This document shows positions 1-64,000 of a stretch of DNA of 64,000 nucleotides, piece by piece. Made by a program: the position numbers and the translations under genes. Location of the stretch: positions 1 to 64,000 of the forward strand of contig MU271273.1 in NCBI GenBank assembly GCA_021432655.1. The letters run 5' to 3'. Numbering within the stretch: position 1 is the first letter of the stretch; each line of letters begins with the position of its first letter. This DNA is from Atractiella rhizophila. Its lineage: Eukaryota. The notes beneath the pieces are model-generated. The model was not told the DNA's origin and did no database searches. It worked only from the letters and a program-made list of their open reading frames with translations.

Positions 1-1823
1 GCTCCAATGGGAAGAATAAAGTAGAGGCCACTTGACAACCATTCTTCATCAATCTTGTGACCCTGTGCCCAACAATGGATAACCGCAGAACAGTGGCTAT
101 TATCTTGAGATCGATGTGGTTGGGGATAATGAACACGGGAATCAGGGAGAAGCTCCAGCAGTACTAAACCTGCTCAATTACATCTTATCCTCTGGTAGTG
201 GATTTTACGTACAACAATCCTGGGCAGTAGAATTCGTAGGCATCCAATAAGGATAAGTACCTGGCCAGTGCATCCAATGTGAATGATCAAAGCTGGGAGA
301 CATCTTTTCATAAAGAAGCAGATGCTCAATGGTCTCTAAGTGACATCGGCGCGGAAGTGTTATCCTAAAGTGATTCTGATTGCTTTCTCGGACTGCTGCG
401 TCATAATTGGCTGTGCTTATCCAGATTGGAAGTTGTGACGCTGGTTTGATTGCAGAACATCAGATTTCATGTTCATGGCCAAATCTATCAACACCCTGGA
501 AGAATATATAATATTATCTTCAGGGTTGGTGACTGAGGAATAAACTCACACTCTCAAGTTTCGCCATGATCAACTTCTCGTTGCATGTAGGACAGATCTT
601 CTCATATTTCTTAAGCAGCACAGCACCATACCAACTATTCAGCTCATCAGGCATGACAAGGGATATAATCAGACAACATACTTAGCTGTCTGCTCTTCTA
701 AACTCCAGTCAAGAATTGTACGACCAAAATAATCTTCACGGAGTTGAAAGAGAGAATGTGTATCGTTGAGATTCGGAAAGTAAGAGGTGTACTCCTTAAG
801 AAGTGCCCAATCAAAAAGAGAGCAGGGTTTTCCGAAGCCATGTGAGCTACACAGAAGGGGATATCGGCGCCATAATGGAGCCGTATTGCGTAGAGAAGTT
901 GTAGAAACACCTTGATCGTCAAGGTAGGGATAAGATATTAAATCGGACTCTTTGAGAGAACCAGATGAGCCCTTGTGTACACCCTGAAGCTATTTCGAGC
1001 CTTCAGTGTGCAGTAGCATGGTCAAAGAAACTAAACATACCTCAGATGCAGGCTCAGCTACTTTACCATTAATATCATTCAATCCTCTCAAGTCGATCCG
1101 GAAACCAACTGATCCATCCTCTGTACTTGGCAAGTACGGCCAGGCCACTTTGGTTTTAACTACCAAATTGACATTTCGCATTGTCCCCTGCCTAACAAAC
1201 TTATTTCCTAGATACCGGGTGTCCCCTGTTGCTCGAAAAGAGCTCCAGTCTGCTCCTTTTCCCACAAGATACCCATCGAAGCCTGAGTAGACAGAATAGT
1301 TGGTTTGAAGGGCGGCGAGAGGATCTTGAGATGAAATGTGAGGAGGCAGGTGGTCAGGAATCTTGCGTGTAGCCAGTGATTGAGCCTGACCAACAAGATC
1401 TAGTCCATTGAAGATAAAGGAAATGGGTTGATTTTTGGAGCTAGACAGAGCAGAGGAGGTCAAGGAGGTCCGAGGACGTTGAATGCTTCAAGGGTTGGAT
1501 TGTCGGAGAGGAGAGATGTGCTCCAGCCCACGCTTTCCTGTAATAGGAAGAGGAGGAGTTTGAGGGCGGGTTAAGGTTGCTGAGGATGGTGATCTATTAA
1601 AAAGCCCATTACTTATAAAACAGCATGTCATACCTGACATCGACGCATCAAAAAGACCTTCCACTACACTGTCAGCCTCTATTGAGTCTCTGAGACCTTT
1701 TATCAACCCGTCAGTATCATTAAACCAACAATAGGGCCACATTACCCTCTCTGAATTGTCTAAACCATTCCGCATCAAAGCCTTCCATGTCGCAGCTTCG
1801 TTCCTCCTTGCTCCTGGAATCAA
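1..1823 (-). pseudogene. Degenerate multi-exon gene for an uncharacterised Cys-containing fungal protein, possibly TE-associated; runs off the left edge
   Basis: Consecutive minus-strand ORF pieces (1488-1823, 990-1463, further pieces to base 1) with Cys clusters such as LLCSSHGFGKPCSLFDWALL; broken frames; no family recognised with certainty. Confidence 0.3.
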
Positions 1824-2764
1824 GGAGAGCAGATACCGTGGTTGGGCACTATTGCCTTCTGAACTTTGGTATTGAATAGAGAATAGATTATGTTAAGTTT
1901 GTCTTTGATTTGCGCCTGAGCTTATTCAGAGCGCAGAAAGACATGGTCCCTCTTTCAAAGCCGGAGCAGCTTTGAGTGAAGTGCATTTTGAAATAAAAGT
2001 ATGATATTTTCATTAAACTACCAATCTACGTCCGCACACTCCCACTCCTTTGCACTCTGCCCTCAAGTACTGTCATAATCTTATCCAACTTCATCTCCAA
2101 AACATTCAATCGGTCCTTTATCGTTGGACCATCATCCCTCTTCCTCTTTTTCTCCACTAATGGCGACAAGATACCGGATGAGGAGGAGGAGCCGGAGGGT
2201 AATGGTGAGGCAGAAGTTAAGGGCTTGGGGTAAGGTATGTAGCGATGTGACAAAGGCATCAGTTCCTTCTTAATCTTCAGTCCAAAGTCCGGCATTGGAG
2301 CATCTGCGAGGGTATGAGCTTCATGGATGATTGGTGGAGTAGAAGGAATAAGTGTACCTTCTGTTGGCCAAGAGAGAGAGGTATGCGATAATGGATGCGA
2401 GCTGGGGTGGCGCTGGCGCTTGCCTGCAGGTATTTGAACAACACAGTCCCAAATAAGAGATGGACTTACTCCACAGGTCTTGCAAATGATGGCTAAGGCG
2501 ATGAGGTCGGAGACGAGCTGTGATGCGTTTGAACTTGTGGACATATTGTCCATGGCTGTCATTAAAGCCGTGACAACGCACAAACTGGGTATTGTTGTAA
2601 ATGGGGCTTCGTCGACTTGCTTTCCCCTGTGGCAACCTCTTACCCCAATAACGTGCATATAAAGTATCACTCACTGGTCCAAACAGCTTTACCACTGGCT
2701 CTCCATCACAACCGCTGTACCCGCATTCCTCCTCCACACGAAGATCGTTAACAGCCCACAATGA

Positions 2765-5084
2765 AATCCAAAGTTTGCATTGTGCTGTCTCCACAGCAAG
2801 GTGCTGCTACCTGTTCCTCCGCCTCCACCTGAAGAGCTACGAAAGCTTTTTACACATGACAATACAACAGGTAAGTATTTCTATTCAATTTTTTTGCATA
2901 TACATATCTGAGAGGAACAATCATTATAGAGTCAATGGCATTTCGAGAGCATATCAGGATATTCAATAATGCTTTTGCATTTACATCCTTAGGCGTCTGC
3001 CAGGTATCAATTCCTGGACATGGTCCCTACTCCTTCAAAATTCAGGGAGAGCTGTGCCACCTTATTGGCACTCTTTTACCACAACAAGAAGGATGTGAAA
3101 CATTTGCACAGGTCTACATTACAGATTCAGCTGTACAGACTGAACGAAGAGTTGGCAACACTTCAATATCACTGAATCATAGGACGCTTGAACACCTTCA
3201 GGCTATGCTCTTCCGTGTCAACCCATATCCCAGGATCTACAAATTTGCAAAAGAAAGAATGGAACAGGATCCCACTACAACACTACATCTTCACACAGTC
3301 GCCCCACGAGATAGGGACCCAAGACGCTACAACATTCCTGTAGCCAGTGAAGTTGCTGTAGTGATGGTAGGAGACGGTAACAGAGAAGAATATGGAGTGG
3401 CCAGAGATATTGTCATCCAGCTCAGGGCAACCAGGACCGGTAGCAACTTACAGCGTGTGAATGAGCTTAACTCAAATTATCTTCCACTTCGTTTTCCTCT
3501 TCTGTTTCCATATGGCGACCAAGGATGGCATCCGCAGATTCCGTATTGAGACCTGCCTGCAGATCTTCCTCCTCACGAGCGAGAGCACTTCAATGATGAC
3601 GGCATGCAAGTTGGTAATTCTGGGGTTCGACAATGTGTCAGCCAAATGGAGTTCTATTGCATCAACGAAATGATATATTCTCACTCCCTCTCTACGGTGG
3701 TCGGCTACTGCAAGAATTGGTAGTCGATGCTTATGCTCAAATTGAGGCGAATCGACTCCGCTATCTGCGGTTCAATCAAGTCTATTCTTCGAGGCGAGGT
3801 GTATCAAGGTCTTACGGACGCCCTTGCAGAAGGCTATTCTTTAGAAGATATCGGGAGGCGGACTATATTACCATCAAGTTTCACTGGCAGTCCACGTTCA
3901 ATGAATCAGCTGTTCCAGGATGCAATGACTATAGTTGGTGCCAAAGGACCCCCAAATATCTTTACAACCTTCACTTGCAACCCACACTGGGCAGAGATCA
4001 CGGAAGCCCTCCTACCAGGACAAAAACCAGAGGATTGACCAGATTTGGTTTCAAGGGTTTTTCGACTGAAGGCTCTGGAGTACATCAAGGATTTAGTGGT
4101 ACGACAGATCTTTGGAAGGGTTATCAGATATGTCTGGGTCATTGAATGTCAGAAGAGAGGTCTACCACATGCCCACATCATGTGGATGGCATCAACGATC
4201 ACGTGATTCAGTGGCTCGAATCCATGGGAGATCGGGTATATTATAGCGCAGATCAAATTATACATGACGAGGGAGATCTCAGAAATCGCTTCTCTGTTGA
4301 GTACCTGAATACCCTGGAGATATCTGGATTCCCTTCACATCGTTTACACCTCAAGACGGGTGCACCCATCAATCTTCTGTGAAATCTCAATCCATCTGTG
4401 GCCTGTGCAACGGCACGCGGCTCATTGTTACTCAGCTTCTCCAACGAGTCATCGAAGCAACCATCATTACAGGTGCACACAGTGGCGAATCAGTTCTCAT
4501 TCCTCGAATTGGCATTGACAGTGCAGTATCAAACCAGCTTCCTTTTCAAATTCCGGCATTTTCAATTCCCTGTGCGCTTAGCGTTTGCCTTAACTCTGAA
4601 TAAACACGTTTGCCTTAACTCTGAATAAAAGGCAAGGACAATCTGTTGGACATGTGGGTTTGTACTTAGAGTCTTCTCCTTTCTCTCATGGGCAGCTTTA
4701 TGTTGGTCTTTCACGGGTTTCAAATGCAAACAATTTACGAGTATTGGTCAAAACAAAGCAAGGAGAAGAAAACAAGCAAACAGATAATGTAGTTTACAAT
4801 GAAGTGTTACAAGTACTCAATCACTGATCATCTCTCAGCATGTTCCTAACAGTATAGTCAAAAGCTGAAGTGGTTCTCTGAGGTACGAGGAGACCACTCA
4901 GCTTTCATTGTTTTTGAAGACAGTAGAGTACATATGGTGAGTCTGTGCTCGCCGAAGGCGAGGCTCCACGCAGTGGCTGCCAGAGGCAAGAGCTCCACAC
5001 AGTGGCCGCGGAGGCTGGGGTCCAAGGGGCGAAGCCCCTGGCAGGGGGGGGGATGCCTGAGGGACGAGGGCACTGACACACTTG
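2765..5084 (+). mobile_element. Helitron copy A: 5'-truncated, internally deleted and non-autonomous
   Basis: Helitron N-terminal motifs (CC..KVLLP..PPP; NNAFAFTSLG; RRYNIP.ASEVAV; LPSSFTGSPR; FTTFTCNPHW), Rep HUH motif QKRGLPHAHI near 4150-4180, Pif1 helicase C-terminus ([22 protein letters not shown]). Stops and frameshifts. Subterminal hairpin and CTTG|T end at 5081-5085. 5' boundary approximate. Confidence 0.92.
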
Positions 5085-5199
5085 TATTACATAAAGCATG
5101 TTGAGTGAAGCTGAGAAGTCAAGATGTGAGTGTATGTATAACGAACTTTTCAACCTGCTCAGCCTGAAGTTTCTTTCACAATGGCAGCCACATCTGTTT

Positions 5200-5545
5200 G
5201 CCTCTCGATCTCTCTCCAATTGTAGCTGAGCCTTGAGAATCATGAGAGGACTGAGTAGTGTCAGGTTTGAGGTGCACGTGGTAGATCCATATTGTATCTG
5301 GTGCTCCACTGAAGATGCTCCACAGCTACCGAACAGCCTAAAAATGAATAATCAGCCTTGGAATTGAATAAGAGTATGAATGAACGAAACCCAAACCAGG
5401 AATGGACAGAATATCCCTTGCCATTCGAGACCACTCCTTCAAATCCATTTCGGACCTCATGTGATAGATGTCTAGAGGATCCTCCGTGGAGACTAAACCA
5501 GATATTTGGTTGCAGTTCCTCATCTTCATGAAACCACTTCATGCG
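5200..5545 (-). pseudogene. hAT transposase C-terminal dimerisation-domain remnant
   Basis: TEDPL...WSRMARDILSIPG [probable intron] SVAVE matches the hAT dimerisation motif; degenerate. Confidence 0.65.
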
Positions 5546-5599
5546 CTGATTAGCTTTCTGGATAAGTTTTGCTGGATACGAGAGTGTTGCTACAGTTTT

Positions 5600-6200
5600 T
5601 ATACTGCCAAGCTGTGATGGTGCGGAAGAACAATAGTTGGAGAAAGTTGGTTTGCTTTTTTTGAAGATAATTGACCTTGAAATGTGAGATCAAAGCTTAT
5701 TTGCCGGCTGCAATCAGGTCCCTGTGCTTGTTGAAAATTGGATTCACAAGGAAGTGATGATTGGGACAAGGCGTTCAGAATGGTTTTCGGCATGGTTGCG
5801 ATCAACTCTTTGATTTCCTCAGAAGTCCATAATACACCCCATCGAAGATCCTGCATAAGTTGCACAGCTATAGAAATGTGGAGCCACTTTACCAGACGTG
5901 TGATGTACGAAAACGGGAACACTCCTTCATGTCTGCCGTACATCGTGCGGTTCGAAGACGTGTTTAGTATGCTCCTCGCACACCAAAAAAGACGGACCCG
6001 GCACACCGCATTGTGCATCCCTTTTGGAACCTGCCTGTACACAAGTCGGCCCCTGTTCGCCAATTTGCCATCACCCATTCACGCCTCTCATCTCTCATAG
6101 TCGCTTGGCTACGAAAATTCATTGCAGTGTGGGCATTCCTTAACCTTATCTCATGCTCTCGATGTCTCAAAAAGTGAATTTAAAAGAATACACCTTCGTT
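5600..6200 (-). pseudogene. Cys-rich TE-like protein fragment (possibly a CxC domain of the KDZ/Zisupton type)
   Basis: CPHC motif near 6125-6140 followed by ORF 5599-6078 containing YG..EGVFPFS; resemblance judged from memory only. Confidence 0.2.
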
Positions 6201-6789
6201 TATAGGTATCCTCATATGTTGCATCTGCATGGAACAATTTTCGCTTACTATTTAGTCGAGGCTTCGCGTTGGCATCCATTGATCATGCTTCCCGGGAGTT
6301 AAGTCTCGCAAGCGATATTTGACCTTTTCTTTTTCCGTGCCAATTTTGAATGCAATGCCGCTTGCTCCAGTCCCACTTCTTCCTTGCGCGGCTCCGTTGG
6401 AGCGTCATTCAGCGTGGGAACGCAACGGTCAGGGCTCTATTCTTTCAGAAAGAAAGTTTGTGCATCACGTTGAAGCAAACAGTTGAATGCATTGATCCGC
6501 TCGCAACATCGAGATTCAGCCAAAAGAAGTTGAGCAGCCCTAAGATTGCATGTAGAAGCTATAAAGAAGCTCCCTTCTCCACCCTCCAATCTTGAAAAGT
6601 GAAGAAAATTAGTTCAAAGCAGATTGGATGTCGTCTTCCACTCCTCCTCCAAATCCGAGTCCATCCGTGGAAGAACAGCTCAAGCTCGCTCTGCAACGTG
6701 AAGCTTTCGAGGAAGTCCTTTCTGCAGGTCGTACCAACCTCACCATTTCGTACTCTCTCCTGCTTCCACATCTGGGGGTGGTGCTGATA

Positions 6790-8125
6790 TAGAGATTAGC
6801 TTTGTTTGCAGTTTACTGCTGGGATTTCATTCTCACGTTCCCTGACGAGTACAAGACTATGTGGAAAGGGGAACGTTGGACTCCAGTCCGAGTCGCCTTC
6901 TTCTTCAACCGGTAAGCCTCTCAGCTCCGTTGGAGGGAGGCTGAACATAATGAAGGTATTACGGGCTCTTGGACAATATCATGTTCATGTGTCTCTTCTG
7001 GTTCAAAATCAAGCCAGAGACATGCAAAAGGATCCACCTTCTCGAACCTATTGTCAGCGCCAGCGTCGGTTGGACATATCTTCCTCCGCATATGAGCCTC
7101 AAGGAAACTGACGGCATCAATTGCAGTGATTTGTGCATTCCTGTTCGCAGCAAGGGTATTCCGGTGTGGAACTGTCGAAGATGGATTGCTTGGTTCTTTG
7201 GAATATTTGCGATCAGTGCCTTTGTGCTTCAGGTCTGGTCCGTCATTCCAAACAGAGCATTGGCTTTGTACGCTTTCATGGTTCACATAGAGAGACGTTG
7301 ACATGTTGAATAGACCTGTCGGCTTGAGAGGTTGTATCTCCACCAAAGGAGAAAAGAAGTGATTCATCTCTTTCCCAATCTGATATCAACAAAGCTGATA
7401 CTTTTCGAAGCTACATATGGGTTTATTGGTGTGTGGTCCACCAAAGCTCCCAATAGATGGCTGAATCATGGGAATCCAAGGATCCCGCCTCTCCTCTATG
7501 ATACGACGGCAACGATATTCGTGACCCTGTCCGTCACTTGATCTTCCTTCCAACTGATCGTTAAACCGTAGAAAGTCCTCTCATTTCTCACAAGCGCAAG
7601 TCACAGCGTACGCGCCTGATCACCATCTTTGCCCGTGACGGAGTGCTTTATTTTTTCGTGATATTCATCTGCAACCTAGTCAATGTGATATACTTCAGGT
7701 CGGTCCATCATTGTGATCATCTCTGCCGCACATTGCTCCCTGTCTTCTTAACTGATAATTCTCAATGGAACAGTGTCCCTACCGTCATCAACCCAGTTCT
7801 CAACGCACCGCTGTCCCTGATATTCACGACCATGACGGCATCTCGCATCGTTCTCCATCTTCGGAAAGTCGCTGCTGTCATAAACTCGCATGAAGAAGGC
7901 CATTCAAGCGGAAGTGGAGCCGGACGACGAAATAATGCGATTTCAAGATTTGGGAGCCATAATCAACCTGCTACAGGCTGGGGCCGGGAAACACGCCTGC
8001 AGAACCTAGGAAGAAGAATAGAAGGAGGTTTATCCATCAACTATGGATGTGTGGTCGTCAACATTGAAACAAAGACAGAGGTAGAAAAAGAGTTCGTTGT
8101 TCGCTCGTCCTCAATTAATTCTTAA
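6790..8125 (+). CDS. Multi-exon DUF6533-type integral membrane protein; 5' end missing or uncertain
   Basis: YCWDFILTFPDEYKTMWKGERWTPVRVAFFFNR followed by a GTAAG donor; later RDGVLYFFVIF.CNLVN and MTASRIVLHLR motifs typical of this basidiomycete family. Confidence 0.75.
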
Positions 8126-9059
8126 TGTGGAGATAGGATCTCATCAGAAGCGAAAACTCATGATGAGTACCATTCATCGGAGTACAGAGTTCATGTTGCA
8201 GCACAGAACCGGTAAAAGCCACCGTTTTATTTAGACCTTGTCGCACCATTGTGGTTTCAGCTTTATGCATTTGTGATCTCTCCTCACAGGTTAGAAAGAC
8301 TGCAATGACATTCGTGAGTGATCAAGCAAGCAGGAATACTTTTTAGGGGGATAGCTTAAAGCATATTTTCGCTCTTTCAGAGATTGATGGAGGCATTCCA
8401 AGTTCTGTGGCAGTAGAGGCGAATTCATCTGGTGGAGGCGAATCCTGTCCCTTTCTGTGAATGGGTTCGACCTCCACTTTGAAGAGGAGTGAAAGGATAT
8501 CTTTGTCATTCTCCTTCTCTTCTAGGTAGCACAGGCAATCTTTGTGCCTGACCATGACAGTTCAGTCCTTATAATCTTGAGGGGGTATCCTATATGTTGG
8601 AGGCGTACCGAGGCATACCTTGAAGAGAGAGACCATCTTGTCAAATTCTTTGACACTCGAGCATGCCCTAACATATCTGATGGCTTCTCTTTTCATGAAC
8701 CCAGTCTTTTGTTTGTGCTTGTGGTATGAGTGAAAGGGATGGTAGAGGTACTGATTCATCTTCTTTTGAAAGATCTCGGTGGCCAGTCGTCCATAAGAGG
8801 ACAGTCCGATTCCTTATAGATGGTGAGATCAAGGAAGTCATACTCTGTGGACATATTGTGTGTGAGACATATTGTGGGGTTCAAAGAGTTGTACTTGTTG
8901 ACGAAGGAAGACATGGAGGTCCTCAAGATGGAATATGAAAGTGAAAGAGTTAATTCTCAAGTCAATCTTGGTTTGGCGAATGTGGCACGGGGAGAAAGAG
9001 ATAAAAGGGATAGAAGAATCGATTTCAGAAATGGCCACCTTCGCTCCAACACTCCAACA

Positions 9060-9603
9060 ACACTCCATCATGCTAGCCCAAAAGTCAAACCTAACAATCC
9101 TAAACCTTTCGATGGAACTAGTGCTAACAAGGACCATTTCCTTAGTCAATTATATCTCTACTTCGAGGCTCTTCCATCGGAATTTCCAACGGATCCAAGA
9201 TACTCTTTGCGTTGCCTTCATGACCGAGGGGCAGCAGCAGAATGGGCCAAAGTCAAAGTTGATGCTATTCAATTTCCTAATACCAAGGCTTCAAACGTTT
9301 CATAACCAAATTCAAATACTCTTTGGGGATCCAAATCAAGCAGCCACAGCAAGGCACAAACTATTGATACTCAAGCAGGGGAAGAAACCTCTTGAAGATT
9401 ACATTCTCGAATTTGAACAATTGATACCGATCGCAGGTCACAATGAAACAACGCTTGTGACCATATTTGGAGAAGGATTTCACCCACACATCGCTGATAC
9501 CATCGCCATTTCAGAGCATAAACCCAATACTCTTGAAGGATGGAAGACCAGAGCTCGGAATCTTGTCGTAATTGTCGCCAACGACAGGAAACCAAATGTG
9601 TAG
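9060..9603 (+). pseudogene. Ty3/Gypsy gag remnant
   Basis: PKPFDGT...FLSQLYLYF...FMTEG.AAEWA...FGDPNQ..TAR.KL..LKQG....EDYILEFE, split by frameshifts (ORFs 8820-9305 and 8935-9603). Confidence 0.8.
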
Positions 9604-11259
9604 GTTCAGCCTCTATCCAACCTCCTCGTCAACCCTCCAATCGACAACCTCATGTAATGTGAACTGTCGACTCAACTGTATTGGTGCCCCTGGGGGGGCA
9701 CTTTTAAGTCGATTTTTCCACATCCTTTCCTTCTTGTTTCCTTCGCCATCGACGTTGGGGGATGTTCATGCGCTCCATATTTGTTTTCTTCACCTTGCTG
9801 GATCCGACAGGTCTTACAGAGTGTTTGGGGATGGCAAGGTGCTTTTAAACCTCATTTCGTCCTCATTTTGAACTTTGGCCACGCCGTGAGATACTTTTGA
9901 CAGCTCTCAGAATCCGATGGAACTCATCAAGTCTCGGCGAGAGAGGAAGGAAAGAGAAAGACAGGGTTGCTCTAGGTTGAATGTTGCAGCCACTGCCCAA
10001 GGTTCGTGCCTTTCGCCAATCCAATCTCGGTTCGGGTTAGGGTCATTGTAGTTGGAAGAGGAAGTCGCGTGTTGTCCTTGCCCATGTTCTCCCCGTGAGC
10101 ATTATTGCTATTGCATGGCACGCTCGCCGTCGGCACCTTTGCTCCTTCATCTTCCATTGTTCACGCTGGCTTCATGCGGAATGACATCCTTGAGCCTGCA
10201 TAATAGAAGGTGCCAACCAGATCCGCCCTTACACAGGAAGTTTGCAGTTTAAGAAGCAGCGCTAAGCTCGCCCTCAGCAGCGGACTCTGCGGGGCCGGCC
10301 TTGCTTCAAGGCCATGGATCGATGATGCTGGGACTAATGTGGACTGGTTCGACAGGGTTACAACGAGTTAGCCCGATAGCGTTAGACTTCTCGGTCGATG
10401 GCGCTTGCGAACTCTCAATTCGAATGGCACTTCAAAGAAAGGCCATGAACCTGCTCTGACCTAGCCTCCTGCACCTAATCCTTATAATCGTTACCGCTAC
10501 GCAGAAACAGTACAACGAACTTAGGTGATAGTGTCCTATAAATTTGCTGAATGCCCCTCAATTTCGATCCTATGTTTCAAAATCCAGTGTAGTACCCATG
10601 CAATACCGTGATCCCGTTCCACATTCGAATCTATGACCTGTGAACGTCCTGAACGTTCCCTGAAACTTGCAGCAGCTTACCGCACGGTAGTCCAGCCGGT
10701 GTCGAAATGTCCTACCAGGGTCCTACTCTGAGGAATAGAGGCTGTGCAGTCGCCTGAAAAATCGCTTTCCCCCTAGAAAATACAGTAGGGCTTTGGTATA
10801 GAATTGCCGTCGTCGCTGCTTTATATGACCTTGTGGATGCGCATTGGACTGTTCACACATTACTGAATAAGGCAGAGCCTCCACGGACTGTCTTAGAGAC
10901 TTTTGCTCGTAAGTCGAATCCGCAAGCTACCGAATCTAGCTGGATTGCAAATTGGGTCGATTCAATCTCTGAAAATTGTTGAATGATGCAATGATTCATT
11001 GGACCATTTTACTCATATCTTCCGGTCAACAATAAACTGACGCAGGACAAATTTTTGGTATCAAGAATCCCAACACCACGCCTGGTGAATATACGAACCC
11101 GATATACTGATGGATAAAACAACAATCCAACCTCACATATACAAACCACGAATGCTAACCAAAAATTACCGTACAGTGATATCAACAGTATTGTGATCAA
11201 GATCTTTTTCGTGGATCGAGTACTCCCGTTCGTCTTTGCGATGAGGACCCAGTTTTGAG

Positions 11260-13102
11260 TCGATGGTATGCATCTTGGGGAGCTAGATTACGATTTCAAT
11301 CCTCAGACCAGTCTGGGAATTGAACGTGATGACCTACCTCGATATCATGCATGTCAGTGTATTGTAGTGTCCCGTTATGAACTTGGATACCAAGCTCCAG
11401 GTCGGATCCCTAAGATGAACACACGAATAATCAGGTCAAGTGTCCAGGGAAGAGGGGTGAAGGCGAACCCGTGCTTGATGCCTTGTCTTGTGTGTCCCAA
11501 TCGTGTTGGTGGCCAACCTGTCCGTTCTGCTTTCTGAAATGGTTTCTGAGGCGCTTGTGCCGTGTGCGCGGACGATCGACTTCCGAGAATTGAGGACAAA
11601 CTATAATGATGTGATTAGGGTGCGCAGGTCAATGCTCGATAAGGTGGGATGTACCATCATAGAACATGCGTAGACCCTTCATCCCATGTTTAGATTAATC
11701 TTGGAGTAAAGATGTTGACTCTACCTGACAAGAACCATGTTGAAGATCACTGAGGTCAAATCAACAGTTCCATCGTAGCTGAGGGAGAATTTAGCCATGG
11801 ACATTTGTCAATAATGCACAGCGAACTCACACTTGTGAAAATGCTGCAAGTTCATGAGACATCTTTGTTCCTCTTGATGAAGGGAGAAGACGTACCGAGA
11901 TTCAGGGCAGCAATGATTACGGCCTTCAAGTCATCGAATTACTTCTATCTCTTGCAATCGAATAGCGGACTTACTGGAACAGCACATTGGATGGAGAGTT
12001 TGATCAGTGCGAATATGAGGTTGCGAGTTCTGGAACCGTGTAGGCTTAGCGATCGTTTGGAGAGATCAATAAGTGATCCTACTGAGGCAAAATAGCCTTT
12101 TTTGTTTGTGTGAGGAGAAAGTAAGCCGTGCACGCGGCGATGAGGATGTCGCCTGCTAATACACCGCTAGATTCAAGCGTTTGAGCCTACCTGTTTGATT
12201 TGTGAAAGGGACGGTATCGCACCTGTAGTGACCAGCGAACCAGCGTGCAATGACATTGAACTTGGCTTCCGTGATGAGGATTGTCTGCGGCCCTCACCCT
12301 TTAGACACTGCACGGCCTAAAGGTTTCACTCACCGCAATGATGATGGAAATATACGAGAAAATGAGGACCGCGACGATGATCACGATAACCCACCACTTC
12401 CTACAGATTATGTATAATCGATATAAGAAGTAAGCTTGACTGTTTTACAATTCGCATGTTGTCAGTCCTCCTCCTTGTTTGTTCGTAGCCAAGGCGTACA
12501 CATAGAGACCGCAAGAGGCGTCCTTGCCGTGTATTGGCTGTGAGTAAAAAGAACGAGGGATGGGAGACATACTATTAAAGTGAAGGCACTCTGCCACCAC
12601 TCTGTGTACGATAGGAAAATGGCGCCTTGCAGGTCCTGCAAGCAGTTTTGGGACAATCGTTCTATCGTTGAAAGGACTCACCGTAAAAAAAGCCACAAAT
12701 TGGATCCAGCAGGTTACACTGACGAAAGGGTCAAGCGGAGGAAGCTGGGAAGCTTTGAAAATGCTCACAAAGAATGAATGCTCTTCAGGAGCTGAGTGAT
12801 AAATAGTCCTGCGACAACGAGTTTCAGCCAACGACGATCGTCCTTGTAGTGCTGATAATCTTAGCAGGTTCCATGAACTGTGTACTAACCAGTGTGAAGA
12901 AGAATCGGCTTACAAGTGTGAAATTGTGCAAGAAGGATGCCATAAAGAATGAACTCGAGTGAAAGACCTATAAACCAAGGGCCTTCCAAGGAGGAGCATC
13001 AAGTCATGTTCACCTGAGCTCCCAAGCGGAGAGAAACTCACCAAGCAGTCGCCTCGACTGCTCGTACTCCTCATGCGTCATAAGAGGTGAATGGAAAGGC
13101 AT
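11260..13102 (-). CDS. Multi-exon DUF6534-type integral membrane protein
   Basis: ATG at 13102; spliced LLG|PWFIGLSLEFILYGILLAQ; later RKWWVIVIIVAVLIF, LAGDILIAACTAYFLL, TRNLIFALIKLSIQCAVP and FVLNSRKS; GT-AG introns; 3' end approximate. Confidence 0.75.
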
Positions 13103-14499
13103 CTTGCTCAACAGCACGAAATCAGCAGCAACGGAGAAGAGACATCCAAAGACGACGGGGCAGGAGAGATTGTCATTATAAAGCTCGTTGCAATTTCTCC
13201 TGTCCACCACTTAGGGACCCAAGCGGGGGTGCGGTAGCGAGTTTGGGCAAGTATTCAAGCATAAAATTAGTTTAGAATAATACTATTATTATTTTATTCT
13301 TAATGGTGCGTGGAGATTCTCCATTTGGCGTTATTTTGAATTGACATCGTTCCCACATCTTCGCGGGCATCAATTTTGGTGTGGTTGTTCTGTCCAGCGG
13401 AGAGTACCCGAGGCGTGCCACTTTCAACGGACCGCACATTTCATTTGGGCTGCGAGGTAAGTCGATTTCATATCAAACTGCGTCTGCATGCCTTCGCTTC
13501 CTAAAACGAAAGTGGTAGTAAGACAGCGAATCTTGATCATTCTTAGAGAACGAGGACTCCGTCCAGCTCCGTCCTTTGTTCTTTTTTGCTCTTCGTATTT
13601 GGTCAAGGTGAAGGTCGGAAACATCGACCTCTGCAACTTTATCTTGTCAGGTAGGTACGTATTTCTTAGAGAACAGGTATGTATGGAAAATGTGGCAAAT
13701 TGGGGGCAGTGATAGGAATTGGAACTTTTAGGTTGAGACTTGGTGAGCTGCACCATACGAAACAAACAACGAAATTGACACAGGGCAGGAGATGATCGCA
13801 GTGCACCTTCATGATGCCACCTTCCTACAAAATAAGAGACCTCCAACTTCTGAATAGCTTCTGAACTCGTTGCTCATGCGACTCTAATCGGCAGCATGTG
13901 GAATCAAGAAACATAATCGATTCTCAATGAACATTGGGGGGAGGAGCATCTCTTGCCTAGGTAGTTTGTCGGTGAGAGTGGGCGACAGGAAAAGATAATT
14001 ACAAAGAGCTAGCTCGGCTACCACGACGTAAATATTACTTACAAGGCAGCAACATATGCAGTGGACCAACGGAGTGCGTGCGACTTCAACAGCATCGAGA
14101 GCCTCGAGTCCTTCATTTATGACTGTGTGAATGTGGGTCATCTCTCCATCCTTGATACACTATTGGTCATCGCACTCGATTCCAGGAATCCAATGCCTGC
14201 GGTTGTTCACGTGGAAGTACTAATGGCAGTGCCGCAGGAACAAAAGCCGATTCCCCCCTCCCAATCCGCGTTCCTGAGGGATTAGAACTCTGGCAGTATG
14301 TGTCTTGCTTGGTGGTCAATAGGTGGGTCGTTCGATCACAACATTCTTGTCAGGTCCAGTTTGACAATAATCTAGATTCTGGCTTCTAAAGGAATTCTGA
14401 AGCTGCTCCACCAGCTTCGCCGTGAATCAGAAATATAGAGGCTCTTCGATGTAAACTTTGCTTTTTCCTCGTCACAGCTGCCTGCAACAAAGAAGACGA

Positions 14500-15140
14500 C
14501 ATGTCACCTTCTGCTCTTACAGCTCCATAACAACTAGACCTTGCTCTCCAACGTGCCGAGGACATACTCTCTACTAACCATACCTACCTAACCAGTTTCC
14601 GCTTTTCTACCTTTTGCACATGAAAGACATTCAACTGGAGGATGGCACCTTGCTATGCATTCTATGGTTGGGATTTCATAGTTACTTTCCCTAGAGAATA
14701 CAAGACAATGTGGAAAGCACAACGTTGGACGCCAGTCCGAGCTGCCTTCTTCTTCAACCGGTAACTCTCTCCTCTCCAACACTCACTGCGTACATGGAAA
14801 GCTTATATGAGAATTATCAAGTTACTGGGGTCTCTTGCGCTTCACATTGTTCATTTGTCTTGCCTGGCTCAAAGTTGACCCGAAGATTTGTGACAAAATT
14901 TACCTTATCAAACCAGTTAACCAGTTGGTGGTATTGCCGTCTTTTGTGTGTCCCCATTTGTGTCTCAAGAGAATCCCTGACGCATTGTAACCGCAGTGAG
15001 TTCCGAGTTCCTGCTTGCCGCAAGGGTATGGGCAATATGGGCCCGTCGACGATGGATCCCTTGGTTCTTTGGTATATTTGCAGCAACCGGTTCTGCACTT
15101 GAGATCTGGGCACTGGTTCCGAACAACCCACTGCGTTTGT
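14500..15140 (+). pseudogene. Truncated DUF6533-type paralogue of the gene at 6790-8125
   Basis: FYGWDFIVTFPREYKTMWKAQRWTPVRAAFFFNR|GT and WARRRWIPWFFGIFA closely match the first copy; C-terminal exons not found. Confidence 0.7.
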
Positions 15141-15401
15141 ATGCTTTTTAATTCGGAAGAGAGAGGCTGACAGATTTGAAAGACCGGATGGTTGAGAGGG
15201 TGCTTCTCTATCGGAGGAGGTCAGAGGTAATTTGTTGTCACGTCAATCTGGCAGACTTGTCAAAGCTACCTATGGGAAAGCACGTCGCGACGGACCTTGA
15301 GAACTGGCGACTACCGGAATTCCTGGATTTGTGGAAATTGCTTTCCGTTTTCCTCGCGGTTACTTTTTCCGTTGTGCCTGGATATCGCTGATTCTTTTCA
15401 A

Positions 15402-16760
15402 TGATGGGGTACACTCACCTTTTTTGCGAATAGCATGCTAGCTGCTGGCGTCACGGGTTTGGTAACGGCTAACGATCCAAGTGACACTTGCAAGATCCTC
15501 CTCGGAACCTCGCCACGCATTCGATTTTACCTTTTCCTCAGTACGAATTCTAGCAGCTCTGCTCAAAACTCAACTAAATCGGGGCAAAATGGTACTGCGG
15601 CTCAGCCAGCCATAAGCTTTGCTTCTTTGCAGGAGAATGACTCTATTCTGATGATGTTCCATCGGACCCTCGCTGCGAATGAGCAGGTTGTAGCGTTTGC
15701 CACCGTTTGCCAATCCTCAATTCGACAGATATGTCGAGCAGGCTGACTTGAGCAACATTCTCTGCTAATCCTCCGTCGAAGATCCAGTGAGTTAATCGTT
15801 GTTGAGGAAGTCTCCTTATTTATTTGGGCTCCTCAGGCTTGCTCCCTGTTGCGCTCAACCAGAGGGATGTTCTCAAAGTCAGTCTTTCTCACTCTATTGA
15901 ATTCCACGACGTCCAATGAGCATTCATGATATACTTCAGGCTTTGCGTATGATCCATCTTCTGGACAATTGAAGCCGTTCTACGCTCCTGGGGTCCGATT
16001 AGTTGCTAACGATGCTAACGCAACCACTGCCAACTCCACCTCTAACTCCACCCTTCCAATTGCCCAAAGTTTGGTTCAGACGCTCTCTAGCAATTCCACG
16101 TCCAAACCGGGTCTACTCTTCCATCACCTCGTGGATGCTAATACTTCTGATAACTCGACTGCTTCTTCAAATGCCGCTGCTCCTGAAAATTTCTCAAACA
16201 CTACGACCAGGCTACTGGTGTCCAACTCCACTGTATCACTGCGGACAAGTCCTTCGCTCAGCAGACACTTGCTGCCGATACCGATTTGAACACAGTGGCC
16301 ACTCCCAGCATAGGTGCTTCTTCTGACTCCCTGCTGCTACCTCTCCGGTCACGGACTCAGGCTCGACTGGGACAGCAACTGATTCTTCGGCTTCCGCTCT
16401 GACACCAATGAGCCTGGCTGACACTAAAGGGGACGAGGATTCTGCGGATGATGAGATGATGGTTGGTTCTGACACGGATGAATTGGCCGCCGACTCTTCC
16501 ACGGCAGACTCAAGTGATGCTGAGATGTCTGAGTAAGTCACAAATCCCGCGTCTTTTGCATTGTCGGCTACCTTGTCCCCGAAGTGAGACAGAGACTCCC
16601 GCTGCTGCAGACGCTAGGACAGCAACTGATGGGCCTAGGATGGAGAGCAAACGACGACTACTGCGACTGAAGCGCCGACATCTGCTTCCGGAAGTCAGTA
16701 TCTCGCTCACTGCGCCCCCTCCGAGTCATAGTCCTCTGGACTGTCATCATGAGGAGTAGA
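15402..16760 (+). CDS. Hypothetical secreted or cell-surface Ser/Thr/Asp-rich protein with introns; possibly broken
   Basis: Hydrophobic start (LAAGVTGLVTA), many N-x-S/T sequons and low-complexity S/T/D tail in ORFs 15969-16289 and 16300-16750. Confidence 0.35.
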
Positions 16761-17729
16761 GTAATATGGATAGTTCAAGCCTTATGTAATCATGAATCCA
16801 TGTTGGTTCTTTCCTGACCCGAGCACGAGGTATTATTTGTTCCTTCTCGCTAAAAGATAATCCAATGAAAATCATCACATACAGTTGGGGTGATTGATTG
16901 ATTTATGAGAGTTCGCACGTGCCCCATTTAGTGCCATTGAAGTACGCGATTACGAATCCCAACGACTGTTACTCCTTTACTCAAGCTTTACTCTTTCCTC
17001 TACATTGCTTTAGAATCTCTTAGATTTGGCTGATTCGAGCTCTTCTCCAGTCACTCTATATATCTATGAACAATTATTAGTAGCTGCTTGCTTTTCAAAC
17101 ACAAGCTGGGGGCCTCTCGTCCCTCGGGGGGACCACATTGTGTTTCTGATGTTTTTCAATAAAAAGTGGTTGACTATGCTGTTAGGAACATGCTGAGAGA
17201 TAATCAGTGATTGAGTCCCTGGAACTTTGCAGGGCGGGTTGAGTGCTATGGAGGGGACGGAGTAGTGTATCTAGTGCCTGGGAAGTGCTGAACGCTCGAG
17301 GTTCAATGACAACTGTAATGGTCGCCAGAAACACGAACTAGAGACAACGTCAGCAGCAGAATTAACGGATGTCAGGGAAACACAACCCTCAATTGCGGAG
17401 TTGAGTCAACCCTCTCCATGACCACTCTGCATCCGCCATTCAAAAGGCATTGCTCCTGTGGAAGGACTTGAAGAAAGAAGGCCAATGGTGGAAGAATGGA
17501 TTGGTGGATGTGTTGAAATAGAGAGAGCTGGAGAGGAAAGGTGTGTGGAGGTCAACTTATTGCAGTACCACAAAATCCATGTTAGACAGTATATGTCTAC
17601 TAAAATATCGAAATTTCATATTGTAACTAGCAAAATTAGAACCGCTAAATTGATCTACAACCATAACGCAACAATGTAATGGGAATAGGTGAAATGTACT
17701 AGAATAATACAAGCCCACAAACCCTTGAA

Positions 17730-20700
17730 AGCCTTATATCGAGTCTGGAAGATACATTTCCTCATTCTGGTCTGCATCTCCTTCAACCAGAGAGTCGTCT
17801 GCATCCGGTTCGAGAGCTGTGTCAATGACTGTATCAGAGTGGTGGCGAAAAAGAATCCACGCGAATGCTCTACCGTTGCCGTCTTCAGCTTGAAAAATCC
17901 CGATCAAATGGTGGATCTGGTCAAGAGGTACAAGCCGATACTCGTCACTCCATTGGCAGAGGATCTACTCTGTAAGAGGTTTGCTCGTTTGCTGAAAAGC
18001 TGAGTGAGCGCGAAGAACCTGTCAGCCGTTGCATCTGCTGTTGGGTCGAAGAAGGACTCTGGAATTCGAATGTAGACGACAGCCTCACCATAGAAGACGT
18101 CTCCAGCATCATCAATGCCCTATCCATCATGTCAGAGGAGTTTGTAGCTCATATAAGTGTACTAATCTAAATCTGACCTGAAATCTGCGAGCCGTTCTTG
18201 CTTCGAATTTCCATGACCGTTCGAGTCTCCGAGAGCGAATAACATCCCCATTAGCCAAAGAACACCGGCCCCAGTGCTCCCATTTTGCAACAGTCCTCTC
18301 CATATCTTTCATCTGGATAGAGAACATCAACGATGTTCAGCTGCTCTTGCAAAAGTGCTTGGTTAAGGAGATTCCTTGATACGTGTTGTCCTGGTTGATA
18401 CGCTTTTTAAGATAACCGATCATTCCCTCCATTGGAAATTGCGAGTAGAGAATTCCTGGGCCCCAACAGGGAATCCAATCGGCAATGTGCAAGAGATGGT
18501 GGATGCACATGGGCATTCGAACAAGTCGAGATCGATCCCCATGTACAAATACCTTCTCCCAGCCTGTAACGAAATTGGCAAAATATTCTCGAATTTTGAG
18601 CCGCTGCTCTTCCGTAATCTGATGCTGCCATGCGAGCTGGCAGCCACAGACAAAAGAGTCAATTACGTTTAGGACATTGAGAGAAAATCCAAGGAGGAAA
18701 AGGCTAGGAAGAAGCAGCCAGTCATAAACGTCCCACCATTCGTGCATCTTGTACTGAGTGTTTCGAAATCGGTATGTGTTTTGAGGAGCCGCCTGAGAGA
18801 AGGTGTAGGGAATATCGATTTTGAAGTGTTCGATCATGTTCCCAAATTCCTCACGAATTTGCTGTGTCGGATGCCATGGTTCAGGAAGCGACTCCTGCTT
18901 GTTGATCCCCATGGTAGAATCGAAAATGAGTTCAGCATCATTCTTCCAATGGAGATGAGCAAGATCCCCAGCAAAAAAGGTCCAAGGATCACGAAATGTA
19001 GCGAGACCAGATATGGGCGTGATGGAAATGACGCCACTGTCACGAGCTATCTCTGAACGAGCTTTTTGGGTCGTCGCAAGGGCTAGGTCCTTTGCTATTT
19101 GTGTGTATTCTGTCGTTGTGCGAATGGGAAGATTTAGAGGATCGTAGGCGACTGGGCGATAATCAGGTAGTGTACCATCATCCTGGGGAAGCGATATACA
19201 CGGGTAATAGTAGTGTTGGCCAAGAAGCTGACCGATAAGCTTGTAAAAGCGACAGCCACACTTGCCTTGATGGCCTGTGCAGCCGTTAGCCTTTGCAGAG
19301 CCAAGCATGTCACCTATGTGTCTTTCAATGTGAGTTTTAAAGGAAGCAGTGTGAGACTCTTACCGAGCTTGTTGATCAGCCATCCTTTCCAAACAAACCA
19401 CCTTCGATATCCAGCATCCCACATCCACAATCCTCCACTCAACTTTGCCATAGCTTTATAGAATGGAATGAAGAACGATTGGATGTCAACGGGATTGTTG
19501 GGACCAGGAACGCCTAAGGTGAAAAATGTATGACGACGTTTCGCTCGTACGCCTGTGTCGAAGCCCAGAAACGAAAGGATGATGAACCACATGTTAGAGT
19601 CGCGGGTGGCATGGATGGCTGCACCGTCTGTCGAAGCAATAAAGACTGATTCTCGTTCGTCTTCCATGAAGCCAATGTTATCGTTGGCAAGGGCTTGGAC
19701 TGCTGTGCCGTGGTGGAAGTCATCGTAAGTGTATCCACGGCGCAGTTTGTCTAATAAATGCTCCGTTTTTGCCGGTGTTTCTCCCAGCTTCTCTCCAAAG
19801 TATCCCATCATCTCAACATTCTGTGGAGCCCGGAACATCGCCTTAATTCGATGGAGGGGATTGCAGAAGAGAAAATGCTTTTCACTCTTCTTCTTTGTTC
19901 TTGATGAATCGCCTGGTATTGCAGATCGTCCAAAGGAAAGAGAAAAGCGAGGTCAGTTGCATGGCACAATGACGCCGTTAATTTTGCACGAATGTGGACA
20001 TCTAAGTCTTTCGTTAGCACCTTCTTTGCTATTCGAAAACAACCAACTTGCCTATCCAACTTCTCATACTTGTCAAGATAGGAGCTGCAAGAGGCTCCAC
20101 ACATAGGCAACCACTCCCCGGCCAAGCCGCTGAGCTCAGCAAGCATCTTTTTTGCCTCAGGAAGGGTATGCATTTCATGCTTGCGCAAAGTCCAGTTTTG
20201 ACGATGGCCTTCATAGCTTGCCTCTTTCTCGTTGTTTCGGTGCCAGATTCGGAACTCGTCCAAAGTAAGTTGCCGCTTGTCACTAAGCCTGGGGATATCA
20301 TCTGGATGTGTTGGAGGAACAGATGAAAGATTCTTGGAGTTGTCGTCGTAAAGTGGCATGAGGATATCACGAATGTCGCTGCAACACAAAAACAAATATT
20401 AATGCCATTTTCATCACATGTGAGAATCCTTACCATAGCGGGGACACGTGTGTGAGCTCTACAGCTCCAATAGGTTGGGGGGCTTCATCGGGATTTGGAT
20501 TGTGATAAGTCTGCTCATCTTCAGCAATCGATGTAATAACTTCCACCTCCTCTCTCAGCTCTATGCTCTCTCCAACAATCATCTCATCACCATCGACTTC
20601 CATCTCTTCATCACTTCCATCATTCATGTTGCCTGCAGGAATTGCGTCGAGGTCTGTTGTTGAGATATTCATTTCAAGCCGGGAATGCTGAGGCTCAGAT

Positions 20701-20789
20701 GCTGGAGGCTGTTGTATCTTGGGTCGGACTTTCGATGCGTAAGGAACCCTTCGTGAAGGCACAGGATCCTTGCGGGTGCTATGCTTCAA
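17730..20789 (-). pseudogene. CACTA/EnSpm Tnp2-family (Transposase_21 plus DUF4218-like) transposase with introns and apparent frameshifts
   Basis: STDGA...W; VPGPNNPVDIQSFF; WDA...W.W; G|DMLG.AK.NG..GHQG..GCRF; GDLAHL...N; IHHLLHIADWI..WGP....QFPMEGMIG; WGR..L.NG..IRS; YGEAVVY. Start and end approximate. Confidence 0.85.
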
Positions 20790-21303
20790 TGAGATGGCGG
20801 AAGTCGCGATGAAATCAACGCGTAAAGCGGCACGTGTTGCTGATCGTAGCCCATCCTCCTCTGCCTTTTTCTTCCTGGCTCAAGCACGAATGGAGGGATA
20901 TGGCGACGAAGAGTTCCTAGTGGATCTCAGGCTGTCATGGAGAGGGATGGGATGGGATGTCGAACTAGGGTGCATTGAGCTGGATCTCATGGAAAGGACA
21001 AATAGGAGGATGCTCGATAAGAATTGGGAGGGATTCATATGGTGATACTGGTGCACAGAGTAGCTGAAGAAAGGTCTGCTTCTGTTTTCACTGCGATTGT
21101 TGTCAGAAATTCTGACACATTCCTCTCTTCTGGTGCAGAAATGCATGCATTAATTCGAAACATTATATGCACTACATTTTCGTTGAGACAAGAGAACGAC
21201 GACAGCTCCATCCATCCACCTTCCCCTCTCTAAGCACCTCATTTTACCACACTCCTATCTCTCCTACATGCTGCGATTCTCTCTGTTTCTTGCCAAAGCC
21301 ACA

Positions 21304-22245
21304 ATGTCGAGAAACAACGACTCCTTCGCTGACCGCATCCAAATGGCTACGCGGCGTGATCTCTTCTTGAATCCTTATGTCCAAGAGCTGGAGTCAAAGT
21401 TAGCTGAAGTGGAGACTGCGTTGGAGAGGGAGCAGACTGATAAAGATAAGTGGAAAAAGTTCTATATGGAGAAGGACGAAGAGGTCAATCGATTAAAGCT
21501 CCAGCTTGAGAAGGTTAGGAAGGCACCTCTGCCTGCAAAAGCAACCTACTCCGTATCGAAAGATCGCATAGAAGGCATGATGACCACAGAGTTTACAGAT
21601 CCCATCGCTGAAGTATCAGAAGAAGATTGGATCAGAAAACCAGTGAAAGCATACCGCCCAATCATAGGACAGGACGATGCGGACAAGCTTGGGATCTTCT
21701 GGGAACGAAAGCAAGCGGCTGCCGCTACGCGTACCGGAGTCCAGAACAATATCCTCGATCCAGTTCGGGTATTGCACCAGCTTATATTCGACGAAACAGA
21801 CAACACTGTCATTGGGGCTACGCAACTATCTCAGGCTACTGCCGATGTTATACGAAACAACGCCAGCCTTTACGCCAAAACCTACCTCAACACTACCAAA
21901 TCGATCAAGAACCAGACTGGGATCTGCAAAACGACATATCTTCCGAACATCCTGCGCAAACTCGAGTTGGATTACAGCACTGTCCTCTGTATTGGCAAGA
22001 CGGACTGGATGAGTCGCATCTTTGTGACTTTGGTGCTGAGGAATACCTGTGGGAGCATCTATGATGACGATGACGATGACGGTGAGGAGGTGGCTGCTAA
22101 AGGAAGCCAGATGGTTAAGAGAGGAGTGAAGCGAAAGAGTGATAGTGAGGGACCTGTTATATTGAGTGAGAAAAGGATTCGGATAGACGATGTATGTGAA
22201 GATCACAGCGAAGGTACGCATCTCTTATTTGGCTTGCATAGCTGA
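21304..22245 (+). CDS. Accessory ORF 1 of the TIR element (N-terminal coiled coil, acidic tract, basic NLS-like KRGVKRK); unknown function
   Basis: Open frame 21268-22245 with a plausible ATG at 21304; heptad-like ELESKLAEVETALERE; possible donor near 22213, so it may splice to the next ORF. Confidence 0.6.
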   Translation: MSRNNDSFADRIQMATRRDLFLNPYVQELESKLAEVETALEREQTDKDKWKKFYMEKDEEVNRLKLQLEKVRKAPLPAKATYSVSKDRIEGMMTTEFTDPIAEVSEEDWIRKPVKAYRPIIGQDDADKLGIFWERKQAAAATRTGVQNNILDPVRVLHQLIFDETDNTVIGATQLSQATADVIRNNASLYAKTYLNTTKSIKNQTGICKTTYLPNILRKLELDYSTVLCIGKTDWMSRIFVTLVLRNTCGSIYDDDDDDGEEVAAKGSQMVKRGVKRKSDSEGPVILSEKRIRIDDVCEDHSEGTHLLFGLHS

Positions 22246-22537
22246 TGATGTCAGTGAAGCTGGTAGGTCTATTGGCATAGCGGGAACAACAGTGTTGGCA
22301 TCAAAACCCAAAAAGAAGTATAGAGCAATAGTGCATTTTCGATCTCCTCAAATGATGAGATAATGCTGATTTCTGTGTAGTCCGACCTGCCCCAGGACCC
22401 ACACAGAGGCAAAACGATGATACAAGGCAAGAATCACCTGCACAAACAGTCTGCCACTGCACCGGATAGTATTGTAGCATCAATTGGTATGATATTTCTA
22501 CATTTCAACCAGTGCTTGAAATAACAAGTAGATAGAT

Positions 22538-24256
22538 TTGCTCAAAGCGATGGGTGTAGACGATGATACTGCCATCAACCTCAATATTCTGGCTACCTTC
22601 GTCGAAACTGGCATGTTACCTCTCAGCCAGGCTACCAGCGAAACCCTCACTGAATCAGCTACAAAACACCTCCTTGTGGCCGTAAACTCTGCAGAATCCG
22701 ACTTCCATCTTCCGATCGACGCAGATGACGAACAGTACACATCCGAAGACCTGCAGAACAGTCCTCGAGGGGATACGCTTGGCCATAACAGCCTTGGAGA
22801 AGAGATTCTGTTCCGCTTGAAGAGATGGGAGAACGTAGGTTCTCGAAAGGCAATTTTGGAGCTTCTACATGCTGTTTTGCGTGGCGCAATGGTCTCAAAG
22901 CGGTTGTGTAAGAGATGGAAAGATGCACACCCTAATTCTACTGAAGTGACGCCCTTACTCTTGAATTTCGGCTGCATTGGGAGGCTGGCAGAGAGTTTGG
23001 TCGAAACTTGGCTTGACGGAGGTGGCAGCAATGCTGTGGATGTAAGTGTCGTTCCTTATTCTTATGAGAGGATGCATATGCTGATTCAGGCCGGAAAGGA
23101 TTTACGTTTGGCCAAAGATCTCAAGGACACCATAGTGCAAGGCGAATATTCAATAGCGTTGCAGGAGAAGATGATGTATCGAAAAACCTTCACAACTCCA
23201 AACAAGGTAACAAATGAGAAGAATCCCCGAATCGAACAACATCAGATAAAAAAAAAAAAAGGAGGTGGCAGCAATGCTGTGGATGTAAGTGTCGTTCCTT
23301 ATTCTTATGAGAGGATGCATATGCTGATTCAGGCCGGAAAGGATTTACGTTTGGCGAAAGATCTCAAGAACACCATAGCGCAAGGCGAATATTCAATAGC
23401 GTTGCAGGAGAAGATGATGTATCGAAAAACCTTCGCAACTCCAAACAAGGTAACAAATGAGAAGAATCCCCGAATCGAACAACATCAGATTTCTCCACTC
23501 CATCCCCCCCCTGATGATAACGGTTTCCATCCTCCTCAACCTTCTTCCAGCGCCACTCTCCCTGCCATCGAGCACACTCTCTCTTCTATCAACCACGAAT
23601 TCTCGCCACCTCAGTCTGCAGACCATGCCCCACCTCCTGTCGACTGCAGTTTCCCTCCTATCAACCCCGTTTCCCCCTATATTGACCACAGTTTCCCTCC
23701 TCCCACCGATCCTAGTCTCCTGCTCCCCAAGCAAACCCATAGCGACCCACAGCCGGTTGGCACACCCAAATATGCACTCCCAGTTCAGACTCTGGATATC
23801 CAGCCTGTTCCATATCTTCTAGCACTGGGGGGGGCAGGCAAAAGGAGTTGGTATGAGCAAGAAAAAGAGAGGGAGATCGAAGAAGAATGTTGAGGAAACT
23901 GGTGGGCTGCCACAAGAGGAAATATTGAAGTTGCACGAGGATGTAGAGCAGCTGCGGCCACTGTTGGACATGAATACAACGGCACAGCTTGTAGAAGCTA
24001 AAAAACTGGCCAAGGACAACAACTGGAAAGCATACCATTGGAAGAAGATGCTGCAGTATCAAGTATGCCTTACGTGTCTGCCAGCTAACTACTTACCTGA
24101 GGTTAGGTGATCAACAAAGAGGTTATCATCACCAAGTTCAACTCCATCGACAAAAGAACTCTCGAGCTTCTCCGGCTCCTTAAAATGGACCAAGGCAATC
24201 GATCCCTACTGCCAGAAGTCGCGAACGAAGGATGTAGTGCACTAGCGGTGCCTTAA
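22538..24256 (+). CDS. Accessory ORF 2 of the TIR element (internal 81-codon duplication, Pro-rich region); unknown function
   Basis: 451-aa open frame 22538-23893 continued in another frame at 23853-24110 and a probable last exon to about 24256. Confidence 0.55.
23018..23490 (+). repeat. 230-bp direct duplication separated by an A13 tract
   Basis: 23018-23247 versus 23261-23490, four substitutions seen by eye; A13 at 23248-23260. Confidence 0.95.
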
Positions 24257-24716
24257 ACGGACAGCTATCACGACGACGATCAGAGAAGGAGCGAGGTGGA
24301 TCACCTGATTGAGGGTACTATGGCGACATTGAAGGAGCTGGCACTGCATGGGATGATGGTGTAGTGTAGTGGAGACAAAGATAGGGAGTGCAAAGCATGC
24401 ATGTCATAGTATTTCGGTGTATCTGAGCAGAGACTGGATGCCCCCTGGAGCAACACTGCAAAGACACTACGAAGGCACTGCAGAGCACTAATCTCAAGCA
24501 CGAAAGCGACACTGACTTAGCACAGACTGCACACTAAAAGCACCAGATATACAATTTAAGCAAAAAACACCGACTAGGCACTGACCTGCACTGACTGCAC
24601 TAAGTGTGGACTGCTGCGGAGCCTGCGGAACCAAAAATCGTCCCTAAACTGATCTAACTCTGCACTGTTTTGGGGGATGGTGCATAGTGCATTGAGTGAC
24701 TACAGCTGCACTAGGT
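24230..24716. repeat. Subterminal (G/A)CACT repeat array of the TIR element
   Basis: About a dozen GCACT/ACACT motifs before the right TIR; four inverted AGTG(C/T) motifs at 17241-17290 after the left TIR. Confidence 0.7.
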
Positions 24717-25006
24717 CCGCCCTGCAAAGTTCCAGGGATTGAGTGCTCATAACACTTCTTTGGAACTACATTATCTGTTAAATTGTGTGCAGGCACTCAC
24801 AGCTTCAAGAGTGACAAATGTGAGGGAACAAAGAATCGAAACGATACCAAAAACAAAATTATGTCACACTCTCACTTAACACCAACTACACCATCGCACA
24901 GCCTCTTTGTCTTAAAACCCGATGTTAAGTAGGTAAGGAAAACTTGCCCTAAGTACCAACTTGACGCACAATTATTTTTTGTCCTTTAAATAAGCTTTGT
25001 TGTGTA

Positions 25007-28000
25007 CAAGTGTGTCAGTGCCCTCGTCCCTCGGGCATCCCCCCCGCCAAGGGCTTCGCCCCTTGGACCCCAGCCTCCGGCGGCCAGTGCGTGGAGCTTT
25101 GCCTCTGGCAGCCACTGCGTGGGGCCTCGCCTTCGGCGAGATCAGAGTTACACTTGTCCTGCAATTGTCAAGTGTGAAGAGTATTGTCAGTCTATTTGCA
25201 TACGTTTTTGTAGATTCAAAACTTCTCTATATTCTACATTCTCAGTTTTCTTATTATCAGTCACTTCCACTTGATGTAAATAAACTCTAAGATTCTTCAC
25301 ATTTGAAGCTCTTGACAGTCTGACATAAAGTTGTCCATGAGCAAACACAGGGGTATCCAAGTATAGGCTAACAGTCTCAACTGACTGACCCTGTGACTTG
25401 TTGATAGTGAGGCAGAATGCTAACTTGATTGGGAATTGAAACCGGCGTAGGACAAAGGGAAATGAATTGGAGACTTTGCTATCCAAAGCGATGCGTGGAA
25501 TGAGAACTGAGTTGCCTGCGAATGCACCTGTGACAATTGTTGCCTCGATGACGCGAGAGAGTACCTGGGTAACGATCAAACGTGTACCATTACAGAGCCC
25601 AGCAGAAGGGTTGAGGTTTCGAATGAGGATGATAGGGGCTCCGACTTTGAGATGCAAGCGATGAAGAGGAAGGCCCGTAACATTGAGAGTATTAAGGTAC
25701 TCGACCGTAAAGCCTTGCTGAACATTCTCATTGTCATCCATCAAACGATCAGCACTGAGATAAATTCGTTCCTGTCGGGAGATAAATCTTCGGATAAGCT
25801 GATCATTTATCAGGTCGACATCAACGTTTCGAGCAGTGAGGACCATGCGCTCTTGGAAGTACTGCCTCAGTTGATCACGATATAGGTCTTCAGTAATGGT
25901 GTTAAGCCCAGGATAGATGTCATTTAAGAGACCTTCCAGGCCACGTGAGTGTGGGATTATTGTTCCATCCTTCATGGTCAATGGACCACAACCACAGTCA
26001 TCTGGGTTGTCAGTTGCACCATTTCCAACTGACAGCAACCAATTAGCAAAGTCAGAAGCGATAGCAAAGTCATCAGCTGCCATATCAGCCTGGTGACGGA
26101 GAAGACGCATGTTGGCCGTGAGAGGAAGGATCGTAACTGCTGGCCAAAACGGACTGTTGATGACACATGCATCAACAATCTGTGCACGTGAAGCCTTGGG
26201 AATGACAGAGAGGCATTGTCGCATGTCACCTAATCTATTTATCAGAGGTGAAGTCTTTGAATTATCCCACTTACCACCTAGAACAAAAATTACTCCGCCA
26301 AAAGGCGCATCTACTTTACGCATATCTCTCAGCATCCGATCGACTGCCTCAAAGCACCAACGATGGCTCATACCCACTTCATCCCATATTATCAATTCTG
26401 CCTCACGGCAAAGTCGTCCATGATCACTCTGAGCCTTAACACCACAGATTGAATCTGCTTCAAGGTCCAATGGTATTCGAAAGCGTGTGTGGGCAGTTCG
26501 TCCCCCTTCCAACAGGATAGCAGCAATGCCTGAGGAGGCCACAGCGAGCGCAATCTTCCCAGTTGAACGAACTTTGGCAAGTAGTAAGTTTTCAACAAAA
26601 GTCTTTCCTGTCCCTCCTGGCCCATCAATGAAGAACAGACCTCCACTTCCCTCTTCCCAAGCCGCTATGATGGTGTCATAAGCATGACGTTGATCCTAAT
26701 TAAGCAACAGCACCCCCCTGTTGAGACGCTCTTGAAGTTGTAGACGATCATATGCCAGCTCTTCACCAATTATTTTTGTCTCACCCCCCCACCTTTCTAA
26801 CCTCTCTGTCGGTTGTGGTAGTCCAAAATCCGACAGAGACTTTGTGTGAGCCTGTAAGAGATCTTCAATCTCGAGGAGACAGAGACTGATGATTTGTTCT
26901 TCGTGCGGATTGGCTATACCGTACTTTGTCTGCAGTAAACGTTTGCAATCATCGCTAAGTCGTTGAGATGGTTGTCCCATAACGTTCTTGGTTCACTTGC
27001 GACACCAAAAAGAAGGATATAGACAAAAAGGGACCGCATAGCATGACCATTCTTGACTGAGCTGGCTTCCTCAAGGCAAAAGTCCCATTCTTCATCGCTT
27101 TCTAAAAGTCCCAGTGCCACACATGCGGCTTTAAATGTTTCATAAACCCTTCCCTCCACTGTCCGAACATTCTCAAAAGACTTTGGGCTGGCTACCTTGT
27201 GTAAGAGAAGTCGGAGGTAGAAAAGCTCTCCTTGTGATGGTGCAACATAGTAGATCCTTCCAATAGCTTCTCCTCTCTGCCTGATTTTCTATGAGCATGT
27301 GTTTGATTTCCAAGTAAGGTATTGAGGTGCTTTTGGATATGTCAAGTCCTCAGTAATGTCGGGGTGTTTCATATAGAAGTCAAAAAATTGAGTTAGTGTG
27401 GTCTTGCTAATGTTTGGGCTGGAAAGGATATCGTTGAGGGACTCTTCCTCTGGATTGAACGTGATAGACTGTTGATTGGGGAGGTGGATGGCTAATCGCT
27501 TGAATGTTGGAAAATGGTGATGCAATTGAAAGCGGAAGATGCGGTAACAGGCTAAGATATATGTCAGACAATCTAAAATATGCTGAAACGTACGTGCATT
27601 GTCACAGCGTCGATAAGTTGGATATCCATCGTCATTGATGCCTGGCTCTGCTGCAAATGGTTTGGGGTACCCCTTGCTACAGATCTTTCTGCCTGGCCTT
27701 TTAGGATCCTCTACCATGCAGGGACTATCTGGATTAATGTCTCCACATGGTCCATGAAGCATATGCTGACATACAATATCGAAAAGCTCGGGGTCAGCAT
27801 CTTTGTCTGGTAGTTCGGCGGATACAACATGGTCGATAGCTTCAGCATCCCTAATGGTATCTTGTGGATGAAGAATGATGAGAATATGAGTATGAGGTAG
27901 ACCACGTTTCTGAAACTCAATTACCCAAACAAATCCGACTGTCCTCCCGAAGATTGTGTTCTCTTTGATCTCCTGCATATAGGCTTTAACCTTTACACTG

Positions 28001-29516
28001 AAGACCCTAGAGACCAAATCTGGTATGTCTGTAGCGGTTTGTCCAGGCAGTAAAGCTTCAGTGATTTCTGGCCAGCGAGGATTGCAGGTAAATGTTGTAA
28101 AGATGGTCGACCAGTTTTATTGCCGACCAACTCTGACCCCTTGGACGACGGGTCTGCCAAGAATTGTATTCTTTTTCTGTAGGGAATCTCTTCAGCTGGT
28201 GCAGATTTGCTCTCAAATGGCACGCACCTTTGGAAGATAAATTGGCTATAGCAGTGGCACTTGTTGCCTTGGACTTCCATGCCGCTGCTTGCTGTGAGAG
28301 ATAGCAACACTTCTAGGATGCCCATGTTTAGAAGATCACTGTTGATATCATCTGTGGAATACGTCAGCCACACTTCTCGCTGGAAAGCCGCACAGCTTAC
28401 CACTCAAGTCCAAACAGCTGCACGAGCCGTCATCTCAGACTGGATGCTGATCGGCACAGTTGAGGACAAGTTACTTGATTTTATCCACAGCCCCGGCTTC
28501 AACCATACCTGACTTGTTCTTCCCGCTCGACGCCGCGAGATTATGGAGAGTGGAGATGGCATGACATTGTATCTCTTTGTTCTCGTCGTATGCCAGCAGA
28601 TCGATGAGGAGATAAGGAAGCCGGATTCAATGAAGGAGAACTCATTCACGGGATGGATGGAGACGAAGGTCGGGGAGGAGAGGATAAGAGGTAGGAACGA
28701 TGATTGAAGGAGATGAAGAAGCGGAGAAGGCCGCCAGATTTGACAATCTCAGTTTGAGATTTCTCTGTTGTGGAATCATAGGAGTTGAGAAGAGAAATGA
28801 ACAGACCATTCAGATGTGAGGTTTCAGAGTGCCAAAGCGGCTTGACACTGGACCTTAAGCGAAGGGCTGTCCATGAGGGTGATGACATTCTGAACAAGCT
28901 TCAGGTTTGTATTCAATAACTTCTTTCGGTTGTTGGCTGTGATGCACCAGTAAGAGAAAGTTTTTGGACAGGAGGAAAAGAAAGCCGAGCCATCAACAGC
29001 AAAGTTGGACAGAGCCGTTGTGCAGTAGTACTGAACGTCGGTGTCGGGAGAGCTGCAGGCTTACAAGGACAGACATTGCTACTGCATTGACGAGCTGTTG
29101 GCGATTCTCATCTGTTATAATTTCAGTGATGTCACATTTGGCAGACTCAGGGAGATAAATCACCGCTCTGTGTCCTGTTCAGGAGAGCACCAGTAGCATT
29201 CCGCTGGACGCGCATGTCCTTGCTTTTTGTATAAGAGGAACGAGAGCACTGGATCTTGCAATCCTAGTTTTACCCTCATCTGGAATGGTATCAGTTTGCA
29301 GCCGAAACAGAACGTCCGCTTCTTGATTTCTGACCTTCCCTTCCTCCTCCCTTAGCCCAGCAGTCACCTTCATATGCTCTTGTTTATGGTAGTTAAAGTA
29401 CTCAATGTCGGACCTGTCTCCGCCACCTCCATTTTCAGTTTCCCTGTCCTTTTCCCTTTTATAAATAGCGTTGTTTCTAGTGCTGTGGCAGATGTCAATA
29501 TATACAAATGTAGAGA
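25007..29516 (-). mobile_element. Helitron copy B, the most complete Rep-helicase copy; defective
   Basis: 3' end CTTG|T at 25007 with subterminal hairpins; candidate 5' end A|TCTCTACATTTGTATATA at 29516 (tentative); Rep and Pif1 helicase coding inside. Confidence 0.88.
25187..28110 (-). pseudogene. Helitron Rep (HUH endonuclease)-Pif1 helicase with stops and frameshifts
   Basis: TFTCNPRW; EFQKRGLPHTHIL; YPTYRR; FKAACVALGLL; Walker A DGPGGTGKT near 26600-26630; IIWDE; APFGG; LCNGTRL; TINKSQGQ; HGQLYV. Confidence 0.92.
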
Positions 29517-30399
29517 TTGAGAACATTGATATCCATCACCACCATACCACTAACCCACTGTCTCTCCTCTACAGCTGAATTCTGCTGAGCTCCATCACCA
29601 CTCGTACGACCTATACAATTCCCCAAACATACTTCTGACACCTTACCACCACTCTCAACAGCTCGGAACTTAGAAGCAGCAATTGATGGAACAATAACGA
29701 TGGAAGGAATGCAACCAGAAGGAGAGATGGGATTAGGGGAGGAGATAGGAGAGGGGAGATGGGAATTACAACTATTGCAAGAACTAAAGGAATGGAGGAA
29801 GGATAATAAGGAGCAAAAAGAAAGGGAAGAGTGGAGGAGGAAGGAAAGAGAGGTTAGTATCAAGAATGTAACAGCATGGAGTGGAAAGAGGGTGAGTTGA
29901 GAAGTTTCTTGGCCAATGTCTTGGCCTACCATGAAGAACAGAAAAGCAGGAAGGGGATAGTGTTTAGAGGACTGGTTGTGATTGAAGGAGAAGACTGAGA
30001 GATTGTGGAAATGGAAAGTTATAGCCTGAGAAAGGCACTGGATTGGTTGGAGAGGTTATTATAAGCCGACAAGTATGTCCTGCAACCTTTTCAACACTGT
30101 AGGAGAGATGGAGAAGCGGGTTGGTAATCCCTCGAAGAAGCTTGCAGTTGAATTGAGGAAGCCTACGAACCCTTCATGTACAGCTGCAACAGGGGCATGC
30201 ATTGTACCAAGAGCTGGAGGCACTGATACAAGATTTCATCAGGGACAGTCAGGAGGTGGAGAAGAAAGTTCCATCGATCCTTCCAACTCGAGCTCACAAC
30301 TAAGTACTGCAACATGTATCCTACGTGCCCAGCATCAAGTCGAGATTTGCTGTCCTCCCTAGAAACTACCAGTTCGAAACAGTTATCGTGCAGAAAGTC

Positions 30400-31960
30400 A
30401 AAGACTCTGGTAACTCTATGGAAGGAAAGCCGGTAAATAAAGTCTGAGCCTGTGGAAGTTTGCCATTGGACTGAGACGGTCCATTCTACAATACGATGAT
30501 AGAGCTGAGCCAGAAGTGCTGGGACACCGTTAAACAGCTCATCCACTATCTCTTCCATTTCTCAAAACCAACATCGAAGCATTTCATTCTAATTTTCATC
30601 TTCAAAACCTCGGCGAGGCTGCTTCAATGGAGCCCGAATCTGTCATCTGCACCAACCTGATTGATTTCAAGAATGAATGACACACAACAATTCCTAAGGT
30701 TTATCACAGCCTTTTCTTGCTTCCACTCCAGCAGAATGAGGTGTCAACCAACTGACTTTGCATCAGGAGCCGATATTCCAGACGCCCCTTTGTTGGAAAT
30801 CGAGGGGTGAGGAGCCGAGCTAAGTATGACTTGGTTACATTTTGCTGAGCTCTTGCAAATGCCTGAGCACCAGGAAATGTGTGTTTATATAGCTTACAGC
30901 AGTGGCAACTAGAAAGTAGTAGAACATTCCAGAAAACTAAAGAACTTTGCCAGCACGAAACTAGACCTGAAAAATCCAACACCTTTCAAGAGACACATGG
31001 CAAAAATTGAAATGATTGGTTTCAACGATCCAACCAATAGCCACGAGCTCTATTGGCAAATTGCAGTACCAATCTCGTCTAAATCGGAGGATGAACCCGA
31101 CAAATTCATGTCAACCTCTGACCGATGCGCTGAACCACTGACTCGGAAAGTCATGGCAATCCCATTGGGGGCCTTGTCTTGGTTCCCTGTGCTGCAGAAA
31201 TGCCACAGAAAAAATGCAAGCTTTGGTTCAAGACTTTGACTTTGCTATCAAGGAACAAGAAGGGAGAGTTAACAACCAAGAGAGAACAGTAAGTGAAGTC
31301 TTTCGATCGACAGCATTGCTAATTTCATTAGGCAACATGTATGTACATTGTGTCCAAGAAAATTGATGGAGAGGACTCTCACAGACTGTTGGACGATTTC
31401 GAGTCCATCTATCACGTCCTTTACATCCTTACCTTTGCACACATCACCGAAGCTGAAATCCGTGGACTTGGACTAAAGATCGAAGGGTATCTTAGCAAAA
31501 CTTCGCCGGACTCCAAAAGACGGATATTAATGGGCAATCTCAGGGTTTCTGAGAAGAGGAGATTTTGGGATCCAGTTTTTGGTCCCATCATCATTATTTT
31601 CCGCCTCTTCCTGTCTCCTGGCTACGTGGACGATCCAAAGCCGCTATAACCCAGAAGCGTTGTGATAAGCTCGAGCTTCCCGACCCCAACGAACGTCCCA
31701 TCTTGACTCCATTTCTGCAACGGCAAGAGGAACTTCCGAAATTCTTAAATGGTGAAAAGATAGTATCCTCGTTTGAAGACAAGGAAGCTTGCGAATGCTT
31801 AGTCGAGGTAACTCAGGCGGTTCTCCTCCAGTCACAGCATGTGGATGTTTCAGGGCTACGGGCAGGTTCTCATGGCATGCTCGCTCTACGGAACGGATCC
31901 TTCGTTACAAGAAGGCCAACCACGACGCCAAACGTTCGGAACAGGCTCGGGAGGGTATAG
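30400..31960 (+). pseudogene. Fungal FunK1-type (Pkinase_fungal) protein kinase relic
   Basis: ALVQDFDFA...ERT|GTAAGT intron, then H..LDDFESIYHVL; interrupted by a solo LTR; boundaries approximate. Confidence 0.6.
30791..30981 (+). mobile_element. Solo LTR, 191 bp
   Basis: TGTTGGA...TCCAACA termini, flanking CCTT repeat (30787-30790, 30982-30985), internal similarity to 38454-38637. Confidence 0.7.
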
Positions 31961-32390
31961 GCTAATGCCCCCTCTCGAGCCCGAACAAGCTAAGCGTTCT
32001 TAGTTCTTTACTTTAAGTTTTCAACGTCACTCCACATTTCTTCAATAATTTCTCCTCTTCTGCTTGTACAACAGTGTACTTTATGTGTTATTATTACTTT
32101 TGTTTTGCTTCTTATCTTTCTAAATTGCGTTCTGATACTTGGTGGCCACAGATCAGCACGTCTCGTCAACACCTCTCATGCTAGGGAGCCTTGACCCTCA
32201 AATAGCCATCTCAGGAGTTTACTTTAAATGGATGCCTTTCCCCGTGAAGAGCCGGGAAGAAGCAGGAAGGGGAGAAGGAGGGAGTCGGGGATGAGAGGAG
32301 GCAGAGAATGGTTTCCCGGCGCTTGTAACGTTACTAAATCACGATGGAGAGCTTCATGACCTGTAGGTCGCAAAAAGCTCGTTAATGGAT

Positions 32391-32411
32391 ATCATCATCA
32401 TCATCATCATC
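32391..32411. repeat. (ATC)7 microsatellite
   Basis: Directly visible. Confidence 0.9.
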
Positions 32412-34878
32412 AGCATGTGGATATTTTAAAACGGATGGACACCTGCAACCGAATTTTCTTCACCAATACTTCAAAGTCAAACCCTGGATCGGCGGCACCA
32501 AACGCTCCGCATTGCACCAAGAAGGTCGTCAGTCAAAGGTCCAATGAACGGGTACAACCCATCAACGTCAGACGTATGGCCCTTCGTCAGGCACAGGTAC
32601 AGAGGGAAGTGGGATGAGAGACCCTGTTGATGTGTCGCTGACGACGGGTCCACCACTTGCTGCAGTCGGGGCGACTGGGTTTGCATTGATGGTAAATGTG
32701 CTGATGTGCGACTCGTTCCGTCCTCATCTATTGTGATCGCCTGAGTACCAATGTTCGTCGAGAACTAAAGACACTGACTAGTCCAGGCAATAAAATAGCT
32801 ACTCCTAGTTGAAAGGGTGATAGGCGGCTCCACCGTGGTCGAGCCGTCCGTTAAGGCGACTGGAGGGGAGAGAGGAGAGTTTGAGAGGAGCTCGATGGAT
32901 GAGGTGGTTGTGTAGCTGAGGAGTAGGCGGTGTTGGACGGAGGCAGTGGATAGGATGTCCGAGAGATCCCCGAATGATGAAAGGGTAAGGAGAGAATAGA
33001 CAGACCAGGACACTTTAAGCTGATCCCTGCAGTAAAGACAGTCCGGAGGTAGGGAAAGTGATATCAGGCGAGTACGATGTAATCTGCCTTCCTTTCAGGT
33101 CTGCTCGAGGCTAATGCGGAAAGTCTCTCTCATTGTTGAGGATGAATGGAGATTCCAAAACGGCACCACAGCAAGCGAAGAGAGAGAGCGCAAACATTAA
33201 CATAGCCACTGCCACCTCCGATGGTATATCGCTGTAGCAAGCAGTTAGAAATGGCTGCAATACCTTCGTTGGTGCACAAAGCTCCAAGGTGGTGCCTTTC
33301 CATGCGTCAAACTTTATCTCCGCTATCTCACCCTTTTGATTGATTGCTGACTCCCTCATCCATCAAGACGGGAGACGGATGACACTAACAAGGGGTCAGC
33401 TGTTCAACTTGAGGCTCGCACCTCCTGATCGTGTGATGCTCCGTTTAGAAGTCTCCCACTGCACCATCTATGTACCCATTATACTCTTCTCTTGAGAAAT
33501 CTGTTAAACCCAAGTAAGCCGCCTCATCGGCCTCCGATGAAGACAGGGGTTCATTGCATTTGTTGAGGTGACTCCACCAAGAATAATCACAACGACCACC
33601 ACCAACGGCCGCCTTGAAAACGTGAACGACATGAACCTGCTCCCGTTGGGGTCCTGCAGCTCCTAACCCTCTCGATTAGGGTTAAGAAGGAGATCCGTGG
33701 ATGGGTTTAGTATGTCAAATGTGAGGCATTGAGATGAGTGGGAATCTGTCAAAACGTTCCTGTAAGTTCTGGCGGCTTGTTGTCCATGTCGAGTCAAAGA
33801 GCGCATCGCATCGAGGCGGAGTAGTTGTGGTAAGGAAGAAGGAGGTGTTCAAGGTTTATCCATGGTAGATCGCGGAGTCCGGTCATAGAATACCTGGCTG
33901 CTGGATTGAGGGATCCGTATGACCCATATTCAACAACGCAACCTCAGCCCGAGACTGAGATATAAAAGCGAAAGACAGTGTCCCATTCCTCTTCACTCAT
34001 ATCTGCTACAATATGGAAGCTTTCGCACACTCTAACCAGTGGAGAATTGTCGTGAATCCATTTCAAGCTCCTTGCTTCTGGTACTTGTCTGACTGTACTA
34101 TGTAAGCAAAGGTGGAACATCGCTACATCATTGAGGTGGATGGAGAACAACACACCCTTCCTGAAGAGCTTGTCTTTGCTGTCCTCGTAAGATTGCTTGC
34201 CAGTTCGTTCTTTTGGCTTCATCTGTCCTGATAGCAAGTGTTGATGGATGGGACAAGGTGTCATTAACGTCCATCTTAGTTTGTGAAACGTGTCCAACTC
34301 CTTGGCCTTCAATTGTCATTCTAGAGACAAGTTCATCACTCAGGACGTGTTTCTCCTCCCTAACTTCTGATGTTTGATCTCCAGAAATGACAATCGGATG
34401 TAAATGAATTTGCTGTTTTTTTGCACCTCTTCTTGATTAGCCAGGATGTCCGCCGCTCCTTTTCTCCTTTTTAGTCTCCCGAGAGAGTGAATACAATCAC
34501 GATACAATATCAGTACATCAGGAGGCTTCCAATTTCAAAAGCCAATGAATTGAGAGCGAGCCTTTGCAGCAAATAAATCTAACGAACCTTCCGATCTGCT
34601 TCTCTGTTCTTCACTGACACTCCCTCTACTTTAAAAAATGTCCCATAGATCACATTCGGAATGAACTCTTTTCTAGCCGCAAAATTTGGATCAGTGAAGC
34701 TTTGAAGGAACGCAAGCAATCGTTGTATTGTTGAGCTGAAAGTTGAGAGTGATGAAAGGTGTCCTTAAGGCAACCAAGTAACTTGTGAGTAGACATTCGT
34801 GGGCTTTTAACGAGTAGGAAGGATCAACGTCGAAGGACTATTATGTGCACAGTGCTGAGTATGCATGAAAGCGCTGAA

Positions 34879-35160
34879 GATCTAGCACGTAACTACCGCA
34901 TTAGAATCACTGTTTGATCCAGCGCATAGAAATTGCCTTATGATCTAGCGTACGGACGTTGATCCAACGTAATGACCATTTGCATCGAATTGCCTTTTGA
35001 CCAGCGTACGGACGTTAATCCAGCGTTATGACTATTTGATAGAATTTCGTCCGACTAGCGGACAGAACTGCATTTAGACCCAGCGTACTGATCGTTTGAT
35101 TCAATGCGTGACATTGCCGTTTGATCCAGCGCATCGAAAAACGCGCGTTTGGCCCAGTGG
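34879..35160. repeat. Array of degenerate GATCCAGCG motifs, probably TE subterminal repeats
   Basis: About ten GA(T/C)C(C/T)AGCG-like motifs at irregular spacing; AGCGTACGGACGTT occurs twice. Confidence 0.65.
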
Positions 35161-36406
35161 GTTAGGGGCTGTTGCCCTCCTTGAAAAATTTTCACAAAGT
35201 CCATCCGCATCGAACGTTCATCTGCATCTCCTTCAACATCTCCTTACCCAATTTTCCGCAGCTGTCGCCTTTGTGCAAACCTTCCCTTTCTCTCGACATC
35301 CTTTCTGGACCTGGACGCTGCATCTCAACTGACCAACTCACACCTTCTGCAATCTAGTGCTGTGACTGTGTGCAACAAACCCCATCACTGTTATGGAATC
35401 TGGATCAGCCTGAAGGGAGTTGTTTCTGTGAACTGTGCTCATTTAGGTGTGGGACTAAGTGGAGTGTAGAGAAGTTTTAAAGGTATGTTGTCCTTCTCTT
35501 TGGCATACCGTCGGTCAGAGGAACAAGATGGGAAGATGTGTGACACTCTTCATATTTCTTCTTACATTGTTGTCTAGACCTTGTCTCTCTCCATCCTCCC
35601 GCTTATGCTCCTTCCTCACCGAACCTCTTATCACCTGCAACGGTCTTGCTGTTACGCTCTGCATCACAGCTTACCCCTCACCCTTTCCTCATGCGCATCC
35701 GTGACACCGTTCCATCCACCTCTGCCCCACTTGCTCGTATGAGGTGAAGAACCTGCTTACATTCTCTTCAATTCCCCCGAATGCATGCGGTAAAAAGCGG
35801 TACCAGGAGTCAATGGATGGTCATTGAAGCGGCTTGGACTGTTAAGCTGTGGTGAGACCACAGAACTTCAAATGTTCTAGTATTCAGTGTTGAATCTAGT
35901 GAGTAAGGTCATCATTCTAATGGCAGTCCTAATCTGAGTTGAGGAAGGAGCAAAGTGACATGAAAATGTTTCAATCTACTTGAGCTACATTGCTGACATA
36001 GATCTGCGCACTATTTGTGAGTCAATATATCTCCCAAAGTCCCTTCACTCACAGCTAGTAGACAGGCACTTCGGTAAGACGGTTTGTTGACCTTGTGTCA
36101 ACCCGCCCTGTTTAGCACAGGTCGGCTCCACACAACCCACAGCACATCCGATCTACCTCCCTCTTTCCTCACGTTTTTCCTCAAATCAAAAAGGTTATCT
36201 TAAACATTAGAACGGTGAAACTGTAGGCTGGATAGGAGGTCGTGATGGGATGTGATAGAACAAGCAAATGATTCAATTTTACAGTGCAAGATGTGTAAAC
36301 TATGAGATTGCCTTGATTAATATAATGGATTTCATTGCACATATATGTCACAAAGCACGAGAAGGAGCCTGCAAATGAAATAAGGAAGCAAACGAGGTGA
36401 CTCAAT

Positions 36407-36505
36407 CATAGCGCTATAGCGCTATAGTGCCGCTCCTAGGGGTCTAGGATAGCGACCAGGTGACAAAAGCCCTATGAGCTATCATAGGGCTCATAGCTCC
36501 ATAGA
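36407..36505. repeat. Palindromic (C)TATAGC(G)/ATAGC cluster, MITE or hAT-like subterminal region
   Basis: ATAGCGCTATAGCGCTATAG and AGCCCTATGA-GCTA-TCATAGGGCT hairpin. Confidence 0.5.
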
Positions 36506-37899
36506 CACCTGTCCAGAAAGTGCTGATGTTTTTTAGAGAAAGACTGAACATAGCTACATAATTGAGGCGGATGGAAATATTACATCATTCCTCAAGAGTT
36601 GGTAGTGCTAGTCCTCGGAAGATTGCTCGCCCGTATGCTTTCATTTTTCCTAAGTTTGAGGTAGACGATGTAATAAGAATAATATAAATGAGCATTCTTC
36701 GTATCTTATGAGTCACTTCTCTTTTCGTCGCAGTGTTGCTTCCGTGACCCCTTTTCTTTTCATCACACACAACCACCATCTCGTTGAGCTGGCCTGGACT
36801 GAGGTATAGCTAGTGCTGTGTGTGAGGTGAGTACCTTCTCTCATTAGTTATGCTGTGCTCATTCAAGCACGCTGAGAAGGTTTCCTTTCTCTTCTCTGCG
36901 AGTTCGACTAACCCCTCGTTTCTAAAACACTCAAAGAGTATCTGTACTCTTCTTTTGACCCTCTTCTCCACTTACTTAGTCCGTGCTATTTTAGGGCTTT
37001 GCCAAAGCCTTCTCCGCTGTACCCAGCTCCGTAGACTCTTCGAGTGTTTTAGGTATGTTTGTGCTTATACTTATATCTCATGCTACTGTTCTTATACTAT
37101 GCAAACTCATGTTTTAGGTTATCTTATTTCGAACTCCCGCCACTATCAGGAGCCTTGCCAGCTTCTTGTAGTCGCATTACAGACGATAAGGATCGTACGG
37201 GAAGCTATTTGAAGGGTTTTCTTAATAGGCAGTCCAGCATAATGGATGAAGTCTTGTTGCACGTCGGAAACAATTCCCTTGTCCAAATCACGACTCCACT
37301 GACTTGCATAAGATGACTCTCTTTCAGACCAAAAAACTGATATCATGTGCATCTGCCTGCTCCCTCACCCATGTTCCGTTTGAAGCAGCTATCCATGCGA
37401 AAATAAAATAACTTTATTCCTCTCAGACTTCACACTTCACCTCTTGTAGGTCAAAGATACCGAAATATGGAAGGCTGCAGATTTGCTTGTTCCTGGGGCA
37501 GCTTCCGAAGCGAAGATAGGACCGTGATTTCGTTGTGTTTGTACGGGGCAGCGGAACTGTTGAAGAGCGAAGGAATGCAATCATTAATTGAGCTGAGAGG
37601 TGTACTTGAAGCAACTGAGTGACATGTGAGCAGACAGCGTAAATAGATAAGTAGGTGTCTAATGAGCAGGATTGAAAGTCGAAGGATATGCACAAGGCTC
37701 AGATCAAAGCACTCGAAATACTTTTGATCCCTTCATTCCTTTTACTCCTCAATCTGCATAACGATACCGGCCAACAATGCTCCTATTTATCACCAGCCTG
37801 TCCACGCTCCAATTCCTTGAGGAACATTTCGATACCGGTAATCGTGATGGGTTTATTCACACACGTTGTACTCACTCAACACACCAACAGCTAACCAAC

Positions 37900-38200
37900 G
37901 GAACTAAAAGAGCTAAAGATGGGTGTTTACAACCATCTTGGCGATGACAACCAACCGTAACAAAAGGACTCTCCTGAACTTGGTCTGATTTTCAACTATC
38001 GCAAGTTGAATGAAGTCACAGCCAAAGATAAAACATCACGTCCTATCCAAGCTGACCTCTTGTCCATGGTCTTTGCTGAGAAATTCCCCAGCAAGATTGA
38101 CCTGAGGAAAGGTTTCAACAATTTGAGCATCAAAGATTGAGGCGAATGTAAGCATGTTTTACACAAATCATGGACTTTCCAAACACACAGTGATGCACTT
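37900..38200 (+). pseudogene. Ty3/Gypsy reverse-transcriptase fragment
   Basis: KKDS.ELGLIFNYRKLNEVTAKD...FPSKIDLRKGFNNL; 38043-38143 is a near-identical inverted copy of 41041-41141. Confidence 0.8.
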
Positions 38201-38208
38201 TGAGCTCT

Positions 38209-38700
38209 TGTTAGGACACTATGTACAGTTGCAGATTGGATATATAGCTGTAGTGGAGATGAACCTAAGAGCATAATATGACAAGAGAAGACTAGCCTGT
38301 CATGGAGATGAACCTAAGAGAATACTTTAAGGTCGCCTTTACTTTTCTCTGACCTATATCACAGAGCCACAAAGTGTAGAGGAGAGTATATGAAATGTAA
38401 GAGAACCAAAAAGGGAAAGCAACAGTAGGATTATGGGGGTTGATAAGAGGAGATGTTGTTTTTCTCTGCTGCTTTGTTAACCTCAAACAAATGTATTACG
38501 TTTGGCTGAGCTCTTGCAAACGCATGAGCAGCAGAAACACAAGAACAGGTGTTTATATACATGAGAGCTTGTGGCAAATAGAAAGTTCCAGAATGTTCAT
38601 GAACAAAGTATTACTAACATTTTACACATCTCCAACAGGAGAGTAGATACCAGTGGGCTACATGGTGATGGGAGCACAAGTAGGCAGCGTTCACACTGAC
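38209..38700 (+). mobile_element. Gypsy-type LTR remnant carrying a nested solo LTR
   Basis: Begins TGTTAGGAC; homologous in inverted orientation to about 39850-40190; 3' end not resolved. Confidence 0.65.
38454..38637 (+). mobile_element. Solo LTR, 184 bp, with 5-bp TSD GGAGA
   Basis: TGTTG...CCAACA; GGAGA at 38449-38453 and 38638-38642; the paralogous LTR near 39933 has a single GGAGA (empty site). Confidence 0.85.
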
Positions 38701-38878
38701 AGCTTTACTTTACCAGCAATTTACGAGTGAAGTACCCAAAGCTAGATATGGGCTGGTAAAATAAATAAGGTTTGAGGTAAGGTAATCCAAAAAAAAAGTT
38801 GAGACAAAGCTTGACAGCTTGCAAAGTCCACTCAAACTTGCTCACACTAGCCGAAACCAGAGTTCTGTCAGCTGAAAT

Positions 38879-39245
38879 GGTGCGGTCTTCCTATAGGCAT
38901 CCACTTCACAACTACTACTGTAGAGTGCCGGGCCAGCGACGAAATGACAGACTTCAGTGCCTCAGATGTTTATCTGTGAAGAAGAATGAAATTGAGAGGC
39001 ACCTCTCCACTCCTGGATCAGAGGGAGAGGTAGCAAAGTATCATGGCCTAACAGAGATGGAGAAAAATTATTGGGCAGCCAATAAAGTGGGCCTTGGCCA
39101 TCAACGTACTATCGTTGCTCACCATAAAGAGACGTCAGGGCAACTATGCACCTGCGTGAACATCGATACTGAGGTTCAACAGTATGGGCAGATCGTGTTC
39201 AACTTCGGTAAACAAAAAAAGGGAAGGAGGCACGTGTTTTTCTAG
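38879..39245 (+). pseudogene. Possible BED zinc-finger-like fragment of a DNA transposon
   Basis: LHNYY...QCLRC...ERHL...H pattern; nearby GTCATGACTAGTCATGAC palindromic repeats at about 39565-39590. Confidence 0.25.
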
Positions 39246-39849
39246 TAGGTTTACTCAGTGTGGTCTAACAACTTGTCAGCCAGTGCCTCCTTCAAGCTCA
39301 AATCATCGACATGCTCACACTTCTCATACCTCTTCTAACACCAGGTCTGATGTCTCTCCCTTAACCTCACAGCCTCCTCCTGTCCCTTCCCCAGTCCCTC
39401 CTGGTACCCTATCGATACACAACTCACAATCAATCCTTATAACCTACACATAGGGACTCATGTGAATAATCACCGTATCATTCACCAAAAAGTATTCATG
39501 AATTGGTGAACTGGTGACTGTGACTGTGACATGAGCTATGAACGTCAGGCCTGAGAAATTCTTGAGTCATGACTAGTCATGACTAAGTCACCACTTCCAG
39601 CCATGGATGGAAGGGCATGGGCACAACTCATGTCGGCCGAAGTTACAGCCATCGTGATTTCCATGAGCCTTGTCTTCATAATCGACATCCACGGATTCGA
39701 CTTCGGCCCTTGCTCAACCGGCTGAGGTTTTGAGGTGGGCTTTTCCTATCAAGCAGCGAGAAGAGGCTAATGTCAGGTTTGCATCTTACGCAAATCGGTG
39801 CCCGTTCGCCGGATTGTGTCTCCTATTGCCCATTTGTGTTCCCTGCAAA

Positions 39850-40190
39850 TCAGCGCCCGTTTGCCACTCTGCATCTCCTGTCGCCCGTTCGCCCATTTGC
39901 GCTTGCATCACCACGTAGCTCATTTGTGTCTATTCTCCTCTTATTAACTCCGTGTAATCCCACTGTCACTTCCCCCTTTTAGTTCTCTTACATGTTTCAT
40001 CTGCTCTCCTCTACACTCTATGGCTTTTTTATTCTGCTTGTATATACAGATCGGAGAGTAGTGGAGGTGACCTTAGAGTATTCTCTTAGGTTTATCTCTA
40101 CTACAGGTTAGTCTTCATGTCATATCATGCACTTAGGCTCCACTACAGACACATCATCCATGGCGACCGCACATAGTGTCAGCCCTAACA
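39850..40190 (-). mobile_element. Gypsy-type LTR remnant (inverted partner of the copy at 38209)
   Basis: Minus strand begins TGTTAGGGCTGAC at 40190; colinear similarity with 38209-38690 once the nested solo LTR is removed. Confidence 0.65.
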
Positions 40191-40580
40191 GCTAAATGAC
40201 TGCTCTGACCACTCAGGAGGGCACTGATGCTGGTCACCTGATCACAATTGACGAGGCTGTGACCACCCAGTAGTCAAGGGGGACTCCACCTCCGGCAAGC
40301 TTTTTCTGCTGTATTTCCAACTTTCTCATATGACAAAAGAACCTGTCATTGCTCCGAAGCAAAAGCGACTCGGTGTCAAGAAGGATAAGTCGCATTTGGA
40401 TGAAGAGGCACACTTGTAAGTACCTTGTCTCTGTCATGATTCAACATGTCCACTTTGGGCAAAAATCATCCTCTTGCTTCAGGATGTGCCAAAATGGGCG
40501 CAGAAATCATGAGCTGTTTCCAAGTGGCAAATGAATGTTGCTGATCTACCCCCCCCAGACCCAGGGAACCTCATTTTTTC

Positions 40581-41760
40581 TCAGTTCGTATAAAGGTCAC
40601 AGATGTCACTGAATCTGTCACAAAAGCAGAGGTAGAAGTGAGTGAACCCGAAGAACATTTGGACTTCTTTCATGTTTTTCGGTTCTGTCCAATCCATCAC
40701 TTCTGCGATTTTTACCGGATCTGGTTTGATCCCTCTGCTAGAAATGATCATACCTAGATATTCCACCTCATCTTGACACCAAATTCATTTCGGCAAATTT
40801 ATGTAAAGGCCATTTTTGCATGAAGTTTGACAAACTTGTTGAATATGTTCCCGGTCTTCCTCTTTGGTCTCTGTCACAATTGGGATATGATCAATGTATA
40901 TGAAGATGAACACAGCGGCGATCACAGCACGAAAATAGAGTTCAGGAATGCCTGAAAAGTCGCTGGTGAGTTGCAGAATCCAAAATATGTTACCAATGGT
41001 TCGAAAAGACCACAATTTGTATGACGCATCGCTTGTGTTTGCCTCAATCTTTGATGCTCAAGTTGTTGAAACCTTTCCTCAGGTCAATCTTGCTGGGGAA
41101 TTTCTCAGCAAAGACCATGGACAAGAGGTCAGCTTGGATGGGGAGTGACGCAAAGTCCGCAATTTGCGCTGGTACTTCGACGAAGTTTTTTGGTCCCATT
41201 GCGCTGCGTCTTTCACTAGTTTCTATGATTTTGTCATGGCAGCTTGTATTGAGGCAGACAACGATGGAAATTGTTTATGTGTTGTAGACACATCAACTGC
41301 GTTGCAACTGGGGGGGCAGCAAGAAAACTCAACTTTCCCTGACACCCAGTTAATCTTTGGGTTGTTATCTTAACTAATCATGACTCAGAATCAGCTCTAC
41401 TGTCTCCAACTCTGCCATCACGAATTGCCAAACTTCATGATGAGTGCGGCAGAAATGGCTAAATAAGCGACAGAATAGATGGAACCTCCCTGATTGAGAG
41501 CTCTGTCGACATTGTAAACAGGCACTGGGGAAGGGAGTTGAGTGACAGGTAGACCGTGTGAATGGGTTTCTAACAGCCAAGCCTTCCTTCTTTGCAGAGA
41601 GACACCAACTTCTACCAGCATCCCACTTTGGAGGTCGAGCGGTTAGAAGCACCACCGGTGCCTTTTTGGTGGCAGTGGAATTCATTGGGATGCTTGGAGG
41701 AAAGGCCACGTAGTCGCTGTCACATTCCTTGATGCCAATGGGTCCAGTCATCCAGAACAG
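40581..41760 (-). pseudogene. Ty3/Gypsy pol remnant (reverse transcriptase and upstream region)
   Basis: KIDLRKGFN; FIYIDHI (YxDD-like); EYLGMIIS..GIKPDPVKI..V.DW.EP.N.KEVQ.F.G..HFY. Confidence 0.8.
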
Positions 41761-41982
41761 ACTCGTTTCGAACCTTCGATTCGAGTTGCTCTTCTAGGAT
41801 GTGATCTCATATTGTTCTGGTGACAAAGTCTTCGGTTTTGGGGCACAAATTAGTGTGTTGTGTGAACATATATATAGTACACAATTAATATCACCATCAC
41901 AAAACAACATAATACTCTGATGTAAAATGTTTTCTGTCAGCTGAATTCTCCCCTAATTTCGTTTCTTCCTCGCGGATTTCGT

Positions 41983-44078
41983 TCATGAGCTGTTTTGGCT
42001 TTGCACAAATCCATCCGGCGGAAGCCATATGATCAAAACAAGTCGATACCCAATGATACTTTTGTACCGAATCAGTGCGGCCCCGTAGGTTGGAGGACAT
42101 ACATCTTCTGGGTTCTGAGCTTCCAATCCTGCGAAAAACAAACACCGAGGGAAAATATGGTACAACAGATCCACTCCACATTGAGCGATTCTCGAAGCAG
42201 TGGTAATGATGTTTGAGCTATAATGGCTGGCGGGTCGAATGTGGATAAGTCGGCTAAGATAAATGACAAGGGAATTGAAAAAGACAGATTGATAGAGAAG
42301 GTTGAGCAGCTCGGGAGTGAGGGTCAGGTTGAGCATTGCGACATTGGTAACACCACAGAACTGCTGCAACTGATCATGACCTTTATCCAGTTCCCTCTTT
42401 GACAAAATGAGAGCTTGAAGGATCGCCTCGCCTCTGTGGATTATCGTGTCAACTTGCTGCGCTGGAGCGAGGGAGCTGCAAAGGGACTGCAGCTCATGGT
42501 CAAGCAATGATGCTTGAGCAGCAAAGTGATAAAGGCTACATCACTGCTGTCCTACCCACATCGGTGGACAAAAAGAAATGCTCACTGCAACCACTCCACA
42601 TATGCATTCGGAACAGTTGGCACGAAACTGTCCCCAATGGAAGGCTCAAAGGTGGATTGTGACAGCCAATAAGCGAACTTTGGCTCCTTAGCTCCAAAAG
42701 ATGAGGAGCTAAGGCAAAGACGAGTAAGGATGATTGCACAGGATTGCGCAGTTGGACTCAAAGTAGCGAAGTTGTGGTTAGTCGAGGCCAGTACATCTTG
42801 CGCCATGTCCAAGACCAAGGTCATCGCTTGAGGAGTCGTCCCGTTGCTGATCTCCCATAAAGCGTATGTAACTAAGGTGGGGAGGATGAGGTCAACAATG
42901 AGGGAGATACCAGAGCTGTCCCAAGGATATCTAAGGAGTGTTAAGGATCTCTGGTGCTTGTATTGGGCGCCAATAAGGAGGCCAGGTCGGTTTGTCCGTC
43001 TGCTGAGATGAAGTACAGTGTGAGCCATGAGCCCTACTCTTAACTTCAACCATGGAACAAAGACTTCTATGACGCATACCATCATAGAGAGGAGCGCAGA
43101 AGAGGGACGCTCCGAACAATGCCAGGAAAAAGTTCCTCTATGGCTTTGGATGTTGGCTCAAGACCATCCAGGAAATATCGAATGAGGTTGGCTTGAGCTG
43201 ATAACTGGACGGGATACTCTCCAGGGAACACAGCTCTTTGCTTGTGATCTTCCGTCGTAGATTGACGTAACAAGTGTATCTGCGGCCTTCGTCCCTCAGG
43301 CCCCCAACCCACTCGCAAGGGGCATGGCCCCTTGAACCCTACTCTGAGTCATGTAAGGGTTCGAGTCCAGTATGAAACGCAATTTTTACCCCCTTCAGAA
43401 TAAAATTTCCTTGCAGGTTCAGAAAGGGGCAAGCATATGGGTTATGATGGCATATTTTATTTCATTCTACTGGGCATGGTGAGGGAGGTGTGAGAGCTCA
43501 AAAGTGCGTCTTATGACTCATGCCAAGAAACCCAACGCTCTTATATTGACGTAATGATGAAGAAGGTTCTGGTAAGGTGCCTGGTTGGCGCAGAATAGGC
43601 CGTTCTGACATTAGAACAGGAGGTGTAGGTAAACAATGGAAATCATTTGGAGGACTTTGAGGTCCTCTTGCTTGGGGGGGACTGGACGAAGACGCCGGGG
43701 ATGAGGAGAGATTATGGTCTTGCGGTAGAAGAGTTGCGACGACCGCTTGAGAAGCTGAGGGCCTAGATAACTTTGCAGGATTCACAGGGGACGGCTGATC
43801 CTGGTCAGTAGTGTCTTGAAGCGCAGGCGCAGAGATCTTCTGATAGACACAGTTGAGGTAAAGTCGTCCGCAGTTCGCGCATCCAGGCTTCTCTTCGCCA
43901 CATTTCACGCGGCGTTGTTTGCAAATCAAGCAACCTGAAGGACGCACAAAATCGGCATTTCCATCAAGTATTGATTGCGACAACAAACAGACCTTTTTTT
44001 GCTGCAAGAGAAACGTGGTTTAAACCCTCGTCTAGAGGAGAGAGTCGCACCCCAGCTCCGGCGCCTTTCGTCTGCCAT
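41983..44078 (-). pseudogene. Zn(II)2Cys6 transcription factor gene disrupted by a 274-bp Helitron-derived insertion
   Basis: ATG at 44078; spliced SKKG|CLICKQRRVKCGEEKPGCANCGRLYLNCVY binuclear cluster; downstream helical region in ORFs 43082-43318, 42582-43085 and 41983-42507. Confidence 0.85.
43271..43544 (-). mobile_element. Helitron 3'-terminal fragment E flanked by a 10-bp direct repeat
   Basis: Minus strand ends CAAGGGGC-CAT-GCCCCTTG...GGCCT-GAGGGACGA-AGGCC-GCAGATACACTTG|T; ATTGACGTAA at 43261-43270 and 43545-43554. Confidence 0.85.
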
Positions 44079-45899
44079 CAGTCGTGGTTGCGGTCAAATT
44101 GGAAGCTTATGAAGTTTGGGGAGAATGAGGAATAAAGACGAAAATTTGGGCCGCTCTGGATGATCCTTTCGATCCCCAAGGCAAGGTGGAGGGACCTTTG
44201 AGGCCCTCAACCTATTGGTAGCCCAATGCGACCGGAAACCAACAATATTGTGCCGCCATCTACTTCGTCTGGTTCAGTTCTGCAACTCAGGTATGCTATT
44301 TATGAACACTCAAAATGAGTTTTGATGATTTCAACGGCAGAAAAGGCTGAGTAACGCGTTCCGAGCCATTCTTGTCAGAACTCAGAGTTGTAGTCGTTCA
44401 ACGAATTTTAAACCTTTAGTCGTGTTCAATCTTTTCAGAAGATTATATTATCATCCTCTGCCACAGGAGCGCAGAGTAACAGTTGCCAGGTTGCGTATTC
44501 CAACTGCTCGCTCTCCTGTGCTCTCGTGTTGACTTTTGTTGGGGAGGCAGCTTCTGTGCTTCTGCCCACTGTCTCAGCGGCAAGCGCTGAATCAGTGCAG
44601 CGTTCCGTCCTGCCTTACAGTCGCGAAGGTTTCTAACAACTCGCCTGTATCAGCCCCATAATGTGAATTAACCAGCCCCCACATCCTCGAATTAGGAACC
44701 TTGACAAGGCTGATATGGTTTATTGTAAGGGCCGCTCTTGGGGAATCTGTCGATGCAGCCCTCGGTGGGATCTGAGCCTTGTTCTTCAGCTGGCTGAAGA
44801 AGGTGACAGACGGTATAACCAAAGGCAGGTGAAAGGATCCAGCGCCGCGAATATCGTAGGTGCGCATCGCTGTAGAAATGACGACGACGTTGGGCTGTCA
44901 GGTTGAAACAATGAGCGCTCCGATCTGTGTTGTAGGGAAACAAATTTCATTGGAAGCAATTTGCGGGATCGAGAAGAACATGTATGTTGCTGGATGATAC
45001 CCGTCGAAGTTTCTCCTAGCTTCTCCGTCAAGTAAGTGTACTGGTCCCTAGAGCTCGAGATGTTGTTCAGATAATTTTCAGCGATTATTGGCCAATGGAG
45101 CCTGAGCGCGATCCATCTGCCAGTGGAAGTCCCGCGGGTGAGATCAACAATGTGCAGGATGAACAACTTCGTCTTATGGCGTATTGAGGAACTAACTTGA
45201 TCTGTCTGAGCGTATATGAGGCACCATCATCGATGCAAAAGATGTGCAATCCTATGGATTTGATTTCTCCATGAGATCTTGAAGATCTTACAAGGGTGAT
45301 TTGTGATATGTCGGTGAAAGCAATGGATGATTGGAATACGAGGCGACCGTTGAAGAGGAGGGTTGGGTGTTGGTTTAGTTTTGTTGATTTGAAAGAAGAG
45401 AGATATCAGGTTAAATTGTTCCAGTATCAGGCTCATCAGACTCGCCACTGCGAGCTACGTATGCAGATTCATCATAAATCAAGCTCTTGTGGTTGCCGCC
45501 AACGGAACTCCAATCAACAAGGTAGAAATTACGGCAATCTCCACGATCAAGGCGCCGCCGCCGTTTCATCTTCGCGCCTTTTATAGATAGCACCGATATT
45601 CCTCTAGAAATACGTATAGAGGCTGCCTGGATTCCACTCCCTACACACGTAGTCGCAACTAGGTAAACTCAGGATGGCAAAATTGGGCCGCCTGATCTGG
45701 AAGTCTTTGATGGCAAAGTTCAGAGCAGTTAAGGATTTAAATTTCCGCACCCTTTCCTGTACAAATCCACCGGAAAAAACCAACTGTTCAGGGAGACAAC
45801 ACGAACCGTCCGTCCTACTCTCTCCCAGAAAATTTACACTCGCCCTACAACACGATATTGAAATGACGGCTTTTTTGTCGATAAGAAAACATAACCTCT

Positions 45900-47606
45900 T
45901 TGACTCTCTTACACCAGACCAAGCACAGGTTTAATAAGATGTTCCAGCTTCCTTCTCATAACTGTTGCGACGCCAGTTTTGTCATTGTTCCAAAATGATT
46001 CTTTCCTGCAGTTCCCAAGTGCACTCCAGGGATCAAAACGACACTGAGTTGTCTGTCTTGAGTAGACTAATAAGCTAGTTGTTTGAACCCCCTGCTCTCC
46101 TACTCCTTGACGTCACGGACTGGTCCGTTCTTTCCCCCTTCTTCAATCAACTCCTTAACCAACTAAATTTGACTGGGGAGAAGCGTGATCCAGCTTGTTT
46201 GGTTTGAATGATTTCTTTGTGACGTTACGCTCCGTGGAGTAACTGGTTTCATATTTGGTTCCCTTGAGACTGTTTTCTTGAGCTAACACGCCACCCTCAG
46301 AACGTCTAATCACTTGATCATAGTCTTGTTCGTCTTAACTCTCCGCCATCATTCTACGCTTCCTATAACACTTTGTCAGGCTATTGACTGGTCCTATGCT
46401 CACCTGCATGTGTCAAATCCTGTATGGGCGTCGAATCTATGCATTCAAGAATGGCGAGGGCTCAAAGCACACCGCTTTTGGACCATCGGTCTCCAGGCTG
46501 CAATCCATCACTCAATTGGGCATTACACGGCTGGACTTTGCAGTGAATGCTGAGAAACATTTGTAGCCGGTTACATTTCAATCACCAAACCAAGTGTGTG
46601 GTCATTCTGTGTGAAGGAATCCCTAATGAGAAGGTGACCAGTGGATTCCAGCAGTCATTCCCAGCGCGTTTCCTCGTCTCGTTTGTTCTGATATCAAATA
46701 TTGTCGTAATATATGTGTCCAGCATGTAAGTGTTGAACCCTGATCCTTTAGTGGCTGAATGTCAATTGTTGCAGCATTCTTGGTCTCATCAGCCAAGCTT
46801 AAGGATGTCATCGCCCTGCGACAACTCGATCGGGGGTACCCATAAAGGAGTTAAATGTATGTTTCTCCTCCTCCGCGATCCGAACATGATTGAAATCTTT
46901 CTAGAGTTCCACTGTCCATGACGTTGCGCACGTTGCAAGGCTGGATGCGGAGAGGGTACGGCGTTAAGCATGATATTGAGAGCCAGGGTTTGTACTTTAC
47001 TCCGTTAGAATGAGCTGATGAAGGGAAGTAAGGCGCAACCTAGTTTATCCAGCAGCGATAATCGATGAATTCTCAGAGTTACGACTTTCCCAGCCCTAAC
47101 CTTCTGAATGGTTGCCGTGGCACCGTCACTTCATTTCTTTCTTAGTAGTAGCTTTGGCGTCGCCGTGTTTCCTCTTTTATTCAGCCATGTGAAACCTCGA
47201 CTGTGAAACTATAATGGCAGTCTATTCAGAAAGCACGAAACAGAACCGACTGGCAAAGGTTTCGACTTGAGTTTAGATAATTAACTGATGCTGAACTTGT
47301 TCTTTTCAATAACGATCGACATTGTCAAAGACGACCAAAATGTTCCTGTCATTGCCAATGCCGATGACGACCAAGTTGGCCAAAAGTGACCACATGACAC
47401 CACGCCTGAAGCGGACTACGGAGAAATGTACCAGAGTATTGGATAACTGAGGACGAGTGAAGTTTCAGAGGTATTGTAGCCAGAGGATATTGTGATGAAA
47501 GTAGAATGGACAACAGCAGTTGTGATAGCACCAAACTTCTGTAGGCACAAAAAGCTGAGGAAGAAAGCAACGCAACAGAAATGGTTATGAGACCGAAGGA
47601 TTTCAT
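45900..47606 (-). CDS. Hypothetical multi-exon secreted protein
   Basis: Signal-peptide-like start MKSFGLITISVALLSSSAFC; downstream exons not resolved, 3' end a guess. Confidence 0.3.
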
Positions 47607-50600
47607 AATGAAAATGAAAATTTGGGGGCTTGGAACCGCTGGAATCACAGATATCACATAGTGTCCCACAACAAGCAACACATTTTGATGGGGTCGATGT
47701 CGCCGACTAGTTGCGCTCTGAGTCTGCAAGAAATGAAGTGTTTTCTGATGACGGCAGGGCGCTTATCTAAAGCATTCACCTATCACCCATCACAGCAAAG
47801 CCAGAGGCAGAGGATGTAACTCACATTTATTTTGAATGTCGAAATTTTGGCAGACACATCTTTTCCCCTCAACTTCATCAGATTAAGTCACGTGATGCCT
47901 TGGGAATGGAAACCAACGCTTGACCTAAAAACGACCGCAGATATGTTAATCCAGCCTTCAGAACTGGAGCATGGAGAGGAAATCAGTACTGACCTCGAAG
48001 CCACATGAGTCCATCACTCGATGAAGGAAAGTACTCTACACCATTCATGTCCAATACCCTTTGATACGACGCTGACAGATCATTGTGTCAGTGGGGGTGC
48101 TTTGAGTAACTCACAAACCTGCGGGGAAAACTAAGAGGACACAGAGGACCGGTTTGAGCTAGCCGGCAAGTGTGGATCGGGTGCTTAACGTACGGATTAC
48201 TATCACCTCGTCAGGAGAACTAGACCTGTGTAGGACCGTAAAATCTGCCAGAGAATAAAGCTTGCTCGATGCCTTCCTCCAGATGTAAATTTCCTCTGTT
48301 GCATTCATCTCTGGCGAAGACTAATGGTACAGAAAGTGCCTGGAAAATGAAGATATGGATTGATGACCATGAAATGAGTGAGCCTCTGAAGCGAAACTGA
48401 GAATGGGCTCTTTTTAAGCAGGGGAAACAAAGTTGGAAGAGAAGAATCAAGGCGTTTCAATGATACCGATCAGTGACTTGATTCATTAGCTCAGTCGCAA
48501 AGTTTGGAGTGCCTTCTCAGACAATGACATAGAACTGGACCCAAATCCAGATGTGAAGCTCGATCATGGTATTCAAACATGAGAAAGCGGGTTGTTTTGG
48601 CTTTCAAACAAACCAAGATTGTTCAAGGCCGGCCGGCTGCGAAATACATCATGGTCTGTCAAGAAGCCTCGAGAATTGGAAGAGAAGAACACGACTGTTG
48701 ACTACAGGAAAGGGGTCACGACAACCCAAACTGATGACAAGGTTGAGGCCCTGAACGGAGCTGGAATAAAGTGAGGCAGTTCAACCCATCGGAGAAGGCT
48801 CAGCCTAGTCGCTCTCACAGATAGAGCTGGCCTCCATTTCTGCTGTTCCTAACCACTGATCTGAACCATTGTGGCAAACTGATCGCCAGAGTTTTGCGCT
48901 CAATTTCGGGGAGATTCGCGCCGCATCGGGCGGCAAACACAAACGTGGACCTTGAATAATCTTGAATGCAAAAATGCAGTACTGATTATGATTCGTCATG
49001 AATATAATTTAGACTAATCCAATGTCTATGAAAGGAATGTGTCTATCTCTGAAGCAAAACAAACAAAATAAAAGATATAGGTATGTGGAAACTTGAAATA
49101 TAATCGCACCTTCCGACATCAATATCCCATGTGTTTTCCTGTTAAGTCGCTTGAAAGTAACGTATGTGATCCTGTTGTTGCCCTGTATAACATGTAATAA
49201 CGATGAGTGAACATTAAAAAAAGAGGAGGATCAAGAATTGCGCCTTTCGCTCCGATGATCCCTTCTGTCCCAAGGTGGAACCGCAGGGCCCCTCGCACAC
49301 GTAACCAGAATAGGAATGCCTGAAAAATATTCAAAAATGCGTAATAATGAGCCTTTGAAGGCTTCAGATGTACAAATACACGGGTATAATACTGCAAAGA
49401 TAAGTTAAGGAAACCACTTATTTCAACCCATTCTCTGCCTGCTTCCTCTTGAAGTCCTCCTGTTTCTCCACGTCCTTTCGCCCCCACTCCAACACCTTCT
49501 TAATGTCCTCAGCATTGACACATTCCAACTCCACTCTATCTGCACTACTAAGATTTGTCTTCTGCTCTTCACTGTGCTCGTGATCAAAGTGGAGCTTCCC
49601 CATATAAAGCCATGTCTCGAGTCCACAATCCTTTATTGGACATTTCCAAATATTCTGGCTTGAAGGATATTGCTTCGAGCGCACATGGATGGAGGCAGTG
49701 GGTTTGAGATTATCAGGATGGAGGGGACACACTGGCACGAGGTGGCGGTGCTTGAAGCCGGTTTGGGAGGTTCTGTGGACGCCGGACAGCTGGCAGGTTG
49801 TGTGCAAAACGTGTATGCATAGTTGTGAGACTGCAATACAAGAAGGAGGAAAAGCAGGAGTAAATTGATCACAAGAGAGAGAGAAAAACTACGTTCCGAA
49901 CCCCATCAATACCGTCTCCGCTCCATGGGACTGTAGTCAATGCCTCAATGTCCTGCTTCTTGAACGTCTTCTTTCCTACTCCTTCTTCAATTTTTTTTGG
50001 TGAAATGACTGATAAAATGTGATGCAGTATGCTGGAGGAGGTGTGCTCGACACTTCGATGGCAGCCTGCAACATGGCAGTTGGTAAATTCCGGAGCACCT
50101 TTTCTGGAGCACCTTCTTCCTTGACAATGTATGATAAAGTAGTAGCGTCAAACGTGGCCCTCCCTGTCACGAAACTAGAGTGAGGGCAACTGTTTTATGA
50201 GACTATCATGGCAACTTGTAATGTTTTATGAGACTATCATACCATCCAGATCAATATAAGGGAACCTGGGCAAACTCCCATTCCTCTTGGACTTTTTAAA
50301 TGATGGTAACAGTTCTTGTACTCTCGAAAGTCATTCTCATTCGCCATCATCCGTGACAGGAGAAGATTCAAATCTGTGCCCCTGTAAAACTCGCCGTTGT
50401 CATCATCAGCTCTCACTGGGGTGATGATTGCAGGCCGTTTCAGCAGGAACCTGGCTGGAAGGCCAATACCCTTTTTTGTGCGACTGAAATCTTCATTTTC
50501 ATCTTTGTATTCATAGATTACCATCTTACCCCCCTCATCATTCTCTTCTTCACCCACGGTCAGTCTCGTGAGACGGACCATAGCCTTCACCCCTGTTGTC

Positions 50601-51043
50601 TCTCGGAGTGATAGATCAGCGTCTGAACGGGCATAGCATCCCTGTGTGCCGACATAGAATTCAACATGTGCGACACCCATGAAGACTTCCCATCATAGAT
50701 GATTGGGAGGACAGGCTCCTGAACTTGAAGTACATCAAGGAGAGGAGCAATTGAGACTCGAAAGGCTTCTTGTTTTGGTGTGTTATTGTTGAAGTTCAGC
50801 CCGCCACCACCACTCACGGCTTACTAAGAACGACGTGATGCCACATATTCGAGGGGATTCTATTTTCTTCTCGCTTCTTCTTGCTTACTTATTTTCTTAC
50901 GCGTTGGTGTACTTCTAGAATTTGTTTGCCACATCTTTCTCAGATATATAAACCGTGTTAAAGTCAGGCAGAAATATGTAGTAATGATATCTTTGTTTCC
51001 TCTCAACTAAAAAACTCGCATCATTATTCGCAGTCTTACAACA

Positions 51044-51055
51044 GGTTATGAGCCC
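51044..51055 (+). promoter_or_regulatory. Primer-binding site of the half-tRNAiMet type
   Basis: GGTTATGAGCCC immediately after the 5' LTR, resembling the anticodon-arm PBS of Drosophila copia and yeast Ty5. Confidence 0.8.
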
Positions 51056-51132
51056 AAACGCCTGACCAGCAAGATCAATACCATTCACACCCACGAAGAA
51101 AACACCTCACCAATCCACTGCTAACAGCCACC

Positions 51133-54100
51133 ATGTCGGAAGACCACCTCGGTGCATTCAAGATCGAGCCACTCAAGGCAAAGAACTGGGTCGCGTACAA
51201 ACGACGCATCACCGCAGTCTTGCGAGAACTCGACCTGCTCGACTACGTAACAGGATCGAAGAAAGATAGACCGGTTCCTATCAAAGTCAGAGATGCCGAT
51301 GGGGCGGAAACGGTCACGAACCTCGATGACCTCGAGGCATGGGATGTCAAGGATAGGAAGGCGCAGACCCGTTTCGAGCTAACGATTTCGGATGGTGAGC
51401 TTGTACACCTGACGGCGGCGAAGACGGCGGCGCAGATGTGGACGCAGTTGTGTGCGGTGAAAGAGGCGAGAGGCATCCAAGGGATCCTGGCAACACGAAG
51501 ACGGCTGTACAAGACGAAGGCCGAAGAAGGCTTCTCGATGGTTGAGCACATCTCAAACTTCAGGCAGATACAGGAAGAACTTACCTTAATGGGCGACACG
51601 CTCAGTGATCAAGACTTCAGTTTTCTCCTTATCGCATCGCTCCCTGATTCCTGGGACAACTTCACATCAGCCTACTTCGGTGCGAACTCGAACAAACTCA
51701 CCATCACTTCGCATGAACTTTCGTCGCTTCTGACCGAAGAAGAGAGGAGGAGGAAAGAGAAATCTGGCGAGTTAGAAACCGCAATGTACGGGAAGGGGAA
51801 GAGGCTCACCGGCCAGCACAGCGGCGGGAGCAAGCCTGATAAATCCGGCGTTGAGTGTTTCAACTGCGGTAAGAAGGGCCACTTCAAGGCGGACTGCTGG
51901 TCTGCAGGAGGTGGGAAGGAAGGCCAAAGACCTGGCAAGAATCAGAAAGGCAGGGGAAGAGGGGAGAAGGCTCACCAAGCGAAAGATAAAGCCGGCGACT
52001 CCGCCTTCCAGGGAACCGAGCATTTCGACGCAAGACTCTCGCGCAGGGTATGGCTCGGGGATTCAGGCACCACCTCGCATATCAGCAACAGTATGGATGG
52101 CTTTACGAAGGAAGCATGCGTACCTCTCTCAAACTTCTCAATACACGGACTCTCGAAAGAGCCAATTCCAGCGACGCTCCGAGGACCGTACACGCTCCAC
52201 GTCCTTGTCAACGGTCAGTCAAAGACCTTAACGCTCAAGGATACGCTCTACGCACCTGATGCACCGAATTCACTCCTTTCCATTGGACGACTCGACGATG
52301 CGGGTGGGGAAGCAACATTTGGGCATGGCAAGATTAAACTCTGGAGCAAGAACCGTCAGTTGCTTGCTCAGGGCACGAAGAGGGGGAGGCTTTACCAGTT
52401 GGACTTGGATGCAAGCAAGGCAACGGCTCTGGTGGTGGCAGAGAAACCGGCAAAGACTTGGGATGAATGGCACCGTGCATTCGGTCACATCGGCATGTCG
52501 ACACTGGAAGAGCTGCACAAGAAGGGATTAGTTGACGGTATGAATGTGGATACGACGAGCTCACCTTCCATTTGTGAAGCCTGCATCCAAGCAAAACACG
52601 CGCATAACCCCTATCCACACGAAGCGTCAACACGAGCCGAGCAGCCTGGGGAACTCACCTACTCCGACGTCTGGGGACCCTCACAAGTCCCTTCGATTGG
52701 CAACTCACGATACTACATCTCATTCACCGACGACTGCACGCGTCGGACCACGGTATCGTTCATGAAGACAAAGGACCAGGTGCTGTCGAAAATTCAGTCG
52801 CATGTCAATCTCGTCGAAAAAAAATACGGACATGTTCCCAAGAAGGTTCGCGTTGATCAAGGCAGCGAGTTTATTGGGCAGAAGGTGCGCGATTGGTTGG
52901 AGGTCGAAAAAGGAATCGAGCTCGAGGTAACTGCGCCGTACTCGCATCAGCAATTGGGCGTGGCGGAGCGCATGAACAGGACACTGGTGGAACTGGCAAG
53001 GGCGATGCTTTTTGCTAGGAAACTATCAGGACGGCTCTGGGCGGAGGCAGTGAAGCATGCCGCTTACCTACGAAACAGAGCGCTCACGCGAGCACTGTAC
53101 GGCAAGACGCCTCACGAGGCATGGTCTAAGGAGAAGCCGGTTGTGGGCGAGCTCCAGGAATTCGGACGGGACGTATGGGTGATAGACGAGAGGCAGAAGC
53201 CAAAACTGGACCCCAAATCAGTAAAGGTCATCTTTGTGGGGTATGAAGATGGACCAAAGGCAATTCGATACTATAATCCAAAGACACAGCGAGTTCTCAT
53301 CTCGCGAAACTTCAAATTCGGAGAGGATGAAGAATCGGTCACCATTCCTTCTGTCCAGCCCGCTCCGACCAAGAAAAGAACAGAGGAGAAGAGTGGGAGC
53401 GACTCACCTGCTCCCAAAGACCCAGAAACCCCATTACCACATCCCACCGAACCGATTACTCCATCTACCGAAACCGCGCCAGATCCAGACCCGCCTGCGC
53501 CAGCCTCTGCGACCGTATTAGGAAAACGTCCAAGAGCGACGGTCGACTACTATACCTTGCACACCGGCAAGCATCGACCAAAGAGTCGAGCACCATCTTC
53601 GTCCACTATGCCGCCGATGAACGACCCCGTACCCTTTGCGAACGCCAGCAACTTTGCGCTCGCGTTCCTCTCACAAATCTCCCTCACCGACGACAATCCT
53701 CAGACCTACGACGATGCGAAAGAAGCAAACGACTGGAGAGACTGGGAGAAGGCCATGGAAGGAGAAATCAGTCAGTTGCAGAAGTTCGGGACGTGGAAGA
53801 AAGACTTGGTCGAGTTACCACCCGGCAGGAAGGCCGTAGGCTCCAAATGGGTGTTTGTTCGGAAGAGGAACGAGCGCGGAGAGGTGGCGAGGCACAAGGC
53901 TCGATTGGTGGCGCAGGGATTCCTGCAAATCGCAGGACAAGACTTCAACCAGACGTTCTCACCTGTCGCAAGACTGGAATCCTTGCGCACTATCGTGGCA
54001 CTTGCGGCGGCTCAGGGATGGGAAATTCATTTGATGGACGTCGTCGGGGCGTATCTCAATGGAGATCTGGAAGAAGATCTGGAGATTTACCTGAGGCAGC

Positions 54101-55258
54101 CTCCCGGATTCGACGATGGGACGGGACGCGTCTACAGGCTCGTCAAAGGGCTGTACGGCTTGAAGCAAGCCGGAAGGATCTGGAACATCAGGCTCAACAA
54201 GGTCCTCGAGGGCCTCGGGTTCAAAATATCAACAGCAGACTACTGCGTCTACATTCGCAGGACGGGAGGCACCGTCACGACCCTCTTAGTCTGGGTTGAC
54301 GACATCGTGCTTGTCTCGAACGACAGAACCGAGCTTGCAACAGTCAAGGAGGAGTTGCAGCGTGCCTTCGAGGTCACAGACCAAGGGCAGGGCAACCTCC
54401 TGCTCGGAATCCAAATCCTACGAGACAAGGAGAAGGGCACGATTGCACTTTCGCAAGCAAATTACGTCGACACCATGCTCAAGCGCTATCACATGGAGAA
54501 CGCAAAACCTTCATTTATTCCAATCGATCCGAACACAAAGCTGCTGCCGAGCAGCGACAGCGATTCTCTTGTCGACGAAAAAACTCTACCAAGGAGCGGT
54601 TGGATCGCTCATGTACGCCGTGATGGGGACGCGTCCCGACATCGCGTTTGCGGTCCAAACTGTCAGTCAATTTTCTTCAAAGCCAAATCAATCGCATTGG
54701 ACAGCGGTCCAACGCATCTTCCGCTACCTCAAAGCGACGAAGGAACGGGCGCTTGTTTACGGGGGTGACGGAGGGAGGCTCACCAAAGTTGTCGGGTACT
54801 GCGACGCTGACGGGAACTCCAGCGAGGCAAACGGACGCAAAGCCATCTCTGGCTACGTGTACCTTGTGTCGGGGGGTGCGATATCTTGGTCCTCAAAGAA
54901 GCAGACCACAACAGCGCTATCAACTACTGAAGCCGAGTACGTCGCAATGTCGCATGCAGCCCGGGAAGCCATCTGGCTGCGAAAACTCTTCACGGACATC
55001 GGATTCGCACCAAACGGCGCAACCACTCTTTTCTGCGACAACCAGGCCGCGATATCTCTCTCGGCGAACCCCGAGTTTCACCGTCGCACAAAGCACATCG
55101 ATATAATCCACCATTTCATCAGAGATCAAGTCACTGATGCGAAAATCGACGTCGCATACGTACCTTCCGAGGAAAACCTCTCTGATATTTTCACCAAAGC
55201 TCTCTCAAGACCTGCGGTGGACAAGTTCACTCAAGAAATGGGATTGGTGACGGACTGA
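51133..55258 (+). CDS. Copia gag-pol polyprotein (gag, CCHC knuckle, protease, integrase, RT, RNase H) with one frameshift near 54580
   Basis: CFNCGKKGHFKADC; WLGDSGTTSH; WHRAFGH...C..C; SDVWGP, DQGSEF, GVAERMNRTL; KARLVAQG; LYGLKQA; VWVDD; second frame LYQGAVGSLMY...CDAD...STTEAEY...KHIDI. Confidence 0.96.
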
Positions 55259-58200
55259 GGGGGTGTGTTGAAGTTCAGCCCGCCACCACCACTCACGGCT
55301 TACTAAGAACGACGTGATGCCACATATTCGAGGGGATTCTATTTTCTTCTCGCTTCTTCTTGCTTACTTATTTTCTTACGCGTTGGTGTACTTCTAGAAT
55401 TTGTTTGCCACATCTTTCTCAGATATATAAACCGTGTTAAAGTCAGGCAGAAATATGTAGTAATGATATCTTTGTTTCCTCTCAACTAAAAAACTCGCAT
55501 CATTATTCGCAGTCTTACAACAGTTATTGGGTGTGCGACGGTCACGATTTTGCTGCTCTGTCGTGCAGTTGAGGCTGTTCTTCACTTCCGACTTCTTGTT
55601 GAGTTTGTAATCATGTTCATCGAAAAATAGAAGTCGTCTTTACTCAGCTTTTTCACGATAGTCTGTCGTCGGCACATTTCCACCATGAAGGAAGCTCTCC
55701 AGCTCCTCAGGCGACGCATTACGAATCCATTGGGCATCGACGTCTGCCATTGCACTGTTTAAGCAAAATATTACGCTGGCTAGAAGTATACGGACCATTT
55801 CTTAGGAGGAATTCAGGTTCCCTTTCTGCCACAACTTCAATTCTACGCTCTACTTCCCCTCCATCTCCTCCTCCTCATCTTCGACTGTCTTCTTCGGTGC
55901 TATGACGTCCTCATGCCCATCCCTCGCATTGGCAGTAGAATCTTCATCATCACGTTCCTCCTCTTTTGACTAGTAATTTCGTGCCTTCTTGCTGTAATCA
56001 TGAATGATAACCTTTCCGGGATCCTTAGGGCACATAAATGAATATCCCTCTCTCTCTATCCTATCCCAGTCAAAGTCGATCTCCAGGCCGCCTTTGGAAT
56101 TTGGCCACTCAAACAAACTGGCACAGCAGCTGTGAAAGTCGACAGATCCGGCGGTAAGGTCTTTTGAAAATTGAGTTGGACGGATATGGTCAAGAGCTCT
56201 TCCGGCCTCCCACATTATACGCTGCTCCTTGTTAGTCGACTCGAGGGTAGGATCGCGCGCATAAATTTGGTCAAGGAGTCGAACGTGTGAAGATCATAAG
56301 ATGAGGTCGCTCAGATCCATGCGACAATCATGATGGCCGTCCATGCGAGTGCGTCCAAAATGTTTCTCAATCGCATTGGATCCGGTGAACTGATAATGAA
56401 CGAGGATGAAGGGTCCATGAGCTTAAGCTTTGCAGCTTCTCCAATCGTACCGCAGATGGCATTCTGAATGTTGTGGTACAGTTGAGACGGCATGAAGAGA
56501 CCACAATTCTGGTGGTAAAGAGTGAAAGTGAGGATCTGAATCGTCATGAGGCGAGTTATGGCTTCTTCAAGAGAGAGATGGTCGTAGTAGGCTGAGTAGT
56601 AGTTGCGCATGAATCGGGCATAGACAATAACCGCATGGTGGTGCTGCTTTTAGACTTTGCTGACCCAAGTCTTCCCTTCCTCCGGCAACTCTTCCTCATA
56701 CTTCAATCCCATCTTGCTCATCCGCAACCAGGCCAGCTCCGTACACTTCCCAACATTTTGTTTATCATCTGGGAACATCCTATTGTTGTAGTAGTATGGC
56801 GTCTTACTACCACAGTGAACGTCCCAGAGATCGTGGAGGATTGCTGACGGCTTGAGGAGATGGTTCCGATGAGGATGCCGTCTGCTCTTCCTGACCACTT
56901 CCTATCGCGTTTGCCGCTATGAGTCCAGTCGGGATTGGCGACGAGCTCGTTCTCCCCACATCAAATTCCATCAAGAAAGCGAAGGCGACCGATGATTGGT
57001 TCAATAAAAGGAAGTGTTTCAGCAAGGGTGGTGTGATGCGTGAGAAGTCCGAATTCAAGCCGCACGGTGGGATCGCTGTCCGCTGCAAGCTCTCCGACAT
57101 AGTGCTTCTACTGCTTTAACCAGTTGTTGACAATCAGCAGCGTCATTCGAGAAAGTGCGGTCAACTTCAACAGCTTCTGATCATCGTTCAAGCAATCTGT
57201 TGATGAGATGTAAAACCGGCAAGTCATTAAAACCTATGTGCATTTCTGAGTTACCGTTGAAATAACATTTGAAACCACAAACCTTTCTAGGAGTTTGCCG
57301 CCAAAATACACAGTCACATTATTCGCTAAGGTCGCCTTCCCACAATCTAAGTCAGATCGTAGTTCCTTAAGTCGTTCGGGCGAATCCAGCTCGATGGAGA
57401 GAGAGAATGAACACTCGCGCGATGCACTAAGGGCTCTGTTCATTTTGAGATTGACTGAAGCGGCTGTCTTAATACTAACATCATCCTTAATCAATAACAG
57501 GGACGTGGTTGGTGCGTCTACGAGCTCCTCATTGATAGAAATCAGGCTGAGCTGATACTTGATATCTGCAGCCGTCGGCCAGCCAATTGATGGGTGGATA
57601 CTGTCTTTTACTTTCGAATGGCGAATGATTGATGTTCGACTCGGGAGGTAGCCCGCTTGGTGAAGCATATCCGTAATCCCTCTCCCACCTCTCCTGTAAA
57701 TCATCTCGCCAATGTTACACTCTGTTTCCGAAAAGCGCTCAACTTTAGCATCTCCCGCAACAACCGCTTTGAATGCTTCCAAAGTTTCTGAGATCGATCG
57801 ATGGAGGTTGATTGACTGCTGGCAAAAGGCAGCTATACAGGGGTACTCGGATGCCGAAAACTCATAGATGAGGTTGTGATACTCTTTGCGTTCTTCGCGG
57901 AGCTTGTCTCGCTGCTCTCGTACCTCTCTTGACTTCGTGTTGATATGCGTTAACTCGAACCACTGCATCCTGGATCTTTTCTTCCAGTTGGGCATGGCAG
58001 AGATACCGATTTGGACCTAGCTTGAGAAATATGTCTCTCTGCTTTCGGCATGGTTGGGATGAACTCTTTGATTTCCCCCATAAGTCCATAGTACATCCCC
58101 AGTGTCGATGATAAGGATGGAGAGGATGTTGTTGACATCTCGATTGTGGCGTTGCGAAAAGATTAAAGCCAAGTCGCAACTGCTTCAACTCCGTCCCACC

Positions 58201-58449
58201 TCTGCTTTCCACAAACATTGACGGTCTAAGCAACACTGGTCAACATAATTCTCTATTACGCCCTGATAACGAAGGCAGAGTGCGAGCATGTCATGTGTTG
58301 AGGATCAGCGTGTGTGGCAAGAGGACAAGTATCTTCAGTTCTTCATCAGAGAGTTTTCCGAGTTCGTCAAGGGTCTCCTCTAGTATCTTGAACCTCCCCC
58401 CTCGTCGTTCAGGCATCAACCGAAGATGTCTCACAATAAAACGAAGCTA

Positions 58450-59400
58450 TTGCTGCTGATTAGCAACATAAATAGCATAGAAGGACATACCTTAGCAAGG
58501 ATTTCCTTAACCATTCCGACCTGAACCACGATATCTGAATGGTGTTCAAATGGCAGTTCTCCACCTTCCCTCTTGTTCTTCCGGGTAACTTCCCCTGCCA
58601 GACTACTGATTCCTTTCCTTCATCCTCCTTCCCCTTCTGCGGGAAAGCACTGATAACTTTCAAAAGCTCTAAAGCCGCAAGATGAATGACGTGAACAGAA
58701 CAGAACATGCGGTGTTCTTTTGCGTTTGAAGGGATGCCACGCTCTAGCAATTGGGACTCAATCTGTGGATACAGACAGGAATGTGTCCCATTGCCTTATC
58801 AATATCCTCTTGAGGGATGTCTACTTTCTTCCACACCATGAGCTGTAACTTCTGGTAAAGGGCATTGGCCCTTCTGTGATTTTGAGTCGTCTTAAGATGA
58901 CATTCCAGGCCAGAGTGATTATTGTGACTTGTTTTTTGCTACTCGGCAGATGAAATAGCAGTGATTGCACTTGTAGTATTTGTCCCCTTCCTGATGACCT
59001 CCTTGATCTGTGTTGGCGCCTCATCCTTGGAAATCTGAAAAGGTAATGTACCGTGGCTCGTTGTCGAGTGCCAGTTACCTGAATGAGCTAGTAGGAACGG
59101 AAACCTGAGAAGTAGTAGAGACACACCTTCGAGCGTTGAACATGCCACTTATTTGGACTAAGGGCTATCATTGTAGAGGTAGGTTGACCATTCTCTCACC
59201 ATGGCCTATTTTTCAAGGCTGTTTGAATGGAATAAAGGACGAACCTGGACTCGTTTCTTGGATTTCTTAAACATCTTCCCTGGCAGCATCTCGGCTAGCT
59301 CCCAGTTCGATACCTCCGTTTCATCTTGCTCCACCTGTTCGCCATCCTCTCCACTATCACTTTACTACTATCTCATTCTCTTCTCCTGAAGACAGGGCAA
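58450..59400 (-). pseudogene. hAT transposase remnant (N-terminal and central part)
   Basis: HRMFCSVHVIHLAALELL matches the hAT CxxH motif; upstream His-containing fragments; degenerate. Confidence 0.55.
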
Positions 59401-60817
59401 AGAGCCCTCCATCGCCCCTGTTTCATCCACTACTAGATCCGCCAGGAGCAGTGGGTTGAAAATGGACTGCTGCAGCGCACAACGAACTTTCCGAGCTTGC
59501 ACAATATAGGATGGTAAGTCGTATTTATTCTCACTTTCACATAAACCATCCCAGAGCAGTTTAAGGCTTTTAAGACGGTGTCAAAAACCAGAATCAGATG
59601 AAGATTGGGGCGGTATCCAGAGAATGCGCGATGAAGGGGCAAACGGTATCTTCTTCCTTAGAAGAGAGCTGTTTCCTCAGCTCCTCACATGTCTTGTAAA
59701 GCCAAAAAGAAGCCTAAGCAATGAGTCAAAATTAAATAGGAAGGGTGAGAGAAATAATGTATGTAGTTTCTGTCCTGCCGCATGGTTGTGACCACACTCT
59801 TCAAGACAAGACTTCAAGCTTGTCATAACCGGGAATGGCAAAGTTTCTGTAATGCGAATATGGACCCAATGAGAGTAATCCGGGCCGAGTGCAGAATGAA
59901 AGGCTTTACATCTCACGGTCTGATTTTTCTTTCTCTCTTGCTAATTGACGTTCCTTCTTCATTATTCCTCTTTACCATATCCACCAACTTGATTTGGCAT
60001 GTTGGCTTTGATGGCACCTGCTAATGATGGAGAAAGTAGTGCCAGCAACACCCATGATGCCTTTTATCGACAATTTGGGATCAACACTTTGAATGGAGCA
60101 CTGGAGCGACTGAGGCGAGACTAGTCAGAAGAAGATTCTGGTCTTAAATTGGACAGGCACCAGGTGCACAGAGGAACCTCTGACTTCTTGTTCTTGATGA
60201 GCCAGCCGACCTGGCCAGCTTGACTAAAAGATCCTACATAAATTTGCGCAGCTATAGAAATCTGAAGCCACGTTAGGAGACGTGTTGTTGTTGTGGTGGA
60301 AAGAAGATGAAGAATTAGAAGGAGGAGGAGAGGGCGATATTGGTCTTTTCTTCAAGAGAATGGAAGGGATAGGAGCATGATTTAGAGTTTCAATGCTGAT
60401 TGCAGAAGAAGGTTGACTGAGGCTCAGCCCATTATCATAGACCAAGAAACGACCCATCATGCTAAGTGGGGAGCAATCAAGAAGGCAGAGAGGTTGTTGA
60501 CATTTTTCCATGTGTGACTGAACAACAGCAAGAGGAATTGTCCCATATTTATTGACTGCTCCTTTCTGTTTATCCCAGCCAATAATATGCATTTGCAGAC
60601 CTTCCCAAAAATGAAGAGTGTTCTGAATCCAACCAATCGAATAATCATGACAAAAGTGCTGAAAAGACTTGTGATACAGAGTGCAGCAATTTGTGTTACA
60701 AGATCAACTAGGGCTCCACATCAGTGTCAGCGGCGCCGTCGAAGCTCTTCACTATCTGTATCATCATGACCAGCTCGACGACATCAGAGACAGCGTTCAT
60801 CCTCCACTGAGGAGTAT

Positions 60818-61849
60818 CAACCCTTCACTTGCAACCCACACTGGGCAGAGATCACAGAAGCCCTCCTACCGGGACAAAAACCAGAGGATCAACCAGATTT
60901 GGTTTCAAGGGTTTTTCGACTGAAGGCTCTGGAGTACATCAAGGATTTAGTGGTACGACAGATCTTTGGAAGGGTTATCGGATATGTCTGGGTCATTGAA
61001 TGTCAGAAGAGAGGTCTACCACATGCCCACATCATGTGGATGGCATCAACGATCGCTTGATTCCGTGGCTCGCATCCATAGGAGATCGGGTATATTATAG
61101 TGCAGATCAAATTATAGATGACGAGGGAGATCTCAGAAATCGCTTCTCTGTCAAGTACCTGAATACCCTGGAGATCTCTGGATTCCCTTCGCATCGTTTA
61201 CACCTCAAGACTGGTGCACCCATCATTCTTCTGTGAAATCTCAATCCATCTGCTGGCCTGTGCAACGGCACGCGGCTCATTGTCACTCAGCTTCTCCGAC
61301 GAGTCATCGAAGCAACCATCATTACAGGTGCACACAGTGGCGAATCTGTTCTCATTCCTCGAATCGGCATTGACAGTGCGGTATCAAACCAGCTTCCTTT
61401 TCAAATCCAGCGCTTCAATTTCCTGTGCGCTTAGTGTTTGCCTTAACTCTGAATAAAGTGCAAGGACAATCTGTTGGACATGTGGGTTTGTACTTAGAGT
61501 CTTCTCCTTTCTCTCATGGGCAGCTTTATGTTGGTCTTTCACGGGTTTGAAATGCAAACAATTTACGAGTACTGGTCCAACAAAGCAAGGAGACGAAAAC
61601 AAGCAAACAGATAATGTAGTTTACAAGGAAGTGTTATGAGTACTCAATCACTGATCATCTCTCAGCATGTTCCTAACAATATAGTCAACACTAAGCTTTC
61701 ATTGTTTTTTGAAGACAGTAGAGTACATATGATGAGTCTGTGCTCGCTGAAGGCGAGGCCCCACGCAGTGGCTGCCGGAGGCTGGGGTCCAAGGGGCGAA
61801 GCCCCTGGTGGGGGGAGATGCCTGAGGGACGAGGGCACTGACACACTTG
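60818..61849 (+). mobile_element. Helitron copy C: 5'-truncated close relative of copy A
   Basis: High similarity to 3965-5084 including the same Rep/helicase deletion junction; ends CTTG|T at 61846-61850. Confidence 0.92.
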
Positions 61850-63154
61850 TATGAACCAAGGAAATGACGATGGGCGGGTTGTCAGTGTAGTAACCAGGTT
61901 GCTTGTATCTCTAAGGACCCTCAATATTAGCCTTCCTTTCCCTCAGTCTTTTCAGTATCTTTCTACCTCTCTTTGTCTATAATGATTTCTTCACTTCTCT
62001 CTTATGAAGTAGATTTGATTTTAGTACTGCAACACATGGCTTGTTAAGCAGATGCATTCGCTAATACGAATTTTTTGTGCTCTGATCTACACCCTTGATT
62101 TGGAGCAGTGCTACAGCTTAACCTCCTAACTTGGGTAGCTGGCACAGAGGTATTAGAAGGGGGGTTCCTGATATCTGATATCCTCTTCGAGTGCCGGCGG
62201 GGTCGTATCATTTGCAGCAAACAGGAGAAATAGAAGGTACAGCAACAGGCGGCACAATCCTCCTGCTACCTATGTTTACCTTTAGATGCAATGAAGAGGA
62301 CAGGACCGCAAGAAGTGAGCGTGATCATGGCATAGGCAAAAAGCAAAAACATCCTCGTTAGGGCAATCGGGAAGCTCTTGAATCGCCATGCTACGAAAAA
62401 TACAACTGGGACATTGGTAACCACTTTGCTCGGCTACTCAACATGGGGCCTTCGCTGCAACCAACTGCAACTACTGACTTGAAACGGTTGTGGTGCAGCT
62501 GTGTTTAGAAACCTTCTCATATACATGACGATATAAAGGATGCATCTTCTCATTGTGCATCTACCATGCTAGAAGAATAATTCTTTTTACATTTAAGCCA
62601 TAAAAGATGAGTCTATTGTTCATTATAAGAGGAAAGGGGAAGAAGATTATTGCAGCAAGTAGAATTCTCTCTTGATGGGTGGATAGCCTCTGCATTGCAA
62701 TATTGTCTACCTTCTCATGTGGCTGCCAGGATTATTGCACCTCAAGCCTATGGAAGTACCAACGATTGGATGGTGACGTGCAGAATTATTGCTCCCCGTC
62801 CCATTCTCAGTTCCGTAATAGTAGAAGAATATATATAGCAAGTCCTATACTCCCATACAAGACAGATATTATCTTGACTGTTGTAGCCGGGTGATGTGGT
62901 TTCATGCCTGTGAGTTCATTTAGCCTTCTGGAAAACAAGCAGGATGAGAGAGTTTAGAAATCTGAAGGATGGAAGGTTCAACCTCTTCTCACATGGGAAA
63001 CTTTGATGAGTGAAAGATGAGATTATATATTTCCAATGAATAACTGCCTTGAAAGATGGGAATCACTTCTCTTTTATATTATTCTTATTATTCCATTAGG
63101 TATGTTGAATTTTATGTCTTCAAGCTCTGAAGTTCGAGAATATTTCAATGTGCC

Positions 63155-63208
63155 TGGTGAGGGAGGTATGAGGGCTCAAAAGTGCGCTTTATGACTCATA
63201 CCAAGAAC
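63155..63208 (-). repeat. Short copy of the 5' part of Helitron fragment E
   Basis: TGGTGAGGGAGGT.TGAG.GCTCAAAAGTGCG..TTATGACTCAT.CCAAGAA shared with 43477-43529. Confidence 0.75.
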
Positions 63209-63254
63209 GGATGGCTTTTAGTGGTAAGGATTGATAGTGAGCCTCTATGAAAAT

Positions 63255-63437
63255 GGACTCAGTCCTTTGTCAGTCAGAAGTCAGTACTAGTCAGTAAGTA
63301 TTCAGCCACTGAGTTTTGACGGATTCTGACTGACTTTAGATCAGTAAGTGCCAAATGAAATGACAATCAACTCAGTCTACCACGGTCAAAATTCAGTCTG
63401 GCGTTTTTCACTACCGTCAAAATTCAGTCTACACTCT
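63255..63437. repeat. TCAGT(C/A) repeat array, probable one-sided DNA transposon end
   Basis: Many TCAGTC/TCAGTA motifs; GTCAAAATTCAGTCT twice; ends CAGTCTACACTCTA (TAGAGTG on the minus strand, hAT-like); partner TIR not found. Confidence 0.45.
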
Positions 63438-64000
63438 ATAGACCTCGCACCACTTTTTATTAGCTTCCGGATTTATTCAGCTTGTTTTCAGTTCATATTC
63501 AGTCTCAAGGTCACAATTATTTACTTTCTTGATATGAAAATGCATTGCAATATATATATTCAAACCTAGTAACAACACTCAAACTCACCTTTTGGCCCTA
63601 CCGTTTCTAGAAGTTATCTCGAAAGCAGACGAATCTGCTATGTACAAAACCAAAACCGCAGTTTACCTTTGAAATAAGATCTCAGGCTCTCCGCTCTCAT
63701 CATATCAGAAAGAGAGTACTAACCATGCTTCCCACCACTTTCAATACTTTTTGTCTGCCTCAAACCATGCAAGGATCAGAAGCTAGCGGAAAAAACAGCA
63801 AGTAAACATACCACTGTCGAAGCCACTAGCCAAGCCAATTAATCCGAACTGCAAACTAAATAATCTGTCACCCCCATTAACCTTTGTTAATACGAAGAGC
63901 ACGTTAGCGAGTGGCAAGACCGACCTGGAAAACTTCGATCTGCTTCTAAGCTCAGAATGCATATAAGGTCTAGCTCATGTGATCAGACATTGTGAAAAAC

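Follow-up and report, generated by a model that had tools for sequence, protein, structure and literature searches.

The nine letters that fill the loop of a terminal hairpin in the Helitrons of Atractiella rhizophila are most likely, judging by their pattern, held constant as a compact, purine-paired cap that forms only on the moving DNA strand. The window, a stretch of 64,000 nucleotides (contig MU271273.1, positions 1 to 64,000), contains five such hairpins, each followed by CTTG|T: terminal loop A at 5059-5067 (+ strand, end at 5084), loop D at 17117-17125 (−, 17102), loop B at 25024-25032 (−, 25007), loop E at 43289-43297 (−, 43271) and loop C at 61824-61832 (+, 61849). A sequence-only reading had described identical loops at these five places on differing stems, and had taken them for Helitron 3' ends. 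Loops, stems and junctions are all as it gave them; the exact 9-mer occurs five times in the window against a shuffle mean of 0.43, a count of five being reached in 0 of 100 shuffles. A genome-wide search for the 9-mer followed by CTTGT returned 168 sites versus 16 for a reversed control, which supports the Helitron identity. The five do not count as separate cases: A, B and C carry one common end module, which leaves three end lineages and one bypassed internal end, D'.

Copy A (2740..5084, +) is a 5'-truncated, internally deleted family-1 Helitron with Rep and helicase fragments. It includes D' (4861..4905, +), a bypassed end hairpin with a long stem, T at loop position 5 and CTTT next to it in place of CTTG, followed by the A-type end module (4948..5084, +), in which C-GNA-G triloop hairpins precede the terminal hairpin (stem 5054-5058/5068-5072 around the loop) and CTTG at 5081-5084. 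Copy C (60815..61849, +), a family-1 fragment with the same type of module from 61743, has the D' hairpin deleted. Copy B has its A-type module at 25007..25140 (−), a PIF1-type helicase frame of a family-2 RepHel at 25187..26695 (−; PF05970, E 6e-66) and a Rep fragment with an HUH motif at 27289..28116 (−; PF14214, E 1e-28). Copy D (17102..17216, −) is the 3' portion of a non-autonomous Helitron of D type, from a family about 645 nt long; the middle part of the same element (24738..25006, −) abuts the 3' end of copy B, and the two parts are split by an inverted-repeat element with 21-nt ends and a 7-nt target duplication (17217..24737), which is no part of the hairpin system. Copy E lies at 43271..43543 (−). 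The window copies lack intact 5' ends, A being cut at 2740 and E missing its first few bases. Elsewhere in the genome lies a second copy of E that matches over 274 nt without a difference, which suggests recent activity and nothing further. The window E is flanked by a 10-nt direct repeat, an exception to insertion without target duplication.

The elements show most traits of canonical Helitrons (HLE1). A TC start after a host A is present in D copies, E copies and the full-length elements L794 and L795, and the subterminal hairpin lies about 10 nt before the end. One E copy is inserted without target duplication at an A|T site within a repeat that 11 other loci show in its empty form, and T stands just 3' of the end in 25 of 26 A, 27 of 28 E and 18 of 19 D copies. 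The RepHel domains (HUH, two tyrosines, PIF1 helicase) are represented by the Pfam matches in copy B and by L794, where HUH, YxxKYxxK and Walker A motifs lie in two frames with a break between them; in none of the 8 stretches examined did a fully intact RepHel gene occur together with an intact end. The helicase part is at most 53% identical to public proteins (best 120 listed). The 3' end is CTTG rather than CTRR, a variant published for HELPO2 of Pleurotus ostreatus (PMC4289320); TC start, A|T insertion, RepHel, subterminal hairpin and CTTG are all shared with HELPO2 and canonical HLE1 (PMC4289320, PMC11417382). The Pleurotus hairpins of Table S1 differ in having loops of 2-4 nt, the 9-mer being in none, and the most frequent hairpin there has a C-GTA-G triloop (PMC4289320). 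Traits of Helitron2/Helentron (HLE2) are absent: junctions are A|T rather than T|T, and no inverted match between the two element ends was seen in E or D.

When representatives of A, E, D and D' are compared, four of the five outer stem pairs differ in both bases, and in the loop only position 5 varies (G/A/T). The G3-C7 pair is unvarying in 15 of 15 distinct rows of an alignment whose 16 rows were hand-picked among loci with a G-A-G-G-N-A-C-G-A loop; since the rows were preselected by that pattern, the alignment shows the occurrence of N and the variation of the stem, and not by itself the invariance of the loop. Stem covariation had also been proposed. It holds only for the T-A pair of E, a fixed compensation with T in 27 and A in 28 of 28 copies, and fails for TGCCT versus TGCCC, which is CpG decay, T being the base in 9 of the 62 ends of A type that were collected without using the loop (hand count). 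Stem compensation may even come from fold-back copying without selection. Inverted loops, seen in one terminal hairpin and 2 of 22 D' hairpins, come from fold-back copying or assembly slips, which do occur. What is directly observed is the pattern of the letters and where it occurs, the lineages of ends, and the swapping of ends between elements.

The nine letters can be parsed as a pyrimidine-GA-purine block around a GNA triloop, and both arms keep the pyrimidine-GA-purine context as well as the inner Watson-Crick pair. The CGAG block has been defined by NMR (PMC10085684), and DNA mini-hairpins are formed only by GNA loops (PMC13037366). The core matches these motifs in having a GGA loop flanked by two CGAG (or TGAG/CGAA) tetramers; in what is available of these reports, the combination of block and triloop does not appear as a solved structure (PMC10085684, PMC13037366, PMC3201870). 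We infer that the 9-mer folds as a cap and that RepHel responds to the fold. The hairpin itself is the usual terminator of Helitron transposition, while its nine-base loop would be folded DNA that caps the stem. In the top strand, once displaced (C/T-GAG-GGA-CGA-G/A), the stem pair would be followed by sheared G1.A9 and A2.G8 pairs and, inside these, by a Watson-Crick G3-C7 pair; G4-N5-A6 would form the triloop, with a sheared G.A pair closing it. The cap would lengthen a weak stem of 3-5 bp. The complementary strand, with T or C throughout at the cap positions, could not fold in this way, and the cap would therefore mark the transposed strand. RepHel, having nicked and become attached at the 5' TC, would unwind as far as the cap fold and make its second cut at CTTG|T, 15-18 nt past the cap. 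The terminator role (PMC4778049), the use of the top strand (PMC5876387) and the DNA motifs (PMC10085684, PMC13037366) in this scheme are taken from the literature. Taken as a whole, from terminator hairpin to responding RepHel, we consider the explanation a rather probable one.

Several structural details bear on such a fold. The extra-stable GCGNAGC has a C:G closing pair, which the upstream hairpins of the A module possess and the terminal cap does not; its triloop closes with G:C, a closure weaker by about 3 kcal/mol (PMC3201870). ViennaRNA, a program that cannot model sheared pairs, leaves the loop open, and the z-score of the last 45 nt is unremarkable. C-GNA-G hairpins number five on the top strand of the A module (two being a tandem duplicate) and none on the bottom strand, compared with a mean of 0.23 and a maximum of 3 in 5000 shuffles. 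A role for a G-quadruplex, suggested by the G runs of the A ends, was set aside, as the D ends are without such runs (sequence inspection only).

The same cap is found in viruses. In viral contigs, the cap core with N left free extends by at least three pairs in 16 of the 99 distinct matches listed, compared with 1 of 61 listed matches for a control in which AG replaces GA (p = 0.003) and 0 of 61 for one with the block kept and a TNT loop (p = 0.0006); the longer C-GNA-G version extends in 13 of 120 listed. The middle base may be any of the four in these viral hairpins, is G and rarely A in terminal ends, and is T in the bypassed end. In the viruses such hairpins may work at the RNA level or serve other purposes. 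No Helitron helicase was found in the viral contigs, and the 98 matches there to the cap with CTWGT were mostly chance. Bacterial chromosomes gave no excess of the cap (1 of 30 loci examined), and Rfam gave no match.

That the nine letters resolve into block and triloop, and that viruses carry the same cap, makes an open loop read base by base doubtful. The proposal of a Rep recognition signal in the loop thus keeps the constraint across lineages on its side and loses the open nine-base loop. It is nevertheless conceivable, if unlikely, that RepHel reads the loop bases whether folded or not, and that the G5-to-T change caused the bypass of D'. Position 5 of terminal ends is almost always G (168 sites against one or two true ends with A), even though A is the commonest middle base in the viral matches listed and the most stable one in GCGNAGC (PMC13037366). 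Yet D' is also without CTTG, a loss sufficient alone to explain its bypass; A stands at position 5 in two D-type ends whose flanks differ (L114 and L118, the latter decayed); the same loop is used by two RepHel families only 55% identical; and the viruses that carry the cap are unrelated to Helitrons. A search for loops with N other than G gave 15 matches (control 18), one of them a true end. In the bat Helraiser, a stem swap kept about 90% of activity, and a loop mutant was as inactive as a hairpin deletion (PMC4778049). That mutant also lost the closing pair, and so does not separate sequence from shape. Helraiser resembles these ends in its terminator hairpin upstream of a 3' tetranucleotide, harmed by loop change and tolerant of stem swap (PMC4778049), and in yielding new ends by bypass (PMC4778049, PMC5876387); it joins only top strands (PMC5876387). 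It differs in its ATT loop and CTAG end, and a purine-paired cap is not described in the accessible parts of these reports (PMC4778049, PMC5876387). The greater weight of the loop over the sequence of the stem is already published for Helraiser and not new here.

A less likely possibility still, and an improbable one in our view, is that related or exchanged ends share the loop by descent and end swapping only, with no special constraint on it. One near-identical A module stands behind helicases that share 61-100% identity (26 of the 30 loci were kept), which indicates that ends are exchanged between helicase families. Over 72 nt the ends of A and E share 72-79% identity, and the tail before CTTG is common to both, but the upstream hairpin loop did change between them, from GAA to CAT. 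D and E, families with 55% Rep identity, have 5' ends 69% identical over 64 nt, whereas their 3' ends share nothing alignable except a 17-nt core with the loop matching 9/9, for which the chance at 69% identity is 0.69^9 = 0.034. Descent would also leave unexplained the viral excess and the strand bias of GNA hairpins. Among copies the picture is mixed. The loop decays like its neighbours in A copies (7/152 versus 96/2585, p = 0.51; a single inverted copy contributes much of this) and not significantly less in D copies (4/120 versus 142/2052, p = 0.19), and changes more rarely in E copies (2/196 versus 414/6817, p = 0.001), which are non-independent and picked by similarity. Columns with shared variants number 0 in the loop against 6/119, 41/261 and 14/130 overall, no single test being significant. 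The loop is intact in 44 of 62 A-type ends collected without using it and in 45-46 of 66 E-type ends (both hand counts). Its supposed invariance therefore stands across end lineages, position 5 excepted, and extends to only part of the decayed copies; as the constrained part of the terminator, it is supported across lineages and is not provable among copies. Two decayed copies whose flanks differ carry a G3T change; two G4T copies, by comparison, have common flanks and were rejected as independent changes, being one duplicated insertion. A hairpin with a TATA-like loop before CTTGT (26 matches) was likewise rejected as a counter-example: conservation runs past CTTGT in 12 of 12 loci read, which places the hairpin inside another repeat, probably an LTR.

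The suggested analogy to nonanucleotide loops, in which the loop itself would be nicked as in geminivirus-like replicons, is scarcely credible despite the nine-base loop on a GC-rich stem and the HUH enzyme, because the flanks diverge only after CTTG, 15-18 nt past the loop, no junction maps within it, and it is purine-rich, whereas the nonanucleotide origin is an AT-rich nonamer ending in TATTAC. The cut of replicases falls within the loop, and that of relaxases 3' of the hairpin (PMC4814116); the junction here has the relaxase layout. The oriT of MOBQ/MobA relaxases is similarly a single-stranded DNA hairpin, cut 3' of it, for closing strand transfer (PMC4814116). At one bacterial locus, L548, a sequence resembling the A module lies next to the gene for a MobA/MobL relaxase, and its hairpin may be the oriT; this is one case in 13 prokaryotic matches, the others being intergenic repeats or coding matches. 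When plasmids were searched for the A module and for L548, all matches were short and weak, and L548 had no full-length relative there. The REP sequences beside RAYT transposases are also short HUH-associated hairpins, several with C-GNA-G centres, but they are bacterial, GTAG-tagged and served by another enzyme, and a tandem GA block is not noted in the available text (PMC2817692).

A cross-species helicase search of metagenomes gave 36 loci at 33-51% identity and reached no close relatives; among the 31 loci examined, 22 with at least 300 nt downstream, the 9-mer on a stem was found in none. Five or six candidate ends bear other hairpins, and two Helitron ends (L144, L164/165) have one with a C-GTA-G triloop. 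Sequencing runs matched in small shares only, four of them giving fragments. No link of Helitrons to the 9-mer, triloop, mini-hairpin or G-A terms was found in the literature within scope, which left aside most subscription papers, figures and Repbase; the HELIANO supplement gave 0 matches for six motifs, and the accessible text of the mini-hairpin review has 0 mentions of transposons (PMC13037366).

Recognition of the terminator by RepHel decides read-through and gene capture, and in this genome a clean case is recorded in which an end was bypassed and another family's end then captured. The natural variation also yields a position-by-position hypothesis of eight structured bases and one free base. 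In its boldest form, with the A module descending from the end of a prokaryotic HUH element, the wider reading is very improbable. It is more tenable, though somewhat short of an even chance, that what is read in HLE1 terminators is a non-canonical fold specific to one strand, a tandem sheared G.A block with a GNA triloop, belonging to a repertoire of single-stranded DNA signals common to phage hairpins, bacterial intergenic repeats and a relaxase transfer origin. If so, the Helraiser result of loop over stem would reflect a shape code. HelSearch was set to loops of 2-4 nt, at least 6 pairs and CTRR (PMC4289320), so ends such as these would be missed in annotation, and the long-loop ends overlooked by short-loop search tools would then form a hidden class.

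The elements behind the five ends are Helitrons. Copy B, whose end lies at 25007-, holds a Rep frame and a PIF1 helicase frame, and a near-complete relative of about 5.85 kb (L794), which starts between A and TC and ends between CTTG and T, carries the HUH, two-tyrosine and Walker A motifs. RepHel falls into two families, with a Rep identity of 55% between them. The D element (window copy, 17102-) is non-autonomous, about 645 nt long, and has its 5' end in common with family 1, and the E element (window copy, 43271-) measures about 275-290 nt, its first 200 nt being family 2 at 92%; one E copy was inserted between the A and T of a repeat whose empty form is found in 11 other loci. The Helitron family, the terminator role and the CTTG end are already published. 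The five 9-mer loops lie where the sequence-only reading had put them (the remaining two are A, 5084+, and C, 61849+), against 0.43 expected in the window; each tops a short stem, with CTTG and then T after it. Genome-wide, the 9-mer followed by CTTGT occurs at 168 sites in 51 Mb versus 16 for the control, and in the flanks compared the similarity between copies stops directly after CTTG. A Zn2Cys6 domain suggests that this genome is fungal.

All five ends are real, but they represent three lineages rather than five independent cases, as A, B and C are one module of about 140 nt. This A-type module stands behind helicases 61-100% identical to that of copy B (30 helicase-selected loci, of which 26 were kept after dropping two without an end and two duplicates). 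The stem difference TGCCT/TGCCC, earlier taken as covariation, is CpG decay, with T in 9/62 A-type ends by hand count. In family 1, a bypassed D-like hairpin (D', 4861-4905 in copy A) lies upstream of the A module; its loop has a T as fifth base, CTTT replaces CTTG, and it was found in 22 loci with distinct flanks. The A end is 72-79% identical to the family-2 E end. The simplest history would be that family 1 lost its own end, was read through and acquired the A end.

The junctions and neighbours of these elements have oddities of their own. At the 5' junction of many D, E and family-1 elements, the first 4-30 nt are repeated in tandem one to four additional times (L092, L093, L099, L101, L102, L110, L016, L794, L797), as though the start had been joined repeatedly. 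Within 43261-43553, window copy E is without its family's first bases and has a 10-nt direct repeat at its flanks; L074 is otherwise identical, but its start is normal. The D element is split by a 7.5-kb element (17217-24737) that has inverted ends of 21 nt and duplicated 7 nt of its target; its frames gave no Pfam match and no convincing NCBIfam match. Helitron ends abut other Helitron copies at 25007/25006 and in L038, L042, L053, L092 and L105, in the orders A then E, A then D, and D then E, which suggests side-by-side insertion or composite elements. In L002/L003, L008/L009 and L010/L011 an A end faces a D end 1.2 kb away, one block in three duplicated copies. A Copia-like LTR element, its two 258-nt LTRs identical, occupies 50787-55523, and the highly repetitive L790 (G000:C457:1251-5501), with several open frames above 1000 codons and a Helitron helicase piece inside, has no end hairpin.

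The core of the hairpin and its flanking pair consist of two pyrimidine-GA-purine tetramers surrounding GGA. Two such tetramers pair as C:G, sheared G:A, A:G and G:C, in a block whose structure is known from NMR (PMC10085684), and GNA is described as the sole three-base loop able to form DNA mini-hairpins (PMC13037366). In the 9-mer, unlike those mini-hairpins, the triloop closes with G:C, a weaker closing pair than C:G (PMC3201870). We think it probable that the loop is a folded, strand-marking cap (two sheared G.A pairs, the G3-C7 pair and a GNA triloop), read mainly as shape. On this reading the fifth base should be free, and unrelated DNA should contain the same cap. The literature searched, with the HELPO2 alignment figure and Repbase outside its scope, gave no description of a canonical Helitron whose terminator bears such a purine-paired cap. 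The top strand of the A module forms five C-GNA-G hairpins, against at most 3 in 5000 shuffles, and its bottom strand forms none; Helraiser transposition uses the top strand (PMC5876387); D ends have no such hairpin upstream, and in E one upstream C-GNA-G loop is changed to CAT.

Among the distinct matches listed in viral contigs for the core (three fixed stem pairs, middle base free), the stem continued for at least three more pairs in 16/99, versus 1/61 with GA reversed and 0/61 with a non-GNA loop; all four middle bases occur in these extended hairpins. When the core was lengthened to a C-GNA-G form and two pairs were fixed, 13/120 were extended. No excess of the extended core was seen in 401 bacterial genomes (1/30 loci read). 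A composite pattern of GNA hairpin followed by cap matched 2 viral and 13 prokaryotic loci. Both viral matches lie beside a terminase-like gene, several prokaryotic ones are intergenic repeats, and the bacterial L548:2975-3065, closely like the A module, adjoins a MobA/MobL relaxase gene. These matches are a lead, and no evidence of descent. Other bacterial look-alikes are L542, L543, L545, L547, L549 and L550; among them is an intergenic repeat of Iamia and Acidimicrobiia bins, with 23 core matches versus 2 for the control in one genome. The same cap occurs in viral hairpins of L538, L539 and several of L337-L458, some on 2.3-kb contigs and two just upstream of a terminase-like gene.

The loop had earlier been proposed as a sequence-specific Rep signal. 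The Helraiser hairpin is a terminator (PMC4778049), in which a stem swap retained about 90% of activity and a loop mutant behaved as a deletion (PMC4778049), so the core of that idea has published precedent. That RepHel reads the bases themselves would agree with G at position 5 in nearly all terminal ends (A only in L114 and the decayed L118); we nevertheless place the folded cap above it and regard direct base reading as doubtful.

Nor is the loop invariant, as once claimed, being only partly kept among copies. In searches that did not constrain the loop, 44/62 A ends (66 rows less 4 unrelated) and 45-46/66 E ends (94 rows less 28 unrelated) had it intact, and 13 of the 18 altered A-end loops are CpG transitions. 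Non-CpG substitutions in loop versus rest were 7/152 and 96/2585 for A (p=0.51), 4/120 and 142/2052 for D (p=0.19; 20/30 loci), and 2/196 and 414/6817 for E (p=0.001; 28/30 loci, the copies being related and chosen by similarity). Such differences mostly reflect post-insertion decay and say little about selection. The signal is clearer between lineages. D and E are 69% identical over 64 aligned nt at their 5' ends and have only a 17-nt core in common at their 3' ends; the loop agrees 9/9, with a probability of 0.034 under the 5'-end identity rate, and plain descent is an improbable source of the common loop. Across 16 representatives, hand-picked with the loop pattern and hence no proof of its invariance, four outer stem pairs are altered on both sides, the pair G3-C7 never changes, and G, A or T stands at position 5; fold-back copying can also produce such stem compensation. 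Loops inverted within an unchanged stem were seen in L052 (terminal) and in L054 and L318 (D'), either real inversions or assembly slips. The suggested analogy with nonanucleotide origins fails, and a nicked nonamer is hardly credible, because the junction lies 15-18 nt 3' of the loop, while the cut of a replicase falls inside the loop and that of a relaxase 3' of the hairpin (PMC4814116).

Helitrons do not in general carry the 9-mer, which was on a stem in 0 of 31 metagenome loci examined. Two metagenome Helitron ends have C-GNA-G triloops, and the commonest Pleurotus hairpin is a C-GNA-G triloop as well (Table S1, PMC4289320).

Follow-up and report, generated by a model that had tools for sequence, protein, structure and literature searches.

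Does a transposase of the Tnp2 type, known from short target-site duplications (TSDs), also occur in a form that duplicates a longer stretch of target DNA? The length of the TSD is among the most stable characters of DNA-transposon superfamilies because it is set by how the two active sites are positioned on the target DNA, and the question is raised by a locus on contig MU271273.1 of Atractiella rhizophila, analysed here in a stretch of 64,000 nucleotides (the window). The best explanation of this locus, to which about an even chance is given, is a structurally complete cut-and-paste transposon of the Tnp2 kind (Pfam Transposase_21), on the CACTA/EnSpm-Plavaka side of the CMC/CMCT clade, with a 7-bp target stagger in an Atractiella-like (Pucciniomycotina) genome.

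The element is a DNA transposon of 7,521 bp (~7.5 kb) spanning window positions 17217-24737, and its features are collected in Table 1. Its terminal inverted repeats (TIRs), each reading CCCTGGAACTTTGCAGGGCGG on its own strand, are identical at 21/21 positions, and the termini are CCCTG..CAGGG, i.e. CC..GG. With up to 3 mismatches allowed, the 21-bp sequence occurs just 2 times in the window, while 2 or more matches were obtained in 0/100 shuffles. Elsewhere in the window there is neither a second copy nor a solo end, and no repeat-flanked TIR pair with CCCTG ends. Beneath both ends short motifs are concentrated: 7 of the element's 13 GCACT copies fall in its last 330 bp, against at most 2 and on average 0.2 in windows of this size beyond the element, and the inverse motif, AGTGC, is present in 3 copies within the first 75 bp. 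Both the perfect, mismatch-free ends starting with CCCTG and the subterminal CACT arrays described in an initial annotation of this DNA are thus confirmed, the former as a unique pair in the window.

Table 1. Coordinates of the transposon, its target site, the host Helitron and the empty paralogous sites (window positions)
Feature	Position	Strand	Remark
Empty paralogous site A	4815-4821	-	ATTGAGT once
Left target copy ATTGAGT	17210-17216	+	single in empty paralogous sites
Left TIR	17217-17237	+	internal palindrome CCCTG..CAGGG
Left subterminal AGTGC motifs, 3 copies	17242-17288	+	
Tnp2-type transposase gene	17964-20804	-	tblastn of relatives, splice and frame tests, PF02992 in relatives
ORF2, several exons	21304-24253	+	coiled-coil-like N-terminus; opposite direction to transposase
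243-bp in-frame tandem duplication inside ORF2	23018-23490	+	two 230-nt copies, 98% alike
Right subterminal GCACT motifs	24341-24712	+	8 in last 420 bp, 7 in last 330 bp
Right TIR	24717-24737	-	perfect inverse of left TIR
Right target copy ATTGAGT	24738-24744	+	adjoins right TIR
PIF1 helicase ORF	25187-26695	-	host Helitron
Helitron_like_N (Rep) ORF	27289-28116	-	host Helitron
Empty paralogous site C	61642-61648	-	ATTGAGT once

The heptamer ATTGAGT directly adjoins both TIRs. On its own it is not rare, with 14 matches in the window against 12.7 expected; what makes it evidence is where it lies, together with the empty sites. Two paralogous sites in the window, A and C, read ...GATCAGTG ATTGAGT ACT(T/C)(G/A)TAACACTT... 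on their reverse strands and carry the heptamer once (2/2), homology between the filled and the empty sites being limited to a left-hand stretch of ~47-52 bp and a right-hand one of ~35 bp. The initial annotation had described the same flanking repeat, single in the uninterrupted copies; both sites bear this out, except that copy C had been placed one base off, at 61643-61649. When contigs of two public runs from one sample (X1 and X2) were compared with the filled site, further copies of the host repeat without the element were recognised: 2 contigs of X1 and 1 of X2 showed the joint 17216->24764, and loose ends past 17216 reading ACTCATAACACTT... were present in 5 X1 contigs and 7 X2 contigs. 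Since ATTGAGT is single in the two copies of the window and in the contigs of these runs, the net gain of the insertion is 7 bp.

The bases T17216 and A24738 are complementary, and the inverted repeat can be extended to 22 bp. The net gain of 7 bp is therefore equally consistent with a TIR of 22 bp and a TSD of 5 bp (TTGAG). This complementarity had been overlooked in the initial annotation, whose statement that exactly 7 bp were duplicated stands as a net gain but not as a decision for a 7-bp over a 5-bp stagger, the boundary being ambiguous. The placement of the element inside a Helitron, also proposed there, agrees with the Helitron_like_N and PIF1 ORFs at 25187-28116 on the reverse strand; in the direction of that strand, the helicase ORF is followed by the insertion after ~440 bp.

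The nature of the transposase was approached through its relatives. The window's own ORF at 19314-19952 matches PF02992 with E 0.026 and 14.1 bits, below the cut-off of 28.6. A 340-aa ORF used as a query recovered 436 related proteins at E<=1e-3, and 64 of the 89 relatives of at least 600 aa were scanned for the PF02992 and KDZ domains. PF02992 is present in 50/64 of them, namely in 14/14 (E<=1e-3) and in 36/50 (E<=1e-5). Two of these 36, P0080 and P0095, score slightly below Pfam's own PF02992 cut-off. In tblastn the relatives are collinear with the window on 20386-18217, including the stretch that bears PF02992 in the relatives, and it is through these relatives alone, by transitive homology, that the window transposase is classed as Tnp2-type; the assignment of the initial annotation is supported in this indirect way. 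The window retains the columns that are invariant among 20 aligned sequences (D17, D132, H135, E207 and E311 in the 340-aa ORF), and an HHLLH (H-x3-H) motif follows the second D. As a point against the preferred reading, the C(2)C position reads C-R-F-Y, with GCRFY in the window, GCRFC in some relatives and GDRFS in many. The suggestion that the catalytic E is mutated (YEN to WKN) was rejected, as this column is not conserved among relatives. Outside proteins named Atractiella, the best relatives reach at most 40% identity over the 340-aa ORF.

The first Met of the open frame lies at 20672, the start codon and the 3' exons being uncertain, and the proposed introns are 20433-20379, 20051-20002 (GC-AG) and 19363-19314. 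The frame is interrupted by a TGA at 19955-19953 and probably by a 1-nt frameshift near 18375. Given these two lesions, the present copy is probably no longer autonomous and cannot show that the enzyme is active at present; if still mobile, it would need the enzyme of a sister copy. Runs X1 and X2 and the paralogue P0016 show diverged and internally deleted copies, as expected of a family that has been mobile.

The second gene of the element, ORF2, is without any Pfam family. Eight relatives were found, all named Atractiella rhizophila, and ORF2 is a lineage-specific gene; the leads from the protein atlas were weak, none of them above 0.85. Its 243-bp tandem duplication is missing from the sister protein P0152.

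For the clade of CACTA, Mirage, Chapaev, Transib and Plavaka elements (CMCT), TSDs of 2-5 bp and termini of 5'-CA..TG-3' 'in most cases' are reported (Kojima 2025, PMC12730594, section 3.1.6). The CC..GG ends depart from this usual form, a departure compatible with membership under a rule stated for most cases, and the net duplication of 7 bp lies outside the reported range, whose upper limit is reached only when the boundary is read as giving 5 bp. Plavaka elements are described with TSDs of 2-3 bp (PMC12730594), PlavakaA having TGT..ACA ends and a 2-bp TSD and PlavakaB CATCA..TGATG ends and a 2-3-bp TSD (section 3.2.2, Fig. S2), and neither matches the present element in termini or TSD. With Plavaka and fungal EnSpm it shares a Tnp2/Transposase_21 DDE transposase of ~900-1000 aa, a TIR-bounded length of 6-9 kb, a host among the Basidiomycota and the H(3)H-like HHLLH motif; by their descriptions it is set apart from them (CAC..GTG in fungal EnSpm) through its CCCTG..CAGGG ends and a net duplication of 7 (or 5) bp as against 2-3 bp.

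Plant En/Spm (CACTA) elements have two genes, TnpA and TnpD, and inverse short subterminal repeats near both ends. The present element resembles them in its two-gene layout and its inversely oriented subterminal repeats, and differs in its TSD (3 bp in En/Spm) and in an ORF2 without Pfam similarity; DUF4218 and Transpos_assoc are absent from the window's ORFs. Sly1-1 of Neurospora crassa, also a fungal CMC-type element, similarly combines a transposase with an adjacent divergent gene of unknown function, but is 11.5 kb long and belongs to the Ascomycota (PMC4592977). Transib/RAG1, in the wider CMCT clade, has the longest TSD reported there (5 bp), equal to the alternative reading of the present element, and CACAATG-type ends unlike those seen here; fungi are reported to lack Transib (PMC5751038).

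Whether the stagger was 7 or 5 bp can be weighed by the coincidences that each demands. A 7-bp stagger would require one, the complementarity of the first and last TSD bases (~1/4). A somewhat unlikely alternative retains the same element and mechanism with true ends T-CCCTGG...CCAGGG-A (22-bp TIR) and a 5-bp stagger, the TSD TTGAG lying between A and T. It would call for a target in which the 5-mer is preceded by A and followed by T, in agreement with the last and first bases of the element, and hence for two coincidences (~1/16) or a special target preference. Such flanking preferences do exist, since Chapaev3, of the same clade, is described as always inserting between A and T (PMC4079192). 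The inverted repeat indeed reaches 17216/24738, and in the one other diverged copy with a visible end (X1 record 3 = X2 record 8) the alignment likewise starts at 17216, with an apparent T before CCCTGG; this T would favour the shorter stagger or a target preference by ~3-4 to 1, but it is seen in one copy only and would occur there by chance in ~1 in 4. A duplication of 5 bp falls inside the CMCT range (PMC12730594, section 3.1.6) and is the known length for Transib, while for Tnp2, Plavaka and EnSpm elements proper (2-3 bp) it is as unreported as 7 bp.

The single insertion seen would also fit a family whose usual duplications are as short (2-4 bp) as those of CACTA/Plavaka elements, the present one being an aberrant one-off event of integration or repair, and certain fungal DNA transposons are reported to vary in TSD length (4-8 bp in KDZ2 and KDZ3; bioRxiv 10.1101/2025.05.19.654958). 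This account is improbable: the duplication is perfect and adjoins perfect ends without filler or deletion, and PlavakaA (TGT), PlavakaB (CATCA) and fungal EnSpm (CAC) all have ends other than CCCTG, so that a different geometry is unsurprising. An origin outside the Tnp2/CMC group was considered as well, since Kyakuja, a fungal group of the KDZ type, has 7-bp TSDs (PMC12730594, section 3.2.1). It is barely credible here: Kyakuja elements are without TIRs and end in CA..TG, as against the perfect 21-bp TIR and CC..GG of this element, their transposase is unrelated, and the KDZ domain was found in none of the window's ORFs (4 scanned to E 10, the other 6 to E 0.01) and in 0/64 of the scanned relatives. 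hAT7 shares the 7-bp TSD too (PMC12730594) and differs by its CAACGGTGGG ends and a hAT transposase.

For the preferred 7-bp reading, the observed ends, duplication, empty sites, gene content and homology lead us to infer the following course. The DDE transposase would recognise the 21-bp inverted ends, probably assisted by the GCACT subterminal motifs and perhaps by the divergently transcribed ORF2. It would then excise the element and join the C...G ends to target DNA cleaved with a stagger of 7 rather than 5 bp, and gap repair would leave ATTGAGT duplicated in the 3' part of the Helitron.

Other copies and prior descriptions were sought in sequence collections and in the literature. A metagenome scan with the 18-base core of the TIR gave 18 loci, all by chance, with the CGG continuation at 0/18 and blastn similarity to the element at 0/18. 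The 21-mer TIR had 0 matches in the genome contig collection, where alignment yielded a single fragment of a Tnp2-like gene, terminal on a MAG contig (L019, 9947-10766) and lacking the ends of the element; among 19 pattern matches in viral contigs there was no relative. The literature search returned nothing on Atractiella transposons, no CMC or EnSpm paper describing a target site of 7 bp, and no paper using the term 'CMCWR', by which the initial annotation had described the end rule. The literature consulted, Kojima 2025 included, describes no duplication of this kind in a Tnp2/CMC family, and the visible parts of the tables in its supplement (PMC12730594) contain no CCCTGGAAC or CCCTGCAAAG string, although a related family may still be listed there.

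A 7-bp TSD is in itself already known among fungal DNA transposons, in Kyakuja and hAT7, through unrelated transposases. What is probably new is a Tnp2-type element with a duplication of 7 (or 5) bp and CCCTG ends, seen in one insertion, and for this reason the claim is for now a lead and not a result. The broader proposal, that atractiellomycete fungi carry a distinct Tnp2-type (CMC/CMCT) lineage with a 7-bp stagger and CCCTG rather than CAC/CA ends, is tentative, its chances being put a little below even. Annotation pipelines that sort by TSD and end motif would misclassify the family of such an element. If the proposal is true, this 7-bp lineage would lie beyond the 2-5 bp of the whole clade and deserve a subgroup of its own, comparable to hAT5, hAT6 and hAT7 within hAT. 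It would also provide two related enzymes, paired by nature, with which to probe what determines stagger length in RAG-like DDE transposases. The known range of the clade that contains RAG1 and Transib would be broadened by a Tnp2-type enzyme whose duplications measure 7 (or even 5) bp and not 2-3 bp, and structural studies of stagger length would gain a point of comparison.

The element is 7,521 bp long (17217-24737) and carries a perfect 21-bp terminal inverted repeat (TIR), CCCTGGAACTTTGCAGGGCGG, at both ends. A search of the 64-kb window for this TIR, allowing up to three mismatches, returned the two element ends as sole matches, and two or more matches occurred in 0 of 100 shuffles. The inverted repeats and the flanking ATTGAGT repeat described in the initial annotation were thus confirmed at both ends. 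This heptamer matches 14 times in the window against 12.7 expected; because it is not rare in itself, its weight comes from its position and from the empty sites. Each TIR is also partly palindromic (CCCTG-GAACTTTG-CAGGG, at 17217-17234 and 24720-24737), which would allow a short hairpin to form at either end.

Positions and strands of features in and around the element
Feature	Position	Strand or orientation	Remark
ATTGAGT, left copy	17210-17216		directly outside left end
ATTGAGT, right copy	24738-24744		directly outside right end
Transposase gene	about 20804/20672 down to about 17964	minus	
Intron	20433-20379	minus	frame restored
Intron, GC-AG	20051-20002	minus	frame restored
Intron	19363-19314	minus	frame restored
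ORF2	21304/21466-24253	plus	several exons
PIF1 helicase ORF	25187-26695	minus	Helitron, just right of insertion
Helitron_like_N ORF	27289-28116	minus	Helitron, just right of insertion
Empty site A	4815-4821	reverse	host repeat uninterrupted, heptamer single
Empty site C	61642-61648	reverse	host repeat uninterrupted, heptamer single

The paralogous sites A and C both read ...GATCAGTG-ATTGAGT-ACT..TAACACTT..., as previously noted, although the earlier coordinate of copy C was one base off. Homology between filled and empty sites is short, about 47-52 bp on the left and about 35 bp on the right. Contigs from X1 and X2, two public runs from one sample, add further host-repeat copies without the element; the joint 17216->24764 occurs in two contigs of X1 and one of X2, and loose ends behind 17216 reading ACTCATAACACTT in five and seven, respectively. 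Because of sites A and C and these contigs, the net gain at insertion, exactly 7 bp as first proposed, is solid. The interrupted repeat is part of a Helitron, as the adjoining PIF1 and Helitron_like_N ORFs indicate, in agreement with the original placement. In copy D, which holds the element, a Helitron block of 100-146 bp (25005-25146) flanks the insertion-site block on one side, but in copies A and C (4942-5086 and 61737-61851) on the other, so that the arrangement of the Helitron is not the same in all copies (tandem or rearranged ends).

T17216 is the complement of A24738, and the repeat finder carries the inverted repeat across both, so the same filled and empty sites fit two readings. 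For this single insertion, C...G ends with a 7-bp target-site duplication (TSD) have an even chance or slightly better, and would take one coincidence only, namely complementary first and last TSD bases (~1/4). T...A ends, with a 22-bp TIR and a 5-bp duplication, TTGAG, would take two, an A before and a T after the target (~1/16), and are clearly the less probable reading, if a possible one. The sole other copy with a visible left end, diverged and internally deleted (record 3 of X1, identical to record 8 of X2), aligns from 17216 and includes the T, in favor of the shorter duplication. A flanking preference is also conceivable by analogy with Chapaev3, of the same wider clade, which is described in an excerpt of PMC4079192 as always inserting between an A and a T.

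The element carries two divergently transcribed genes. The longest transposase ORF (18337-19359, 340 aa) retrieved 436 proteins at E<=1e-3 from a library of 1.84 billion representatives. Pfam scanning covered 64 of the 89 relatives of at least 600 aa: PF02992 (Transposase family Tnp2) was present in 14/14 at E<=1e-3 and in 36 of 50 further relatives at E<=1e-5 (two of the 36 scoring just below Pfam's own cut-off), one relative had DUF4218 alone, and a KDZ domain was found in 0/64. Within the window itself, PF02992 matches below threshold (E 0.026), so the minus-strand transposase gene takes its Tnp2 label transitively, from these relatives. Collinear tblastn alignments over three exons, and retention of columns invariant among 20 aligned sequences, support the label, bearing out the initial annotation by this indirect route.

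An in-frame TGA (19955-19953) falls within the conserved C-x-x-P-R-[YF] motif, and a one-base frame shift near 18375 is seen relative to P0003 and P0016, both Atractiella paralogues spanning the site. With these lesions, the transposase of the present copy is damaged; the frame shift may instead be an assembly error in an A-run. Differences of X1/X2 contigs from window 16500-25500 are mostly transitions (X1 places: C>T 140, G>A 136, A>G 117, T>C 89). The TGA could be one of them, and a RIP-like or deamination process may be a candidate cause of such transitions.

For ORF2, the second gene, no Pfam family was found, and its eight relatives are all named Atractiella rhizophila. P0152 (757 aa) is nearly identical inside exons and lacks the 81-aa in-frame tandem duplication of ORF2 (23018-23490; 243-bp, 98% alike), which seems to have arisen recently and in the present copy alone. 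P0156, an Atractiella protein otherwise related to ORF2, ends in 26 residues that match 100% at 33415-33492 (plus strand), about 9 kb outside the element, suggesting that its gene model joins a transposon ORF to an exon far away. GCACT is grouped beneath the right end (7 of 13 in the last 330 bp; elsewhere in the window the maximum is 2) and its inverse AGTGC beneath the left (three in the first 75 bp), in keeping with the CACT subterminal arrays recognized earlier. En/Spm elements have a two-protein, subterminal-repeat arrangement, which the two genes and subterminal repeats of the Atractiella element resemble.

Among transposase relatives, the nearest (92%, 83% and 83% identity) are all named Atractiella rhizophila; together with all ORF2 relatives and the 26-residue match, they show that the window comes from this or a very close species (Pucciniomycotina). 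X1/X2 contain many pieces of the element that are diverged (under 90% to 99% and above) or have internal deletions, and P0016 is a gene model that sits on a deleted form of it; the family is therefore multicopy and has been mobile. A metagenome scan for the TIR gave chance matches alone and no relative, and scans of other collections yielded no usable match. A Tnp2-type transposase gene fragment, up to 64% identical to the relative P0021, lies at 9947-10766 of L019, ~1.2 kb from the end of this 1.68-Mb contig labelled uncultured Acidobacteriaceae MAG; G+C falls there to 0.47 versus 0.53-0.62 around, and the fragment may be a chimeric join or contaminant. Mobile elements abound in the window: the ORFs at 51052-54768 (+), 8902-9603 (+), 3618-4145 (+) and 43498-44019 (-) comprise a Copia-type polyprotein (1,238 aa), a gag fragment and a weak extra Helitron_like_N fragment, and beside these an ORF whose domain is of the Zn(2)-Cys(6) type of fungal transcription factors.

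In excerpts of Kojima 2025 (PMC12730594), the CMCT clade (CACTA/Mirage/Chapaev/Transib/Plavaka) is given TSDs of 2-5 bp and, in most cases, CA..TG ends. PlavakaA there has TGT..ACA ends and a 2-bp TSD, PlavakaB CATCA..TGATG ends and 2-3 bp, and rust EnSpm CAC..GTG ends and 3 bp; Kyakuja (CA..TG ends, no TIRs) and hAT7 have 7-bp TSDs, Zisupton and Dileera 8-bp ones. CNEST, a Cryptococcus CMC (CACTA/Mirage/Chapaev) element, shows TA duplications and CACGG ends in an excerpt of bioRxiv 10.1101/2025.05.19.654958. Among the families described in these excerpts, a fungal 7-bp TSD is thus known, though not with a Tnp2-type enzyme, and CCCTG is absent from the ends given. The element has the transposase of the CMC/CMCT clade, but not its end motif or TSD; compared by these descriptions, it probably works like CACTA/Plavaka elements and falls outside PlavakaA, PlavakaB and canonical EnSpm as defined. 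The possibly undescribed fungal CMC lineage with an altered stagger that was initially proposed is partly supported: it agrees with the Tnp2-type enzyme and the net 7 bp, seen in one insertion that fits a 7-bp or a 5-bp duplication. The element is probably a new variant among Tnp2-type transposons.
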